Assembly (NCBI GenBank): GCA_041082215.1
Contig: JBDOIF010000149.1
Coordinates: forward strand, 1 to 58,559
Length of the DNA: 58,559 bases
Direction of reading: 5' to 3'
Origin: Anaerolineae bacterium
GTDB lineage: Bacteria > Chloroflexota > Anaerolineae > B4-G1 > DUEL01
A program made the translations under genes and the position numbers. A model generated the notes under the pieces. The model had not been told where the DNA came from and did no database searches. It worked only from the letters and a program-made list of their open reading frames with translations. Below are positions 1 to 58,559 of the stretch, one piece after another (positions within the stretch are counted from its first letter, which is position 1; the number at the start of each line of letters is the position of its first letter).

Positions 1-2
1 CG

Positions 3-806
3 TTTCTCCACTACCCTGACCACTTCGTCCCCAAGCTGGTGCAATACCTGAGCCGGGTAGTCCCTCGCTCTGTGGCCCGCGCCGACCGGGTGCTGGCCGA
101 TTCGGAGGCCACCCGCAACGACCTGATCCGCCTGCTGGGCACACCGCCAGAGAAGGTGGAGGTGCTCTACAGTGGGGTCTCCTCCCGTTTCCACCCGGAG
201 CGGGAGCCAGGGGAGCGGGAGCGGCTGCAGGCCCGCTACGGCTTCGGCGGGCAGCCCTACGTCCTCTCTGTGGGGACCCTCCAGCCGCGCAAGAACTTCG
301 TCCGCCTCATCCGCGCCTTTGCCTGCCTGAAGTTTCAGGGCCAACTGGTCATCGCCGGTGGGCGAGGCTGGCTCTACGAAGAAGTTCTGAAGGAAGCTGA
401 AAGATATGGGGATCGGGTCCGCATTCTGGGCTTCGTAAGGGAAGAGGACCTGCCAGCTCTTTACCGGAACGCCTCCCTTTTTGTCTTTCCCTCCTTCTAC
501 GAGGGATTCGGCCTGCCGGCGCTGGAGGCGATGGCCTGTGGTGTCCCTGTCGTCTGCTCAGAGGCCTCCAGCCTGCCGGAGGTGGTCGGAGGGGCCGGGC
601 TGCTTGTGAACCCCTGGGACGAGCAGGAAATAGCAGAAGCGATGGAACGGGCGCTGGAAGATGAAGAGTTGCGGCGGGAGATGGTCGCCCGTGGACTGGA
701 ACAGGCCGCCCGGTTCACGTGGGAGCGCGCCGCCCGCCAGTTGCTTTCCGCCTTCGAGCGCATCTTTGCAGTGCCTGATGGACGGAGAAAAACCACTCCC
801 GTTTGA
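3..806 (+). CDS. Glycosyltransferase family 4 (GT-B fold), 5'-truncated by the window edge
   Basis: Frame is open from position 3. Contains VGTLQPRKN and [21 protein letters not shown], the GT4 EX7E motif. Confidence 0.9.
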
Positions 807-870
807 GTTTTTTCCACTTTCGGTGTATCATATCCCCCTGAGCGCATTCCACCAGGAAGCGAGGCCGCCG

Positions 871-1356
871 ATGAAAGTCATCCTGAAACAAGACGTTTCC
901 GGGCTGGGGACCAGGGGTGAAATCAAAGAAGTGGCCCCCGGATATGCCCGAAACTATCTGTTCCCCAGAGGGCTGGCCGAAGCGGCCACGCCCGGCTCGG
1001 TCAAAGCAATTCAGGAGCAACTGAAGGCCCAGGCAGCGCGGGAGACACGGCTGGCGGAGCGGGCAGCGGAGCTGGCGGGGAAGATCTCTGCCCTGACGCT
1101 GACCTTCCAGGCCAAAGCCGGCCCTACCGGCCGCCTCTACGGCTCCATCACCACGGCCGACATCGCCGAGGCCCTGGAGCACGCACTGGGCATCCCGTTC
1201 GACCGGCGGAAGGTCCTGAGCGACCCCCTGCGCGAGGTCGGCGAGCACAGGGTGGCGGTGCGCCTGAGCCACGAAGTGGAGGCACAGGTGCGGGTAGTGG
1301 TCCAGGCCGAAGGGGCAGAGGGTTCTGCCGGAGAGCTGGCAGAGTCGGATAGATAG
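871..1356 (+). CDS. rplI: 50S ribosomal protein L9
   Basis: [36 protein letters not shown] is the L9 N-terminal signature; GRLYGSIT lies in the C-domain. Start placed at ATG 871 rather than 661. Confidence 0.97.
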
Positions 1357-1363
1357 CAACGCA

Positions 1364-2194
1364 ATGGAAAACCTGAGCACCTGGCTACGAACAGCCCGCG
1401 AAGCCAGAGGCCTCACCTTCCGGGATGTCGAGGCGGCGATCCGCATCCGCGTCCGGTATCTGGAGGCGCTGGAAGCGGGGGATTACGACGTGATGCCCGG
1501 AGGGGAGCCACAGGTCCGCGGCTTCCTGCGCCGCTATGCCTCTTTCCTGGGCCTCTCCCCGGAAGAAGCCATTTCCCGCTACGAACAGGAGGTATACGGC
1601 GGCCGCCCGGAGCCAGCCCCCGTTGCCCGGCCCACCCCTCAACCTGCCGGCCTCACCCCCTCCCCGGAGAGGGCTGCCGCCCCCTTCCCCTGGCGCTGGC
1701 TTCAGGTCATCGGCGTGGTGGGGGTGGTGGCGCTGCTGGTGCTGGTGGGTGTGTGGCTGCTGGGCCGGTCCGGCCTGCCGGGCGGCAGGGAGACGACGCC
1801 TGCAGCGACTACCCCTATCCTGGAGGGGCTATCCCCCCTGCCCCCTGTGACGACCCCCATCACCCCTGCTCAGACCGCTGCGCCGCAGGCAACCCCCACC
1901 TTCCCCGTCGCAGCGGGCGGCGGCATCACGCTCACCCTCGAGCCTCTGGAGCACGTCTGGGTGCGGGTGGCAGTGGATGGGTTCGTGGCCTTCGAGGGCG
2001 TGCTCTCCCCTGAAACCCCCCAGAGCTGGGCCGGAGAGGAGCTGGTGGTGGTGGAAACGGGCAACGGGGCCGGGCTGATCGCCGTGGTCAACGGCCAGCC
2101 CCTGGGGACCCTGTGCGGGCGGGGGGAGGTCTGCGCCCGGGGGTGGGGGCCGGAAGGCGAAGTCGAGGTCCCGCCGCCATCGGAATCCCCATGA
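1364..2194 (+). CDS. RodZ-like protein (N-terminal HTH, single TM helix, C-terminal DUF4115-like domain)
   Basis: HTH region LRTAREARGLT...IRVRYLEALEAG...VRGFLRRYASFLGL, a hydrophobic TM segment, a Pro/Thr-rich linker, and C-terminal WVRVAVDG...GNGAG. Confidence 0.85.
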   Translation: MENLSTWLRTAREARGLTFRDVEAAIRIRVRYLEALEAGDYDVMPGGEPQVRGFLRRYASFLGLSPEEAISRYEQEVYGGRPEPAPVARPTPQPAGLTPSPERAAAPFPWRWLQVIGVVGVVALLVLVGVWLLGRSGLPGGRETTPAATTPILEGLSPLPPVTTPITPAQTAAPQATPTFPVAAGGGITLTLEPLEHVWVRVAVDGFVAFEGVLSPETPQSWAGEELVVVETGNGAGLIAVVNGQPLGTLCGRGEVCARGWGPEGEVEVPPPSESP

Positions 2195-2216
2195 AAACCG
2201 CAGAGATGCGGAGAAT

Positions 2217-3254
2217 TCAGAGAAGCAGCGCAGATCCGCCCACGTCTCCGCGTCTCCCTGTCCCTGCGTCTCTGTGTCCGCCTAACTCCCCCTCCAGATA
2301 TCGGCGCACCAGGTCCAGCGCAGCCTCAGCGGAGGCGGCCTTATTGGCCCACCGGTCCCCCTTCCAGACATGCCGTTCCACCCACTCCCCATCCGGTGTG
2401 GCCAGCGCGATGTAGACCAGCCCCACTGGCTTCTCCGGCGTCCCGCCGGTGGGACCGGCGACCCCCGTCACCGCCAATCCCAGGTCGGCCCCCAGCACTC
2501 GCCGGACCCCCTCCGCCATCTCCCGCGCCGTCTCCTCACTGACCGCCCCGTGCCGGCAGAGCGTATCGTGACGCACCCCCAGAAGCGCCTCTTTGACCTC
2601 GTTGGCGTAGGCCGTGACCGATCCTGGATAGTAGTCGGAGCTGCCCGGCACGTCGGTGATGCGGTGGCTGATCAACCCCCCGGTGCAGGATTCGGCCACC
2701 GCCAGCTTCAGCCCCCGCTCCCGCAGGAGCCTTCCCACCACAGCCTCCAGTAGTTCCCCCATTCCTTCCTCCGTCTCCGGCACGAAAGGCTCCAGTCCCT
2801 GCGCCGCCTGCTCCCGCAACCAGGCCAGCGCCGCCAGCCCCGCCGCCCGTTCGCCAGCAGCCAGCGGCAGAGCGGCGAACTCCTCCTTATCCAGCTCCAT
2901 CACCCGCCCCCCTGAGTCCACCCACAGGTCCAGCGCCAGGTCCTCCGCGCTGACCTCCGTCTCGGTGATCCGGGCCGGACGGCAGATGTTGCAGTACCAC
3001 CCCTTCAGCCGGCCGTCGGCGGCGTGGATCTCGAAGACATTGTACCACCGATCGGCATAGAAACGCTCCCGCCACCGGTCCCCTGGCTCCAGGACCACAT
3101 ACCCCAGGTCCAGCGGCGGCCGTTCCCAGCGGGTGTCCAGGACCACCGATGCAGGTGTGCGGGCCACGACCCGGCCAGGGTAGGCCGTCACCTCCCTGCC
3201 CTCCGAGTCCAGCTTCCGTACCACCACCCACTCCGCCCCCATAATTTTCTCCAT
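2217..3254 (-). CDS. Fusion of a DUF402 domain and a CinA/PncC (NMN deamidase) domain
   Basis: N-terminal part has WYNVFEI...GWYCNI...EDLALDLWV (DUF402). C-terminal part has LAVAESCTGGLI...GAVSEETAREMAEG...TGVAGPTGG...KPVGLVYIA (CinA C-domain). Start is ATG 3254 or 3242. Confidence 0.85.
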   Translation of the reverse strand: MEKIMGAEWVVVRKLDSEGREVTAYPGRVVARTPASVVLDTRWERPPLDLGYVVLEPGDRWRERFYADRWYNVFEIHAADGRLKGWYCNICRPARITETEVSAEDLALDLWVDSGGRVMELDKEEFAALPLAAGERAAGLAALAWLREQAAQGLEPFVPETEEGMGELLEAVVGRLLRERGLKLAVAESCTGGLISHRITDVPGSSDYYPGSVTAYANEVKEALLGVRHDTLCRHGAVSEETAREMAEGVRRVLGADLGLAVTGVAGPTGGTPEKPVGLVYIALATPDGEWVERHVWKGDRWANKAASAEAALDLVRRYLEGELGGHRDAGTGRRGDVGGSALLL

Positions 3255-3340
3255 CAAAATTGTACCCGACAAGGGGCAAGAGCACAAAAATGAGCTGGAC
3301 AGAACCCCCGCCGGTGGTATAATCCTCTCAGGGGACAGGA

Positions 3341-4576
3341 GTGGAAAACACACCGACGGTTCAACTGACCGGCATGGCCCACGGCGGTGCAGCGTTCGGG
3401 CGGCACGAAGGAAAGGTCTACTTTGTCCCCTATGCCCTGCCCGGCGAAACGGTGCGGATAGAGGTGATCGAAGACCGCGGCCGGTACGCCCACGCCCGAT
3501 TGCTGGAGGTGCTGGAACCATCGCCGGACCGGGTCCCCCCACCCTGTCCCTACTTCGGGCCGGAGGGATGCGGCGGTTGCCAGTGGCAGCACATCGCCTA
3601 CGAGGCGCAGCTCCGGCTCAAAACGGAAGTGGTGACGGACCAGATGGCCCGCGTTGGCCGGATTCCCGAGCCACCGGTGCGCCCCACCCTGCCCGACCCC
3701 ACCGGCTGGGCCTACCGGAACCAGGCCCGCTTTCACCCCGCTCCCGAAGGGGGCCTGGGCTTCCGCACCACTGCCAGCCACCGGGTCGTGCCCATCGAGA
3801 GTTGTCTGATCCTTCACCCCCTCCTCTCTGGCCTCTTCGATGCGCTCGACCTGGACCTGCCCGGCCTTTCCGCCATCACCCTGCGGGCCGGGATCGCCAC
3901 CGGGGAGCGGATGCTGGTTCTGGAAACAGAAGGAGACGAACCCCCCTTGGTTCAGCTCGACCTCCCTGCCTCATGTGTGCTGCTCCTTTCCGACGGCACA
4001 CCGGTCAACCTGATCGGCCAGAACCACTTTACCGAGATCGTGGCGGATCGCTCCTACCGCGTCTCCGCCCCCTCTTTCTTCCAGGTCAACACCCCCCAGG
4101 CCGGAGAGCTGGTCCGGCTGGCGATGGAAGGGCTGGACCCCCAGGAAGACGACACGATCCTGGACGGCTACTGCGGCGTGGGCCTCTTCACCATCCCCCT
4201 GGCGGAGCGGGCCGGGCTGGTGTTGGGGGTGGAAAGCCAGCCCGCGGCGGTCGAGGACCTGCTGGAAAACACCGCCAGGATGGAGAACGTGGAGGTGATC
4301 GAGGGGCCGGTAGAGGCGGTGCTGGCGGACCTGGAGGAAGGGCTGGACGGGGCGCTGGTGGACCCCCCGCGCACCGGCCTGACACGGGAGGCGCTGGACG
4401 GACTGGTCGGCGCCCGTCCTCGCCGCATCCTCTACGTCTCCTGCGACCCCGCCACCCTCGCCCGCGACGGGCAACGGCTGACGAAGGCGGGCTATCGGCT
4501 GAGCTGGGTCCAGCCGGTGGACATGTTCCCGCAAACCTATCACATTGAGACGGTGAGCTTATGGGTGCGCGAGTGA
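3341..4576 (+). CDS. rlmD: 23S rRNA m5U methyltransferase, RlmD/RumA family, with TRAM domain
   Basis: Fe-S motif CPYFGPEGCGGCQWQH, plus SFFQVN, DGYCGVG, DPPRTG, YVSCDPATLARD and DMFPQTYHIE. TGGTATAAT at 3315-3323 upstream. Confidence 0.92.
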   Translation: MENTPTVQLTGMAHGGAAFGRHEGKVYFVPYALPGETVRIEVIEDRGRYAHARLLEVLEPSPDRVPPPCPYFGPEGCGGCQWQHIAYEAQLRLKTEVVTDQMARVGRIPEPPVRPTLPDPTGWAYRNQARFHPAPEGGLGFRTTASHRVVPIESCLILHPLLSGLFDALDLDLPGLSAITLRAGIATGERMLVLETEGDEPPLVQLDLPASCVLLLSDGTPVNLIGQNHFTEIVADRSYRVSAPSFFQVNTPQAGELVRLAMEGLDPQEDDTILDGYCGVGLFTIPLAERAGLVLGVESQPAAVEDLLENTARMENVEVIEGPVEAVLADLEEGLDGALVDPPRTGLTREALDGLVGARPRRILYVSCDPATLARDGQRLTKAGYRLSWVQPVDMFPQTYHIETVSLWVRE

Positions 4577-6342
4577 GCTTCCGCTCCCTGCTTCTCCCCG
4601 TCCTCCTCCTGTTCCTGACCGCCTGTTTACCTGCCCTTCCCACCACTCCCCCCACGCTTCCCCCCACCTCCATTCCTTCTACTCCCACCATCTCCCCTTC
4701 TCCCACCCCAACAGTTACCCCCACTCCCTCCGACCTCTACCTCACACGGGACGACGTCTTCCTCTACCCCGGCCCCGAACTCTATACCGGCGATGTGGTC
4801 ACCTTCGACGTGACGCCGCACAACCTGGAGGGGATTGACCTTCAGGCGCTTAAAGTCCGCATCTATCATCAGACCCCTGATGGGGCGAAGGTGATCGCCG
4901 AGGGCGGGGTGGACTACCCCTCCTTCGACGGCGTCCCCCGCGCCCGCTTTGTCTGGGCCTGGAATACCGCCGGGCTGGAAGGGGTACAGCACCTTACCGT
5001 GCGTCTCGACCCCGACGACCGCATCCAGGAGGGAGACGAGAACCCCGCCAACAACAGCGTCACCCTCATCGTCCGGCTGCTGCCCGCCGCCGACCGGCCT
5101 CCCCCCGAAGCCGGCGCCGCCTGGGCCACCACCACCACCGAGTGCTGCATCCTCCACTATCTCACCGGCACAGCCGCCGAACGGGACCTGGATGAGATCG
5201 CCGCCACCGTCCAGCGAGCGGTGGACTTTGCCCAGGAGCGGGTCGGGGCACGTCTCTCCGCCCCTCTGGAAGTCTACCTGGTCGGCCGGGTGATCGCCCA
5301 CGGGGGATATGCACAGAAGGCGCTCACCGTCTCCTACCTGGACCGCCACTACGCCGGCTCCGACCTGGAATCGGTGGTCCGTCACGAAGCGACCCACATA
5401 CTGGATTCGGAAGCGCTGGCCGAATGGGCCCCTGCGCTGGTGCGGGAGGGGCTGGCGGTCTGGGCCACCGGCGGCCATTTCAAGCCGGAACCGATCGCCC
5501 ATCGGGCGGCCGCTCTCCTCGAATTGGGCTGGTATATCCCGCTGGGCAAACTGGCAAACGACTTCTACCGCCAGCAACACGAGATCGGCTATCTGGAGGG
5601 AGCGGCCTTCGTCACCTATTTGATCGAGACTTACGGCTGGGAGGGGTTCCGGCGGTTCTACACCTCCTTCGATGCCGCCAGCGAAACCCCGGCTGAGGCC
5701 CTGAACAGAGCGCTGGCAAAGAGCCTGAGAGTGGGACTGTCCCAGGCGGAGGGGGGCTTCCTGGAATGGCTGGAAGATTATCCCCCCTCTCCCCAGGACG
5801 TGAGGGATCTGGAGCTGACGGTCCGCCTCTTCAACACGGTGCGCCGCTACCAGGAACGGTACGACCCCTGGGCCTATTTCCTTACCGGCTGGCTCCCCGA
5901 TCCGACAGTGGCCGAGCCGATGGGGATCGTGGCCGACTTTCTACGCCATCCCCGCGAGCCGGAGAACATTGCCCTGGAGACCATGCTGATCGGCGCTCAG
6001 GAGGCTTTGCGGACCGGCGATTTCGGCCAGGCGGAGGCTCTGCTGGATGGGGTGGACCGGGTGCTGGCCGAAGGGACGTTCGCCCGATCGCCGGAGGCGG
6101 ATTATCTGGCGGTTGTGAAGACGCTGGCTGCTGATGGATATGAGACCCAGCGGATCGAGCTGACCCCCACCTCTGCCCGCGTCCAGGCCATCGCCCGATG
6201 GCCCGTCCTCACCGAGCTCACCCTCGAGATAGATAAAAACAAAACGAACAAGCGGATGGGCGAATTGCCCCTTTATTGCGCGGTCAGTTGGGCGGGCCAC
6301 GGCGGAAATTCGGGTGGGTCGTCGTCGAACCAGGCCCCGTAG
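4573..6342 (+). CDS. Lipoprotein with CARDB-like Ig domain and HExxH metallopeptidase-like domain
   Basis: GTG start overlaps the rlmD stop (GTGA). Lipobox LFLTAC, Pro/Thr linker, CARDB-like LDPDDRIQEGDENPANN, then RHEATH...REGLA (gluzincin pattern). Confidence 0.7.
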   Translation: MSFRSLLLPVLLLFLTACLPALPTTPPTLPPTSIPSTPTISPSPTPTVTPTPSDLYLTRDDVFLYPGPELYTGDVVTFDVTPHNLEGIDLQALKVRIYHQTPDGAKVIAEGGVDYPSFDGVPRARFVWAWNTAGLEGVQHLTVRLDPDDRIQEGDENPANNSVTLIVRLLPAADRPPPEAGAAWATTTTECCILHYLTGTAAERDLDEIAATVQRAVDFAQERVGARLSAPLEVYLVGRVIAHGGYAQKALTVSYLDRHYAGSDLESVVRHEATHILDSEALAEWAPALVREGLAVWATGGHFKPEPIAHRAAALLELGWYIPLGKLANDFYRQQHEIGYLEGAAFVTYLIETYGWEGFRRFYTSFDAASETPAEALNRALAKSLRVGLSQAEGGFLEWLEDYPPSPQDVRDLELTVRLFNTVRRYQERYDPWAYFLTGWLPDPTVAEPMGIVADFLRHPREPENIALETMLIGAQEALRTGDFGQAEALLDGVDRVLAEGTFARSPEADYLAVVKTLAADGYETQRIELTPTSARVQAIARWPVLTELTLEIDKNKTNKRMGELPLYCAVSWAGHGGNSGGSSSNQAP

Positions 6343-7967
6343 ACTGCCGCGAAGCTCCCGTCCTGCGCCATCGCCTGCAGGGTCAGGTTCACCCGGTCGC
6401 GGAAGGCCGAATCCCCCGGCGGGAGGGCGAAAGCCAGCGGCACGCGGGTCAGCCGGTCGGCGGTGACGCCGAGGCCAGGGGTGGCGTAGGCTGGCCCCAG
6501 CATCTCCACACGTTCCCCCGCCACGGCGATCACCTCTCCCGCTGTCAGCGCTGCCACCGCTTCCTCCAGGGTGGCTTTGGGCAGAAGCGCTACCGCCACT
6601 CCCGCCGATTGGGCCGCCTGTCGTAACACGTCGGCGGCATCGGTCCCCACGACCGCCGCCACCGTCTGCCCATCCAGCCCGGCGATCCCCTCCGGTACGG
6701 CCCCCGCCCGCACCATCAACCCCACCCCACCGACATAGGTCGTCAGGCTGAAATCCGCCGCAAGTTCCGCTTCCCGCGTGTGCGGAACCGCCCCGATCAG
6801 CAGGTCCACCTCGCCGCCGGCCACCATCCGCAGCCCTTCCTCCGGCGTCGCAGGCAGAAAATCCACCGCCGTCCGGTCCCCCAACCACCGCTCTGCCATC
6901 AGCCTCACCAGATGGACCTCGTAGCCAGCGGGTTCTCCGGCCTCGTTCAGGTACGCAAACGGTGGCCGGTCCGCCACCATCGCCACCCGCAGCCGTCCCC
7001 GGGCCTGGATGGCCCCCAGGGTATCGGGCGGGCGGGCCACGACCCGCACCGTCTCCAGCGCCGCCGTCGCCGCGCCGGGCCAGAGTTCGACCGTCGGGAC
7101 GGAATCGCCGGGGAACCAGCGGTCGTAGAGGTCGTAGAACGTGCCGTCGGCGTACATCTCCTGAAGGGTGAGGGCCACCAGATCGGCCAGACCCGGCTCG
7201 TTCGGCGCGTAGGCCGGGGCGAGGAGAAAGCGGCTGTACTGGCCCACGACAGCGGTCCCGGGCACCTCTCTCAATCCGCGCACCAGCCTCCGCCGCAGGT
7301 CGGCTACCGCTGCGACCTCCCCCCGCTGAAGCCCTCCCAGCGCCTGGTCGAAGCGGGTGTAGGCGACCAGAGTGGGCGTGAAGGGGACGGCAGCCGTCAG
7401 CGCCGCCTCTGCCCCCGATCCCTCCACCACCCCCACCGGAAGCCCCGCCAGGTCAGTCAGGGCGGTGATCGTCAGCACGTCGCCGGTCCGCACCAGCAGC
7501 GCCTGCCCATCCTCAAAAAGCGGCGGGCCGAAATCCACCCGCCCTTCCAGTTCCTGAGTGTGGGCCAGCGCCGTGAGCGTCAGGTCCACATCGCCTGCCA
7601 GGATGTGATCGGCAGCGGTGTCGGTGCGGACCTGGCGGAACCGGACCGCGCTGGCATCCCCCAGCCAGCGGCGGGCCAGCTCCCGCGCCAGCTCCACGTC
7701 GAAGCCGGAAAGCTCCCCCTCTTCCGTGACATAGCCGAAAGGAGGCAGGTCATACCGGATGCCGACGATGAGGTAGCCCCGGGCGCGGATGCGGGCCGGG
7801 ACCGAGGCCCCGAGCGGAAGAGGGGTGGGCGTGGGAGTGGGGGTCGGGGTGGGTGGGGAAGTAGCCTGGCCGGTGCAGGAGATCAGGATCAACCCTGCCA
7901 GCAGCACACAGAGCAGGCCAGATAAGCCCCCAGACCGGTTGCGGCTGGATGCAACTGCCTGGACCAT
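6273..7967 (-). CDS. Polar amino acid ABC substrate-binding lipoprotein with two tandem family-3 SBP domains
   Basis: Lipobox ILISC. Two repeats of the SBP_bac_3 pattern: IRARGYLIVGIRYDLPPFG...GFDVELAR and IQARGRLRVAMVADRPPFA...GYEVHLVR. Confidence 0.85.
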   Translation of the reverse strand: MVQAVASSRNRSGGLSGLLCVLLAGLILISCTGQATSPPTPTPTPTPTPLPLGASVPARIRARGYLIVGIRYDLPPFGYVTEEGELSGFDVELARELARRWLGDASAVRFRQVRTDTAADHILAGDVDLTLTALAHTQELEGRVDFGPPLFEDGQALLVRTGDVLTITALTDLAGLPVGVVEGSGAEAALTAAVPFTPTLVAYTRFDQALGGLQRGEVAAVADLRRRLVRGLREVPGTAVVGQYSRFLLAPAYAPNEPGLADLVALTLQEMYADGTFYDLYDRWFPGDSVPTVELWPGAATAALETVRVVARPPDTLGAIQARGRLRVAMVADRPPFAYLNEAGEPAGYEVHLVRLMAERWLGDRTAVDFLPATPEEGLRMVAGGEVDLLIGAVPHTREAELAADFSLTTYVGGVGLMVRAGAVPEGIAGLDGQTVAAVVGTDAADVLRQAAQSAGVAVALLPKATLEEAVAALTAGEVIAVAGERVEMLGPAYATPGLGVTADRLTRVPLAFALPPGDSAFRDRVNLTLQAMAQDGSFAAVYGAWFDDDPPEFPPWPAQLTAQ

Positions 7968-7980
7968 AGGTCGTCCGTCG

Positions 7981-8436
7981 TCAATCCAGATGCCCCTTGG
8001 CCCGGTCAATGCCGCGCATCCCACCCCACCGCTGGACAATCTGCTCGTCGAACAGGTCCGCGGTCTGCGAGACAGCCAGGACGGATGCGCGCAGCTCCTC
8101 CTTGTCGCAGGTAGAGCCTACGATGGAGTGCTCAAAGAAGATGTCCCCATCCCCATCTATGCCGAAGGCGCCGAAGCGCTTGGTATCGTTCTCCCGCAGG
8201 AGAAAATGGAGAAGGTCGGGGGCCAGATCGCTTCCGTAAGTAACGTAGGCACGCACAGTGATGGTCGCATCGTCGTCTCCCCAGGGTGTCACCACAATGT
8301 GCGTCAGGGTCGTGCCCGCCGGGACGACGAAAGCGGGTTTATCGGGTATCACCTGAACCATCTCCCCGAAAAGTTGCCGGAGTTGCTGACCCACTTTCTT
8401 GTAAACATCTTCCTGAGCGCGGGTCCTGAAGCTCAT
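7981..8436 (-). CDS. YbjN / T3SS-chaperone-like domain protein
   Basis: 151 aa; LLHFLLRENDTKRFGAFGIDGDGDIFFEHSIVGSTCDKEEL fits the YbjN family. Its ATG overlaps the stop of the Clp gene. Confidence 0.75.
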   Translation of the reverse strand: MSFRTRAQEDVYKKVGQQLRQLFGEMVQVIPDKPAFVVPAGTTLTHIVVTPWGDDDATITVRAYVTYGSDLAPDLLHFLLRENDTKRFGAFGIDGDGDIFFEHSIVGSTCDKEELRASVLAVSQTADLFDEQIVQRWGGMRGIDRAKGHLD

Positions 8437-10619
8437 TTTTCTGCTCCTTTCGTCATATGTTGAATCTGAATGCCCACGTCTGTCCCGTAGGAGAGGATCA
8501 CTTTACCCTGTGCATTCAGGTAAGGGATAAGTGTGGGAAGGACTCGCTCCTCCACCAGATGCTCTCCCTGTTGCAGATCCCCCGTAGCCAGGACTGTAGC
8601 CGAAAGCCACTCAACGACCGTCGGGTCCCACACGATCTCCAGCCCCTGGCGCTGGTACCGCTCGGTGAGAGAGGGGAGGACCCAGTGTTCGAGCCATAAC
8701 TGAACCCGCTCGATCGTGGGCCGCTCCGGACGCCAGCGCAGGTCCAATCGCGCCAGGAGGTCTGGTGAGAGAGGAGGAGTGATCTCGAGAGCGGGTTCCT
8801 CTTCCGTTTCCCGGCCAGCGTCGTCCCGGCCAAACCCCAGGCGACGCCTGCCCCCCCTCTCCGCTGCTGTGGCTGTCAGCACGATGATGGAATCGCTGAG
8901 GTAGATTTTGTGCCCCTGGGCATCGGTGAGGAAACCTGAACGGAAGGCTTCGGCCAATACCTCCTGCGCCTGCGGGTGGCTGGCTTCGACGTTCTTCAGG
9001 AGAACCACCGACCACGGCTGGTGAGCCAGTTGACGATGGAATTCCAGGACCGCGTCGTGCCCGACGAAGCCGGGCGGCGCTCCGGTCAGCCAGGTGACAT
9101 CGGCGGGATGGGTGAAGCGGGCCATATCCAGTTCAATCACCCGATCGCGCGTTCCATACAGGGCCTCTGCCAGCACAAAAGCGGCCAGTTCCGGCGCCTC
9201 GCCGGGCGTGCCAGCCACCAGCAGCACCGCATTGGGACGAAGGGGGGCAATGTCCAGCCCACGCATGGTGATCTCCAGGCGCTGTACCAGATGGTCCGCG
9301 ATCGCTTCTGGACAGAAGGCCCTGGCCACCAGGCGCTGCTTGACCTCGGCCAGGCGCCGGCTGAGGTCGGGGCCCAGGTCCACGGGTATGCCGATCATCC
9401 GCTGGACCACGTCCCGTACAGTTTCCGGGGTTACTTCACTGATGGAGTGCAGGACAGCGAAGGCAACGCTTTGCTCAAAGATATCAATTGCCTTATCGGG
9501 GAAATGGCGGTTCCGGAGGTACTGCTGAGCCAGGAGGATGGTCAGGCGGAGCGCGTCATCCGAGAAGGTGACTCCCCGTTCCCGCACCGCCCGCTCCCGG
9601 AGGGCGTAAAGGATCTCCAGGGTCGCTTCGGGGGAAAGCTCCTGGACCCGAAGCGGCTGGAAGCGGCGCTCCAGAGCCCGGTCCTGTTCGATGAAACGGT
9701 GGAATTCCTCATCGGTAGTTGCGCCGATGCAGGCGATCTGGCCTTTGCCCAGAGCAGGCTTGAGGAGGCTGGCCACATCGGAGACCTGCCGCATGCCGCC
9801 GCTGCCGACAATGGTGTGGATCTCGTCAATGAAGAGGACGATGCCGTCCTGGCTCGCCTCTTCCAGGACTGTCTGCATCCGCTTTTCCAGTTCTCCCACC
9901 ACCCCCGCGCCGCCGACCAGACTGGAGGCCTGAAGCGCAAAAATGCGCAGGCCGCGAAGCGGTGGGGGCACCTCTCCTCGCACGATGCGCTGAGCCAGGC
10001 CTTCGACGATGGCGGTCTTGCCCACGCCGGCCGGTCCGATGAGCAGCGGATTGCGCTTGGTGAACCGGCAGAGGATTTCCATCACTCCCTGAATTTCCAG
10101 TTCCCGACCCAGAATGGGAGGGAGCCTTCCCGCCACAGCCTCCTGACAGAGATCCCGCCCGAACTCCTCCAGAGCGGGTGTGGGCTTTCTGGCGCGGGGC
10201 CGGTACGCCACTTCGGGCTGCTCTCCCTGTGGCTCCTCACGGCCAGGCCGGGAAACGATCCCGACCGGTTCGTCCATCAGGGTCCAGCCAGCATGTCGGA
10301 GAAGGACCGCTGCCAGGTCCCGTTCCGAAGCGCGGGGCTTGCCAGCCTGGACAGCATGTTGAAAAGCCTCTTCCAACAGGACGGATGGGTCAACCTGCTC
10401 CCCCGTATCACTGTTCCGGAGCGATTGCTGGATCTGGCGGTAGTAGTCGCTGGCACGCAGGCCGGAGGCCAGGGACTCGGCCATAGGTCCGTGCCGCTCC
10501 AGCAGGGCCAGAAGGAAATGGTGAAGGGCGATCTCCTTATGCCCGAACCGGCCTGGCACCTCCAGGGCGGAGTTCCAGAAGGCCTGTGCCCCCGGGGTCA
10601 GTTTCTCGCTGTAATCCAT
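8433..10619 (-). CDS. ClpA/ClpB-family AAA+ ATPase with degenerate second nucleotide-binding domain
   Basis: Clp N-domain, then NBD1 with [19 protein letters not shown] and ALERRFQ. No middle coiled-coil. NBD2 Walker motifs are degenerate; an LGF loop is present. Confidence 0.88.
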
Positions 10620-10729
10620 CTGTTTTTTCCCTTCTCCTCTTCAGCACTGCCAGACAGGCTATCCTCTCTCTGGCCAGAGGGATTCTAGCCTCTTATGCCG
10701 ATAAGTCAAGCCCCTTTGTGGTTCCTCCG

Positions 10730-12771
<2,042 letters not shown>

Positions 12772-12831
12772 CCATTTTACCACCGGCAGGGGGTTCGGAG
12801 AAGTGAATACTTACTACGCGAACCGTTCTGA

Positions 12832-13545
12832 CTATTCCCCCTCTCCCTGTCTCCGTGTCACCCCTCCCACCCAACTCACCACTCCCCTCTCCAACCGTTC
12901 CCGATACTTCCAGAAAAGAATGGCCAGGACCGCGCCTCCTGCCCCCACCGCCCCCCAACCCCACCAGGGCAACTCCGTCGCGTTCGCCCCCACCCAACTG
13001 GAAACCACCAGCCCGGGCAGCCGTCCCACCGCCGCCAGAAGCAGCATATAGGGGATCGAAAGGGGGCTCAGACCGATGAGGAAACAGATCACATCGTCCG
13101 GCACGAAGGGAAGGAGGAAGACCAGGAAGAAAAAAGCTGGCCCCTGACGGCGGGCGATCCCATCCCATCGGGCCAACCGCTTCGCGCCTACCAGCCGTTC
13201 AACCAGCGGTCGCCCGAACAGTCGGGCCAGCCCCATCGCCAGCGCCGATCCCAGTTCCACCCCCAGCAGGCTATAGAAGGTCCCCCACCCCACGCCGTAG
13301 AGATACCCGTTCACCACCCCCACCGTCTGGCCAGGGATTGGGGCCAGGAGGACCTGAGCCGCGTTCAGGAGCACGCTCGCCAGCGGCCCCCAGAGGCCGA
13401 AGCCCGCCACCCAACCCTGCACCGTCTCCCGGTTCGCCAGCAGCCGGCAGAGGGCCGGCCCCCACCTCAGCCCCGCCGCCCCCAACCCGAGCACAGCCGC
13501 CACTATCCCCGCCGTCCGCCACCGGCTCCACCGTGGCCGGCTCAC
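12832..13545 (-). CDS. TVP38/TMEM64 (DedA/VTT-family) membrane protein
   Basis: GTG at 13545 overlaps the MFS stop. Contains QVLLAPIPGQ...GYLYG...ARLFGR...FLLPFVPDD...GRLPG. Confidence 0.85.
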   Translation of the reverse strand: MSRPRWSRWRTAGIVAAVLGLGAAGLRWGPALCRLLANRETVQGWVAGFGLWGPLASVLLNAAQVLLAPIPGQTVGVVNGYLYGVGWGTFYSLLGVELGSALAMGLARLFGRPLVERLVGAKRLARWDGIARRQGPAFFFLVFLLPFVPDDVICFLIGLSPLSIPYMLLLAAVGRLPGLVVSSWVGANATELPWWGWGAVGAGGAVLAILFWKYRERLERGVVSWVGGVTRRQGEGE

Positions 13546-14849
13546 CCCTGCACCTCCCGTCGGGGATCCTCCAGCCGCAGCCCCATCCACAGCCCGGCCG
13601 CCACACCCGCTGCCGTCAGCCCGAAGAGGAAAGGGTAAGAAGTAGCCCGCAGCACGATCCCGCCCACCAGCGAGGCCGGTACCAGGATCCCCTGCAGGGT
13701 GTTGGCAAGCCCCACGTAGAGAGGGCGATGCTCGTCGGGCGCGATCTCCAGAACGTAGTTGAACGGCCCAAGCATGGCCGAATTGTTCACCAGGCCCACC
13801 AGGAAATAGATCAGCGGGTAGCTCCAGGTCAGCCAGCCCAACGGCACGAAATGGATCAACAGCGCCAGAAGCGGCATGGCCAGGGTGGCCGCCGAACCCA
13901 CCCAGATGACCGGTCGCGGCCCTCCCCGCTCGCTGAGCCAGCCAAAGCCCACGCTGGCCACGATCCCACCCACCATCTGCGCCGAGACGAACCAGCCGGT
14001 GACTGCCTCCGGCAATCCCACCGCCTCGGTGGCGTGAAGGACGAAGAAGGGTAGAGAGAGGTTGATGAGGCCGGTCAGCCACCGGAAGCTCACCAGCCGT
14101 CGAAAGTTTCGGTCCTTCCGCCAGACCTGGCCCAGTTGACGCAGGAAATCCAGCAGAGAATGCCGGGCTTCCCTCACCTCCCGCCCCGGTTCACGGACCA
14201 GGGAAAGAGCAATGGTGGAAGGGAGGAAAGCCAGACCGCTGAGGGCGAAAAGCAGCCCGTAGTTGACCGGGTAGGAGAGGCGAGGGCTTTCCAGGATCAG
14301 CCCCACCACCGCACCGACCCCGATGCCCAGCAGGCCGCCGAGCAACTGTCCTGCCCCCACCAGACGCCCCCGTCGCGCCAGCGGCACCGCCCGCGCCATA
14401 ATGTCGAACCAGGCAACGGAAGCGATGCTGTCGGTCATCGTGAAAAGGGCGATGGAGAAGAAGAAAAGCCCGAGCATCGGCCCCGGCAGACGGGCAAGCC
14501 CTGCCCAGATCGCCAGAGCGAGCAGGAAGAAGGCTGGTCGTCCGATGAGGGCGCCTAACATCAAGAACGGCTTCCGCCGGGGCCGGTCGCCCATCACCGC
14601 CGCCGCCCCCAACTGCGGCAACAGCCACCCGCCGTTCATCACCGTGCCGATCAGGCCAACCAGCGGCTCCGAATCGGTCAGGGTGCGCACGAAGGCCGGC
14701 AACACCGTGCTGGGGTTGATGAACGAGTACGCCACGCCGAAAGAGACGTAGTCCACCAGTAAGGCAAGGAAGTTGTGACGGAAGTGAGGGGGAAAAGGCA
14801 GCGACTCCTGCCCCTTCCCCGCCCCCGACCCGGTTTGAGATCTTTTCAC
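13542..14849 (-). CDS. MFS transporter
   Basis: Multiple hydrophobic segments; MFS loop GWLSERGGPR; YVLEIAPDEHRPLYVG. Confidence 0.85.
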   Translation of the reverse strand: MKRSQTGSGAGKGQESLPFPPHFRHNFLALLVDYVSFGVAYSFINPSTVLPAFVRTLTDSEPLVGLIGTVMNGGWLLPQLGAAAVMGDRPRRKPFLMLGALIGRPAFFLLALAIWAGLARLPGPMLGLFFFSIALFTMTDSIASVAWFDIMARAVPLARRGRLVGAGQLLGGLLGIGVGAVVGLILESPRLSYPVNYGLLFALSGLAFLPSTIALSLVREPGREVREARHSLLDFLRQLGQVWRKDRNFRRLVSFRWLTGLINLSLPFFVLHATEAVGLPEAVTGWFVSAQMVGGIVASVGFGWLSERGGPRPVIWVGSAATLAMPLLALLIHFVPLGWLTWSYPLIYFLVGLVNNSAMLGPFNYVLEIAPDEHRPLYVGLANTLQGILVPASLVGGIVLRATSYPFLFGLTAAGVAAGLWMGLRLEDPRREVQG

Positions 14850-14966
14850 CTGGCCTCCATGTTGCAGAGATTGCGCCCGTCAGTGTACCACGAAGGCCCA
14901 GCCCGTCAAGGCGCACCGCCCTGTCATTTGCCTCCCTCCCTATTCTGCGGTAAACTTACCGCCACT

Positions 14967-16706
14967 ATGAGCATACCAGACCTGACCTTTCTGCATGCAC
15001 CAAGCGTCTACGACTTCCGGCGGCGGGCTACCCTCTGGGGTCCCATCTCTGACGTCGTCCCCTCCACCCCTATCTACGACATGTACCCCATCGGCTTCGC
15101 CGCCCTCAGCGACTACCTGGAGCAGCACGGCTTCCGCACCCGCATCGTCAACCTGGCCGTCCGTATGGTCCGCTCCGACACCTTCGACGCCGAGCGGTTC
15201 ATCGCCCGGCTCCGTTCCCACGCCTTCGGCATTGACCTCCACTGGCTGCCCCACGCCCACGGAGCGCTGGAGGTCGCCCGGATCGTCCGCCAGCACCACC
15301 CGGGAACCCCCATCATCTTCGGCGGCTTCTCCGCCACCTACTTCCACGAAGAGCTGATCCGCTACCCCCAGGTGGACTATGTGGTGCGGGGGGATTCGAC
15401 CGAGGAGCCCCTCCGCCTGCTGATGGAGCGGCTGCGGGAGGGCCGGGAGCCAGCGGACGTGCCCAACCTCACCTGGAAAGACGCAGAGGGCAGGGTGCGC
15501 GTTAACCCTCAGTCCTACCTGCCGGCAGACCTGGACCACATCCGACCGGGGTTTCGACAGATGGTGCGGGCCGTCATCCGGGACCGGGACCTGCTTTCCT
15601 ACGCTCCTTTCGAGCACTGGCTCAACTACCCGATCATGGCCACGCTGACGGTGCGCGGTTGCACCCAGCACTGCGCCATCTGCGGCGGCTGCGCTCCAGG
15701 GCATGAGCGGATGTCCGGCCGGACCCGCCCCGCTTTCCGCAGCCCGGAGGACCTGGCCGCCGACGTGCGGGAGGCCCGTCGCATCAGCCGCGGCCCCATC
15801 TTCATTCTGGGAGAGCTTCGGCTGGCCGGGATGGACTACGCCCGTCGCTTCCTCCGCGCCGTCCAGGGTGTCCCCGGCCCCTTTATGCTGGAGTTCTTCT
15901 GGCCGGTCTCCCGCGATTACGCTGAGGAGCTCGCTGCCGCCCTGCCCGATTTCATCGTCGAGTTCTCGCCCGACTCCCACGATCCGGCCGTCCGCAAAAC
16001 CCTGGGCAAGTCCTACACCAACGAAGGGATCGAAGAGACAGTCCGCAACTGCCTGGCGGTCGGCGCCCGCCGCTTTGACCTCTTCTTCATGATCGGTCTG
16101 CCCCGGCAAACCCCCCGCTCGGCCCTGGAGACGGTGGACTTCTGCGAGCACCTCCTCCAGAGTGTGGACGGAAACGGGCGGCTGATCCCCTTCACCGCCC
16201 CCCTCGCCCCCTTCCTGGACCCGGCCAGCCCTGCCTTTGAAGCGCCGGAACGGTTCGGTTACCGGCTCCACTGCCGCACGCTGGAGGACCACCGGCGGGC
16301 GCTCCTCGCCCCCACCTGGAAGCACATCCTCTCATACGAGACGGAGTGGATGGACCGGGACACCTTAGCCGCCACGACCTACGAGGCGGGCCGTCGCCTC
16401 ACCCGGCTCAAGGCCCGCTACGGCATCATCTCCCCCGAAAAGGCGGCGGAGACGGAGGATCGGATCAAGCGGGCGCTCTCGCTGATGGCCCACATAGACC
16501 ACCTGATCGCCACCCGCACCTCCGAGGAGGTGGAACGGGAAATGCTGGCCCTCAAGGATCAGATTGACCGGGCCAATACCTCCACAGTATGCGATAAGGA
16601 GGAGCTGGACGTGCCGGTGAGCTGGCTGCCCTTCAATATCTGGGGGCTGGTGAAGGTGGGAGCAAGCGAGGCCTGGCGGATGATCTGGAGCAAAGACGGA
16701 CGTTAA
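14967..16706 (+). CDS. B12-binding domain / radical SAM protein (TIGR04190/Ta0216-like)
   Basis: N-terminal cobalamin-binding region (GIDLHWLPH, IIFGGFSAT, VVRGDS), radical SAM motif RGCTQHCAICGG, and FFMIGLP. Confidence 0.85.
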   Translation: MSIPDLTFLHAPSVYDFRRRATLWGPISDVVPSTPIYDMYPIGFAALSDYLEQHGFRTRIVNLAVRMVRSDTFDAERFIARLRSHAFGIDLHWLPHAHGALEVARIVRQHHPGTPIIFGGFSATYFHEELIRYPQVDYVVRGDSTEEPLRLLMERLREGREPADVPNLTWKDAEGRVRVNPQSYLPADLDHIRPGFRQMVRAVIRDRDLLSYAPFEHWLNYPIMATLTVRGCTQHCAICGGCAPGHERMSGRTRPAFRSPEDLAADVREARRISRGPIFILGELRLAGMDYARRFLRAVQGVPGPFMLEFFWPVSRDYAEELAAALPDFIVEFSPDSHDPAVRKTLGKSYTNEGIEETVRNCLAVGARRFDLFFMIGLPRQTPRSALETVDFCEHLLQSVDGNGRLIPFTAPLAPFLDPASPAFEAPERFGYRLHCRTLEDHRRALLAPTWKHILSYETEWMDRDTLAATTYEAGRRLTRLKARYGIISPEKAAETEDRIKRALSLMAHIDHLIATRTSEEVEREMLALKDQIDRANTSTVCDKEELDVPVSWLPFNIWGLVKVGASEAWRMIWSKDGR

Positions 16707-16739
16707 AATCTCACCCCCTACTCCTGAGGAGCCTTCCCT

Positions 16740-19268
16740 ATGCCCAATTCTCTCTCCCTTCTACTCCGCGGCATCCGCGAAGTGGGCCTGCGCCCTACCT
16801 GGGATGGGGTCGCCCACGCCCTGCGCACCCGCTGGGCAGAGGCTAAGTTTGCCCGACCGGAGCAGCCCCTGCATGGGTTTTCCCTCCTGCGGGCCTTCCT
16901 TCGCCGTCTGTCCGTCCCGCCTTCCGCTTTCCTCCCCGCCGGGCCGGTCATCCGTACCCCCGGTCCCCTCTACAGCCACGTCCACGACGGCCAGAGCCTC
17001 ACCCTCACCTTCGCCCACGCCATCTTTACCCTCACCCCCCTATCCTCCGATCGCATCCGCGTCCACATCCAACCAGCAACCAGCAACCAGCAACCAGCAG
17101 CCAGCAGCCAGCAGCCAGCAGCCAGCAACCCCCAGCTCGCCACCGACCACCTCCTCTGCTCCGCCTCTACCGACGGGCGGCTGACCTTCCGCACCCCTCA
17201 GGGGGAGACCATCGCCGGGGAGGTCGCCCCTGTGGGATGGACCGCCGAGGGCCGCGTCCTCTGCCGCTGGCACATCCCTTCCGGTTCCCACCTCTACGGC
17301 CTCGGCCAGCGGGCAGCACGGCTGGACCTTCGGGGCGGCTCTTACATCAACTGGAACACCGACCCCCGCACCTACGAGACCGGCGACGACCCGCTCGACC
17401 TCTGCATCCCCTTTCTCCTGGCCCTGCACGCCGACGGACACCATGGATACGGGTTGCTGCTGGAGAACACCACCCGCAGCCGGTTCGACCTGGGCGCGAC
17501 GGAGCCGGACGTCCTCACAATCGAGGTAGAGGACGAGGCACTGACGTACACCTTCTTCTACGGCCCCTCCATCGCCGCCATCCTGGAACAGTACACCGAA
17601 CAGACCGGCCGCACCCCCCTATTCCCCCTCTGGGCTCTGGGCTACCACCAGAGCCGCTGGTCCTACTACCCCGAGGAGCGTGTCCGCCGCCTGGCGCGGG
17701 ACTTCCGGGAGGTCCACCACGTACCCTGCGATGCAATTCACCTGGACATCCACTACATGGACGGCTACCGCTGCTTCACCTGGGATCCGAACCGGTTCCC
17801 CGATCCGGCCGGGCTGATCGCCGACCTCCACAGGCAGGGCTTCAAGGTGGTCACTATCATTGACCCCGGTATCAAGAAGGACCCGAACTACCCCGTTTTT
17901 CGGGAGGGAAGGGAGCGCAACGCCTTCTGCCGCTACCCGAACGGCAAACTCTTCATTGGACCAGTCTGGCCCGGCAACTGCGCCTTTCCCGATTTCACCG
18001 ACCCCCAGGTACGGGTCTGGTGGGGGGAGCTTCATCGGGGGCTGGTGGAGGCGGGGGTGGATGGCATCTGGGACGATATGAACGAGCCATCCATCTTCGG
18101 CGAGGACGGCGCTACCATCCCCGGCCCGGTCCGCCACAGTCTGGAGGGGCGGGGGGGCGATCACCGGCAGGCCCACAACCTCTACGGCCTCTCCATGGCC
18201 CGCGCCACCGCCGAGGGGTTGAGCCGACTCCGGCCGGACCGCCGCCCCTTTGTCCTCACCCGCTCCGGCTGGGCCGGGGTGCAGCAGCATGCCGCCAACT
18301 GGACCGGAGACAACCGCTCCACATGGGAATCGCTCCGCCTCACCCTGCCGATGGTATTGGGGCTGGGTCTCTCCGGTGTGGCCTTCACCGGCGCTGATGT
18401 GGGCGGTTTCGCTGGCTTCGCCTCGGGCGAGCTTTTCACCCGCTGGCTTCAACTGGGGATTTTCCTCCCCTTCCTCCGCGCCCACACCGTCTTCGACAGC
18501 CCGGATCAGGAGCCGTGGTCATGGGGGGAGCCGTACCTCACCATCAACCGGGAAACCATCCGGCTCCGCTACCGGCTTCTCCCTTACCTCTACACTTCCC
18601 TCTGGCAGTGCACACGGACCGGCCTCCCCATCGCCCGCCCCCTCTTCCTGGCCTTCCAGGACGACCCCGCCACCCATGGACTGGATGACCAGTTCCTCTG
18701 CGGAGATGCGCTCCTGGTCGCCCCCGTATTGGAGGAAGGGGCCACTGCCCGGTCCGTCTACCTCCCCGCCGGGACCTGGTACGACTTCTGGACCGATACG
18801 CGGCTTGAAGGGCCAGGCCGGATCGAGGTGGAAGCGCCGCTTTCGCGCATTCCCCTCTTCGTCCGTGCCGGTTCGGTGATCCCGATGGCCTTCGAGGAGG
18901 AGGAGGGGCCGCCCCACACAGCCGCGCTATTGGCAGCCCGGCCAGCGTCCCCCCTCATCCTCCACCTCTACCCCGGCGACGGCACGGGCTGGCTCTACGA
19001 GGACGACGGCGAAAGCACTGCTTACCGGCAGGGCGCCTATCGGCTCACGCGGTTCACCCTCTCCGTTCCCGGCCCCACGCTCCGCCTGGAGCGGGAGGTA
19101 GAAGGGGAGCTGGACCCCGGCTACAGCCGCTCCGTCCTCCTGATACACGACGCGGACGGGCCGCCGGAGGTGACGGAAGGACCGGTCGGAGAAGTAACCT
19201 TCGACCCCCGGCGGCGGATCGCCCGCTGGAGCGGTGGGCTGTTCGAGAAGGTTCTACTGCGCTGGTAG
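16740..19268 (+). CDS. Glycoside hydrolase family 31 (alpha-glucosidase-like)
   Basis: WALGYHQSRWSY, HLDIHYMDG, nucleophile motif GIWDDMNEP, acid/base motif WTGDN, and GADVGGF. Confidence 0.93.
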   Translation: MPNSLSLLLRGIREVGLRPTWDGVAHALRTRWAEAKFARPEQPLHGFSLLRAFLRRLSVPPSAFLPAGPVIRTPGPLYSHVHDGQSLTLTFAHAIFTLTPLSSDRIRVHIQPATSNQQPAASSQQPAASNPQLATDHLLCSASTDGRLTFRTPQGETIAGEVAPVGWTAEGRVLCRWHIPSGSHLYGLGQRAARLDLRGGSYINWNTDPRTYETGDDPLDLCIPFLLALHADGHHGYGLLLENTTRSRFDLGATEPDVLTIEVEDEALTYTFFYGPSIAAILEQYTEQTGRTPLFPLWALGYHQSRWSYYPEERVRRLARDFREVHHVPCDAIHLDIHYMDGYRCFTWDPNRFPDPAGLIADLHRQGFKVVTIIDPGIKKDPNYPVFREGRERNAFCRYPNGKLFIGPVWPGNCAFPDFTDPQVRVWWGELHRGLVEAGVDGIWDDMNEPSIFGEDGATIPGPVRHSLEGRGGDHRQAHNLYGLSMARATAEGLSRLRPDRRPFVLTRSGWAGVQQHAANWTGDNRSTWESLRLTLPMVLGLGLSGVAFTGADVGGFAGFASGELFTRWLQLGIFLPFLRAHTVFDSPDQEPWSWGEPYLTINRETIRLRYRLLPYLYTSLWQCTRTGLPIARPLFLAFQDDPATHGLDDQFLCGDALLVAPVLEEGATARSVYLPAGTWYDFWTDTRLEGPGRIEVEAPLSRIPLFVRAGSVIPMAFEEEEGPPHTAALLAARPASPLILHLYPGDGTGWLYEDDGESTAYRQGAYRLTRFTLSVPGPTLRLEREVEGELDPGYSRSVLLIHDADGPPEVTEGPVGEVTFDPRRRIARWSGGLFEKVLLRW
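17070..17130 (+). repeat. Heptamer tandem repeat (CAGCARC) x8 inside the GH31 gene
   Basis: cagcaac x3, cagcagc x4, cagcaac x1 at 17074-17129; encodes ATSNQQPAASSQQPAASNP. Confidence 0.9.
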
Positions 19269-19297
19269 AGGGCACCTGCGGAAGGGGCTTCCCCGTA

Positions 19298-19807
19298 TCA
19301 GGCCCGTCGCCCCCCCTTGAGCCTCTCCTGCAGCTCTTTGAGAGCCTCCCACTGGCCGGAGGCTGCCAGGCGAGCCTGCTCCGGCCAGGTGCCGGGATCG
19401 GCGATCTGGAGAAGACGGGCTTCATCCAGGATCCGTCGCAGGCGCTCCACGTCGGCCTCGGCCAGTTGGGCAAAGGTGATGATCCCCGCCTCCCGCAGGA
19501 GACCGGCAATCTTGGGGCCGATACCCTCGATGCGGGTCAGGTCGTCGGGGGCTGGGGGGGGCGCCTCCACGGGGGAGGGCACAGCGCCGACCCCGGCCTG
19601 CGGCCGGACCTCCGGCTTCGCCCGCCGGCGGGACCACCACCAGACCAGCAGCGCCACCACCACCAGCACCCCGATGACGATCAGCAGCCAACCCCACCAG
19701 GGAATCCCTCCCTGCCCTTCCACCACCCGGGGCGGGAAGGAAAAAAGGGGCGGGAAGAGCAGACTTGAGGCTGCCAGGTCTGACAGAACGTCATACTTTC
19801 TCCACAT
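19298..19807 (-). CDS. Membrane-anchored helix-hairpin-helix (DUF4332-like) protein
   Basis: SD AAAGGAGG before ATG 19807; TM segment; then DDLTRIEGIGPKIAGLLREAGIITFAQLA...TWPEQARLAA. Confidence 0.75.
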   Translation of the reverse strand: MWRKYDVLSDLAASSLLFPPLFSFPPRVVEGQGGIPWWGWLLIVIGVLVVVALLVWWWSRRRAKPEVRPQAGVGAVPSPVEAPPPAPDDLTRIEGIGPKIAGLLREAGIITFAQLAEADVERLRRILDEARLLQIADPGTWPEQARLAASGQWEALKELQERLKGGRRA

Positions 19808-19927
19808 CGCCTTGCCTCCTTTCGCCAGACCGTTATACAAAGAAAGCCGCATCTAAGCCCATTTTATCAAGTCTGCTGGCAGCCGTCAAGCCAGCTTCTA
19901 CGCCCTGCCATAAAACTGAAATGCATC

Positions 19928-21286
19928 TCACGCGGCCACGTCGGGCAGGTCTTTCAGCGCTTCTCGCACCCGCTCTGCCGGGTATTCGTAGTTCTCCAGT
20001 CTCCCCGCGAAGTACTGTTCGTAGGCGCCCATATCAAAATGGCCGTGCCCGCTGAAGTTGAAGAGGATGACCCGTTTCTCTCCGGCCTCCCGCGCGGCCA
20101 GCGCCTCGTCTATCGCAGCCCGGACGGCGTGAGCTGTCTCCGGCGCGGGGATGAAGCCCTCGGTCCGGGCAAACAGCACCGCCGCCTCAAAGACCGCCAG
20201 TTGGGGGTAGGCGACCGGTTCAATGTACCCGTGCCGATGGAGCGCCGAGACAACCGGAGCCATGCCGTGATAGCGCAGTCCCCCGGCGTGGATGCCCGCC
20301 GGGATAAAGGTGTGCCCCAGGGTGTCCATCTTGGCGATGGGGGCCAGGTGGGCCGTGTCGCCGTAGTCGTAGGCGTAGACCCCCCGGGTCATGCTGGGGC
20401 AGGCGGTGGGCTCCACGGCGACGAAGCGGGTGGAAGAGCCGTTCTGGAGCCGGTCGCGCAGGAAGGGGAAAGCCAGTCCGGAAAAGTTGCTCCCTCCTCC
20501 TACGCATCCGATCACCACATCAGGATACTCCCCCGCCATCTCCATCTGAAGCCGCGCCTCCTCGCCGATGACCGTCTGATGGAGCAGGACGTGGTTGAGG
20601 ACGCTGCCCAGGGAGTACTTCGTATCGTCGTGGGTAGCGGCGACCTCCACCGCCTCACTGATGGCGATGCCCAGACTGCCCGGCGAATCGGGGTCCCGCT
20701 CCAGGATGGACTGCCCCGAACGGGTCTCCGGGCTGGGGCTGGGGACGACGCGCGCGCCCCACGCCTCCATCAACACCCGGCGGTAGGGCTTCTGGTAGTA
20801 ACTGACCTTCACCATATAGACCCCGCACTCCATCCCGAAGAGGTTACAGGCGAAGGCCAGTGCGCTCCCCCACTGCCCGGCGCCCGTCTCGGTGACCAGC
20901 CGCTTCACCCCGGCCTCCTTGCTGTAGAAGGCCTGGGCGACGGCGGTGTTGGGCTTGTGGCTGCCTGGAGGGCTTGCCCCCTCGTACTTGTAGTAGATAT
21001 GGGCCGGCGTATCCAGCGCCCGCTCCAACCGTTGGGCGCGGACCAGCGGGGTGGGCCGCCAGAGCCGGTAGACCTCCCGCACCGGCCCCGGAATCTCCAC
21101 GTACCGCTCCCGCGTCTCCTCCTGCTCGATCAGCGCGTCACAGAACAGGGGCGGCGGGAGCCGGGTCGGCTCGCGGGTCACCGGATGCAGAAGCGGCGGG
21201 ACCTCAAAGGGCAGGTCGGCGACAACGTTGTACCAGGCAGCCGGTAGCCGGTCCTGGGGAAGCAAGAAACGGTTCTGCTCTTTCAT
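19928..21286 (-). CDS. trpB2: Tryptophan synthase beta chain, type 2 (stand-alone TrpB2)
   Basis: GSHKPNTA (PLP lysine), [26 protein letters not shown] and NFSGHG. SD GGGAGG before ATG 21286. Confidence 0.93.
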
Positions 21287-21315
21287 CTCGCACCTCCCTG
21301 ATTTGGTAAATTGGT

Positions 21316-22317
21316 TCATGGTAGAGAGGTCAATCCGGTTGCTTCGCGGACAAGTCTCATCGTCTCTTCCGCTTCGGCGCGCATGCGGCTGTTCCCTGCG
21401 GCGAGGATTTCCTCCACCAGCCCCGGCCGGGACGCGTAGTAGGCTCGCCGCTGGCGGATAGGCTCCAGAAAGTTGTTGAGCGCTGCTGACAATCGCTCTT
21501 TGACCTCCACATCGCCCACTTTACCGCTCCGGTAGCGCGCCTTCAGGTTCTCCACCTCCTCTCTGTCGGGATTGAAGAAATCGTGGTAAATAAAGACGGG
21601 ATTGCCCTCCACACGTCCGGGCACATCGGCCCGTATCCGCTGAGGGTCGGTGACCATGCGGCGGACCTTCTCCCGTACCGTTTCGGCATCGTCGGAAAGA
21701 TAGATGACATTGCCCAGAGATTTGCTGGCCTTGGCCTGCCCGTCCGTACCCCCCAGCACGTCGCCGACCAGCGCTTCCGGTTCAGGGAAGACCTCTCCGT
21801 AGAGATGGTTGAATCGCCGGGCGACCTCCCGGGCGACCTCCACGTGGGCCTCGTTATCCCGGGCGACCGGCACCAGATGGGCGCGGGGGAGCAGGATGTC
21901 GGCGGCCTGGAGCACCGGGTAGCCCATCAGCCCGAAGGGAACCGACCGCAGATGGGCATCCCGGGCCATTTCTTTGATGCTGGGCACGCGCTCCAGCCGA
22001 GGAACCGTCACCAGCATTTCAAAGAGCAGGTTCAGTTCGTAGGTGCCGGGAATGGCCGACTGGACGAAGATCGTACACCTCTCTGGATCAATGCCCACCG
22101 CCAGGTAGTCCAGCACAATCTCCCGGATGTACTGAGGGGTCTCCAGGATGGACTGCTTATCTGGCCGCGTGGTCAGAACATGCAGGTCGGCAATGATGAA
22201 GAAGCAATCGTACTCTCCCTGCAATCGCACCCGGTTTGCCAGACTGCCCACGTAGTGGCCCAGGTGCAATTTGCCTGTGGGACGATCTCCGGTCAGGATA
22301 CGCTTCTTGGGGTTCAT
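21316..22317 (-). CDS. trpS: Tryptophan--tRNA ligase
   Basis: [16 protein letters not shown] (HIGH motif), [10 protein letters not shown], and KASKS (KMSKS variant). Preceded by a Trp T-box. Confidence 0.95.
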
Positions 22318-22344
22318 CGCGCCCTCCCTATGCGTTCTCTGCGG

Positions 22345-22686
22345 CAAAACAAAAACGCCCGTCCCATTGCCGGGACGGGCGTTTTCCCCGTGGTGCCACC
22401 CCGCTGAGGGGCCTTTCCCACAAACAAAAACGCGCCAGTGACGGCGCGTTGTGGGAAAAGCCAGCCTCACTCCTTCGCAGGTACGAACCAGCTACCAGCA
22501 ACCGGTCCAATACCCTCAGCCCGGATAACGGTGGCGGCTCCGGCCCGGACTACTGCCCCGCTGGGCGGGGGTTCGGCGGGCGACTCCCAGGCCCATTCAG
22601 CACCGGCGCTGGTATCGGGCTCGCAGCCAAAGACCCGACTCTCTGGACCCCGCTTCGATGCCTACTCTTCCTGATCTTCGTCTTTC
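22345..22686 (-). ncRNA. T-box riboswitch leader, Trp specifier
   Basis: Minus strand shows stem I elements AGGAAGAGTAG, CAGAGAG and GCTG; specifier GAA-TGG (UGG at 22593-22595); AGTAG and CCGTTA motifs; T-box GGGTGGCACCACG; and terminator ACGCCCGTCCC/GGGACGGGCGT followed by a T-run. Confidence 0.93.
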
Positions 22687-22708
22687 AGCTATTCAGTTTC
22701 TGGGTTAA

Positions 22709-22737
22709 ATTGTACTACGAAAAGCCCGTGATGTCAA
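22709..22737 (-). promoter_or_regulatory. Sigma70-type promoter of the T-box/trpS leader
   Basis: TTGACA (22737-22732), 17 bp spacer, TACAAT (22714-22709). Confidence 0.75.
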
Positions 22738-23052
22738 CTATAGATGCGGAAGCAGGGCCTCCTCCAGGGCCTGTTTGGGCCGATAACCGACGATCCGCTC
22801 CACCTCCTTCCCATCCTTGAAAAGGATCAGGGTGGGAATGCCCATAATACCCAACCGGGCTGGGACGGCGGGATTGGCATCCACGTCCATTTTAGCTACC
22901 TTGAGGCGACCGTTGTATTCGCGGGCCACCTCCTCTACTACCGGTGCGATCATCCGGCAGGGGCCACACCATTCGGCCCAGAAATCCACCAGCGTGGGCA
23001 GGCTGGATTGGAGCACCTCGCTTTCGAACGTCTCGTCGGTTACCTGAACCAT
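22738..23052 (-). CDS. trxA: Thioredoxin
   Basis: VDFWAEWCGPCRMIAP and GIPTL. Confidence 0.96.
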   Translation of the reverse strand: MVQVTDETFESEVLQSSLPTLVDFWAEWCGPCRMIAPVVEEVAREYNGRLKVAKMDVDANPAVPARLGIMGIPTLILFKDGKEVERIVGYRPKQALEEALLPHL

Positions 23053-23087
23053 GGTCCTCTCCTGGAGAAGTGTCGGGGGGGATTATC

Positions 23088-24725
23088 CTACAGACCCGGC
23101 CATCTGTCAAGCAGGGAAGAGACCCGCTCCGGCAGCTCCTTCAGCGACACCGTCAGCCGCTCCTTTTCCCAGCGGGGTTTGACCTCCGCCCCTCCCGCTT
23201 CCACACTGCGTCGGCTCAGGGTGACCCGCACCGGGCAACCGATGAGGTCGGCGTCGGTGAACTTCACCCCCGCGCTCTCGTTCCGGTCATCGTAGAGGAC
23301 AGAGAGGCCTGCCCGCTGCAGCCGGTCGCAGGCCTCACCGGCCGCCTGCTGCACCTCCTGCTGCCTCAGCAGGACGAGGTGCACGTCGAAAGGGGCCAGA
23401 ACTGGCGGCCAGAGGATGCCGTACTCGTCGCGATGCGTCTCTACAACGGCTGCCAGCAGGCGAAAAAGGTCCACCGCCCAGGTCTCCATCGTCGCTTCCC
23501 GCTCCTTCCCCTCCGCATCCAGGTAGGCCGGCCCGGAGGCCCCGCCCGGCCTGCGGCAACGGCACAGCTCGACAGCCGGCCCGGCGGCAAGCGGCTCGCC
23601 ACAATGGGGGCAGGGATAGCCAGCCTGAGCCCGCGCCACGTCCGCCAGCAGGGTGACGGCGAAATCGCGGGGATAATTGACGCCGGTGAGGTGATACCCT
23701 TCCCGGTTGGCCCCGGCGACGAAATTCAGCCCTGCCTCGATGGACAGGTCCCCCACCACCAGCACGCCATCGCCCTCCAGACCGACCCGCACCCGGAGGC
23801 CCACCGGCGACGCATATCCGGGCTCGGCCCCTGCGGCGCGGATCTCCGCGTCGGTGGCAGCCCGCAGCCTGCCGCCCCCCAGAAGCCGAAGCAGCTTGGG
23901 TTCGCTCACCTCCAGGTCGCCCCGGATGACGACGAAGACCAGCGTGGCTCCCCCCTGGTCCCCCCGCTCCCAGCTATAGAACACCGCCTTCAGGGTCCGG
24001 TCGGTCGGCACGCCGACGAACGAGGCCACATCGGCGATGGTGGGACAATCCGGGGTAGCCACGGGCCGGACATCCGCCAGAGGCTCCGAAGGGCGCGGGG
24101 GCAAACGGAAACGGGCCGCATCGGCTGCGGCCGCATAGCCACAGGCCGGGCAACGGACCAGTTTCCCATCTCCAGCCGGGTGGGGGAGCAGGAAGCCCGG
24201 CATCCCGTCCCCATCCCCTGCCCCGATCTCTACTGGATTCAACCCACAACGGGCGAAGAGGCCTCGAAGCAGTTCCAGCAACCGTTCCCGACCGTGGCCG
24301 GGTCCATCCCCCTGCGGGTAAAGGCCGACCACCTCCAGAAGGCGGACCTCCCGCAGCCGCCACGGCCCCTGGGGGGCCTGCGTCTCCCGGCTCCCAAAGG
24401 CGTAAAGGAAAGACGGCAGGTCCCGATAGGAGCGCACCTCCCTCCTGACCCACCCTGTCATCGCCCGGTCCCTTGCCCCCTCTTCCTCCCACAAGGCCGG
24501 GGGCAACCGGACCTCCTGCCCCCCTGCGGCCTCTATCGCCTCCCGCAGCAGCTCCTCGATCCGCCGGAGGACCCTTGCGCCCAGGGGAAGCCAGACGTAC
24601 CCCCCACCCTCCAGAGGGCGGAGCAGCCCTGCCCGAACGGCAAGCTGGAGGCCAGGGGAGTGGACCTCGGCAGGAGCCTCTCGCAATGTCCGGCCGAACA
24701 GTTGAGAGATCCGCATCGCCCTCAT
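23088..24725 (-). CDS. Prolyl-tRNA synthetase paralog with degenerate catalytic core; INS editing and anticodon-binding domains retained
   Basis: ProRS-like N-terminus (MRISQLFGRTLREAP), INS domain (TLKAVFY...GYASPVG) and anticodon domain (LYDDRNESAGVKFTDADLIG). Class II motifs 2 and 3 are not recognisable. Confidence 0.85.
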   Translation of the reverse strand: MRAMRISQLFGRTLREAPAEVHSPGLQLAVRAGLLRPLEGGGYVWLPLGARVLRRIEELLREAIEAAGGQEVRLPPALWEEEGARDRAMTGWVRREVRSYRDLPSFLYAFGSRETQAPQGPWRLREVRLLEVVGLYPQGDGPGHGRERLLELLRGLFARCGLNPVEIGAGDGDGMPGFLLPHPAGDGKLVRCPACGYAAAADAARFRLPPRPSEPLADVRPVATPDCPTIADVASFVGVPTDRTLKAVFYSWERGDQGGATLVFVVIRGDLEVSEPKLLRLLGGGRLRAATDAEIRAAGAEPGYASPVGLRVRVGLEGDGVLVVGDLSIEAGLNFVAGANREGYHLTGVNYPRDFAVTLLADVARAQAGYPCPHCGEPLAAGPAVELCRCRRPGGASGPAYLDAEGKEREATMETWAVDLFRLLAAVVETHRDEYGILWPPVLAPFDVHLVLLRQQEVQQAAGEACDRLQRAGLSVLYDDRNESAGVKFTDADLIGCPVRVTLSRRSVEAGGAEVKPRWEKERLTVSLKELPERVSSLLDRWPGL

Positions 24726-24740
24726 CCTCTCCCAGGTGGA

Positions 24741-25412
24741 TTATCCGCGCCCAAGGATTTCCCGGAACACACTGCAGGCCTTTCCTGTGTGGGACTGACA
24801 GGCAGCGGGGACGTCGGCGGCCGGGACGACTGACCAGGCCCGCAGCAGACGGACGAGGTGGCACAGCGGGAGCCCCACGACGTTGGCGTAGCATCCCTCC
24901 CATGAGGCGACGGGCCGGAAAACGGGATGCTGGATTGCGTAAGCTCCGGCCTTATCCAGCGGGTCGCCGCTGGCGATGTAGGCAACCAGCTCTACGTCGC
25001 TGTAGGGCCGCATCAGCACGGTCGTCTCCGCCACTTCGACCGCCTCCCGCCCCTGACCCACTACCGCAACGCCCGTGCAGACCCTGTGCGGCCGCCCCCG
25101 CAGGCGGCGCAACATCGCCCCGGCCTCGGCGGCGTCGGCTGGCTTGCCCAGCACCTCCCCCCTGAGCGCCACGACCGTATCGCAGCCCACCACCAGCGCC
25201 TCAGGATGGAGCGCGGCAACCACACGGGCCTTGGCGAGCGCCAGACGGCCGGCCATATCCTGCGGCGCTTCGCCAGCTTCGGCTTCCTCCTCCATCTGCG
25301 CTGCCGCCACCTGGAAGGGCAGCCCCAGAAGGGAAAACAGCTCTTGCCGGCGGGGGGAGCTGGAAGCCAGGAGCAGGCCGATCCGGGGCTGGCCTTTACC
25401 TTTGCAGCCCAT
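24741..25412 (-). CDS. maf: Maf-family nucleoside triphosphate pyrophosphatase
   Basis: LASSSPRR, GCDTVV, LGKP, DKAGAYAIQ and NVVGLP. Confidence 0.93.
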   Translation of the reverse strand: MGCKGKGQPRIGLLLASSSPRRQELFSLLGLPFQVAAAQMEEEAEAGEAPQDMAGRLALAKARVVAALHPEALVVGCDTVVALRGEVLGKPADAAEAGAMLRRLRGRPHRVCTGVAVVGQGREAVEVAETTVLMRPYSDVELVAYIASGDPLDKAGAYAIQHPVFRPVASWEGCYANVVGLPLCHLVRLLRAWSVVPAADVPAACQSHTGKACSVFREILGRG

Positions 25413-25416
25413 GCGG

Positions 25417-26742
25417 TCAGAGCCGCTCCCCTGCCCCGACCGGCATCGCCACCAGGCCGCTGACCACCTTGGGGTAGAAGTCGGTAGACTTCTGCGGCAT
25501 CCGTTCGTTGGCCGCCGTGCAGGCGCGCACCTGTTCGACGCGCGTGGGATTCATCAGAAGCAGAAACTGGGCATCGCCCCGGTTCACGGCCTCAAAGCCA
25601 GGAGCGGGGTCGCGCAGATAGTCCAGGTTCTCCTTCCGCTGGACCGCTTCCTTGTCGATCCCCAGCACCCGCTCGATGAACAGCTCGTGGAGGACCACCA
25701 CATCCAGCATCCGCCAGTCGGCGGCCCGGTCCGGCAGGATCCGCTCCAGCACGCCAGGGTCCCGCAGCTCCAGCACCGCATACCCCCCGTCGTAGAAACC
25801 GAAGCGGGGGCGGTCCGGTCTGGCCTCTGCCAGAGCCTTCTCCAACGCCGCCCGGTCTGAAACGGGCGTCACCTCAAAGTATGTCTTCGCCTTCTCCAGC
25901 GCCTCCCTGCCCCCCATCCGGGTATAGGAGTGGATCAGCCGGTGGGTGGGCAGGATCACCAGCCCCGGGTCGCTCATACTGACCAGGGTGACCATCGTAT
26001 AGTTAAAGGCCGCATTCGCCGGGGCATCAGGGTACTTCTGGCGCATCTCGTCCTGGAAATTGAGCGCCGTCTCGTACCGGTGGTGGCCGTCGGCGATGAT
26101 CAGATTTCGCTTGGAGGCCATCTCCTCGGCCACGGCCCGGATCACCTCCGGGTCGTCCACCACCCAGAACCGCTGCTCGACCGCGCTCTCGATCACCTGC
26201 TCGCGGGCCACGATCGGCGGATGGGATTCCACATACGGCTGGAGGATGGAGTTGACGCGGTTTTCATCGTCGGGGTAGAGGATAAAGATGTGCCCCCAGG
26301 CCGTCTCGGTGGCGCGGAACAGGTTCAGCCGGTCCAGCTTAGGGCCGGAGAGGGTCCGTTCGTGGGGGAGGATCACTCCCTCGTCGAAGTGGGTTAACTG
26401 GAGGGCGGCGCTGAACCCCCGCCGGGTACGGGTTTCACCGGAAGGGGTGGTATAGGTCTGCTCCAGCACATAAAGGGCGGGGCGGGCATCCCGCACCAGC
26501 ACCCCTTCCGCCAGCCAGGTGTGGGCATAGCATCGGGCGCGGGTATAGACGTTATCGGCCTCGTTGTCCCAGGGCGTTGCCTTCCCCCGGATGATACGGA
26601 CAAAGCTGTAGGGGCTCAGGTTGTAGTACCGCTCCTGCTCGGCCTCGTGGATGCGGTCGTAGGGCTGGGTGATCACGGCGGAAAGATCGCCGATCTTCTC
26701 CAGGTTGTAACGCAGACCGCGAAACGGCTTGATGATAGCCAT
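25417..26742 (-). CDS. DUF1015 family protein
   Basis: MAIIKPFRGLRY, QPYD, PHERT, IADGHHRYETA, ILPTHR and MPQKSTDFYPK. Confidence 0.9.
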   Translation of the reverse strand: MAIIKPFRGLRYNLEKIGDLSAVITQPYDRIHEAEQERYYNLSPYSFVRIIRGKATPWDNEADNVYTRARCYAHTWLAEGVLVRDARPALYVLEQTYTTPSGETRTRRGFSAALQLTHFDEGVILPHERTLSGPKLDRLNLFRATETAWGHIFILYPDDENRVNSILQPYVESHPPIVAREQVIESAVEQRFWVVDDPEVIRAVAEEMASKRNLIIADGHHRYETALNFQDEMRQKYPDAPANAAFNYTMVTLVSMSDPGLVILPTHRLIHSYTRMGGREALEKAKTYFEVTPVSDRAALEKALAEARPDRPRFGFYDGGYAVLELRDPGVLERILPDRAADWRMLDVVVLHELFIERVLGIDKEAVQRKENLDYLRDPAPGFEAVNRGDAQFLLLMNPTRVEQVRACTAANERMPQKSTDFYPKVVSGLVAMPVGAGERL

Positions 26743-26762
26743 ATTCCTGCCTCCTTAATCTG

Positions 26763-26853
26763 CCCTCACCCGCACCCCCGCCCGTCTGCGGCGGGCGCTC
26801 CCTCCCCTCTCCCGCACGGCGGGGGAGGGGAGGGAGTAGAGAGGGGGGTGAGG
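26763..26853. repeat. CCCTCACC...GGTGAGGG palindromic repeat, copy 1
   Basis: Nested inverted repeat; its 5' half closely matches the reverse complement of 33273-33336. Confidence 0.7.
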
Positions 26854-26873
26854 GATATCCCCCTTCCCAGCCG

Positions 26874-27785
26874 TTACCCCATCTTTCGTGCGAAGTCCAT
26901 CACGATCTCGGCCACCTCGCCGCCCACCCGCGCCGAGGCCTCCTTGGTCCCCGCGCCGATGTGGGGAGAGCCGATGACCTGCGGGAGCTCCATCAGCCGC
27001 CGGCCCCGGTCTTCCTTCTCGTCCTCGAAGACATCCAGCGCAGCGCCCGCCACCTTGCCGCTGACGATGGCGTCGTACAGCGCCGCTTCGTCCAGCGTCC
27101 CGCCGCGGCCGCAGTTGACGATGTACACCCCGTTCTTCATCTTTGCGAACGCCTCCGCGCCGATGAGGTGATGGGTTTCCGGGGTATGCGGGACGTGAAG
27201 GGAGATGAAGTCAGAGCGGGCCAGAAGTTCGTCCAGGGAGACCTGGGTGGCGCCGGGGACTTCGGTGGGAGTACGCCGGTAAAAGAGGACGGTCATCCCC
27301 AAAGCGGCGGCCTTCTGAGCCACCAGGCTCCCGATCCGGCCGCAGCCCACCAGCCCCAGCGTCTTCCCTGCCAGCTCGATCCCTTTGCTGAAGGCCTTTT
27401 TCTCCCACTGGCCGGCCTTCATAGACGCGGTGGCCTGGGGGATCTGGCGGGCCAGGGCGAAGAGGTAGCCGATGGTCAGCTCAGCCACCGAGTTGGAGGA
27501 GGCTGCGGGGGTATTCTGCACCTCGACGCCCTTTGACTGAGCGTACGCCACGTCAATGTTGTCCACTCCCACCCCACCGCGGATGATCAACTTCAGGTTG
27601 GCGGCCTTATCCAGCACCGCCGCCGTGACCTTGGTCCGGCTGCGGACGACCATGGCATCGTAGCCAGCGATGACCGCCTCCAGCTCCTCGGGGGAGATGT
27701 CGTCCCGCACGTCCACCTCAACCCCGGCCCCGCGCATGGTCGCGACCGCCTTCTCGTCTATCGGGTCGCAGACAAGGACTTTCAT
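26874..27785 (-). CDS. D-2-hydroxyacid dehydrogenase (SerA / hydroxypyruvate reductase-like, no ACT domain)
   Basis: VRSRTKV, RGGVGVDNID, NAD-binding GCGRIG, NCGRG, LDVFEDE and SPHIGAGT. Confidence 0.88.
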   Translation of the reverse strand: MKVLVCDPIDEKAVATMRGAGVEVDVRDDISPEELEAVIAGYDAMVVRSRTKVTAAVLDKAANLKLIIRGGVGVDNIDVAYAQSKGVEVQNTPAASSNSVAELTIGYLFALARQIPQATASMKAGQWEKKAFSKGIELAGKTLGLVGCGRIGSLVAQKAAALGMTVLFYRRTPTEVPGATQVSLDELLARSDFISLHVPHTPETHHLIGAEAFAKMKNGVYIVNCGRGGTLDEAALYDAIVSGKVAGAALDVFEDEKEDRGRRLMELPQVIGSPHIGAGTKEASARVGGEVAEIVMDFARKMG

Positions 27786-27802
27786 CGCTTCCTGCCTCCT
27801 GT

Positions 27803-28870
27803 TTACAACCCAAGAATATCGTTAATCTGCTCCAGCAGCCACCTTATGTCCTCGACGGTCAGGTCGCCCATATGTGCGATGCGGAAGCACTTTTCCTTAA
27901 GGTCGCCGTAGCCATTGGAGATGATGGCGCCCCGTTTGCGCAGCTCCTGGTTCAGCCCTTCCACGCTGATCCCCCGCGTGTTGGTGATGTTGGTGACGGT
28001 GAGGGAAAGGTACCGTTCGTCGGAGTAGAGGGCGAAGTAGCGGCGGGCCCAGTCCTGGACAAGGGCGGCCATATCCCTGTGACGCTGCCAGCGTGCCTCC
28101 AGCCCTTCGGCCAGGATGTCGTCCATCTGCTTGTTGAGGGCCTGGATCAGGCTGATGGCCGGAGTCGCAGGAGTCTGGTTCTTTTCGTACCGCTTGTCCA
28201 TCTGCGCATAGGCGAAGTAATGGCCCGGATACGGCACCTGTTTGGCCCGCTCCCTTGCCCGGTCGCTCACCGCGCAGACACTCAGGCCGGGCGGGAGGGC
28301 AAAGCACTTCTGCACGCCAGCCAGGCAGACATCCAGCCCCCATGCGTCGAACTCGATCTTGACCCCCGCCATACAGCTCACGGCGTCCACCAGGATCAGC
28401 ACGTCCGGGTATTTCTTCCGGACCATTGGGGCGATCTCCCAGACCGGGTTCATCACGCCGGTGGAGGTCTCGTTCATCACAATCGTGATCGCGTCGTAGT
28501 CCCCTTTGGCCAGAGCCTCGTCCACCAGCTCCGGCGTGATCGCCTGGCCCATCGGCACTTCGACCATGTCGCAGGGGATGCCGTTCTCCTTTGTGATTTC
28601 ATGCCAGCGCTTGGAGAAAGCCCCGCAGACAGTGTTCAGGACCCGCCGGGTGGAGGCCTGACGCACCGACCCCTCCATCACACCGGTGGAGGAGCAGGCG
28701 TACAGATAGACCCGCTGCTGGGTGTAGAGGAGCTTCTGAAGTTTGGGGGTCACTTCGGCCTGGAGCGCGGAGTACTCGGGAGTACGATGACCGATCATCG
28801 GTGCAGCCTGGGCCTGGAGGATCTCTTCCCGCACGTGGGTCGGCCCGGGAATGAAGAGCTTTGGAACCAT
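27803..28870 (-). CDS. Class V PLP aminotransferase (serine-pyruvate / alanine-glyoxylate / phosphoserine type)
   Basis: LFIPGPT, MIGHR, NETSTG, VDAVS, GVQKCFALPPG (PLP lysine) and FRIAHMG. Confidence 0.9.
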   Translation of the reverse strand: MVPKLFIPGPTHVREEILQAQAAPMIGHRTPEYSALQAEVTPKLQKLLYTQQRVYLYACSSTGVMEGSVRQASTRRVLNTVCGAFSKRWHEITKENGIPCDMVEVPMGQAITPELVDEALAKGDYDAITIVMNETSTGVMNPVWEIAPMVRKKYPDVLILVDAVSCMAGVKIEFDAWGLDVCLAGVQKCFALPPGLSVCAVSDRARERAKQVPYPGHYFAYAQMDKRYEKNQTPATPAISLIQALNKQMDDILAEGLEARWQRHRDMAALVQDWARRYFALYSDERYLSLTVTNITNTRGISVEGLNQELRKRGAIISNGYGDLKEKCFRIAHMGDLTVEDIRWLLEQINDILGL

Positions 28871-28935
28871 GGTTCACCTCCTGGGTAATTTGGAACGTGG
28901 AACGCTTCGGCCCTGTGCCAGCGGTCGGCACAGTC

Positions 28936-28967
28936 AAAAACAGGGAACGCACGACCGTGCATTCCCT
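28936..28967 (-). terminator. Intrinsic terminator, expression platform of the glycine riboswitch
   Basis: Minus strand reads AGGGAATGCACG-GT-CGTGCGTTCCCT-GTTTTT. Confidence 0.8.
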
Positions 28968-29178
28968 CTGTCCACAACCTGAGAGATTCCCCACCCCCCG
29001 GCAGGTCTGGAAAGACCGCTGGAGCGGGTTGCCCCGTCGGTGCCCGGCGGGCTCTCCAGAGGTGCCTCGACACAGGGTCCTTCGACCTGAGAGTTTCGCC
29101 GACGCTTCCCGGCCCCAGACGCCAGCTTGCCCCTTCGGTGCCTCCAGGACAGGAGGACTCTCCCCTGTGTCGGCTCCC
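28965..29178 (-). ncRNA. Tandem glycine riboswitch (two aptamers)
   Basis: Aptamer 1: GGAGAG...CACCGAAGGGGCAA...AAACTCTCAGGT...GGAC. Aptamer 2: CTCTGGAGAG...CACCGACGGGGCAA...AATCTCTCAGGT...GGACAGAG. Confidence 0.93.
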
Positions 29179-29214
29179 GGCTCCAGATTTGGCTCTATTC
29201 AATTTTATCAGAAT

Positions 29215-31104
29215 TCATCCGGAAGTCAAAACGATCGAGGGGTGAAGGGATCGCTCCACCGCCAGCGCCTCCAGCCTGCACACCTGCGCGCACAGGCCGC
29301 AGCCGTAGCAGAGCGCCGGGTCAATCGTCACTGCCTTCTCCCCCAGGCCGAGGGCAGGACAGCCAGTGAGGAGGACGCACCGTTTACAGAGGACGCACTT
29401 CTCCGGCACCACCCGCACCATCCCGGCTCTGAGTCCCCGCCGCTGGGCCTGGATGGCGCACTCCTGCCGCGCCAGCACCACCTTCACCCCAGGCAAGGAG
29501 AGGGCCTCCTCGATTGCCCGGGTGGTCGCCTCCAGGTCGAACGGATCCACGACGAAAAGCGGTTCCACCCCGATCCCCTCGACGATCCGGGCGATGTCCA
29601 CCCGCCGGTTACCGGGTGGCTGGAAGGATTCGTCGGTGCCGGGATTGACCTGCATGCCGGTCATGCTTGTCCAGCCGTTATCCATAATCACCACGGTCAG
29701 CTCCACCTGGTGCTGGACGGCGTTGATCAGCGGAGGGATGCCGGCATGAAAGAAGGTCGAATCGCCGATGGTGGCGATCACCGGCGTCCGTGCTCCGGCA
29801 TGGACGTACCCCTGGGCCAGGCCGATGCTGGCCCCCATCGCCACCTCGTTCCACACCGTATAGAACGGCGGGTTCATCCCCAGGATGGTACAGCCGATGT
29901 CGCCGGTGACCATCACCTCATCTTTGTGGTAGCCCGCCCTCCGGATCGCCTGGTTGATCGCCATAAACGTCCCGCGGTGGGGGCATCCGGCACAGACGGT
30001 GATCGGGCGGGGGGCGGCCCGATCCTCCGCAGACATCCCCTCCGGCCCCCTCTCTGGCACCGACAGCCCCTCCGCCCTGGCGATCCCCCGCACCACATCC
30101 CAGACCCCATACTCGCCGATGCGGCTCAACGTGCCGTCCAGCTTGCCGACGATGCGGCCTCCGAACCCCATCCGGTGGGCCTCCACATAGACCCCCCGCT
30201 CGATGTGGGGTTCCAGCTCCTCCAGGACCAGCACCCGCCCGCTGTGCTCCAGCAGCCGGCGGGCCTCCCCGGCGGGGAAGGGATGGACCGCCCGCAGCCG
30301 CAGGATCGAGACGGTTGTCGGATCGAATCCCAGGCCTGCGGCGACCTCCAGCCCCTCTTCCAGATAGGAGGCCGCGGCCCCTGCGGCGACGATCCCCAGC
30401 CCGCCGGGCCTGGCGGCCAGATCGAGCCGGTTCAGCCCCAGCGACCGGAACTCCTCCCCCGCCCGCTCCAGCCGCTCGATCAGGTCCCGATGCTGCGCCA
30501 TACAGATCGCCGAGCCGGCCTTGGTGAAGCGGGCGATGTCCCGGATCAACTGCGGCTCCCGCTCCGGCGGCTCCGGCGGCTCCGCCACCTCCACCAGCGC
30601 TCTGGAGTGGGCGACCGAAGTGACCAGCCGGACGAGGACCGGTGTGCCCACCCGCTCCGAAACCTCAAAGGCATGCTGGACCAGTTCGCAGGCTTCCGGC
30701 ACCGAGGGGACGTCCAGCATCGGCAGGTCGGCCATAATGGCGAAACCCCGCGTGTCCTGTTCCGCCATCCCCGCGCTCACACCGGGGTCGTCGGCGACGT
30801 AGATGACCAGTCCCCCAATGCAGCCGGAGTAAGCGACGGAGATGACCGAGTCGTAAGCCACATTCAGGCCGGACATCTTCATCGTGCAGAGTGCCCGCTG
30901 CCCGGCCCAGGAGGCCCCTGCCGCGATCTCAAAGGCGACCTTCTCGTTGGTGCTCCATTCCACGTGGACCCCCCGGGGCTGGCGGGCCAGGAGGCTCTCG
31001 ATGGCCCCCGTGGACGGAGTGCCAGGGTAGCCCGCGACCACCTTCACCCCCGCCTGCAACGCGCCCAGCGCGAGGGCTTCGTTGCCTGTTAGTAGTCTCT
31101 TCAT
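29215..31104 (-). CDS. iorA: Indolepyruvate:ferredoxin oxidoreductase alpha subunit-like
   Basis: LLTGNEA, GYPGTPS, WSTNEKVA, CAGCPHR, GDIGC, TPP motif GDSTFFHAG...MDN, and a C-terminal 2x[4Fe-4S] ferredoxin domain. Confidence 0.9.
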   Translation of the reverse strand: MKRLLTGNEALALGALQAGVKVVAGYPGTPSTGAIESLLARQPRGVHVEWSTNEKVAFEIAAGASWAGQRALCTMKMSGLNVAYDSVISVAYSGCIGGLVIYVADDPGVSAGMAEQDTRGFAIMADLPMLDVPSVPEACELVQHAFEVSERVGTPVLVRLVTSVAHSRALVEVAEPPEPPEREPQLIRDIARFTKAGSAICMAQHRDLIERLERAGEEFRSLGLNRLDLAARPGGLGIVAAGAAASYLEEGLEVAAGLGFDPTTVSILRLRAVHPFPAGEARRLLEHSGRVLVLEELEPHIERGVYVEAHRMGFGGRIVGKLDGTLSRIGEYGVWDVVRGIARAEGLSVPERGPEGMSAEDRAAPRPITVCAGCPHRGTFMAINQAIRRAGYHKDEVMVTGDIGCTILGMNPPFYTVWNEVAMGASIGLAQGYVHAGARTPVIATIGDSTFFHAGIPPLINAVQHQVELTVVIMDNGWTSMTGMQVNPGTDESFQPPGNRRVDIARIVEGIGVEPLFVVDPFDLEATTRAIEEALSLPGVKVVLARQECAIQAQRRGLRAGMVRVVPEKCVLCKRCVLLTGCPALGLGEKAVTIDPALCYGCGLCAQVCRLEALAVERSLHPSIVLTSG

Positions 31105-31185
31105 CCATCCCCCTAAAGTACCGTTTGGCAAACTTTCCAGAGACGGTGTATAATTTATTGTGAGAATCCCTTCCGGAGTAGAGAA

Positions 31186-31488
31186 ATGGGGGACATCCCT
31201 GCACTTGATGAGATTCGCAAAGAACTTCGCGACCTCATGCCCTTACTGGCCGAACGATACCACGTTGAATCTGTCGCCCTTTTCGGCTCCTACATTCGGG
31301 GAGAACAGCGACCGGATAGCGATCTTGACATCCTGGTGACATTCCACCAGCCCCCCAGCCTTCTCCAATTCCTTGAGCTAGAACACTACCTGAGCGATCT
31401 CCTCGGCGTCAAGGTTGATCTGGTTATGAAAAGCGGACTGAAACCCCGTATCGGTGCACGCATTCTCCGCGAGGCCATTCCGTTATGA
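31186..31488 (+). CDS. MNT (minimal nucleotidyltransferase) antitoxin
   Basis: [19 protein letters not shown] (GSX10DXD). Candidate promoter TTGGCA 31125-31130 / TATAAT 31149-31154. Confidence 0.9.
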
Positions 31489-31832
31489 ACCCTGAGCGCA
31501 CCCACGGCGATTACCTGGAAGACCTGCAAAACGCTCTCGAACGGGCCAGAGAGTTCATTGGCGGGATGACCTTTGCCCAGTTCGAACAGGATACGAGGAC
31601 CGTTTTTGCAGTGATCCGCGCTCTGGAGGTGATGGGAGAAGCCGCAAAGCAGATTCCGGCAGAGGTGCGGGAACGACACCCGAACGTGCCCTGGCGGGAG
31701 ATCGCGGGAATGCGCGACAAACTTATCCATCACTATTTTGGCATTGACCTTGAGGTCATCTGGAAAACGGTGACCGAAGACCTGCCTTCACTGGCCCCGC
31801 TCATCGAACAGGTGATCAGGTCCGAGACCTGA
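31485..31832 (+). CDS. HEPN (DUF86/HepT) RNase toxin
   Basis: MRDKLIHHY (RX4HXY motif); ATGA overlap with the MNT gene. Confidence 0.9.
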
Positions 31833-31835
31833 ACC

Positions 31836-33203
31836 CTACGGCCTCAACGGCTCGGCTGGGGATTCCAGCGTCGGCAGGAACTGCCCGCTCCCCGGGCCGG
31901 CCACGATCTCCCCCTGCCACAACACCCTGTGCCCCCGCTGGAAGGTCATCACCGGCCAGCCCAGGACAGCGCGCCCTTCGTACAGGGTGTAGCGGGCGTT
32001 GGTGTGCTGGTTCTCAGACCGGATGGTGAACGCCCGCGTCGGGTCAAACACCACCAGGTCGGCATCCGACCCCACAGCGACCGTCCCCTTGCGGGGATAG
32101 AGGCCGAAGATGCGGGCCGGGTTCTCGCAGAGCACCTGCACCAGCCGCACCAGGCTGATCCGCCCTCCGTTGACCCCTCCGTCGTAGGTCAGGGGCAGGA
32201 GCGTCTCGGCCTGGGGGGAGCCGAAGGGCTGCTCCAGGAAGTCGCCGTGGACGTCCTTGATCTTCGGCGCGTGGTCAGAAGCGACCGTCTGGATGGTCCC
32301 GTCCCGCAGGGCGGCCCACAACGCCTCCCGGTCCTCAGCGCTCCGGATCGGCGGCCCGATCTTGGCCAGCGCCCCCCGCTCCTCGATGATCTCCTGCGTC
32401 AGCGTGAGATACTGGGGACAGGTCTCGGCAAAGACAGGCAGCCCCTCCGCCTGCGCCTGTCGGATCGGCCGCAGCGACCGCGCTGCGGTGACATGGGGGA
32501 TATAAAGCCGGCAGCCCACCACCTCCGCCATCCGGATAGCGCGGAAGACCGCCTCCTCCTCCAGCGCGGCCGGACGGGTGGTGTTGAAATACCGGGCCGA
32601 GCGGTTCGGTCCCTTGAGGTACTTGTCCTCCAGATAGTCAATCCCCCCACCGTTCTCGGCGTGGACCATCGCCATCCCGCCCCGCTCGGCCAGGATGTCC
32701 ATCGCTTTGATCAACTGGTAGTCGTCGGTGTACCAGCCCTGTTTGAGATAGGTGAGGAAAAACTTGAACGTGCGGACCCCCAGCTCCATCACGCGGGGGA
32801 TCTCCGGGACCTGCCGGGGAGCCTCGAAGAGGCCTCCGTGGAGGCCGAAGTCGAGGCAGGAGTGGGCCAGCCCGTCCTCCAGCATCGCCTCGACCCGCTC
32901 CAGCAGGCTCTCCCCCGTGCGGGCGTAGACAAAATGAAGGAGGGTGGTCGTACCGCCGTAGGCCGCTACGCGGGAGCAGTCTTCCACCGTGTCCACATAG
33001 ACCGGGTGGACATGGACGTCAATAACGCCGGGAAGAATGTACATCCCCGACACATCCACCACCTCCCGCGCCCCCTCACGCGGCAGGTCCGGCCCGACAG
33101 CGCCGATCCGTTCCCCCCGGACCCCCACATCGGCCCGCTGGATGCCATGTCCGGTGACGACGATGCCGCCCGTCAGCAGTATGTCAAAGGAATTACCACT
33201 CAT
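31836..33203 (-). CDS. Cyclic amidohydrolase (dihydropyrimidinase / hydantoinase / allantoinase family)
   Basis: PGVIDVHVH, GGTTT, FKFF (carboxylated Lys), HAEN, PHV, ASDHAP and NPARIFGL. Confidence 0.9.
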   Translation of the reverse strand: MSGNSFDILLTGGIVVTGHGIQRADVGVRGERIGAVGPDLPREGAREVVDVSGMYILPGVIDVHVHPVYVDTVEDCSRVAAYGGTTTLLHFVYARTGESLLERVEAMLEDGLAHSCLDFGLHGGLFEAPRQVPEIPRVMELGVRTFKFFLTYLKQGWYTDDYQLIKAMDILAERGGMAMVHAENGGGIDYLEDKYLKGPNRSARYFNTTRPAALEEEAVFRAIRMAEVVGCRLYIPHVTAARSLRPIRQAQAEGLPVFAETCPQYLTLTQEIIEERGALAKIGPPIRSAEDREALWAALRDGTIQTVASDHAPKIKDVHGDFLEQPFGSPQAETLLPLTYDGGVNGGRISLVRLVQVLCENPARIFGLYPRKGTVAVGSDADLVVFDPTRAFTIRSENQHTNARYTLYEGRAVLGWPVMTFQRGHRVLWQGEIVAGPGSGQFLPTLESPAEPLRP

Positions 33204-33272
33204 CGTCCCTTCCCCGTCCTCGCAGGCGCAAGATATTGCAGCTTAACAGATTATTATGCCAGTAGCTGCACA

Positions 33273-33336
33273 ACCCTCACCCCTCCCCCTACCGGGAGGG
33301 GATGCCTGCCGCAGGCGGGCGGGGGTGGGGTGAGGG
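33273..33336. repeat. CCCTCACC...GGTGAGGG palindromic repeat, copy 2
   Basis: Inverted homolog of 26763-26853. Confidence 0.7.
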
Positions 33337-33351
33337 TCAAGTTTGGCTGCA

Positions 33352-35679
33352 TCAACTGGCCCGCTTCAATGCTTCCAGCACCCTTTCCGGTGTGATGGGC
33401 AACTCGCGGACGCGGACGCCGATCGCATCGGCGACGGCGTTGGCCACCGCCGCGGCGACCGGTGTGAGGGGAGGCTCGCCGATCCCCTTGGCCCCGAAAG
33501 GCCCCAGGCCGGTGCCCGACTCCAGCACGATCGCCTTTGTCGGGACAAAATCCATTGAGGTCGGGATCAGATACTCGGAGAGGGTCACGCTCTGAGGCCT
33601 CCCTTCCTTCACCACATACTCCTCCAGGAGGGCATACCCCAGCCCCTGGAAGCTGCCGCCTTCGATCTGCCCCTCCACCGCCGCCCGGTTGATCGCCCGC
33701 CCGACGTCGTGGCAGGCGACGTTCTTGAGCACCCTGACCTGGCCGGTCTCGGTGTCTACCGCTACCTCCACCGCGTGCGCGCCAAAAGTGAAGTCCGGAA
33801 AGACCCGCCCCTGGAGGTTCTCCGGGTCGAGGGGGTCGGTGAAGGGAGCCTTGAAGAGGGCCAGGTTGGAGAGCGGCAGTCCTTCGGCAGCGCACATCCG
33901 GACCAGTTCCGCCAGCGGCATGGATTCCTCCGGCCTGCCCCTGACAAACACACGCCCATCGGCCAGGTCCAGGTTGTCCGGCGGCTCCTCAAAATGCTTC
34001 GAGGCCCGGTCGAGCAGGACCCGGCGAACGGTGCTGGCGGCCTGGAGGACGGCGTTGCCGGACATATAGAGGCCCCGCGTGGCGGTTGAGGTGCCGGCCA
34101 GCGGCGTCAGGGCGGAGTCGGTGCTGTAGACCGTCACCTGCTCCAGCGGCACGCCGAGCACCTCGGCGGCGATCTGCGCCAGGCTGTTCACCTGCCCCGC
34201 CCCCAGCTCCGGGATGCCGGAACGGACCACCACCGTGCCGTCCAGCTCAAGCCCCACCCAGGCCTGGGAGGTGTCGTGGAGCCAGGTGATCCGACCGTAG
34301 CTCTGGAAGTAAGAGGCGAACCCCCATCCGATTTTGACCGGACCCTGGTCGGGTGTCTTTTCGCCCAGCGCCTCCAGCGCCCTGGAGGCCGTCTCCTCCA
34401 GCCAGACAGCGCTCTCGATCACCTGCCCGGTCGCGGTCTGGTCGCCCGTCCGCAGATAATTGATGCGGCGAAACTCCAGGGGGTCCATATCCAGCGCCCT
34501 GGCGATCTCGTCCATCTGCTGCTCGTAGGCGAAGGCGGCCTGCGGCCCTCCAAACCCCCGGAAGGCGCTGGTGAACGGGTTGTTCGTGGCGACGGTCACG
34601 CCGTCCACCCGGACATTGGGGATGCGGTAGGGGCCGGTGGCCATCACGACGGCGTAGAGCAGCACGTAGGGGCTGAGGTAGGGGTAGGCCCCGGCGTCGG
34701 AGATCATCTCGATCTCAGCGGCGGTGATCCGGCCATCCCGTCTCACGCCGGTGCGGTGGGTGATGATGAATGGGTGCCGCTTGGAGTGGGCGATGAGGGA
34801 CTCCTCGCGGGTGTAGACAAGCCGTACCGGACGGCGGGTGTGTTTGGCCAGCAGAGCCAGGAAAATTTCGACGGTGATGTCCTCCTTGCCGCCGAATCCC
34901 CCGCCCAGCATTGTGCCGATGATGTGGATTTTGTTGTGCGGCACGCCGACCGCCCGCGCGATGCTGCGGAAGTGCTCGACCACCTGGGTGGAGACGCGGA
35001 TGTTGATCACGCCCCGCTCGTCCACCCAGGCCACCCCTCCCTCCGGCTCGATATAGGCGTGGTCCACAAAGGGAACCCGGTAGGTGTTCTCCACGACCAG
35101 GTCGGCCATCTCCATCCCGGCCCGGACATCCCCCTTGCGGATCTTCCACCGGGCGACGATGTTATCCGGCTCATACACGACGGGCGCGCCAGGTTTCATC
35201 GCCTCGATGGGGTCGAACACCCCGGGGAGCGGCTCGTACTCGATTTCGATCAACTCCAGCGCCCGCTCGGCGATCTCCGGCGTCTCCGCCGCCACAAGGG
35301 CGATCGGTTCACCCACGTACCGCACCCGGTCACTGGCCAGCACCGGGGCTTCCGAACCCTTTCGGACCCTCTGGCCGGTCTGGCCGGGGATGTCGGTGAT
35401 CAACCGGCTGTCCGGCAGGTCCTCCGCCGTCAGCACGCAGGCCACGCCGGGGAGCGCCCGCGCCCTGCTCACGTCCAGCCGCCGGATGCGGGCCGACGGC
35501 TCCGTGCTGCGGAAGACCCGGGCGTGGAGCATATGCGGCATAAAGAAATCCCCGGCGTACACCGTTGCGCCGGTCGCCTTCCCCAGCGCATCCACCCGGC
35601 GCAGGGGCTTGCCCACCAGACGAAGCTCAGGCAGCTCCACAGGGGGGAGGGGCTTGGCCGTGTACCGCTTTTTCCTCAT
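33352..35679 (-). CDS. Xanthine dehydrogenase-family molybdopterin-binding subunit (A)
   Basis: GGGFGGK, AFRGFGGPQ, GQIEGG and catalytic-Glu motif GAKGIGEPP. Start ATG 35679 after SD GGAGG. Confidence 0.92.
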   Translation of the reverse strand: MRKKRYTAKPLPPVELPELRLVGKPLRRVDALGKATGATVYAGDFFMPHMLHARVFRSTEPSARIRRLDVSRARALPGVACVLTAEDLPDSRLITDIPGQTGQRVRKGSEAPVLASDRVRYVGEPIALVAAETPEIAERALELIEIEYEPLPGVFDPIEAMKPGAPVVYEPDNIVARWKIRKGDVRAGMEMADLVVENTYRVPFVDHAYIEPEGGVAWVDERGVINIRVSTQVVEHFRSIARAVGVPHNKIHIIGTMLGGGFGGKEDITVEIFLALLAKHTRRPVRLVYTREESLIAHSKRHPFIITHRTGVRRDGRITAAEIEMISDAGAYPYLSPYVLLYAVVMATGPYRIPNVRVDGVTVATNNPFTSAFRGFGGPQAAFAYEQQMDEIARALDMDPLEFRRINYLRTGDQTATGQVIESAVWLEETASRALEALGEKTPDQGPVKIGWGFASYFQSYGRITWLHDTSQAWVGLELDGTVVVRSGIPELGAGQVNSLAQIAAEVLGVPLEQVTVYSTDSALTPLAGTSTATRGLYMSGNAVLQAASTVRRVLLDRASKHFEEPPDNLDLADGRVFVRGRPEESMPLAELVRMCAAEGLPLSNLALFKAPFTDPLDPENLQGRVFPDFTFGAHAVEVAVDTETGQVRVLKNVACHDVGRAINRAAVEGQIEGGSFQGLGYALLEEYVVKEGRPQSVTLSEYLIPTSMDFVPTKAIVLESGTGLGPFGAKGIGEPPLTPVAAAVANAVADAIGVRVRELPITPERVLEALKRAS

Positions 35680-35689
35680 CGTCCACCTC

Positions 35690-36184
35690 CTACTCCGGCT
35701 TCGCAGGGGAAGCGGCGGGGCTGATCTTCTCCGCTGCAACCTGAATTGCCTGGATGATCTTGGCGTAGCCCGTACACCGGCACAGGTTGCCGGAGATCCC
35801 CTCCCGAATCTGCTCCTCAGTGGGATAGGGGGTCCGATCCAGGAGTGCTTTGGCGGCAATGAGCATGCCGGGCGTGCAGTAGCCGCACTGGACCGCGCCC
35901 ACGTCGGCGAAGGCCTCCTGGAGTGGATGGGGGTGCTCCGCCGTCCCCAGGCCGGCGGCGGTGAGGACCTCCGCCCCATCGGCCTGCCAGGCCAGCACCA
36001 GGCAACTATTGACCGCGCGGCCGTTCAGGAGCACCGCGCAGGCCCCGCAATCCCCCTTCTCGCAGCCGTCTTTGACGTCTATGTATCCCATCTGTCGCAG
36101 GGCGTGGAGCAGCGTCACGTTGGGCTTGAGCGCGACATGGTGGGTATGGCCATTTACGGTCAGGGTAATCAGTTTGGGTTCCAT
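35690..36184 (-). CDS. XDH-family (2Fe-2S) subunit
   Basis: GCEKGDCGAC...NSC, QCGYCTPG and GNLCRCTGY. Confidence 0.93.
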   Translation of the reverse strand: MEPKLITLTVNGHTHHVALKPNVTLLHALRQMGYIDVKDGCEKGDCGACAVLLNGRAVNSCLVLAWQADGAEVLTAAGLGTAEHPHPLQEAFADVGAVQCGYCTPGMLIAAKALLDRTPYPTEEQIREGISGNLCRCTGYAKIIQAIQVAAEKISPAASPAKPE

Positions 36185-36189
36185 AGGAC

Positions 36190-37059
36190 TTACTCCGTAC
36201 TGCGTGCTGCGCACTCCGTGAGGGTCCTTCGGACCATCACTTCTGTCACATGTCGCCGGTAGGTGGCCGAGCCGCGAATGTCGTCTATGGGGCGGGTGGC
36301 TTCGGCCGCCAGCCGGGCCGCCTCGGCAATGGGCTCTGGCTCCGGCAGCCGCCCCTCCAGCGCCGCCTCCGCCTGGCAGGCCCGGATAGGTGTGGGGGCC
36401 ACGGAGCCGAGGGCGATACGGACCAGGCGGCAGCGGCCACTCTCATCGCGGTCCATCCGCACCGCCCCACTGGCGACGGCGATGGCATCCGCTTCCCGCA
36501 GCCCGATCTTGTAGAAGGCCGTCACGCTGCGGGGAGGGGGAAGCGGGACGCGCACCCCGGTGACCAGCTCGTGGGGCTGACGGACGGTCCGGCGCACGCC
36601 GAGAAAGAAATCCCTGAGCAACACCCGGCGCGTTCCCTGGTTGCTGGCCAGCTCGACCTCGGCATCCAGCGCCAGAAGCGGGGGGGCCATATCGGCGGCG
36701 GGGGAGGCGTCGGCCAGGTTCCCCGCCACCGTCGCCCGGTTGCGGACCAGGGGGTTGCCCAGGAGGGCAGCCGCCTCCCTCAGCACCGGGGCGTACTGAG
36801 CGACCAGGGGGTCATCCAGCACCTGTGCCACGGTCACCCCGGCCCCGATCACCAGCCAGCCGTCCTCCCGACGAATGGCCTGAAGCTCCAGCAGGGAGGC
36901 GACGTTCACCACCCAGCGGAGTCGGTAGCGGCCGGACCGCATATCCGGGATCAGGTTGGTCCCTCCCGCTACCGGCATCACGTCCGGCGCATGCTCGGCC
37001 AGCATCTCCAGCGCCTCCGGAAGCGTCCGGGGCATCAGAAGTTCGAATTCGGGCAACAT
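36190..37059 (-). CDS. XDH-family FAD-binding subunit
   Basis: AGGTNL, VRNRATVAGN, ASPAAD and DDIRGSATYR. Confidence 0.92.
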   Translation of the reverse strand: MLPEFELLMPRTLPEALEMLAEHAPDVMPVAGGTNLIPDMRSGRYRLRWVVNVASLLELQAIRREDGWLVIGAGVTVAQVLDDPLVAQYAPVLREAAALLGNPLVRNRATVAGNLADASPAADMAPPLLALDAEVELASNQGTRRVLLRDFFLGVRRTVRQPHELVTGVRVPLPPPRSVTAFYKIGLREADAIAVASGAVRMDRDESGRCRLVRIALGSVAPTPIRACQAEAALEGRLPEPEPIAEAARLAAEATRPIDDIRGSATYRRHVTEVMVRRTLTECAARSTE

Positions 37060-37095
37060 GGGCGCCTCCTCTACGCGAACTCGGAAAGTAACAGA

Positions 37096-38526
37096 TTACT
37101 GCTTCCCCATTATCGCCCGCACAATGGCCGCGTAACCTGTGCAGCGACAGAGGTTCCCTTTTAAATAGTCGCGGACCTCTGCCTCGGTGGGCGTGGGGTT
37201 TTCCTCCAGCAGGCTTTTGGCCGTGATGAGCATCCCTGGCGTGCAGAAGCCGCACTGGAAAGCCGCGTGCTCGATGAACGCCTCCTGCAGCGGGTCGAGT
37301 TCGCCATCCGGCCCAGCCAGCCCCTCCACCGTGAGCACCTCGCTCCCGTCCACAGCGACCGCCAGCACCAGGCAGGAGAGAGCCAGCTTTCCATCTATGC
37401 GCACGGTGCAGGCCCCGCACTCGCCGATCCCGCAGCCGTACTTGGAGCCGGTGAGGTGGAGCCGCTCCCGCAGGACGTTGAGGAGCAGTTCGTTGGGCGC
37501 TACCCAGAGCCGATGCACCTCGCCGTTCACCTTCAACGTGATCTCGCACCGCTCATCCGCCGCCACTCGCTTCCCCTCTCCCGCCTCCTGCTCCCTGCCT
37601 CCTGACTCCTGACCCCCGACTCTTGCTTCCTGCTTCCTGTTTCCAGCCTCTCCTGCCCGCCGCCACGCCTCATACAGCCCGTCGTGGACCATCACCCGCA
37701 CGATTTCCCGCCGATACCAGGCATCCGAACGGACGTCGTCTATAGGGGAGACCTCCTCGGAGGCGATCCCCGCCACCTCGGCCACCACCTCCTCCGTGAG
37801 GGGCCGACCCACCAGCGCCGCTTCTGCCCTCCGTGCCCGGACCGGTGTGGGAGCCACCGCTCCGAAAGCCAGCCGGGCCCCGGCGATCCGGTCCCCCTCC
37901 CGCACTACCCGCACCGCCGCGTTGACCTTCGCCAGGTCGGCAGCAACACGGGAGACCTTGAGGAACGCGCTGCCGGAGGACGCTGGCGGACGGGGGAGGA
38001 CCACGCCTGTGATCAGCTCACCGCGCCCCAACGCCGTCCGACCCGGCCCGAGGAAGAATTCCTCCACCGGCATCCGCCGCTCCCCCCCCGGCCCTTCGAT
38101 CACCACCTCGGCGTCGAAGGCGATGAGGGCAGGGGCGGAGTCGGAGGCGGGGGAGCCGTTCCCCAGATTTCCGCCGATCGTGCCCTGAACCTGCACCTGG
38201 GTGGTGCTGAAGGAGGCGCAGGCCTCGGCCAGGGCGGGGTACTGAACCTGAATCCAGGGGTGATTGCGGATCGTGCGGATCGGGGTCCGAGCGCCGATCC
38301 AGGTATGGTCGTCGCGGACATCAATGCCCGAAAGACCCGGCACACGGCGGAGGCTGATCAGGCAGCGGGGGGCCAGCCGTTCCATCTTCATATGGACCAG
38401 CAGGTCGGTCCCACCGGCCAGCACCCGCGCCTGCTCACCGTGCTCCTCCAGCAAAGCGACCGCCTCCTGAAGCGTCGTCGGCTCCAGGTAGTCGAAGGCG
38501 TGCACAAGAATGTGTGTGTTCGTCAT
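37096..38526 (-). CDS. XDH-family fused FAD-binding and (2Fe-2S) subunit
   Basis: FAD domain (AGGTDL, GTIGGN, DDVRS), a repeat-derived linker, then GCGIGECGAC, QCGFCTPG and NLCRCTGY. Confidence 0.9.
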   Translation of the reverse strand: MTNTHILVHAFDYLEPTTLQEAVALLEEHGEQARVLAGGTDLLVHMKMERLAPRCLISLRRVPGLSGIDVRDDHTWIGARTPIRTIRNHPWIQVQYPALAEACASFSTTQVQVQGTIGGNLGNGSPASDSAPALIAFDAEVVIEGPGGERRMPVEEFFLGPGRTALGRGELITGVVLPRPPASSGSAFLKVSRVAADLAKVNAAVRVVREGDRIAGARLAFGAVAPTPVRARRAEAALVGRPLTEEVVAEVAGIASEEVSPIDDVRSDAWYRREIVRVMVHDGLYEAWRRAGEAGNRKQEARVGGQESGGREQEAGEGKRVAADERCEITLKVNGEVHRLWVAPNELLLNVLRERLHLTGSKYGCGIGECGACTVRIDGKLALSCLVLAVAVDGSEVLTVEGLAGPDGELDPLQEAFIEHAAFQCGFCTPGMLITAKSLLEENPTPTEAEVRDYLKGNLCRCTGYAAIVRAIMGKQ

Positions 38527-40892
38527 ACCCCTTCTCCGCGTCCCTGCGTCTCCGCGCTCTCGCGTTCCCTCAGTGCCCGCAGGACCTTCTCCGGCGTGAT
38601 GGGCAACTCGTAGAAGCGGACGCCGATGGCGTTGGTGATGGCGTTAGCATAGGCTGCGGCCACCGGGTTGGAGGCTGCCTCGCCGATCCCCTTGGCGCCG
38701 AGGGGGCCGGTGGGTTCGTAGGTGTGGGCAAAATGGGTCACCAGGTTCTCCAGCAGAGGGCTTTCGCTGACCCCCGGAATCTTCACATCCACCATATACC
38801 CCCGGGAGAGAGCGTGCCCGCTGGAGTCCCACCGGTTGTCCTCGTAGAGCGCGAACCCGGCGCCCATATGGAGCCCCCCCTCCAGTTGACCTGCCGCCAG
38901 GTCCGGACTGATCACCGTCCCGCAGTCGCTCCCCATCACTGCCCGCACCGTGCGCACCTGACCGGTCCAGGTATCCACCTCCACCTCGACGAAGACAGTC
39001 ACATAGGCCGGAGGGCAGTTGGTGGGTCGGTAGCTCTCGACGGCGGCGATGGTCTTCCAGCTCTCGGTCCAGCAGCGGGTGGCAAGCTCGGCGATGGTCA
39101 TCTGCCGGTCGGGGATGGCGGGGGCGTAGATCACCCCCTGACCCCGCTCCTCGTCCAGCCGCAGGTCGAGGGCATCCGGCATCACGTTCAGGTAGCGAGC
39201 CGCCGTCTCCAGCAGCTCCTGACGCACTTTCTGGGCAGCCCTGAGGGCGGCCCCACCTCCGGCATAGACCCCCCGGGTGGCGTGGGTAACGCAATCGTAG
39301 ACGGTGGTGGCCGTCCCTGCGGGTACCACGTTGACCTTGTCCAGCGGCACACAGAGGGCTTCGGCGACCAGCTTGGCGATCGCCTCCAGCGTGCCGCCGC
39401 CGTGGTCCATCACCGCCGTCACCACGTCAACGGAGCCGTCCTTGTTCACTTTAACCATGCCGCCGGAAAAGTCAATCACGTCGCCTGGCTGGGGCGCACC
39501 GGCGCTGGAGGTGTGGAAGCCGCGGGCCATCCCGATCCCACGACGGTATCGGCCGGTCTGAGAGCCGGACTTGAGCCGGCGCTCCCAGCCGATGGCCTCC
39601 TTCCCCCGCTCCAGAAGCTCCGGCACCCCGTCACTGCGGACGATGGAGCGGACCAGCGGACCCTGGCCCCAGAAGGTGTCCCCCAGTCCAACGTAGTTCT
39701 TCAGCCGCAGTTCCACCGGATCCGCCCCCAGCCTCTCCGCCAGCTCGTCCATCAGCGACTCGACGGCGAAGGTGACCTGCGGGTTGCCGAAGCCGCGCAT
39801 TGCGCAGGAGGGGGTCTTGTTGGTGTAGACAGCGATCCCCCTGTAGCGGACGTTAGGAAGCCGGTACATTGAGACCAGCCAGCCGACGCAGACGCCCAGG
39901 AAAGAGTAGGGCTGGATATTGTGAGCGCCGACGTCGGTGATCAGCTCCATTTCGGCTCCCAGGAGCGTCCCATCCCGCCGGGCTGCCAGCCTGAGATGGA
40001 TCTGGGTGGGGTACTTGGTGTGCTCGTAGAAGTCCTCCTCGCGGGTGAGGCTCAGCTTCACCGGACGGCCGGCCTTGAGTGCCAGCGCGGCGCAGATGGG
40101 GATGGGGGTGTTCATCTGGATGCTGGAGCCGAAGGTCCCGCCCACGGGCATACGGACCACGTTGATCTTGCTCAGCGGGATGTTGAAAATCTCACCCAGC
40201 AGGATGCGGACGTTGTGGATGGACTGGGTCGTGGCCCAGACGGTGAGGCCGCCGTCCGGTTCGGGGCGACAGACGGCGGTCTTGGGCTCCAACTGCATAT
40301 GGTAGATCTTCGGTGTGCGGAAGGTCCCTTCGACAATCACATCAGCCTCGGCGAAGGCCTGGTCCACATCCCCCTCTTCGACCTGGCGGGAGCAGGCGAT
40401 GTTGTTTTCGATCTCGATCTCCCTATCTCCCCAGAGCACCCTGTCGTGGATGGGGACGGCCCCCGGCTTCATCGCCTCCAGCGGGTCAACGAGGACCGGC
40501 AACGGTTCATACTCCACCCTGATCGCCCGCGCCGCCTGCTCGGCCAGGAATTCTGTCTCTGCCGCCACCGCTGCTACCGGCTCTCCCAGCCGGCGGACCT
40601 TGTCGGCCAGGACGGTGGTGTCTTTGTGCAGGACGGGCGGGGTGGTGATGATACGCTGGTTGAAGCGGATGTGGGGTACGTCGTCCCACGTGATCACCAC
40701 GGCCCCCATCGCTTTCGCCTCGCTGGCGTCCACGCGCTTGACCCGGGCGTGGGCATAGGGGCTGGCGACGATCCGCCCATACAGCATCCGGGGCAGGACG
40801 ACATCAGACGAATAGACCTCCCGCCCCGTCACCCGTGCCACCCCATCCTTGCGCGGCGTCACCTTACCCAGAATCCTGAACGCCCTCTCCAT
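38523..40892 (-). CDS. Xanthine dehydrogenase-family molybdopterin-binding subunit (B)
   Basis: GGTFGSS (variant of GGGFGGK), AMRGFGNPQ, GQLEGG and GAKGIGEA. Confidence 0.92.
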   Translation of the reverse strand: MERAFRILGKVTPRKDGVARVTGREVYSSDVVLPRMLYGRIVASPYAHARVKRVDASEAKAMGAVVITWDDVPHIRFNQRIITTPPVLHKDTTVLADKVRRLGEPVAAVAAETEFLAEQAARAIRVEYEPLPVLVDPLEAMKPGAVPIHDRVLWGDREIEIENNIACSRQVEEGDVDQAFAEADVIVEGTFRTPKIYHMQLEPKTAVCRPEPDGGLTVWATTQSIHNVRILLGEIFNIPLSKINVVRMPVGGTFGSSIQMNTPIPICAALALKAGRPVKLSLTREEDFYEHTKYPTQIHLRLAARRDGTLLGAEMELITDVGAHNIQPYSFLGVCVGWLVSMYRLPNVRYRGIAVYTNKTPSCAMRGFGNPQVTFAVESLMDELAERLGADPVELRLKNYVGLGDTFWGQGPLVRSIVRSDGVPELLERGKEAIGWERRLKSGSQTGRYRRGIGMARGFHTSSAGAPQPGDVIDFSGGMVKVNKDGSVDVVTAVMDHGGGTLEAIAKLVAEALCVPLDKVNVVPAGTATTVYDCVTHATRGVYAGGGAALRAAQKVRQELLETAARYLNVMPDALDLRLDEERGQGVIYAPAIPDRQMTIAELATRCWTESWKTIAAVESYRPTNCPPAYVTVFVEVEVDTWTGQVRTVRAVMGSDCGTVISPDLAAGQLEGGLHMGAGFALYEDNRWDSSGHALSRGYMVDVKIPGVSESPLLENLVTHFAHTYEPTGPLGAKGIGEAASNPVAAAYANAITNAIGVRFYELPITPEKVLRALRERESAETQGRGEGV

Positions 40893-40903
40893 AGATTACC
40901 TCC

Positions 40904-40990
40904 CCCCAGTCACCCAGTCACCCAATCACCCAGTCGCCCAATTACCCAATCACCTGGTCACCCACTGGTTACTTGGTCACTGGGTTACTC
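40904..40990. repeat. Octamer tandem repeat (CCCARTCA-like) followed by inverted copies
   Basis: cccagtca cccagtca cccaatca cccagtcg cccaatta cccaatca cctggtca, then tggttact tggtcact gggttact. The same unit recurs at 41947-41973. Confidence 0.85.
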
Positions 40991-41909
40991 CCATCACCAA
41001 CGCGATCAACGCCATCCGCACATAGACACCGTTGCGGGCCTGGCGGAAGTAGGCGGCGTTGGAAAGCCCGTCCACATCCGGCGCGATCTCGTCCACCCGG
41101 GGGAGGGGATGCATCACCGTCACGTCAGGGTTGACCCGCTCGATCATCTCCCGGGTGAGGATATAACTCCCCTTGAGCCGCTCGTACTCAGCGGGGTCGG
41201 CGAAGCGCTCCTTCTGGATGCGGGTCATATAGAGGACATCGGCCTCCGCCAGCGCTGCCTCCAGGTCCGTCGTCTCCTCCACCCGCACCCCTTCAGACCG
41301 CAGCGCGGCGACCATCTCGGCGGGCATCCGCAGCGGCTCGGGGCTGACCAGGATGAGGCGGCAGTTGTAGTGGCGGTACAACTGGACCCCGGAGTGGACA
41401 GTGCGGCCGTACTTCAGGTCGCCGCAGAGGACGATGGTCAGGCCATCCACCCTGCCTCGCTCGGAGCGGATCGTGTAGAGGTCCAGCAGCGCCTGGGTGG
41501 GGTGCTGTCCGGCCCCGTCGCCGCCGTTGATGACGGGATGCCCGGCCACATCCGCCGCCACCTGCGCCGAGCCGATCTGGGGGTGGCGGATGACGATGAG
41601 ATCGGCGTACTGGTCCACCGTGCGGACCGTATCGGCCAGCGTCTCCCCCTTTGCCACGGAGGTGGACTCCGCCGAAGAGAAGCCGACGACGCTCCCGCCC
41701 AGCCGGTGCATGGCAGTTTCGAAGGAAAGGCGGGTTCGGGTGCTGGGTTCGAAGAAGAGCGTTGCCATCACGAACCCCCTCATCAGATCCAGCGACTGCA
41801 CCCTCTCCAGCCGCCCGCGGAACTCCTCGGCCACATCCATCACATATTCCATCTCCTCACGGGTAAACTGTGCCCCGTTGAGGATATCCTTGCCCTTCAA
41901 GCTGACCAT
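40977..41909 (-). CDS. pyrB: Aspartate carbamoyltransferase catalytic subunit
   Basis: FFEPSTRT, SVAKGE, IRHP, HPTQALLD, GDLKYGRTVHS, TRIQKER and HPLP; both carbamoyl-phosphate and aspartate-binding residues are present. Confidence 0.92.
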   Translation of the reverse strand: MVSLKGKDILNGAQFTREEMEYVMDVAEEFRGRLERVQSLDLMRGFVMATLFFEPSTRTRLSFETAMHRLGGSVVGFSSAESTSVAKGETLADTVRTVDQYADLIVIRHPQIGSAQVAADVAGHPVINGGDGAGQHPTQALLDLYTIRSERGRVDGLTIVLCGDLKYGRTVHSGVQLYRHYNCRLILVSPEPLRMPAEMVAALRSEGVRVEETTDLEAALAEADVLYMTRIQKERFADPAEYERLKGSYILTREMIERVNPDVTVMHPLPRVDEIAPDVDGLSNAAYFRQARNGVYVRMALIALVMGVTQ

Positions 41910-41965
41910 AAGAGGAACCTCCTTGAAAATGCAAGAGGCAAGATACAAGTCGCCCAGTCACCCAG

Positions 41966-43060
41966 TCACCCAGCAACCCTCTGCGCAACCGACGCCAGGC
42001 GTGCCACACCCTCGCGGATCTCCTCCGGCGTGAGGGAGCAGAAGGGGATGCGGACGAAGCCGTCTCCGCCGCTGTTGGCAAAGAAGCAGCGGCCATCGGT
42101 CAGCCGCAGGCCGGCTTCCTGTGCCCGCCGGAGCAGCTCCTCCGCCCGCCCCGCGCCGTTCAGGTACACCCCCACAAAGAAGCCCCCATCAGGCCGGTGC
42201 CAGGACGCCTTCCCGCTCAGGTATTCCTCCAGCGCCTTCAGCGTCGCTTCCAGCCGGGGGCGGTAGAGGGATTTCAGGTACTCCAGTTGCGGTTCCAGCC
42301 ACCCCCGCCGGATGAACTCGTACACAATGGCCTGGTTGAGGTAACTGGTATTGATGTAGGAATCTTCCGCCGCCATCACCAGGTCCTCCACCAGGACCTC
42401 CGGTGCGACAGCATAGCCAACGCGCAGCCCCGGGCTGATCAGTTTGCTATAGGAGAAAATCTGGATCACCCGGTCAGGGGCCAGGTCGAAGAGCGTGGGC
42501 AATTCCTCCCCCCGGTAGCGAAGGTGGCGGTAGGGGACATCCTCCACGATCCAGAAGCCATACTTCTGCGCCAGGCGGACGAGCTGTTCCCGCTTGGGTA
42601 GCGAAAGGACCGTCCCGGTGGGGTTCTGGAAGTCGGGGATCAGGTAGAAGAAGACGGGCCGTTCCCCCTGCTTCAACCGGTCCTCCACCGCCTCCACATC
42701 CACGCCGTCGTCGGCGACGGGGAACCCCACCACACAGGCCCCCGCCCGCCGTAACAGGGCCAGGGTCCGGTCATACGTCGGCTCCTCCACATAGACCGGG
42801 TCCCCTGGCTTCAGAAGCGTCCGCGCACAGAGGTCCTGCAGGTTAAGGGACCCCTGTCCAACGATGATCCGCCCGGCGTCGGTGTTGACCTCACAGGCGA
42901 GCATTTCCCTTAATGGGGGATAGCCACTGGCTTTGCCATACTGGAGGACCACAGCGCCGTCCTCTGCCAGCGCAACGTCGGCACAGGCCCGCAGCCGGTC
43001 CACAGGAAAGGCCTCCACCGGAGGTACGCCACGGGTCAGTTGGATCCATTCTCGCGTCAT
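41966..43060 (-). CDS. Class I/II PLP-dependent aminotransferase (LysN/ARO8-like)
   Basis: EEPTY, IPDFQNPTG, VEDVPY and SYSKLISPGLRVGY. Confidence 0.88.
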   Translation of the reverse strand: MTREWIQLTRGVPPVEAFPVDRLRACADVALAEDGAVVLQYGKASGYPPLREMLACEVNTDAGRIIVGQGSLNLQDLCARTLLKPGDPVYVEEPTYDRTLALLRRAGACVVGFPVADDGVDVEAVEDRLKQGERPVFFYLIPDFQNPTGTVLSLPKREQLVRLAQKYGFWIVEDVPYRHLRYRGEELPTLFDLAPDRVIQIFSYSKLISPGLRVGYAVAPEVLVEDLVMAAEDSYINTSYLNQAIVYEFIRRGWLEPQLEYLKSLYRPRLEATLKALEEYLSGKASWHRPDGGFFVGVYLNGAGRAEELLRRAQEAGLRLTDGRCFFANSGGDGFVRIPFCSLTPEEIREGVARLASVAQRVAG

Positions 43061-43070
43061 TCCCTCTTCC

Positions 43071-43781
43071 TCACAGGCCCAGGTAGTGTTTCTTGATATG
43101 CTCGTTGCCAGTCAGTTCGCTGCCCGTTCCCTCCATCACGATCCGTCCGTTCTCCAGGACGTAGGCTCGATCAGCCAGTTTGAGGCCGTAGTGGACATTT
43201 TGTTCGACCAGCAACACCGTGAGACCCCGTTCTCGAAGCAGGTGCAGCCTCTCGTAGATCGCATCCACCAGTTTCGGCGCCAGGCCCAGGGAAGGCTCAT
43301 CAAGCATCAGGAACTTTGGGCAGGAGGCCAGGCCGCGGCCGATGGCTAACATCTGCTTCTCACCACCGCTAAGGGTCCGGGCCAACTGGTCACGCCGCTC
43401 GGCCAGGATAGGGAACATCTCATAGACCTCGTCGAGGATCCCCAAACGCAGGCCTTTCCGGTTGCCATAGGCGCCCATCAACAGGTTTTCGTGGACGCTC
43501 ATATTGGGGAATAGACGGCCACCTTCAGGCACATGGGCAACGCCCGCCCGGGTCACACGATGGGAGGGCCAGCCCTCGATGTTATGACCCTCCAGGACGA
43601 TCTCGCCGGAGGTCGGCCGGATCAGCCCGGAGATGGTCTTGAGGAGGGTGGTCTTCCCCGCACCGTTGGGGCCGATGATCGCCACCACCTCCCCATTCCC
43701 GACATGGAAAGTGACGTCCCGCAGGACCGGGACCTTTCCGTAGCCAGCGCAGAGTCCCTTAACCTGCAGCAGGTCGCTCAT
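43071..43781 (-). CDS. Liv-type ABC transporter ATPase (LivF-like)
   Basis: GPNGAGKTT, LSGGEKQ, LDEPSLGLAP and LVEQN. Confidence 0.92.
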   Translation of the reverse strand: MSDLLQVKGLCAGYGKVPVLRDVTFHVGNGEVVAIIGPNGAGKTTLLKTISGLIRPTSGEIVLEGHNIEGWPSHRVTRAGVAHVPEGGRLFPNMSVHENLLMGAYGNRKGLRLGILDEVYEMFPILAERRDQLARTLSGGEKQMLAIGRGLASCPKFLMLDEPSLGLAPKLVDAIYERLHLLRERGLTVLLVEQNVHYGLKLADRAYVLENGRIVMEGTGSELTGNEHIKKHYLGL

Positions 43782-44509
43782 CGCACAGCCCCTTCTCCCA
43801 GGTAGGCTTCGATCACCCGAGGATCGTTGCCGACCTCTTCAGGGGTTCCCTCAGCAATGAGGGAGCCGGCATCGAGGACGAATATCCGCTCGCAAAGCCC
43901 CATCACCATCTGCATAACATGCTCGACCACGCAGAGGGTAACCCCCTGTTCTTCATTCAGCCGCCGCAGGATACCCATCAGTTCGGACAGCTCGGTCGCT
44001 GTTAACCCCGCTCCGGCCTCGTCCAGTAGCAGGAGATCTGGCTCTGTAGCCATCGCCCGGGCCAGTTCAACCCGTCGAAGGGAAGCCAGGCCCAGGTCAC
44101 TGCACTTCTGATGCCGAATCTCATCCAGACGGCAGAAGGCGAGGACCTGTTCCACCTTTTCCATCACGTCGCCCTCCCCGTGCCGATTATACGCTCCGAC
44201 CCGCACAGTCTCTTCTACAGTCATCCCGGTGAAGGCCCTCGTTACCTGGAAGGTACGAGACATGCCCATCTTGCAGATCGTATGCGGCGGAGCACCCGTG
44301 ATATCGGTCCCTTTAAAAACCACGCGCCCTGCGTCGGGCATATGCAGCCCGGTGATCGAGTTAAAGAGAGTTGTCTTCCCCGCGCCGTTGGGACCGATCA
44401 GGCCGACGATCTTTCCCTCAGCGATTTCCAGGCTGACGTTATGGACCGCGACGAGGTTCCCGAAACGCTTGGTCAGATTATACACCTGTAGAATCGGCTT
44501 TGACGACAT
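43778..44509 (-). CDS. Liv-type ABC transporter ATPase (LivG-like)
   Basis: GPNGAGKTT, RTFQ, LLDEAGAG, VEHVM and VIEAYLG. Confidence 0.92.
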   Translation of the reverse strand: MSSKPILQVYNLTKRFGNLVAVHNVSLEIAEGKIVGLIGPNGAGKTTLFNSITGLHMPDAGRVVFKGTDITGAPPHTICKMGMSRTFQVTRAFTGMTVEETVRVGAYNRHGEGDVMEKVEQVLAFCRLDEIRHQKCSDLGLASLRRVELARAMATEPDLLLLDEAGAGLTATELSELMGILRRLNEEQGVTLCVVEHVMQMVMGLCERIFVLDAGSLIAEGTPEEVGNDPRVIEAYLGEGAVR

Positions 44510-45500
44510 GATCGCTCCTCGTCACCTTCGAGATCACCCAATGGTAACCATCCTGCAAGAAAGTCGCGATCCCCTGAGGACGGAAGAGGGCGATGACGAT
44601 GAGGACGACGGCATAGATAGCCAGGTACAGGCTCTCCAAATGACCACCCAGGTTGGCTCGCAGGAACTCCCGCATCGAAACGAGAAAGATGGCCGCGACC
44701 AGCGGGCCGTAGGTGATCCCCATCCCGCCGACGATGCCCAGGATCGCCACCTCTGTACTTGCCGGGCTGCTGAAAAAGTTGGGGTGGATAAAGCCATACA
44801 TGCAGGAATAGATCGCCCCCACCACGCCAACGATGAAGGCGTAGATCATCAGCGCTTTCAGTTTACACGTGCGAGCGTCAACGCCGAGAACTTCCGCAGC
44901 ATCCTCGTCCTCCCCCAGCGCCCGGAGATAAAACCCCAGTCGGGTCCGGCTCAGGTGGCGATTGACGAGCACCGCGACAACGAGAAAAGCGAGCAAGATG
45001 TAGTAGTAAGGCAGGTAGGTGCCGAAGCGCAGATGATAGAGGGAGAAATCGTAGTAGGGAAGGTACCGCTCCACCGGCCCTCCCACTTCCTCCCACATCA
45101 CGAATGCCACCTTAAGCACTTCGACAAGGGCCGCCGAGGTCAGTGCGTACCAGACCTCGCGTACCCGGAACCGGAAGAGGGGGAACCCAACCAGGACAGC
45201 GAAACCGGTTGCCACCAGCCCGCCGAGGATCATCCCCAGCCACGGCGAGATGTTCCACCGGATGAGGAGTGTACCCGAGGTAAAAGCGCCAAGTCCCAGA
45301 TAGGCAAAGGCAGCCAGGTCCAGTTGCCCCGCCATCCCTCCGATAATGTTCCAGGCAGTAGCAAGGACAGCGTAGAGCAGGACCGTGGTCACAAGCACCA
45401 GATTGTACTGATTCGAGCCGATGAGGAGGGGAACGGCGAGGGCGACCGTCAGGGCCACACCCAACAGCGCGCGGTTTATGGCTTTCCACCTGTTGCTCAC
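44478..45500 (-). CDS. Liv-type ABC permease (LivM-like)
   Basis: GTG at 45500 overlaps the upstream stop; WNIIGGMAGQ, GEDEDAAEVLGV and IVGGMG. Confidence 0.88.
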   Translation of the reverse strand: MSNRWKAINRALLGVALTVALAVPLLIGSNQYNLVLVTTVLLYAVLATAWNIIGGMAGQLDLAAFAYLGLGAFTSGTLLIRWNISPWLGMILGGLVATGFAVLVGFPLFRFRVREVWYALTSAALVEVLKVAFVMWEEVGGPVERYLPYYDFSLYHLRFGTYLPYYYILLAFLVVAVLVNRHLSRTRLGFYLRALGEDEDAAEVLGVDARTCKLKALMIYAFIVGVVGAIYSCMYGFIHPNFFSSPASTEVAILGIVGGMGITYGPLVAAIFLVSMREFLRANLGGHLESLYLAIYAVVLIVIALFRPQGIATFLQDGYHWVISKVTRSDHVVKADSTGV

Positions 45501-46360
45501 TATTTCCTCCCGAAAAGCCCGCGGGGCCGGATCCACAGAGCCAGGATGAAGATAAGGTAGACCACGAGGGACCGCGCCCGGGGATCCCAGAGAGTCATTG
45601 AGATGGACTCCGCCGCACCGACAATAAGGCCAGAAATGAGGAGCCCGGGGATGGACCCCAGACCCGCCAGGGCCAGCACACACCAGCTCAACAGCCCGAA
45701 GCGGAGGCCCATGGTTGGATCCACCTGCTGAAAGGTCATCAACAAACCACCGGCGATGGCCGTCAGAGCCGAGCCCAGGCCAAACGCCAGTGCATAGATC
45801 GAGCGGTAACTCACACCCATCAGTGAAGCTGCGTCCAGATCATCAGACGCAGCGCGGATAGCCCGCCCCGGCCATGTCTTGCTGAGAAAGAGGGAGACCC
45901 CTCCGATAACAACGATACTGACCGCAGCCGAGATCAGTCGGGAGAACATGAAGTTATACGCGCCGATGTGGAAACTCCCCTGGATAACAGAATACGGCAG
46001 GGCCCGCGGCTGCGCCTTCCAGACCAACTGGGCAATAGCTCGCAATAACGTCATCAATCCCACCGTCACCGCGATCTGCGTCACATACTTCTGGCGGAGT
46101 GTACCGTCAATGAGGAGGTAGTAGGCCGCGATGCCGAAGATAAAAAGGAGCGGCAGGGTAATGGCAGGCGTAAAGACAGCATCTACCCCCCAGGTCGAGC
46201 CGATGAGGAAGGAGAAATACATCGAGAGCATGACGAAGTCACCATGAGCGAAGTTGACGACGTTCATTACGCCGAAGATGAGGGACAGTCCCAGCGTGAT
46301 GAGGGCATAGACACACCCCATCAACGCTCCATTGAGGATGCTCTGCACGACAATATCCAC
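45500..46360 (-). CDS. Liv-type ABC permease (LivH-like)
   Basis: GLSLIFGVMNVVNFAHG, GRAIRA and RPRGLFG. Confidence 0.9.
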   Translation of the reverse strand: MDIVVQSILNGALMGCVYALITLGLSLIFGVMNVVNFAHGDFVMLSMYFSFLIGSTWGVDAVFTPAITLPLLFIFGIAAYYLLIDGTLRQKYVTQIAVTVGLMTLLRAIAQLVWKAQPRALPYSVIQGSFHIGAYNFMFSRLISAAVSIVVIGGVSLFLSKTWPGRAIRAASDDLDAASLMGVSYRSIYALAFGLGSALTAIAGGLLMTFQQVDPTMGLRFGLLSWCVLALAGLGSIPGLLISGLIVGAAESISMTLWDPRARSLVVYLIFILALWIRPRGLFGRK

Positions 46361-46496
46361 CGTTCCTCCCTGACCATACCGGGTTGTGGGGGTCTGCCCG
46401 GCCGCCAGCGGGTCCGGTATCCCACCAGGCGGCCGAGCAGACGGGATTGCCGGATATACCGAGTCGCCTCTGGTTCACCAACTGACGATAGGGGCA

Positions 46497-47771
46497 CTAG
46501 TACTTCGCGTCGGGCCGCGGGAAAACAAACTCCGCTTCCGCAGCGGCGAACGGCCAGACCACCTTCGGCTCACCATTGATCACCTGCATAATGGTGGCGA
46601 CAGCGTAGGGGTTGTCCCCTGTCCCGGTGAAGGTGATCCGATCCCCAGGGTAGGTCTCAACAGCCGGGCCGGAGGTCAGGTCCAGATGCAGGAAAGCATC
46701 CCGCAAGTTGTCCGGGTTTAGCGGATCATCGGGGTGCAACTGACCGGACAGTTCAAGGGCCTCCTTCAACACCCACATCGCGTAATAGTTCATCCCCGCA
46801 GCCTCGGTGGGGATATGGCCGGTCTCAGCGATGAAGTCCTCGACAAACCGGCGGTTCTGGGGCGTATCCTTGGCCGGGTTATAGCTATAGGTATTGCTGT
46901 AGTACTCGGCTGTTTCGCCCAGCGCTTCGATGGACTCCGGATCGGTATAGCCACAAGCGCCCATACCAGAGATAAACTTGGGGATCTCGCCCGTCTCGCG
47001 GAAAGTGTTGGCAAAGAGAATCGCGTCCATGAAATACGGGCAGTGGATCACGGCATCGGGTCGCGCGGCTGCGATCTCGTTGACGATCGAGGAGACATCG
47101 GCAATGTCGAAGGGGTACTCCTTCTGATAGACGATGGTCAGCCCGTTGTCCAGTGCCGCCTGCATCGCGCCTGTGGCGTTGCTGCGCCCAAAGGACGAGT
47201 CCTCGTTCAGAATGGCGATCCGCTCGATCGAGACGCCCGTCTGCTGGGCTGCTTCAACGACGAACTGGACAGCCGAAGCGCCGTGCTGGCTGGCCTTAGG
47301 AGCGGGGCGGAACAGATAACGGCGGCCCATCTGCGTCACGCTATCCACCAGCGCATCAGCGATCAGGATGACCTTCTCGCGCTCAGTGACCTCGGAGGCA
47401 GCGACCGTAAGGCGGCTGATATAGAGGCCGAGGATAGCCACCGGGTGGTGCTTGCTGATAATGCTCTCGGCACCCAGGCGTGCGCTGTCCGCTGTCTCCC
47501 CGGCATCCTCCACCACCAGCTCCAGCGGAATGCCGCCCAGGGACTGAATGCCGCCTGCCTCATTGATGTGACGGATAGCGATCTCCATGCCGATCCTGGC
47601 CTCGGTGCCGAAGACCGCGTGCGCGCCGGTCAGCGGCTCCAGACAACCGACGACGATCTTGTCGGGTAACTCGGCTTTGCCGCCCTCCGGGGCCGCCGGG
47701 CCGCAGCCGCCCAGCACAAGGGCCAGGAGGACTATCGTTACCAGTGAAAAGCGAAAGAGTTTGGCAGACAT
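46497..47771 (-). CDS. Liv-type ABC substrate-binding lipoprotein
   Basis: Lipobox VLGGC; PLTGAHAVFG...INEAGGI. SD GGAGG before ATG 47771. Confidence 0.9.
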   Translation of the reverse strand: MSAKLFRFSLVTIVLLALVLGGCGPAAPEGGKAELPDKIVVGCLEPLTGAHAVFGTEARIGMEIAIRHINEAGGIQSLGGIPLELVVEDAGETADSARLGAESIISKHHPVAILGLYISRLTVAASEVTEREKVILIADALVDSVTQMGRRYLFRPAPKASQHGASAVQFVVEAAQQTGVSIERIAILNEDSSFGRSNATGAMQAALDNGLTIVYQKEYPFDIADVSSIVNEIAAARPDAVIHCPYFMDAILFANTFRETGEIPKFISGMGACGYTDPESIEALGETAEYYSNTYSYNPAKDTPQNRRFVEDFIAETGHIPTEAAGMNYYAMWVLKEALELSGQLHPDDPLNPDNLRDAFLHLDLTSGPAVETYPGDRITFTGTGDNPYAVATIMQVINGEPKVVWPFAAAEAEFVFPRPDAKY

Positions 47772-47903
47772 GGGTCCTCTCCTCCCAAAAGGGGAAACTG
47801 TGGAAATACTATCTGAACCCAATTAAGGCAATCTTTCTTCCAAAACTATACCGGTCCACCTCCTTTCAACGCCAGCAAGCCTTAGACCCCGCCGCCGACA
47901 GGA

Positions 47904-48731
47904 TCAGGAGAGGCACTCGGTCTCAGAAGATTGTCTTCGTCTCGCGGCATGCAGGGCCCGAGAACCCGTCGTAGCTCCCAGGAGCATAGAAATTCGGCTG
48001 GCCGTTTCCCAGCACAGACGAACAAATTCCTGTGCCCGCTCAGGGGTATAGCGGGAACGGGGGCCGGCCACACCGATGGCAGCCACAACCTGCCCATCCC
48101 GGTCAAAGATGGGCGTCGCCACTCCCCAGGCCCCCAGGTCGGTCTCTTCGTGGCTCTCGGCGTAGCCGTGCTCCCGGATGCGCGCCAGTTCGGCGTAAAG
48201 GGCCTCCGGGTCTGTGATCGTGTTGACGCATAGCCGAGGGAGCCCCTTCTCGCGGATGATGGCCTGAATCTCCTCCTCCGGCAGGTAGGCCATCAGGACT
48301 TTGGAGGAAGCACCCGCATGGGGTGGTCGGCGCATCCCCACATCCAGCGTCATCCGCACCGGATGGTCGGTCTCGACCCTCTCAATACACACCACCTCAA
48401 GCCCCTGATAGGCGGTGAGGATGACCGTCTCACCGGTGGCCGCTACCAATTCATCCATCACCGGACGGGCGATCTGGCGCAGGTCGAGGCTGTCTTTGGC
48501 CAGGCTCCCCCAGATGAGAAGATGGTAGCCGAGACGCCATCGTCGGTCTCGAGGGTCGTTGCGCAGGATGCCGTGGGACTCCAGCGCGGCGAGGAAACGG
48601 TGAAGGGTGCTTTTGGGGATGCCCAGCTCTTTGCTGAGCTCACTCAGGGACCAGGCCGGTCGTTCGCGGGTGAAACAATCCAGCACGCCAACCAGCCGAT
48701 CGATCGTCTTCACGGAAATTGCATCGCTCAT
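47904..48731 (-). CDS. IclR-family transcriptional regulator
   Basis: HTH LSELSKELGIPKSTLHRFL; GETVIL, HAGASSK and GYAES...GVATPIF. Confidence 0.93.
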   Translation of the reverse strand: MSDAISVKTIDRLVGVLDCFTRERPAWSLSELSKELGIPKSTLHRFLAALESHGILRNDPRDRRWRLGYHLLIWGSLAKDSLDLRQIARPVMDELVAATGETVILTAYQGLEVVCIERVETDHPVRMTLDVGMRRPPHAGASSKVLMAYLPEEEIQAIIREKGLPRLCVNTITDPEALYAELARIREHGYAESHEETDLGAWGVATPIFDRDGQVVAAIGVAGPRSRYTPERAQEFVRLCWETASRISMLLGATTGSRALHAARRRQSSETECLS

Positions 48732-48764
48732 GCTCTTCCGTAGAAGCGCTTTTTGCAGGAGGTT

Positions 48765-48820
48765 GTTCCACTATATAGAACGTTGTTCTAAATTATACCA
48801 CATCTTCTACCAATTGTCAA
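48765..48820 (-). promoter_or_regulatory. Consensus sigma70 promoter of iclR with downstream palindromic candidate operator
   Basis: TTGACA (48820-48815), 17 bp, TATAAT (48797-48792) with extended TG. Palindrome GTTC-N9-GAAC at 48765-48781. Confidence 0.8.
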
Positions 48821-49065
48821 ACCCGTTCCGGGTTCTGGGGGGCGTATCTCAATTTCTGGGCGAGTGATCCTCTCGCTCGCTGGCGGATCGCGAATCCCAC
48901 GAATGGCCCGAATACAGCAAATAGAAGGGATACCTGCTCCATTCGCGGTATTCGTTTCCATTCGCGCCATTCGTGTTTCCCCAGGTCCGGCCCAGGCCAG
49001 GGATCTCACCCCCAAACTGAAATACACCTTTCTGGGACTGTTCCGGGGTCTCAGTTACAGACCTA

Positions 49066-49119
49066 TTGACAAGCGAAGGGAAAAATGGTATAATGTGAAC
49101 GCTCACGTGAACGCTCACA
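49066..49119 (+). promoter_or_regulatory. Consensus sigma70 promoter with two tandem LacI-type operators
   Basis: TTGACA 49066-49071, 17 bp, TATAAT 49089-49094. GTGAACGCTCAC at 49095-49106 and again at 49107-49118. Confidence 0.88.
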
Positions 49120-49134
49120 TAACCCGGAGGCCCT

Positions 49135-50157
49135 ATGCACTCCAGGCCCACCATCCAGGACGTCGCCCGGCGAGCCGGCGTATCCCGCCAGACCGTCTCG
49201 CGCGTCCTCAACAACAAGGGCGAGGTCCGGCCGGAGACCCGGGAACGGGTGCTGGCGGCTATAGAAGAACTGAACTACCGCCCCAACGCCGTCGCCCGCA
49301 GTATGGTACGCGGGCACACCTGCACCCTCGGCTGTATCGCCCCCAGCCTCACCGATTTCACCTTCGCCAGCATCATTGAAGGGGCACAGGCCGAGGCACG
49401 TCGCCTGGGCTACTTCATCCTCACCGGCAGTGCCCCTACCGAACAGGCAGTGGAATCCCTGCTGGAAGAGTTCCTCCACCGCCAGGTGGACGGCTTGATG
49501 GTCTTCAACCCCTACGCTGACGGCCGCTTCCGCTACCTCCTCCCTCTCATTGAAAACGGCACCCCCGTCGTCTATCTGGGCAATACTTCGCGAGGTGAGC
49601 CCGTCTCCTCGGTCCGTTGCGACGACCCGGACGGCGGCTTTCAAGCAACGCGCTACCTGCTGGAATTGGGGCACACGGCCATTGCGACCATCACCGGCCC
49701 GCCCAACGAGGAATGCGTGGGCGACCGGCTGAACGGCTACCGTCGGACCCTGGAGGAGAACGGGCTTTCTGTGGATGACCGCCGGATCGTCAGTGGCGAT
49801 TGGTCTGCCCTCTCCGGCTACCGGGCCACCCGTTCTCTGCTGGAGGCCGGTGTGCCCTTCACTGCCATCTTCGCCCAGAACGACCAGATGGCCATCGGTG
49901 CGATTCGGGCCCTTCGGGAAGCCGGCCTGCAGGTCCCGCGCGATGTTTCCGTTATCGGCTTTGATGACATCCCGCTGGCCTCCTACTTTGACCCGCCGCT
50001 GACCACGCTGCGCCAGCCGATGGCGGAACTGGGCGAACAGGCGGCGCGCCTGCTCATTTCGGCTCTTCGTCAGTCCACTCCCATTCTAGAACAGTTGCTC
50101 CTGCCGGCCTGCGTCGTGGAGCGGGCCTCCTGTGCTGCACCTGCGACCGGCATGTAG
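49135..50157 (+). CDS. LacI-family transcriptional regulator
   Basis: TIQDVARRAGVSRQTVSRVLN, YRPNAVARSM, NDQMAIGA, VPRDVSVIGFDD and PPLTT. Confidence 0.95.
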   Translation: MHSRPTIQDVARRAGVSRQTVSRVLNNKGEVRPETRERVLAAIEELNYRPNAVARSMVRGHTCTLGCIAPSLTDFTFASIIEGAQAEARRLGYFILTGSAPTEQAVESLLEEFLHRQVDGLMVFNPYADGRFRYLLPLIENGTPVVYLGNTSRGEPVSSVRCDDPDGGFQATRYLLELGHTAIATITGPPNEECVGDRLNGYRRTLEENGLSVDDRRIVSGDWSALSGYRATRSLLEAGVPFTAIFAQNDQMAIGAIRALREAGLQVPRDVSVIGFDDIPLASYFDPPLTTLRQPMAELGEQAARLLISALRQSTPILEQLLLPACVVERASCAAPATGM

Positions 50158-50337
50158 GACAACTGCTCGCAGTTGCCCTACCGCCTGGCAATCGTTGCGT
50201 TCTTTTTGAGTACCGGAAGGCCCTGACATCGGAGGGCTTTCTAAAACTTCCGCACAGGAGGTGCTTATCGGGTAAGCCTGTGTTCCCTCAACCCAATTTT
50301 ATCGTTTTATTCCCCACTCAGATAGGAGGAGAGTGCC

Positions 50338-51663
50338 ATGAAACGGTATCTGCTGGCCCTGCTGGCCCTGGTCGCCACCCTGACCCTCATCGTTGCGTGT
50401 GCTCCCCAGACGGTGACGGTGACCGTAGAGCGGACTGTGCCGGTTCGGGAGACGGTGCAGGTCACCGTGGAGAAGCCGGTGGAAAAGCGCATCGTCATCT
50501 ACAACTCCTACATGAGCGACCCGGCTCCCCGGGAGGCCGACGCGGCCCTTGTGAGGATGTTTGAGGAGGAACACCCCGATATTGACGTCATTCACAGCAC
50601 CATCGCCCACGAGGACTTCAAGCAGGCGATTCGAGCCTACCTCACCGCCTCCACCCCGCCGGACGTGATGACCTGGTTCGCCGGGAATCGGGCCCGCTTC
50701 TTCATTGACAGGGGCCTGATTATGGACATCAGCGACGTCTGGGAGGAAGAGGGATGGAACGAGAGTTACCCCAGAGGGTTCCGCGCCCTCAGCACGGTGG
50801 ACGACAAGCAGTACTTCCTCCCGGCGAGCTGGTACTGGTGGGCGGTCTACTACCGCAAGGACATCTTTGACCAGTACGGCCTGGAGCCCCCGCAGACGTG
50901 GGACGAATTCCTGCAGATCTGCGCCACCCTCAAGCAGAACGGCATCACCCCCATCACCATCGGCACCAAGTACCCCTGGACAGCGGCTGGCTGGTTTGAC
51001 TACCTCAACATGCGGGTGAACGGCCCCGAATTCCACATCAACCTGATGCTGGGCAAGGAGCGGTACGACGACCCGCGCGTCAGGCGGGTGTTCACCGACT
51101 ACTGGGCGCCGCTGATCCAGAACGGCTACTTCCTAGAAAACGCCGCCGCCTACAGCTGGTCCGAGGCGCTCCAGTTCATGATTGATGGCCAGGCCGCTAT
51201 GTACCTGATGGGCGACTTCCTCCGGGACAGTTACCCGGACGAACTGGAGGGCAACCTGGACTTCTTCCGCTTCCCCATCATTGACCCCAATATGCCCATC
51301 GGCGAGGAAGCGCCCACGGACGGCTTCTTCATCGCCGCTAACTCCCAGCACCCGGAGGAGGCCAAACTGTTCCTGGCCTTCCTGGGCTCGGTGGAGGCGC
51401 AGCAATACTTTGCCGACACCCTGGGGCGGCTGCCGACCAATATGGGGGTGGATACCAGCAATTTCACCCCGGTACAGTTGAAGGGGCTGGAGCTGATCCA
51501 GGGCGCCGACTACGTGTCCCAGTTCTACGACCGGGATACCACTCCGGAGATGGCCGAGGAGGGCATGGCGGCCTTCCTGGAGTTCTGGGACAACCCCGAC
51601 GCCATTGACGACATCCTGGCCCGACTGGAAGCCGCCCGGCAGGAAATCTTCGCTGAGCAGTAG
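50338..51663 (+). CDS. Carbohydrate ABC transporter substrate-binding lipoprotein
   Basis: Lipobox IVAC; YYRKDIF...PQTWDEF and GQAAMYLMG; SD AGGAGG. Confidence 0.9.
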   Translation: MKRYLLALLALVATLTLIVACAPQTVTVTVERTVPVRETVQVTVEKPVEKRIVIYNSYMSDPAPREADAALVRMFEEEHPDIDVIHSTIAHEDFKQAIRAYLTASTPPDVMTWFAGNRARFFIDRGLIMDISDVWEEEGWNESYPRGFRALSTVDDKQYFLPASWYWWAVYYRKDIFDQYGLEPPQTWDEFLQICATLKQNGITPITIGTKYPWTAAGWFDYLNMRVNGPEFHINLMLGKERYDDPRVRRVFTDYWAPLIQNGYFLENAAAYSWSEALQFMIDGQAAMYLMGDFLRDSYPDELEGNLDFFRFPIIDPNMPIGEEAPTDGFFIAANSQHPEEAKLFLAFLGSVEAQQYFADTLGRLPTNMGVDTSNFTPVQLKGLELIQGADYVSQFYDRDTTPEMAEEGMAAFLEFWDNPDAIDDILARLEAARQEIFAEQ

Positions 51664-51670
51664 CTGCAGT

Positions 51671-51704
51671 GGGGGAGCCCGCTGGGCTGCGGGCTCCCCC
51701 TTCT
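51671..51704 (+). terminator. Strong hairpin after the SBP gene (mRNA stabiliser or weak terminator)
   Basis: GGGGGAGCCCGC-TGGGCT-GCGGGCTCCCCC-TTCT. Confidence 0.65.
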
Positions 51705-51718
51705 GGTCCTTTAGAAGC

Positions 51719-51767
51719 GTAGCGCAGGCCGCCAGGCCTGTCGTCGCAGGCGAACCGCCTGCGCTAC
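51719..51767 (+). repeat. Dispersed REP-like palindromic repeat, copy 2
   Basis: GTAGCGCAGGCCGCCAGGCCTG...GCCTGCGCTAC. Confidence 0.75.
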
Positions 51768-51797
51768 GCTTCTCGCCCTCTTCTCCAGGAGTATGGG

Positions 51798-52682
51798 ATG
51801 AGCGTGAAAACGTTCCGATTCCGTCTGACTCCGTATTTCTTCTTCATCGGCCCCCTCATCATCTACTCCATCTGGGTCATCGGGCCGATGATCTACACCA
51901 TCTACCTGAGTTTCACTAATTGGGACGGTGTTTCCTCCCCCGCCCTCATCGGCTGGCGCAATTATCAGAAACTCTTTCGGGACCCCGTCTTCTACATCTC
52001 CCTGACGAACAACCTCAAATGGATGCTCTGCTTCATCACCCTCCCGGTGATCGCCGGGCTGGCCCTGGCGCTGGTGCTCAACCGGAACATACCGGGGGCC
52101 AAGTTCTTCAAGACCTCCTTCTACTCCCCGATGGTTCTCTCCCTGGTCGTCTGTGGGCTTATCTGGTCCTGGATGTACCACCCGGCGAAAGGGTTGATCA
52201 ACGAGACCTTCCGGGCCATCAACCTGGACATGCTGGCCAAGGGGTGGCTCAGCGACCACCGTCTGGTGATGTGGGCCATCATCGCTGTCGGCGTCTGGCG
52301 GCAGGTGGGCTACGTGATGGTCCTCTACCTGGCCGGCCTGCAGGGGATTGATCCCACGCTGGTGGATGCCTCCAAAGTGGACGGCTGCAACCAATGGCAG
52401 ACGATCCGGCACGTCATCCTCCCCCTCCTGAGTCCGGTGACCGTCGTGGTGGTGGTCATCAGCATCATTGACTCCCTGCGCGCCTTTGACCTGGTCTCGG
52501 TGATGACCCGGGGAGGGCCGTATTACTCCTCCAGCGTCCTGGCCAACTTTATGTACATTGAGGCCTTCAACAACTACAAAATGGGCTACGGCGCGGCGAT
52601 TTCGGCCATCCTCTTCCTCCTCAGCGCCATCTTCATTTTCATCTACCTCTGGCGGGTTCTGCAGACGGAACTGGAGTATTAG
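51798..52682 (+). CDS. Carbohydrate ABC permease 1
   Basis: LSFTNWDG; EAA loop LAGLQGID...ASKVDG; GGPYYSS. Confidence 0.92.
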   Translation: MSVKTFRFRLTPYFFFIGPLIIYSIWVIGPMIYTIYLSFTNWDGVSSPALIGWRNYQKLFRDPVFYISLTNNLKWMLCFITLPVIAGLALALVLNRNIPGAKFFKTSFYSPMVLSLVVCGLIWSWMYHPAKGLINETFRAINLDMLAKGWLSDHRLVMWAIIAVGVWRQVGYVMVLYLAGLQGIDPTLVDASKVDGCNQWQTIRHVILPLLSPVTVVVVVISIIDSLRAFDLVSVMTRGGPYYSSSVLANFMYIEAFNNYKMGYGAAISAILFLLSAIFIFIYLWRVLQTELEY

Positions 52683-52684
52683 CG

Positions 52685-53524
52685 ATGAGCGCGCGACGGT
52701 TCTTTCGCTCTCCCTGGCGAACGGCCGGATACATCCTGCTGGTCATCGTCACCCTGCTCTGGCTGGTCCCCTTTGGCCAGGCTATTCTGACATCCTTTCG
52801 TTCCTACGACGACATCATGATTCGCGGTTTCTTCTCGTGGCCCAGGACCATCTCCCTGAACAGTTACCGAGAGGCTTGGATACGGGGCGGGTTAAGCCGT
52901 TATCTGCCCAACAGTTTCATCATCACGATCCCCTCCCTGGTCCTGACGCTCCTCTTTTCCTCCCTCTCCGCCTACGCCCTGGCCCGGTTTCGCTTTCCGG
53001 GGAATCGGGCGCTGTACTTTCTGTATGTGGGCGGGACGATGCTCCCCTTCCAGGTGCTGATGCTCCCGGTGTTCCGCCTGACCAACGCGCTGGGCCTCTA
53101 CGATACGTACTGGGGGTTGATCGCTTTCCATACGGCTTTCCAGCTGGGCTTCTGCACCTTCCTCCTGCGCAACTACATGCGCACCGTCCCCGGCGAAATC
53201 CTGGAGGCAGCCCGTATGGACGGCTGCAGCGAGTTCCGCATCTGGTGGCAGATTATGATGCCGCTGACGCTCCCGGCCCTGGCCGCCCTGGCGACGCTGG
53301 AGTTCACCTGGATTTTCAACGATTACCTCTGGGCCATCATCCTCCTGCGCAGCGACCAACTGAAGCCCGTCACCGCCGGCCTGGCGACCCTCCAGGGCCA
53401 GTACGTGACGGACTGGACCGTCATCGTGGCGGGGGCCCTCATCGCGACGGTCCCGACAGTGATCGTCTTTCTCTTCCTCCAGCGGTACTTTATTGAGGGA
53501 TTGACTCTGGGGGCCACAAAATAA
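52685..53524 (+). CDS. Carbohydrate ABC permease 2
   Basis: AYALARFRFPG, EILEAARMDG, FNDYLW and QRYFIEGL. Confidence 0.92.
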   Translation: MSARRFFRSPWRTAGYILLVIVTLLWLVPFGQAILTSFRSYDDIMIRGFFSWPRTISLNSYREAWIRGGLSRYLPNSFIITIPSLVLTLLFSSLSAYALARFRFPGNRALYFLYVGGTMLPFQVLMLPVFRLTNALGLYDTYWGLIAFHTAFQLGFCTFLLRNYMRTVPGEILEAARMDGCSEFRIWWQIMMPLTLPALAALATLEFTWIFNDYLWAIILLRSDQLKPVTAGLATLQGQYVTDWTVIVAGALIATVPTVIVFLFLQRYFIEGLTLGATK

Positions 53525-53613
53525 CCCCCGGAGCCGCGAGCGGTGGCAGCGACTTTGGTTTTTTGGGAATTCCCGCAGTCGGGGAATGCCGTGCCCACAA
53601 AACGGCGCCGAGC

Positions 53614-53674
53614 GTGGCGCAGGCTGTTAGCCTGTCCCAACAGGCCCGGCGGCCTGCGCTACATTGCCCACAAA
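53614..53674 (-). repeat. Dispersed REP-like palindromic repeat, copy 3
   Basis: Reverse complement reads tttgtgggcaatgtagcgcaggccgccgggcctgttgggacaggctaacagcctgcgccac. Confidence 0.75.
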
Positions 53675-53768
53675 CGGCCAGCGTACCAAGCAAATTCCCG
53701 GAGAGCGACTTTTTCGCTGTCGCCGATGCTGGTATAATACGCTCATCCCAATTCCAAGCGAGTCCCCC

Positions 53769-55787
53769 ATGTTCTACTACGGCTGCGACTACTACCCTGA
53801 ACATCGCCCGGAACCTTTCTGGGAAGAGGACGCCCGCCGGATGCGAGAGGCGGGCTTCAACGTTGTCCGCATCGGCGAATTCGCCTGGGCCCGCATGGAG
53901 CCGGCCGAGGGCCAGTACGACTGGGGCTGGCTGGACCGGGCTATAGAGACCCTCTACCGGCACGGCCTGCGCATCGTCCTGGGCACGCCGACGGCGGCTC
54001 CGCCCCCATGGCTGGTGGCGGCCCACCCCGAAATCCTCCCCCGCGACCGTCACCGCCGGGTCCGCCACGCCGGGAGCCGCCGCCACTACTGCCCCAACAG
54101 CCCCCTCTATCGGGAGTACACCCGCCGCATCGTCATTACACTGGCGGAGCGATACGGTTCCGACGAACGGGTGGTCGGCTGGCAGATAGATAACGAGTTC
54201 GGCTGTCACGACACCGGCCGCTGCTACTGCGACGTCTGCACGGCCCGCTTCCGGGAGTGGCTGCGGGAGCGCTACGGCTCGCTGGACAGGCTCAACGAGG
54301 CCTGGGGAACCGTCTTCTGGTCTTCCATCTACCGTTCCTGGGACGAGATTCCCCTCCCCTGGGCCGCGCCGGCGGAGCACAACCCGGCGCACCTGCTGGA
54401 CTTTCTCCGCTTCGGCACTGACTCTTTCCGCCAGTACCAGCAGTTGCAGATCGACATCCTCCGGGAGCGGGCCCCGGGGCAGTTTATCACCCATAACTAT
54501 ATGCCTTTCCACTCGCGGGAACTGGATTTCTACGACCTGGCGGCCCCGCTGGACTTCGTCTCCTGGGACAATTATCACTTTTACGGCGCCACACCGGCTC
54601 TCGTCGCGGCGACCCATGACCTGTACTGGGGGATGCAGGCCCGCAACTACTGGGTGATGGAGCAACAGGTCAGCCAGGTGAACTGGGCGCCCTATAACCC
54701 CGTCTTCCGCCCCGGCGAGGTGGGCCTGAAGGTCTGGCAGTCGGTGGCCCACGGAGCCGACGGCCTCCTCTATTTCGCCTGGCGGGCAACGACGCAGGGG
54801 GCCGAAATCTACCACTCTGGCCTCCTGGATTACAGCAACCGGCCGACCCGGGGGTACGAGGAGGCTCGCCGGATCGGTCAGATTCTCCAGCGCCTGGCCC
54901 CCTATCTGGAGGGGAGTATCCCCCCGGCAGAGGTCGCCATCCTGCACGATTATCCTTCCCGCTGGTCGCTGGACATCCAGCCCCACAACCGGGACCTGGC
55001 CGACGACGAAACGTTCCGGCAGGCGCTGATGGGACCCTACCAGGCCCTCTGGGCCCGCAACATCCCCGTGCACATCCTGCGGGCTGCCCCGGAGACCGAC
55101 CTCTCGGCCTATAAACTGGTCATCCTGCCGGCGCTCAATCTGATCGGCCCTGAACTGGCAGGGCGGCTCCAGGAATACGTCCACAACGGCGGTGCCCTCA
55201 TCGCCACCGCCCGCACAGGTTTCAAGGACGAATACGGGCGGGTCCCGGGTCAGCCCCCCGGCCATCTTGCCGAACTGGTGGGGGTGAAAGTGGGTGAGTT
55301 CGATTCCCTTCCCCCGGACCGCCGCAACTCGGTGCGGTTTGTCTATGGGCCTGCCGGCTCCGCCCCTGTCTCTCTATGGATGGAGGTTCTGCAACCGACC
55401 GGGGCCCGACCGCTGGCGGTTTATGAAGAGGACTTCTACGCCGGGGAGCCTGCTGCGACCATAGCTGAGGTGGGCCAGGGCCGGGCCTTCTACGTGGGCA
55501 TTCTGGCGGGCGCGGAGTTCTACGGCCCGCTGATGGACTGGCTGCTGCCCCAACTGGGGATTCGTCCCCCTCTGGCGACACCGGAAGGGGTGGAGGCAAA
55601 GGTCCGGGCAGGCCCCAGGGGGACGGTGCTTTTTCTGCTTAATCACAACGACCGGGCAGCCCGGGTTGCCCTCCCCGCTCCGGCCACAGACATCATCACC
55701 GGAGAGCGCTGGGACGGTGGAGAAATCGGTGCACGGGAAATCCGGATTTTTTTATTTCCACCAGTTTCTGCTGAGAAGGGGGGATGA
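53769..55787 (+). CDS. Beta-galactosidase, GH42
   Basis: YGCDYYPEH, GEFAW, GTPTAAPP, acid/base motif WQIDNE, LNEAWGT and nucleophile motif WVMEQ. TGGTATAAT at 53730-53738. Confidence 0.94.
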   Translation: MFYYGCDYYPEHRPEPFWEEDARRMREAGFNVVRIGEFAWARMEPAEGQYDWGWLDRAIETLYRHGLRIVLGTPTAAPPPWLVAAHPEILPRDRHRRVRHAGSRRHYCPNSPLYREYTRRIVITLAERYGSDERVVGWQIDNEFGCHDTGRCYCDVCTARFREWLRERYGSLDRLNEAWGTVFWSSIYRSWDEIPLPWAAPAEHNPAHLLDFLRFGTDSFRQYQQLQIDILRERAPGQFITHNYMPFHSRELDFYDLAAPLDFVSWDNYHFYGATPALVAATHDLYWGMQARNYWVMEQQVSQVNWAPYNPVFRPGEVGLKVWQSVAHGADGLLYFAWRATTQGAEIYHSGLLDYSNRPTRGYEEARRIGQILQRLAPYLEGSIPPAEVAILHDYPSRWSLDIQPHNRDLADDETFRQALMGPYQALWARNIPVHILRAAPETDLSAYKLVILPALNLIGPELAGRLQEYVHNGGALIATARTGFKDEYGRVPGQPPGHLAELVGVKVGEFDSLPPDRRNSVRFVYGPAGSAPVSLWMEVLQPTGARPLAVYEEDFYAGEPAATIAEVGQGRAFYVGILAGAEFYGPLMDWLLPQLGIRPPLATPEGVEAKVRAGPRGTVLFLLNHNDRAARVALPAPATDIITGERWDGGEIGAREIRIFLFPPVSAEKGG

Positions 55788-55990
55788 AGTTTGAGGCAGG
55801 CGGCAAAGCCGCTCGCCTCAATATGCTCCCTCTATTTCCGCCGACAGGAAGCCCGCAAGAGCAGCCCGGTGGGGCACCTGATCCGATCGCACCCGTTGCA
55901 GCAGACGCGTACAGGCATCATGCGCCAGCGCGGCCTCCTCCGCTGATGGTGGTCGCGCATCTGCTAAGATTCATAAAAGTGCCTGGCCCG

Positions 55991-58483
55991 TTACCGCTTG
56001 CAGAGCCGGGCCAGGATCCGGCGCAACTCCTCCATCCGGGGCGGCTTGCTGATGACGGCGTCCACCTGGGGCGGAATCCGCTCTTCGTCCAGCAGAATGC
56101 CCCAGCCGCTGAGCAGGACCACCGGCGTCTGGGGCGAGGCCGACTTGACCTGCCGCGCGACCTCCCGCCCGTCCACATACGGCATCCCCAGGTCGGTAAT
56201 CACCACGTCAAACGGTTCTCCCCGGTCACAGGCAATCCGAAAGGCCTCCAGCCCCGCCTCTCCGCTATCCGCGACCTCTACCATATGCCACTCCTGCGTC
56301 AACGCCTCCTTCAGAGAATGGCGAATAAGAGGCTCATCGTCAATGAAAAGAACCCGCAGGGGTGGGAGGGCAATCTCTTCTTCCCCTTCGGCCGTCGCGG
56401 TGATAGGAGCCTGCCGCACCGGGAGAATGATGCGGACGGTGGTTCCCTGACCGGGGGCGCTATCTATTTCCAGGTGTCCATCGTGTTGCTGGACGATGCC
56501 GTACACCATCGCCAGGCCCATCCCTGTGCCGCCAGGCTTGGTGGTGAAGAACGGCTCTATGGCCCGCCGTCGGGTCTCTTCGTCCATCCCGACACCGGTA
56601 TCGGTGACTTCCAGGACTACATAGCCTTCCTGGTGCTCTCCGGGGGCGGGGAGGTGCCGGGTACGGAGGGTGAGGACTCCTCCCGCTGGCATCGCATCCA
56701 CCGCGTTGAAAATCAGGTTGGTGAGGGCCTCACGAACTTGAGGTTCGCGCGCCAGAACATCAGGCAGTTGCAGGTCCAGTTCCATCTGGAGGTGGATGGT
56801 GATGCCCCGCTCGTGAGGAATATCCCGCCACCGGGGGCGGGTAAGGCTGGAGACCTCTTCTACCACCCGGTTCAGGTTGACCGGGACAAACGTCTCTTCG
56901 GGGGCGGGGCGGCGGTAGAATTCCCGCATGCGGGCAACGGTCTGGGTGACATCCTCGCAGGAGGCGGCGATGGCTTCCACATACGGACGGAGATTCGGAG
57001 AGAGGTCGGGGTCCCGGAGGAGCATTCGGGCATAGAGGACGGCGGGGGAAATGGCGTTGTTGATGTCGTGGGCGATGCCGGAGGCCATCTGGCCCAGGGC
57101 GCGCAGCCGCTCCTGCTCCATCACCGCCTGCTGGGTCTGACGGAGTTCTTCGTAGGCGGCCTGGAGGCTCTGGTACAGCCGGGCATGATGGGCGGCCAGG
57201 GAGACGTGCTCCGCCAGCGCGCGCAGAAATGTCGTTTCCGCGCTGGAGAAAGCATCCGATTCATGTCGGAGTACAGAGAGGACTCCAAAAACATTGCCGT
57301 CCACCATCAGCGGTATACCTACCGCCGAGCGTAATCCCAGGGCCACGACATATTTTGTGAGGTCCGAGATGGGGCTTCGCTCCAGGTCCGGCACAGAGAG
57401 CGTCTGCCCTTCAAGCAACAGGTTCAAGACCTCTCTGCGCGGGAAAATGGACATCCCTTCCGTCAGGCCGAGTTGGGAAGTGAAACGTCGGGCTTTAGGG
57501 CCGATGGCCGAGAAGGTGATTTGCCCCCTATCGGGATCCAGCAGGGAGATGAGCGCTGCATCTACCGGCATTTCCTCCTCAATATACCGAAGGGCGGCGC
57601 GGAAGATGCTCTCCAGGTCCTGCCGTTCGGCAATCGCCCGGGCGATGCGATTCAGCAGGTCCACCCGGGCCATGTTCCGGAGAAGTTCCTGTTCAGCCTT
57701 TTTGCGCTCCGAGATGTCGCGGGTGATGCCCAGAATCCCCACCAGGTGCCCTTCCGGGTCGCGCAGGGGGGTGAATGTTGTCTCCGTCCAGACCGTGGAG
57801 CCGTCCTTGCAGGTCTCCTCCAGTTCCAGGACCCGGGTGCGGAAGAGATCGCCGTTCCCCCGCGCTTCCCGCTCCAGTTCTTCCTGGAGCGCCCGCATGG
57901 CCACTTCCAGCGAGGCGGGGGTGAGCGCCTCCGCTGGAGTCTGGGCCATGGCCTCCTCCACGGTGAACCCCCGGATGCGGGTGACGGAAGGGCTGATGTA
58001 GGTGAAGCGGAGGTTCGTATCCAGCGTGAAGATGATATCGCTGGCATTCTCCGCCAGGAGGCGGTAACGGGCCTCGGAGGCGCGTAACTGTTCCATGGCC
58101 TCGTCCCGCTCCTGCCGCAGGCGGGCCTCTTCCATACAGCGACGCACCGCCTGGGGCAGGCGGGGCAGATGACGCTTGAGGACGTAGTCGTTCAGGCCCG
58201 TCTGAAGCCCGAGTACAGCGACCTCTTCGTTGCCGCTGTCGGTGAGCATCATTACCGGTACGTGGGGGTGCCGCTCTCGCACCTGCGCCAGCACCCGCAG
58301 CCCATCGGACCAGTGGAGGATGTGATCAGTGAGCACCAGGTCAAAATCTCCCTGCTCCAGTGCCTGGTCCAGGTCGCTCTGCCGGATAATCTCGGTGAAG
58401 GTGGCATTGGGGAATTCCGCCCGGAGTCGCCGCTTGACCAGTTCCCGGTCCGCCGGATTGTCGTCCACCAGCAGAATTCTCAT
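55991..58483 (-). CDS. Hybrid sensor histidine kinase (REC-PAS-GAF-HisKA-HATPase-REC)
   Basis: N-terminal REC (LLVDD...LTD), PAS, GAF, H-box IAHDINN, N-box NAVDA, G-boxes DTGVGM and GTGMGL, and C-terminal REC (ITDLGMP). Confidence 0.93.
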   Translation of the reverse strand: MRILLVDDNPADRELVKRRLRAEFPNATFTEIIRQSDLDQALEQGDFDLVLTDHILHWSDGLRVLAQVRERHPHVPVMMLTDSGNEEVAVLGLQTGLNDYVLKRHLPRLPQAVRRCMEEARLRQERDEAMEQLRASEARYRLLAENASDIIFTLDTNLRFTYISPSVTRIRGFTVEEAMAQTPAEALTPASLEVAMRALQEELEREARGNGDLFRTRVLELEETCKDGSTVWTETTFTPLRDPEGHLVGILGITRDISERKKAEQELLRNMARVDLLNRIARAIAERQDLESIFRAALRYIEEEMPVDAALISLLDPDRGQITFSAIGPKARRFTSQLGLTEGMSIFPRREVLNLLLEGQTLSVPDLERSPISDLTKYVVALGLRSAVGIPLMVDGNVFGVLSVLRHESDAFSSAETTFLRALAEHVSLAAHHARLYQSLQAAYEELRQTQQAVMEQERLRALGQMASGIAHDINNAISPAVLYARMLLRDPDLSPNLRPYVEAIAASCEDVTQTVARMREFYRRPAPEETFVPVNLNRVVEEVSSLTRPRWRDIPHERGITIHLQMELDLQLPDVLAREPQVREALTNLIFNAVDAMPAGGVLTLRTRHLPAPGEHQEGYVVLEVTDTGVGMDEETRRRAIEPFFTTKPGGTGMGLAMVYGIVQQHDGHLEIDSAPGQGTTVRIILPVRQAPITATAEGEEEIALPPLRVLFIDDEPLIRHSLKEALTQEWHMVEVADSGEAGLEAFRIACDRGEPFDVVITDLGMPYVDGREVARQVKSASPQTPVVLLSGWGILLDEERIPPQVDAVISKPPRMEELRRILARLCKR

Positions 58484-58559
58484 GGCGCCACCTCTATCTC
58501 CACCCAGAAGGTGCTGCCCTGGCCGGGAGTGGATTCCATTCCCATGCGCGCGCCCATCC
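58480..58559 (-). CDS. C-terminal end of an upstream histidine kinase, truncated by the window edge
   Basis: Minus strand reads ...MGARMGMESTPGQGSTFWVEIEVAP*, a typical HATPase end; its stop overlaps the next ATG (ATGA). Confidence 0.75.
   Translation of the reverse strand, partial: MGARMGMESTPGQGSTFWVEIEVAP

Follow-up and report, generated by a model that had tools for sequence, protein, structure and literature searches.

Why does a bacterial-type (P-type) prolyl-tRNA synthetase (ProRS) gene stay open when the site that would charge tRNA appears to be gone? The question is raised by a minus-strand frame in the window, the whole 58,559-nt stretch of Anaerolineae DNA analyzed here, which encodes a P-type ProRS homolog that aligns over its full length (Table 1). 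A preliminary description had read this gene as an uninterrupted frame with ProRS domain order, a destroyed aminoacylation site, and intact INS editing and anticodon-binding domains (ABD). The frame is indeed open for 545 residues, and every string quoted in that description was found in its place in the protein. Judged from sequence, the second ATG is the likelier start: a Shine-Dalgarno-like GGGAGAGG abuts the first ATG, and both database entry P0001 (542 residues) and the E. coli ProS N-terminus begin at the second.

Alignment to the Enterococcus faecalis ProRS (2j3l) and to E. coli ProS (from NC_000913.3) bore out the predicted damage to the class II core. A stretch of approximately 25 residues that includes the ...GPTHEE segment is missing, which removes the proline-binding loop; the region now reads LWEEEGARDRAM (residues 78–89). 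Motif 2, described as degraded, reads FGSRETQAPQGPWRLREVRLLEVVGL (residues 110–135), with a three-residue deletion and Thr and Ala aligned with E. coli R140 and E142. The GIEVGH stretch is replaced by AVELCRCR (residues 384–391), and in motif 3 (G-x-Y-G-I-G-x-x-R), which reads METWAVDLFR (residues 413–422), the glycines are replaced and the Arg alone survives. The core domain PF00587 (tRNA-synt_2b), carried by intact relatives, was not found in this protein by a Pfam scan even at E ≤ 1; the only Pfam matches are the tRNA_edit and HGTP_anticodon domains. Scores for the curated ProRS models fall below their cut-offs (NF006625, 312.1 bits vs. 558; TIGR00409, 221.3 bits vs. 306.7). Read from these alignments and models, the synthetic site is lost.

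The fold is predicted to be retained. The AF2 model has a pLDDT of 90.1 and a pTM of 0.88, and its top foldseek match is 2j3l (TM 0.84). With an alignment of degenerate sequences only, the pLDDT is 83.2 and the layout of secondary structure is unchanged. Such a fold, predicted with fair confidence and under some constraint, would suit an enzyme that is still a ligase, its remodeled core activating proline or another acid at a non-canonical site or charging a different acceptor, and the positions of R151, R153, E154 and the motif-3 Arg (E. coli R450) are kept in the window's protein. We nevertheless consider continued ligation very improbable, given the deleted segment, the loss of R140, E142 and the motif-3 glycines, and the missing PF00587 match. 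In addition, the R450 position is gone in sister degenerate lineages, and the motif-2 and motif-3 remnants differ in nearly every cluster of degenerate copies, which argues against a conserved alternative site. Degenerate copies are also never the sole ProRS in the order and class samples described below.

Table 1. Features of the ProRS-like locus (positions in the window)
Feature	Position	Strand	Remarks
P-type ProRS-like gene	23088..24725	(-)	545-residue open frame; likely start at second ATG, 24716, giving 542 residues
Class II core, N-terminal part, degenerate	24081..24725	(-)	Residues 1–215
Motif-1-like GGQEVRLPPALWEEEG	24477-24524	(-)	In N-terminal core
Junction of ~25-residue proline-binding-segment deletion	24459-24494	(-)	From alignments
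Motif-2 remnant	24321-24398	(-)	From alignments
First CxxC (CPACG), INS entry	24138..24152	(-)	Pairs with second CxxC
INS editing domain	23592..24080	(-)	Residues 216–378; PF04073
INS Thr in VATPDC	24045-24062	(-)	Aligns with E. coli T257
INS Lys in TLKAV	23982-23996	(-)	Aligns with E. coli K279
INS PGYASP loop (GxxxP)	23805-23822	(-)	Identical to E. coli at conserved positions
INS Asp in VVGDLS	23742-23759	(-)	Aligns with E. coli D350
INS His in GYHLTG	23682-23699	(-)	Aligns with E. coli H369
Second CxxC (CPHCG)	23598-23612	(-)	Pairs with first CxxC
Class II core, C-terminal part, degenerate	23397..23591	(-)	Residues 379–443
GIEVGH-stretch remnant	23553-23576	(-)	From alignments
Motif-3 remnant	23460-23489	(-)	From alignments
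Anticodon-binding domain (ABD)	23091..23396	(-)	Residues 444–545; PF03129
DDRNESAGVKFTDADLIGCPVR of ABD	23226-23291	(-)	
maf	24741..25412	(-)	Directly upstream; stop about 15–25 nt before ProRS-like start
Thioredoxin gene (trx)	22738..23052	(-)	Directly downstream of ProRS-like gene

Both domains said to be intact were found so. The INS domain has TLKAV at residues 244–248, the PGYASP loop at residues 302–307 and a PF04073 (tRNA_edit) match over residues 224–350 (66.9 bits against a gathering cut-off of 25.5, E = 2.3e-18). In the ABD, the well-conserved DDR...GVKF.DADLIG lies at residues 479–500, within a PF03129 (HGTP_anticodon) match to residues 450–537 (57.2 bits, cut-off 21, E = 1.9e-15). 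At the four INS positions corresponding to E. coli T257, K279, D350 and H369, TKDH is found in 119 of 120 close relatives; among 150 distant cluster representatives (the best 150 profile matches), 149 have it, and the remaining one is a fragment without the region. These 150 matches fall into more than 130 clusters at 50% identity, so TKDH is unchanged across clusters differing by more than half of their sequence. T257, D350 and H369 are taken here, from the E. coli literature, to line the INS pocket, and the INS lysine reportedly positions the misacylated tRNA, as a paper title has it. K279 might be conserved for the sake of CCA-end binding and not of hydrolysis. E. coli L266 is replaced by Val in the window's protein, and I263 is invariant.

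The INS insertion is flanked by two CxxC motifs that are absent from the E. coli and E. faecalis enzymes. Among 107 relatives, intact and degenerate, Cys189, Cys369 and Cys372 are invariant and Cys192 is at least 90% conserved. The pair may form a putative zinc knuckle clamping the insertion, to which zinc-ribbon Pfam matches, weak and below cut-off, serve as a pointer only.

A canonical ProRS, which the preliminary description had suggested seeking elsewhere in the genome, is present on contig C44. It is of the E-type (Thermus/archaeal-like), scores 566.5 bits with TIGR00408 (cut-off 437) and ends in the C-terminal Tyr that is typical of E-type ProRS according to parts of PMC11229370. PF04073 was not found at this locus. 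The E-type enzyme rules out the ProRS-like gene as sole proS, and a heterodimer between the two, one of three roles offered earlier, was set aside since their architectural types differ. The genome has two tRNA_edit domains only, one in the ProRS-like gene and one in a protein on contig C79. The latter is closest to 2cx5, not to ProXp-ala; sections of a 2024 review (PMC11295145) label 2cx5 as ProXp-x and report that proteins of this kind deacylate Ala-tRNAPro to a lesser extent. The ProRS-like gene may therefore not be the sole safeguard in this genome. In genus g5, its INS is the only tRNA_edit domain found in 12 of 13 genomes. Some related genomes, for example G032 (100% complete) and G039, have an E-type ProRS and no tRNA_edit domain was found in them, so that some lineages can dispense with editing of tRNAPro.

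The combination of a degenerate core with kept INS and ABD is seen in 37 of the 120 close relatives. The synthetic site is ruined in most of the 150 distant cluster representatives, and in at least 83 the proline-binding segment is deleted; the count of copies with a kept segment and a lost Arg is too high by at least three (P0137, P0143 and P0148), in which Asp replaces E142 and the motifs are otherwise intact, as in the intact relative G010. Together, the close relatives and cluster representatives form a graded series of decay among P-type copies. A tree built from INS and ABD columns only indicates at least two independent origins of degenerate copies. The pairing of proS with trx is common to degenerate and intact genomes and marks the gene as the positional ortholog of the intact proS of sister genera, and in G006, where proS is intact, the order maf-proS-trx-trpS is that of the window. 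With maf on the same strand and ending so close to the ProRS-like start, the two genes are likely to be co-transcribed. Among the sequencing runs listed as sharing words with this DNA, none is recorded as RNA; two labelled hot-springs metagenome contain small shares of the words (0.23 and 0.18), which bear on neither expression nor habitat.

Degenerate copies coincide with an E-type enzyme throughout the samples. In the order sample, an E-type ProRS is present in 18 of 18 genomes with a degenerate P-type copy. In the class sample (151 species, with P-type copies classed by bit score), it accompanies the P-type copy in 32 of 32 genomes at 130–250 bits and in 14 of 14 at 300–480 bits, hence in all 46 low-scoring genomes. 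The 32 class genomes with a P-type and no E-type enzyme all have P-type scores of at least 500 bits. Both enzymes score high in 47 of 151; neither was found in two of 151. All of these counts come from genomes related to one another.

Whether these copies are maintained was addressed by pairwise dN/dS. The NG86 estimates, from pairs that are not phylogenetically independent, carrying no significance test and near saturation in deeper comparisons (dS 0.9–1.5), are 0.150, 0.196, 0.137 and 0.246 for the N-terminal core, INS, C-terminal core and ABD, respectively, in the intact clade (45 pairs); 0.294, 0.192, 0.330 and 0.275 within the degenerate genus g5 (45 pairs); and 0.507, 0.237, 0.658 and 0.275 between degenerate and intact forms (130 pairs). 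Across all degenerate comparisons the ranges are 0.29–0.51, 0.19–0.25, 0.33–0.66 and 0.27–0.35 in the same order. Decay is thus domain-selective and not uniform, as had been proposed: core values are raised, and INS and ABD stay at the level of intact enzymes. Of the domains of degenerate copies, INS is conserved best (identity of 84% within g5), and its identity between degenerate and intact forms (66%) is close to that among intact forms (68%). The dead core is itself still constrained, with values of 0.3–0.66 and not approximately 1. A check of homologs found no internal stop in any match from 36 of 41 related genomes, and internal stops were not found in 32 low-scoring P-type copies of the class sample.

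A pseudogene is ruled out by the open frames, by dN/dS below 1 in every domain and by the conservation of TKDH across clusters. A relic on its way out, open by chance or through polar effects in a maf-proS-trx operon, would be in keeping with the graded series and with the fact that gene loss does occur, P-type copies not having been found in 26 of the 151 class genomes. It would not, however, account for frames open in all copies examined, for INS and ABD values equal to those of working enzymes, for TKDH unchanged over so wide a range of sequences, or for the same outcome from at least two origins, and we regard it as extremely unlikely. The earlier claim of selection therefore stands as far as domain-selective constraint is concerned. 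Its suggestion of a new role does not; what appears to have been retained, after charging was lost, is the old role of editing.

The ProRS-like protein is probably an anticodon-guided trans-editing deacylase, and its substrate would probably be Ala-tRNAPro. Proofreading is not built into the genome's working synthetase, and the most likely task of the ProRS-like protein is therefore to clear wrong amino acids from proline tRNA. Among the three roles offered in the preliminary description, this one is favored by the near-invariant TKDH and by the dependence of INS on the ABD. Sections of PMC3973320 and PMC11295145 describe INS as having no intrinsic tRNA specificity and as depending on ABD binding to G35/G36, and in part of PMC4787780 full-length ProRS figures as one of the enzymes whose editing in trans competes with EF-Tu. 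A plausible history begins with the ancestral P-type proS of an Anaerolineae-like lineage, which would be the source of the gene. The presence in this lineage of a second ProRS, of the E-type and lacking an editing domain, would have made P-type charging redundant and allowed the synthetic site to decay, probably in that order. What would have preserved the protein is hydrolysis by its INS of wrongly charged tRNAPro, Ala-tRNAPro from the E-type enzyme being the most likely species, with the ABD reading G35/G36 to confer specificity for tRNAPro. The dead core may be a scaffold, probably including the dimer interface, by which INS and ABD are kept in the right geometry. Constraint on the core is explained in the deacylase model solely by this presumed scaffold or dimer role.

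Two other readings accept an active tRNA-binding protein. In the first, ABD and the INS pocket would bind tRNAPro or aminoacyl-tRNAPro only, without hydrolysis, and the protein could chaperone or sequester the tRNA, have a regulatory part, or assist by passing tRNA on to the E-type ProRS or to the ProXp-x-like protein. ABD and the INS lysine are conserved and the core is still constrained, as such a binder would have it; YbaK, moreover, acts in a ternary complex with ProRS and tRNA (in the parts of PMC11295145 drawn on here), so that complex-based roles exist in the INS superfamily. Retention of the complete set of four INS positions, and of much of the domain besides, goes beyond the needs of ABD-mediated binding, however, and the E-type enzyme has a different architecture; we hold a non-hydrolytic role to be unlikely. 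In the second, the protein would be a trans-editing deacylase for another substrate, namely tRNAPro carrying Cys, Ser, Abu or some other non-protein amino acid. Within the INS superfamily, active sites can be very much alike and yet serve different amino acids, as in YbaK, ProXp-x and ProXp-ST1/2 (portions of PMC11295145), and the Val at the L266 position would fit. Against this, the INS is orthologous to that of intact P-type enzymes and no more diverged from it than those are from one another, and I263 is invariant, which makes a shifted substrate quite unlikely.

Beyond the single gene, the evidence leans, with somewhat less assurance than for a deacylase as such, towards a bacterial "ProRS-ed" system found across the class and arising on two or more occasions: wherever an Anaerolineae lineage has an E-type enzyme without editing, the P-type enzyme can give up charging and be retained solely for editing tRNAPro in trans, guided by the anticodon. 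The crenarchaeal ThrRS-cat/ThrRS-ed split would then have its first counterpart among ProRS enzymes and its first in bacteria. Living genomes would hold a series running from P-type only through both active, motifs eroded and segment deleted to gene lost, in effect nature's own test of how far INS relies on the remainder of the synthetase. A family so large, with its graded decay, could help to single out those portions of a class II core that serve as scaffold only. Among trans-editing factors, a full-length ProRS that no longer charges yet retains INS together with its anticodon domain would represent a new architecture, INS being unable to choose a tRNA without the ProRS anticodon domain that this protein keeps. 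In the openly accessible main texts searched, no description of a ProRS with a lost synthetic site and kept INS and ABD was found; tables of aaRS paralogs in the supplements of PMC5388404 and PMC4787780 may include genes of this kind. Names given to family members vary between sources ("proline--tRNA ligase", "YbaK/EbsC family protein", "tRNA ligase C-terminal domain-containing protein"), so that ProRS gene counts and calls of pathway completeness in Chloroflexota can be wrong.

The closest known relatives are the P-type ProRS enzymes with INS, such as E. coli ProS and the E. faecalis enzyme, whose structure 2j3l is also the best PDB sequence match (3.1e-70). They share full-length homology, the three-domain order and the conserved INS and ABD residues, and the locus is that of intact proS in sister genera. 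The ProRS-like protein differs in having no synthetic site, in scoring below both curated cut-offs and in its lineage-specific CxxC...CxxC around INS. In logic, the nearest parallel is crenarchaeal: ThrRS-cat charges without editing and ThrRS-ed, which does not aminoacylate, deacylates in trans with an anticodon-binding domain attached (as described in parts of PMC3592468, PMC7916415 and PMC11295145), and here too a charging enzyme without an editing domain is present in the genome. ThrRS-ed nevertheless belongs to another synthetase, editing fold and domain of life, and the activity of the ProRS-like protein is a prediction. It is an analogue and not a homologue, save for the shared class IIa anticodon domain; the ThrRS-ed model NF011500 matches the ProRS-like protein at residues 415–536 only (23 bits vs. 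362). ThrRS-cat and its partner ThrRS-ed represent split halves, whereas the partners here are two different ProRS architectures.

The proposed job is that of ProXp-ala, which clears Ala-tRNAPro where ProRS lacks INS (sections of PMC3973320), and ProXp-ala, YbaK and ProXp-x share the homologous editing domain (PF04073). The portion of the 2024 review drawn on here describes superfamily members other than INS itself as single-domain, and names archaeal ThrRS-ed as the only synthetase-sized editing-only enzyme (PMC11295145). ProXp-ala and YbaK comprise a single domain of about 150–170 residues, in contrast to 545 residues in three domains, and TIGR00011 (YbaK) is not among the curated-model matches of the ProRS-like protein. 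ProXp-ala recognizes its tRNA by the acceptor stem (G72/A73) and YbaK is not tRNA-specific; unlike them, the ProRS-like protein, with its ProRS anticodon domain and core kept, should read G35/G36.

P-type and E-type ProRS coexist in Bacillus thuringiensis (BtProRS1/BtProRS2), and parts of PMC11229370 report both as expressed and active. The pair matches the presumed ancestral state and the 47 class genomes in which both score high. Both of its enzymes are reportedly active, whereas here the P-type copy has no charging site. HisZ, for its part, is the regulatory subunit of ATP phosphoribosyltransferase. It is a class II synthetase paralog that was retained without aminoacylation, as part of PMC5388404 describes. 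HisZ serves a new, non-translational role, whereas the ProRS-like protein appears to retain an original sub-function of its ancestor, editing.

The prolyl-tRNA synthetase (ProRS) homolog of the window, the proS-like gene, occupies the uninterrupted open reading frame claimed in the preliminary description, with the second ATG at 24716 the likelier start, and every motif string quoted there could be located in the protein. Pfam identifies two domains, one for aminoacyl-tRNA editing (INS; PF04073, residues 224-350, 2.3e-18) and one for class IIa anticodon binding (ABD; PF03129, residues 450-537, 1.9e-15); the class II core (PF00587) gives no match even at E ≤ 1. The ProRS equivalog profiles NF006625 and TIGR00409 match along the length of the protein, at 312 and 221 bits against cut-offs of 558 and 306.7. 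Alignment with Enterococcus faecalis ProRS (2j3l) and Escherichia coli ProS (from NC_000913.3) reveals a gap of ~25 residues at the proline-binding ...GPTHEE segment and a motif-2 loop shortened by three residues. Thr and Ala align with E. coli R140 and E142, and the GIEVGH stretch and motif-3 glycines are also substituted; the motif-3 arginine and R151/R153/E154 are retained. The proposed loss of the aminoacylation site, with editing and anticodon domains intact, is thus borne out.

Features of the window and of contig C79 of the same assembly
Feature	Position	Strand	Description
proS-like gene	23088..24725	-	uninterrupted 545-aa frame
CPACG	24138-24152	-	CxxC pair beside INS insertion
CPHCG	23598-23612	-	CxxC pair on other side of INS insertion
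Sigma-70-like match	23082-23110	-	11/12; within proS-like 3' end, just upstream of trx
Sigma-70-like match	22709-22737	-	11/12; just downstream of trx
trpS and PALP	19928-22470	-	trpS overlaps downstream PALP gene by 4 nt
L048 (C79)	187-1053	-	ProXp-x-like editing domain and C-terminal nucleotidyltransferase domain in one 288-aa frame

An AlphaFold2 model (alignment with 107 relatives; pLDDT 90.1, pTM 0.88) superposes on E. faecalis ProRS with a TM score of 0.84, scoring 70-87 in the core and 92-97 in INS and ABD. With a degenerate-only alignment the layout is unchanged (pLDDT 83.2), residues 1-40 and the motif-2 loop being weakest. The predicted folds show that the scaffold is retained, and carry no information on activity. 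INS is flanked by two CxxC pairs that neither E. coli nor E. faecalis ProRS has; in the 107 relatives, intact and degenerate alike, Cys189, Cys369, and Cys372 do not vary, and Cys192 is kept in at least 90%. The pairs may form a putative, lineage-specific zinc knuckle at the editing domain's base.

Database relatives, which their sources label Anaerolineae or Chloroflexota and annotate inconsistently, take two forms, with PF00587 (570-600 aa) or without it (520-560 aa). A homolog is present in 36/41 genomes of the same order, and none of the 36 contains an internal stop, which favors the preliminary description. Thirty-five of these orthologs were aligned and sorted into three groups, which hardly differ in their editing and anticodon domains. 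Intact orthologs share a 24-residue motif 2 and keep the remaining charging motifs. Degenerate orthologs, with eroded or deleted charging motifs, are of at least three kinds (the window with genus g5; genus g2; and genus g13, from another family). Two orthologs are partly altered: G003 (L034; Gly at E. coli R151, changed motif 3, still 505.8 bits) and G025 (L044; MSYDE for MTHEE, Met at R140). No E-type (Thermus/archaeal-like) ProRS was found in these two genomes (94% and 97% complete); either the variants may remain able to charge tRNAPro, or the assemblies may have missed the E-type gene.

By pairwise dN/dS, constraint is strongest on the core in working enzymes and weakest on the core in degenerate ones, with that on INS and ABD unchanged. 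The decay is therefore domain-selective, as the preliminary description held, and not uniform. On a tree of INS and ABD columns (32 rows; partial rows G013, G020, and G021 left out), the degenerate state requires three changes, at least two of them forced by well-supported branches, and degenerate branches are not longer than intact ones.

dN/dS by domain (Nei-Gojobori, partial sequences excluded); estimates are pairwise and non-independent, with no significance test, and deeper pairs have dS 0.9-1.5
Comparison	Pairs	Core-N	INS	Core-C	ABD
Among intact	45	0.150	0.196	0.137	0.246
Within degenerate g5	45	0.294	0.192	0.330	0.275
Window vs g5	10	0.372	0.214	0.539	0.271
Degenerate vs intact	130	0.507	0.237	0.658	0.275
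Independent g13 pair	1	0.368	0.163	0.327	0.185

The proS-trx adjacency is common to degenerate (G001, G011, G013) and intact (G002, G003, G006, G007, G009) genomes, and intact G006 has the window's own order, maf-proS-trx-trpS. By this shared gene order the window's gene is the ancestral proS, degenerated at its original locus, and a distinct paralog is rejected. It lies in an operon-like, tRNA-synthetase-rich run (DUF1015, maf, proS-like, trx, trpS, PALP), in which trpS encodes a class I W/Y synthetase and PALP a PLP-dependent, tryptophan-synthase-beta-like enzyme. Sigma-70-like promoter matches number three in the scanned region, against 0.9 expected.

A canonical ProRS elsewhere in the genome, the check proposed at the outset, was found: contig C44 of the assembly (174 contigs, 96% complete) encodes an E-type enzyme (566.5 bits, cut-off 437), ruling out the window's gene as the sole proS. 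Its frame ends in Tyr, a C-terminal residue that PMC11229370 describes for E-type enzymes. The ThrRS gene lies on contig C23. The tRNA_edit search of the genome returned two domains only, in the proS-like gene and in a C79 protein closest to Thermus thermophilus TTHA1699 (2cx5, 2.2e-23), labeled ProXp-x in a 2024 review (PMC11295145); hence no ProXp-ala-like protein was found by this search. The C-terminal domain of the C79 frame matches NTP_transf_2 (9.3e-09) and, weakly, MntA-like antitoxins. Frames around this editing domain in relatives are mostly 165-210 aa; the longer frame represents a fusion or else the read-through of two separate genes.

Within the order, E-type ProRS is present in 18/18 genomes with a degenerate P-type (bacterial, INS-containing) copy, in 13/17 whose copy is intact or partly altered, and in all six lacking one. 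Among 151 species of the class, no weakened P-type copy occurs without an E-type enzyme alongside; genomes lacking the E-type all have a high-scoring P-type, except for two incomplete assemblies in which neither enzyme was found. Counts are given without a test because the genomes are kin and hence not independent. Low-scoring P-type copies span at least 13 families, and ProRS gene content is unusually fluid in this class. Some genomes (G181, G157) carry two full-length E-type matches above cut-off, and one (G148) has two low-scoring P-type matches.

ProRS types in 151 evenly drawn species of the class, P-type graded by TIGR00409 score
P-type	Genomes	With E-type	Without E-type
130-250 bits	32	32	0
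300-480 bits	14	14	0
≥500 bits	79	47	32
Not found	26	24	2 (neither enzyme)

Positions 257/279/350/369 (E. coli numbering), which we take to be part of the INS pocket, read T-K-D-H in 119/120 close relatives; one paper, by its title, assigns the INS lysine a role in positioning the misacylated tRNA. These relatives comprise 77 intact sequences, 37 with the segment deleted (among them the window's own protein, a fragment, and a sequence whose other motifs are intact), and six that keep the segment and have lost catalytic arginines. A search of 1.84 billion representatives with a profile of 35 degenerate sequences yielded 1931 matches at E ≤ 1e-30. The best 150 of these comprise 83 with the segment deleted, 53 that keep it and do not pass the R140/E142/R151/R450 test (three or more of them being really intact Glu-to-Asp variants), 10 intact sequences, and four fragments. 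Every one of the 149 sequences that span INS has T-K-D-H. What is left of motifs 2 and 3 is different in nearly every cluster among the 150, so there is no conserved alternative synthetic site.

The most economical reading of these sequences is that the window's protein would act as an anticodon-guided trans-editor of Ala-tRNAPro. According to PMC3973320 and PMC11295145, INS lacks intrinsic tRNAPro recognition and relies on G35/G36 being read by the anticodon-binding domain of ProRS; for ProXp-ala the element read is the acceptor stem, and YbaK depends on a complex with ProRS. The anticodon domain would guide INS to tRNAPro, with the core connecting the two; the need of INS for ABD in this recognition would explain why both ABD and the connecting core are kept rather than pared to a single domain. 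PMC4787780 names full-length ProRS as one of the enzymes that proofread mischarged tRNA in trans after its release, and PMC11229370 describes E-type ProRS as lacking INS. Coexisting P-type and E-type enzymes are already known, both being active in Bacillus thuringiensis (PMC11229370); in the literature searched, no earlier account was found of a ProRS that has lost charging and kept INS and ABD. Crenarchaeal ThrRS-ed (PMC3592468, PMC7916415, and PMC11295145) would then have its ProRS analogue in the window's protein.

Follow-up and report, generated by a model that had tools for sequence, protein, structure and literature searches.

Introduction

Paired hydroxylases of the xanthine dehydrogenase (XDH) family, as in nicotinate and purine breakdown, and the molybdenum (Mo) hydroxylase and ring hydrolase of anaerobic indoleacetate degradation follow a scheme in which Mo/FAD/FeS enzymes add a water oxygen beside a ring nitrogen and the ring is then opened hydrolytically. 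To our knowledge, none of these pathways contains an aspartate carbamoyltransferase (ATCase). The orotate fermentation of Clostridium oroticum employs a dihydroorotase and a 5-carboxymethylhydantoinase; we know of no genes assigned to the latter and of no Mo enzymes in this fermentation. ErtD, the hydantoin-5-propionate amidohydrolase of ergothioneine- and histidine-derived catabolism, is a hydantoinase-family enzyme that opens a histidine-derived hydantoin with a carboxylate side chain, and its product, N-carbamoyl-glutamate, is removed by an amidase, not by a carbamoyltransferase.

The arginine deiminase, agmatine deiminase, and ureidoglycine carbamoyltransferase routes share the phosphorolytic cleavage of a ureido compound by a carbamoyltransferase, after which a carbamate kinase uses the carbamoyl phosphate to form ATP. 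In a 2018 review, the ornithine, putrescine, and ureidoglycine enzymes are the only established catabolic transcarbamylases, and a catabolic function is recognized by adjacency to a carbamate kinase gene (PMC6022934). The Rubrobacter ureidoglycine carbamoyltransferase module, as outlined by Barba et al. (2013), starts from purines or allantoin and combines, in a catabolic setting with adjoining XDH-type genes, a cyclic amidohydrolase and a carbamoyltransferase of a new family (PMC4016543). An archaeal route, traced only as far as 2-(imidazol-4-yl)acetate in the available part of its description, yields imidazole-4-acetate and ATP by means of three enzymes: a HisC-/class I-type aminotransferase, an oxidoreductase of the IOR family, and an ADP-forming acyl-CoA synthetase (PMC9986279). 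No catabolic role of an ATCase was found in our literature search.

Here, we analyzed a gene cluster of a Thermoflexales (Anaerolineae) MAG that is conserved in hot-spring Chloroflexota. We propose, with a probability of about 0.4, that it forms one IclR-controlled unit for the oxygen-independent breakdown of an imidazole-type N-heterocycle, histidine-derived imidazole-4-acetate being the likeliest substrate.

Organization of the Gene Cluster

The window, i.e., the whole stretch of 58,559 nucleotides that was analyzed, had been described in a preliminary description as containing 14 co-directional minus-strand genes, with mostly small gaps or overlaps, between positions 31836 and 48820. Open reading frame (ORF) calls, Pfam, and NCBIfam recovered all 14, tightly packed on the minus strand (the strand of all features below unless stated otherwise). 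Once the starts were refined, neighboring genes overlapped by at most 4 nt and were at most 148 nt apart. A sigma-70-like promoter (48792..48820; TTGACA-17-TATAAT, 12/12 with a TG extension), identified by consensus match only, lies 5' of iclR and coincides exactly with the upper end of the range first given for the cluster; seven promoter-like sites were observed in the region versus 2.7 ± 1.6 in shuffled sequences. The IclR-family regulator (47904..48731) contains HTH_IclR and IclR_C domains, and its top NCBIfam model, BhcR, scored 191 bits for a cut-off of 350.

Downstream of iclR are found a Liv-type (Peripla_BP_6) substrate-binding protein assigned by Pfam (ORF 46497..47822, likely start 47771), an ABC permease/ATPase set assigned by Pfam and NCBIfam (livH, 45500..46360; livM, ORF 44478..45683, likely start 45500; livG, 43778..44509; livF, 43071..43781), and a class I/II aminotransferase (41966..43060; Aminotran_1_2). 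The latter belongs to the MocR type but lacks its DNA-binding domain, as it matches positions 95–447 of the 448 of the NCBIfam PdxR model. The pyrB, Mo enzyme, and amidohydrolase genes complete the cluster.

The promoter thus agrees with one boundary of the initial delimitation, but the functional neighborhood extends beyond the other, up to a gene (29215..31131; TPP_enzyme_C, POR_N, and Fer4; IOR_alpha 588 bits versus 651) encoding an iorA-like 2-oxoacid:ferredoxin oxidoreductase alpha subunit. An MNT/HepT toxin-antitoxin pair (31186..31832, plus strand; NTP_transf_2 and HepT-like) lies between the amidohydrolase gene and iorA. It is an insertion outside the pathway, absent from the same spot in other loci, where iorA directly follows the amidohydrolase gene; nevertheless, it parts iorA from the operon in this genome, which counts against the pathway proposed here. 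Short contigs of a hot-spring metatranscriptome (≥99% identity) cover iorA, the amidohydrolase gene, the FeS/MoA junction, the FAD/FeS fusion, MoB, and livG, a weak hint of expression for which carried-over DNA is a possible source.

Conservation of the Core and Linked Genes

The core, composed of iclR, pyrB, MoB, the FAD/FeS fusion, the FAD and FeS subunits, MoA, and the amidohydrolase, recurs in 53 species-level genomes, as was found when the conservation called for by the preliminary description was examined. The sample comprised 53 loci from other species with a MoB orthologue at ≥60% identity, and the denominators below are the loci that could be judged. The pyrB gene lies directly upstream of MoB in 35/42 loci and the FAD/FeS fusion directly downstream in 45/47; MoA is downstream of MoB in 30/32, the amidohydrolase gene at most 4.5 kb past MoA in 10/16, and iclR upstream of MoB in 23/39, a co-occurrence well beyond chance. 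The aminotransferase and the Liv binding protein, which had been counted as members, were present in only 13/53 and 9/53 MoB loci, respectively, and this aminotransferase and the Liv transporter are therefore accessories rather than core components. In genus g5, the amidohydrolase gene is on a separate contig, which was counted against a single-cluster pathway.

Genes for an indolepyruvate-oxidoreductase-like enzyme (iorA and iorB), an acyl-CoA synthetase of the ADP-forming kind, and a HisC-type aminotransferase, a module overlooked in the preliminary description, were repeatedly linked to the cluster in several arrangements. In L050, L061, L064, L126, and further loci, the module comes after the amidohydrolase gene; in L066, L073, and L083, it follows MoA immediately, the stop and start codons overlapping; in L076 and L078, it is upstream of iclR; and L114 shows the arrangement AT2-amidohydrolase-pyrB. 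The iorA gene of the window is 82% identical to the gene following the amidohydrolase gene in L050; iorB, the acyl-CoA synthetase gene, and a hisC-like aminotransferase gene of the same genome are on another contig (C46). The same three enzyme types operate in the archaeal route (PMC9986279). Their linkage to the cluster points to an amino acid, histidine, as the origin of the heterocycle, and the linked synthetase may be specific for imidazolylacetyl-CoA.

A sister cluster devoid of Mo genes was found in three genomes, in the order iorA, iorB, racemase, amidohydrolase (57%), aminotransferase (52%), pyrB (59%), and acyl-CoA synthetase, the homologue of the window's aminotransferase thus lying between amidohydrolase and pyrB. 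The racemase gene is beside the orthologous amidohydrolase gene in 3/3 loci, and the best PDB matches of its product are allantoin/hydantoin racemases (3QVJ, E 1e-46). A carbamate kinase gene follows the sister cluster in one of two loci (L105; arcC 410 bits versus 358). Both genes are compatible with a pathway that opens the ring to N-carbamoyl-aspartate and then cleaves this product by phosphorolysis. No MoB orthologue was detected in four genomes with a Mo-less sister cluster (best identity 36–40%), leaving ring oxidation unexplained there.

Two Molybdenum Enzymes

MoB (38523..40892; Ald_Xan_dh_C, MoCoBD_1, and MoCoBD_2) is the molybdopterin-binding large subunit of the first XDH-family enzyme, and its partner is an FAD-binding/2Fe-2S fusion (37096..38526; FAD_binding_5, CO_deh_flav_C, Fer2, and Fer2_2) with which it shares the 4-nt overlap. 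The second enzyme comprises, according to Pfam, an FAD-binding subunit (36190..37059), a 2Fe-2S subunit (35690..36214), and the large subunit MoA (ORF 33352..35979, likely start ATG 35679, with an AGGAGG-type site at the start). Being only ~36% identical, MoA and MoB belong to two different enzymes, as first proposed. Their domain architecture is identical to that of the paired XDH-family and indoleacetate systems. Both are only distant relatives of the solved members, the best solved match of each being 4-hydroxybenzoyl-CoA reductase (alpha subunit, 311 bits for MoB; 358 bits for MoA).

The top NCBIfam names of both large subunits are XDH subunits, and a cyclic amidohydrolase/carbamoyltransferase/carbamate kinase module was proposed for purine catabolism by Barba et al. 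(PMC4016543). The cluster could ferment purines, with two xanthine/purine dehydrogenases, an allantoinase-like amidohydrolase, and a carbamoyltransferase that cleaves a ureide formed from purines, the models being the ureidoglycine carbamoyltransferase route and the ygeW-xdh region of E. coli. This is very improbable: neither large subunit attains any NCBIfam equivalog cut-off (MoB, 513 bits with the best XdhA models for cut-offs of 780 and 916; MoA, 556 bits versus 784 with pucD), the carbamoyltransferase is a clear ATCase to which the YgeW models give 42–46 bits, the amidohydrolase falls short of the allantoinase model (288 bits versus 358), and the genes adjoining the cluster include none for uricase, allantoicase, or ureidoglycine metabolism. 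Unlike the module described in that study, the present cluster thus pairs a standard ATCase with an amidohydrolase that is not allantoinase-like by score (PMC4016543).

A Hydantoinase-Like Cyclic Amidohydrolase

The amidohydrolase (31836..33203) had been assigned to the hydantoin/dihydropyrimidine type, in agreement with model scores, PDB matches, and phylogeny. It scored 380.4 bits with TIGR02033 (cut-off 393.25) and 217 bits with pyrC_multi (cut-off 279), and its best PDB matches were D-hydantoinases (~300 bits versus ~157 bits for dihydroorotases), which by homology places it in the hydantoinase/dihydropyrimidinase branch and not in the dihydroorotase branch. The NCBIfam ErtD models matched at 211–238 bits, far under their cut-offs (600–650). 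The enzyme belongs to a distinct clade, always with pyrB nearby, whose nearest relatives are the racemase-linked enzymes of the sister clusters (SH-aLRT 99). Arg95 and Lys314 are invariant in this clade and replaced by Phe and Tyr in the dihydropyrimidinase of the same genome; these basic residues fit a carboxylate-bearing substrate.

An ATCase paired with a carboxylate-adapted cyclic amidohydrolase would also fit an orotate-type pyrimidine catabolism, in which the amidohydrolase would act as a reverse dihydroorotase, the ATCase would be reversed as in orotate fermentation, and the Mo enzymes would act on a pyrimidine precursor. In one Anaerolineae genome (L124), pyrB is found with an amidohydrolase gene (37%), a pyrD-like gene, and a carbamate kinase gene, which suggests that pyrimidine enzymes are run in reverse within the class. 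On chemical grounds, however, neither orotate nor dihydroorotate offers a Mo hydroxylase a free ring C-H adjoining nitrogen, the Mo cluster and its surroundings contain no dihydroorotate-dehydrogenase-like gene, the sister-cluster racemase is of the hydantoin type, and the link to the ior module is left unexplained, so that we give this explanation little credence.

The ATCase and the Pyrimidine Genes of the Genome

The pyrB gene (ORF 40977..41948, likely start ATG 41909) encodes an ATCase catalytic chain, as initially annotated: it scored 380 bits with TIGR00670 (cut-off 237) and aligns over its full length with the Pyrococcus abyssi enzyme (1ML4, E 6e-112). This bona fide ATCase, as judged by homology, implies that N-carbamoyl-aspartate would be a pathway intermediate. 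The suggestion that pyrB is an extra catabolic copy was not borne out, since it is the only above-cut-off ATCase match in the genome and none of the 16 genomes in the order sample that bear the cluster yielded another ATCase above 260 bits. It must thus serve pyrimidine synthesis too, and a housekeeping role is unavoidable. In this respect, the cluster differs from the arginine deiminase, agmatine deiminase, and ureidoglycine routes, and also in that no carbamate kinase gene is located within the window (one is on contig C27; 390 bits versus 358) and adjacency was limited to one sister locus.

A strong rival explanation is a housekeeping or dual role in pyrimidine metabolism, because pyrB is the sole ATCase, carbamoyl-phosphate synthetase is mostly missing in the order, and the amidohydrolase-pyrB pair occurs alone in six genomes. 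In its simplest form, pyrB and the amidohydrolase gene would encode the ATCase and an unusual hydantoinase-like dihydroorotase of the lineage, between which an unrelated amino-acid or purine catabolic operon (Mo enzymes, transporter, IorAB, and acyl-CoA synthetase) was inserted and co-inherited. Canonical pyrB and pyrC are indeed absent from the pyr operon of the genome, of which a pyrF-pyrE-pyrD remnant was found at contig ends (C39/C136), and no dihydroorotase was recognized besides the window amidohydrolase and a dihydropyrimidinase. In the order sample, canonical pyrC (4/31 genomes) and the window-type amidohydrolase (17 others) are mutually exclusive. In six genomes of other phyla (L131–L136), a 52–53% amidohydrolase homologue is directly followed by the one high-scoring pyrB of the genome (6/6 loci); no other cluster gene is close by, and the arrangement resembles a usual pyrC-pyrB pair. 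The basic pocket residues would suit dihydroorotate as well.

Several observations nevertheless make this simple form less likely than the catabolic reading. The amidohydrolase groups with dihydropyrimidinases and lacks the HxHxR stretch of the pyr-operon dihydroorotases of the class, its nearest relatives adjoin a hydantoin-type racemase gene, and it is sporadic: it was found in 9/151 Anaerolineae genomes, coexists with canonical pyrC in two genomes (G093 and G179), and is missing together with any above-cut-off pyrC from ~120/151. Furthermore, there are at least four arrangements in which pyrB and the amidohydrolase gene are interleaved with genes for IorAB, the acyl-CoA synthetase, and aminotransferases, and mere insertion does not explain this. 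The Mo-linked pyrB genes, including that of the window, form one clade (40 rows, SH-aLRT 93) separate from pyr-operon pyrB genes, those of the window's own family included; this departure from the family grouping indicates that the cluster travels as a unit.

The carB gene was not found in the window's genome (best match 43 bits) nor in 29/31 genomes of the order, and in the class sample it was present in 2/9 genomes with the window-type amidohydrolase versus 77/142 of the others. The cluster could thus supply pyrimidine precursors in cells lacking carbamoyl-phosphate synthetase, the aminotransferase (providing aspartate), ATCase, amidohydrolase (as dihydroorotase), and carbamate kinase (providing carbamoyl phosphate) running biosynthetically, IorAB and the acyl-CoA synthetase reductively building a 2-oxo acid, and the Mo enzymes being add-ons. 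Carbamate kinase is proposed to replace this synthetase in Thermoflexus (PMC8129789), and an anabolic carbamate kinase is known in archaea devoid of the synthetase (PMC6022934); where the synthetase is missing, the kinase may thus be anabolic, which also counts against a catabolic reading of the cluster. Yet the two Mo hydroxylases, the hydantoin-type racemase, the IclR regulator, and the uptake system are left unexplained, the carB contrast comes from related genomes and small numbers, and genomes of the order without the cluster also lack carB, making this scenario improbable.

Proposed Pathway

In the breakdown of histidine-derived imidazole-4-acetate that we favor, whose substrate, order of steps, ATCase direction, and co-regulation we infer from the genes, the HisC-type aminotransferase, the IorAB-like oxidoreductase, and the ADP-forming acyl-CoA synthetase would convert histidine into imidazole-4-acetate with formation of ATP; alternatively, imidazole-4-acetate may be imported via the Liv-type transporter. 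No hutU was found in the genome. The two Mo enzymes would then put water oxygen on both free ring carbons adjoining nitrogen to give 5-carboxymethylhydantoin, which the amidohydrolase would open to N-carbamoyl-L-aspartate. With phosphate, ATCase would release aspartate, possibly handled by the MocR-type aminotransferase, and carbamoyl phosphate, from which the carbamate kinase of the genome would form ATP or which would enter arginine synthesis. Unlike the archaeal route, traced to 2-(imidazol-4-yl)acetate in the available part of its description, breakdown would thus continue through the Mo enzymes, the hydantoinase-like enzyme, and ATCase (PMC9986279).

The amidohydrolase step would resemble that of ErtD. 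As in the fermentation of C. oroticum, N-carbamoyl-aspartate would be the hub between six-membered dihydroorotate and five-membered 5-carboxymethylhydantoin. The phosphorolysis of N-carbamoyl-aspartate after ring opening, anticipated in the preliminary description, gains from the sister-cluster racemase (3/3) and carbamate kinase (1/2), while the sole-ATCase status of pyrB and the pair standing alone in six genomes weigh against it.

Conclusions

The preliminary description saw no characterized counterpart of this gene combination, and likewise our literature search found neither a description of the cluster nor a characterized matching pathway. N-carbamoyl-aspartate derived from the pathway may feed the pyrimidine route directly, and the cluster probably represents a route, not described so far, for degrading an imidazole ring like the one in histidine.

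Organization and Conservation of the Cluster

The 14 co-directional minus-strand genes listed in the preliminary description were all recovered by ORF, Pfam and NCBIfam analyses. In transcription order they are iclR (47904-48731), a Liv-type binding protein gene, livH, livM, livG, livF, an aminotransferase gene (MocR-type, lacking the DNA-binding domain), pyrB, MoB, a FAD/2Fe-2S fusion, a FAD subunit, a 2Fe-2S subunit, MoA and an amidohydrolase gene (31836-33203), MoB and MoA being two Mo large subunits of the XDH family. Starts preceded by ribosome-binding sites shorten four ORFs (MoA, ATG at 35679; pyrB, ATG at 41909; livM, 45500; binding protein, 47771), and with these refined starts the intergenic spacing ranges from 4-nt overlaps to 148 nt. 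A perfect consensus match to a TTGACA-17-TATAAT promoter with a TG extension is found at 48820-48792 on the minus strand. A terminator scan gave 16 matches inside coding regions, barely above the 9.7 ± 3.3 obtained in shuffled sequences, and is no guide to operon structure. Divergently from iclR, genes for a LacI regulator, a sugar ABC transporter and a GH42 beta-galactosidase (49135-57334, plus strand) appear unrelated to the cluster.

Among the assembled contigs of one hot-spring metatranscriptome, pieces of 156-321 bases with 0-2 differences fall on the neighboring iorA gene described below, the amidohydrolase gene, the FeS/MoA junction, the FAD/FeS fusion, MoB and livG, and are too short to show a transcript or its strand. 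They show that a near-identical organism was present in that library, and are not proof of transcription or of a single transcript.

A scan with MoB in species-representative genomes returned 54 loci, 53 of them with an orthologue of at least 60% identity; the last (L100, 36%) is a paralogue and was set aside. When only loci with enough flanking DNA were counted, pyrB was found directly upstream of MoB in 35 of 42 loci and the IclR gene upstream in 23 of 39, while the FAD/FeS fusion (45/47) and MoA (30/32) lie downstream and the amidohydrolase gene follows MoA within 4.5 kb in 10 of 16 loci. The aminotransferase and Liv binding protein genes occur in only 13 and 9 of the 53 MoB loci, respectively; the conserved core is thus IclR-pyrB-MoB-FAD/FeS-FAD-FeS-MoA-amidohydrolase, and the transporter and the aminotransferase are accessories.

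Two local additions were observed. In one genus (g5; six loci, among them L027, L032, L035 and L054), whose amidohydrolase gene lies on another contig, a 950-aa sensor kinase with an N-terminal 7TM region and PAS and GAF domains is encoded between the aminotransferase gene and pyrB, which suggests a second layer of control at these loci. Four loci (L062, L084, L093, and L096) encode, between the fusion subunit and the separate FAD subunit, a 4Fe-4S dicluster-domain protein of about 398 aa that may be an electron-transfer partner.

Both Mo enzyme sets are complete, each with a Mo large subunit, a FAD module and two 2Fe-2S domains, FAD and FeS being fused in set 1. MoA and MoB are about 36% identical to each other and match no equivalog, as all 13 named NCBIfam models (xanthine dehydrogenase, 4-hydroxybenzoyl-CoA reductase, CO dehydrogenase, and aldehyde oxidoreductase among them) stayed below cut-off. 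The closest solved relative of both large subunits is 4-hydroxybenzoyl-CoA reductase (311 and 358 bits).

The pyrB Gene and Pyrimidine Synthesis

The pyrB product exceeds the equivalog cut-offs for aspartate carbamoyltransferase (ATCase; TIGR00670, 380 bits vs. 236.95; NF002032, 336 vs. 263) and aligns over its full length with the Pyrococcus abyssi ATCase 1ML4 (E 6e-112, residues 17-321). The STRTR, HPTQ, RIQKER, and HPLPR stretches, which we take to be those that bind carbamoyl phosphate and aspartate, are identical in the two proteins. Judged by its sequence, the window enzyme is a true ATCase. It reached only 41.6-45.5 bits with the YgeW models (cut-offs 453-500), and the cluster differs in this from the ygeW-hyuA-xdh purine region of E. 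coli, which has a knotted YgeW-type carbamoyltransferase where the cluster has an ATCase.

This gene is also the only one for an ATCase above cut-off in the window's genome (G000; 96% complete, 174 contigs), where the next matches reach at most 160 bits. An extra catabolic pyrB beside a housekeeping copy was therefore rejected. None of the 31 genomes sampled from the order, Thermoflexales, holds more than one ATCase above 300 bits, and no second ATCase above 260 bits was detected in the 16 genomes with a cluster-type pyrB (at least 70% identity); the sole exception met was elsewhere, genome G034, with two ATCases. In a tree of 62 ATCases, from which two distant carbamoyltransferases and frameshifted sequences were left out, the 40 Mo-linked pyrBs group in a single clade (SH-aLRT 93, short of the 95 mark). 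Copies from pyr operons and from other contexts fall outside it, among them those of four genomes belonging to the family of the window. Since the Mo-linked clade is separate from the pyr-operon genes and cluster genomes have a single ATCase, these data indicate that the cluster has a pyrB lineage of its own and that every genome with the cluster has lost the native copy.

In G000, neither pyrB nor pyrC accompanies pyrF, pyrE, and pyrD, which are located at two contig ends, and a divergently oriented gene precedes pyrF; no type I or type II dihydroorotase above cut-off was found in this genome. Ordinary Anaerolineae have the order pyrC-pyrB-pyrF/E-pyrD or pyrB-pyrF-pyrE-pyrD-pyrC, with dihydroorotases carrying HxHxR. 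At another locus (L124; G055, contig C12, 4029-8672), pyrB, an amidohydrolase homologue (37%), a pyrD-like gene, and a carbamate kinase gene stand in a row, making it a candidate orotate or dihydroorotate fermentation cluster.

A Hydantoinase-Like Amidohydrolase

The window amidohydrolase falls just below the dihydropyrimidinase/D-hydantoinase cut-off (TIGR02033, 380.4 vs. 393.25), which is passed by the homologue in L105, a locus of the related Mo-less cluster described below (413.4), and by the other copy of G000, on contig C161 (469.8). It did not reach the class I dihydroorotase cut-off (TIGR00857, 216.8-216.9 vs. 279.05), and its closest solved relatives are D-hydantoinases (about 300 bits), dihydroorotases giving about 157 bits. 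In a tree of 30 cyclic amidohydrolases, without sequences of less than 85% coverage or with internal stops, 17 window-type enzymes and three from the Mo-less cluster form one clade (SH-aLRT 99); G000's own dihydropyrimidinase and the pyr-operon dihydroorotases lie outside it. The C161 copy (L014, 20712-23891), a clear dihydropyrimidinase (470 bits vs. 393), adjoins an adenine deaminase gene and lies about 8 kb from a DHO_dh-family gene, a set that may serve reductive pyrimidine catabolism.

Residues HVH 64-66, K147, H181, H237, and D310 are invariant across the clade and fit the carboxylated-lysine pattern (HxH, K, H, H, D); we presume from this pattern that they form the metal site. The HxHxR and MPN stretches, which presumably hold the substrate carboxylate in dihydroorotases and appear as HVHLRxPG and MPNT in the pyr-operon enzymes of the class, are absent from the window enzyme, which has HVHPVY and a Tyr93/Arg95 stretch instead. 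Arg95 and Lys314 are invariant in the window-type clade (23 sequences), with Phe and Tyr at these positions in the dihydropyrimidinase of G000, and Lys314 aligns with the histidine of the dihydroorotase DHAPH stretch, assumed here to bind the substrate carboxylate. Because of these two residues and this alignment, the pocket looks adapted to a cyclic ureide that bears a carboxylate.

A rival explanation is that pyrB and the amidohydrolase gene encode just the ATCase and an unusual dihydroorotase of the lineage and that the Mo genes are unrelated to them. Its strongest evidence comes from outside the class, where an amidohydrolase homologue of 52-53% identity is followed directly by pyrB at six of six loci, five of them in genomes labeled Atribacteria, Bipolaricaulota, Syntrophaceae, Thermotogae, and Chloroflexia. 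This pyrB is the only high-scoring ATCase in each of the six genomes. Flanks of sufficient length are available at L131, L133, and L134, where the family-matched neighbors are unrelated; at L135, the pair is preceded by a gene for a 2Fe-2S subunit. Further cyclic amidohydrolase paralogues are encoded in these genomes, one of them just above the pyrC cut-off. By analogy with this pairing with the only pyrB in other phyla, the window amidohydrolase may have dihydroorotase activity.

A complementary distribution of pyrC was also considered as proof of that function. It looked strict in the order sample, where canonical pyrC occurs in four of 31 genomes, none with a window-type amidohydrolase, and 17 others have the window-type enzyme without canonical pyrC. 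It dissolved among 151 Anaerolineae, as pyrC exceeds its cut-off in only 22 genomes and the window-type amidohydrolase (at least 56% identity) occurs in only nine, two genomes (G093 and G179) having both; the class typically has a short dihydroorotase, encoded next to pyrB, that the model under-scores.

Linked Oxidoreductase Genes and a Related Cluster without Mo Genes

ORFs from all 54 loci were clustered and the cluster representatives scanned. Four further genes that had escaped the preliminary description are linked to the cluster, encoding an iorA-like 2-oxoacid:ferredoxin oxidoreductase subunit, IorB, an ADP-forming acyl-CoA synthetase, and a HisC-like aminotransferase, the last exceeding the hisC cut-off (349 bits vs. 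277). The iorA-like gene occurs in 18 of 53 loci at a minimum of 55% identity. The arrangement varies: in L126, for example, the module follows the amidohydrolase gene (MoA, amidohydrolase, iorA, iorB, synthetase, hisC-like), and L114 has the order hisC-like, amidohydrolase, pyrB. In L066, L073, and L083 it comes directly after MoA, with stop and start codons overlapping, and neither pyrB nor the amidohydrolase gene is nearby; in L076 and L078 it lies upstream of the IclR gene.

In the window, iorA (29215-31131) is 82% identical to that of L050, and its product has a fitting domain make-up at a score below the IorA equivalog cut-off (TIGR03336, 587.7 vs. 650.9). It is cut off from the amidohydrolase gene by an inserted toxin-antitoxin pair, an MNT nucleotidyltransferase and a HepT RNase (31186-31832, plus strand); in other genomes iorA directly follows the amidohydrolase gene without this pair. 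The iorB, acyl-CoA synthetase, and hisC-like genes lie together on contig C46 of G000, downstream of ftsA-ftsZ.

A related cluster in three Anaerolineae genomes (L103, L104, and L105) combines a peptide-type ABC transporter, a DegT-type aminotransferase, iorA (about 40%), iorB, and a PF01177 racemase with the amidohydrolase (57%), aminotransferase (52%), and pyrB (59%) genes. No MoB orthologue was found in the four genomes searched, the best matches having 36-40% identity. The acyl-CoA synthetase gene (35%) is present in both loci that extend beyond pyrB, L105 also has a VOC-family protein gene, and a carbamate kinase gene (arcC, 410 bits vs. 358) follows in L105, not in L104, L103 ending too early. 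The racemase is encoded at all three loci, and the only solved proteins related to it are allantoin and hydantoin racemases (3QVJ, E 1e-46) plus a single epimerase, with no aspartate or glutamate racemase among them.

A gene for a non-canonical MttB-family methyltransferase adjoins the IclR gene or lies close to the cluster at six loci, five of them (L063, L069, L080, L089, and L094) among the 54 MoB loci and the sixth being L107, and G000 has seven MttB-family matches elsewhere. Such enzymes demethylate quaternary amines; as pure speculation, histidine betaine would fit the histidine substrate considered below.

Carbamoyl Phosphate Supply

No carB was found in G000 (best match, 43 bits), and the gene was found in only two of the 31 genomes of the order vs. 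79 of the 151 of the class. A correlation of the cluster with carB loss is weak (carB in 2/9 amidohydrolase genomes vs. 77/142 others, the genomes being related) and was not retained. With carB so scarce in Thermoflexales, carbamate kinase would be the likely source of carbamoyl phosphate; the Thermoflexus genome paper (PMC8129789) likewise suggests that a bifunctional carbamate kinase takes the place of the synthetase. No carbamate kinase gene adjoins the transferase gene in the window, that of G000 being located on contig C27. There (L017, 6140-10091), it adjoins a gene for a GntR/HutC-like regulator and two tandem carbamoyltransferase genes that fit no named model, the best being N-acetylornithine carbamoyltransferase (245 and 270 bits vs. 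a cut-off of 288); a similar tandem pair with a kinase gene was observed in genome G014 (L028).

Proposed Pathway

To our knowledge, only two cyclic amides, dihydroorotate and 5-carboxymethylhydantoin, yield N-carbamoyl-aspartate on ring opening. As the substrate of the amidohydrolase we favor 5-carboxymethylhydantoin rather than dihydroorotate, because a hydantoin-type racemase gene adjoins the nearest relatives and because orotate and dihydroorotate have no free ring C-H next to nitrogen.

On our preferred reading, the cluster breaks down an imidazole-type ring through 5-carboxymethylhydantoin. A histidine aminotransferase, the IOR-type oxidoreductase, and the ADP-forming synthetase would yield imidazole-4-acetate, a route of the kind proposed for Thermococcus (PMC9986279). 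Chemical reasoning suggests that hydroxylation at C2 and C5 would then give 5-carboxymethylhydantoin, the C2 step being formally alike to the conversion of xanthine to urate. The ATCase would cleave N-carbamoyl-aspartate, with carbamate kinase drawing the reaction forward, as happens with other catabolic transcarbamylases (PMC6022934), and, as the sole copy, would also work in synthesis. hutU was not found in G000.

This scheme leaves no repeatedly linked gene without a role, and we put its probability at roughly 0.4. The identity of the substrate as histidine or imidazole-acetate is its least secure part. IorAB and the synthetase could act either before the ring chemistry, making a heteroaryl-acetate, as favored by the HisC-type partner, or after it, oxidizing a 2-oxo acid derived from aspartate, as favored by their presence in the cluster without Mo genes. 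Purine and indoleacetate readings were given low weight, because the transferase is predicted to be a true ATCase.

In its fullest form, the reading is that Thermoflexales and other Anaerolineae perform a Mo-dependent, O2-independent degradation of the histidine imidazole ring via 5-carboxymethylhydantoin and N-carbamoyl-L-aspartate, that reverse ATCase is a fourth kind of catabolic transcarbamylase, and that N-carbamoyl-aspartate and the ATCase also serve as the source of the pyrimidine ring and of carbamoyl phosphate in these organisms, most of which lack carbamoyl-phosphate synthetase; as a whole, we consider this unlikely. If true, the shared intermediate and ATCase would explain why the cluster pyrB displaced the native copy.

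The view that no characterized pathway matches the cluster has held within the open full-text literature searched, where neither this gene combination, nor a catabolic ATCase, nor a Mo-dependent degradation of imidazole-acetate was found. The words xanthine, indolepyruvate, and hydantoin are absent from the main text of the Thermoflexus genome paper (PMC8129789). Every enzyme family involved is known already, and in its logic the cluster resembles known heterocycle fermentations.

Even if the pair were only the ATCase and dihydroorotase of the lineage, several phyla would have a hydantoinase-like enzyme as their dihydroorotase, and the scarcity of carB across the order remains notable for annotation. 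If imidazole ring breakdown via 5-carboxymethylhydantoin is true, these genes would account for the fate of the ring after imidazole-acetate, a missing piece of anaerobic amino-acid metabolism, and ATCase would join the short list of catabolic transcarbamylases. A central biosynthetic enzyme would then be common to synthesis and breakdown in a lineage mostly without carbamoyl-phosphate synthetase. The same reading would also help to explain the nutrition of Thermoflexus.
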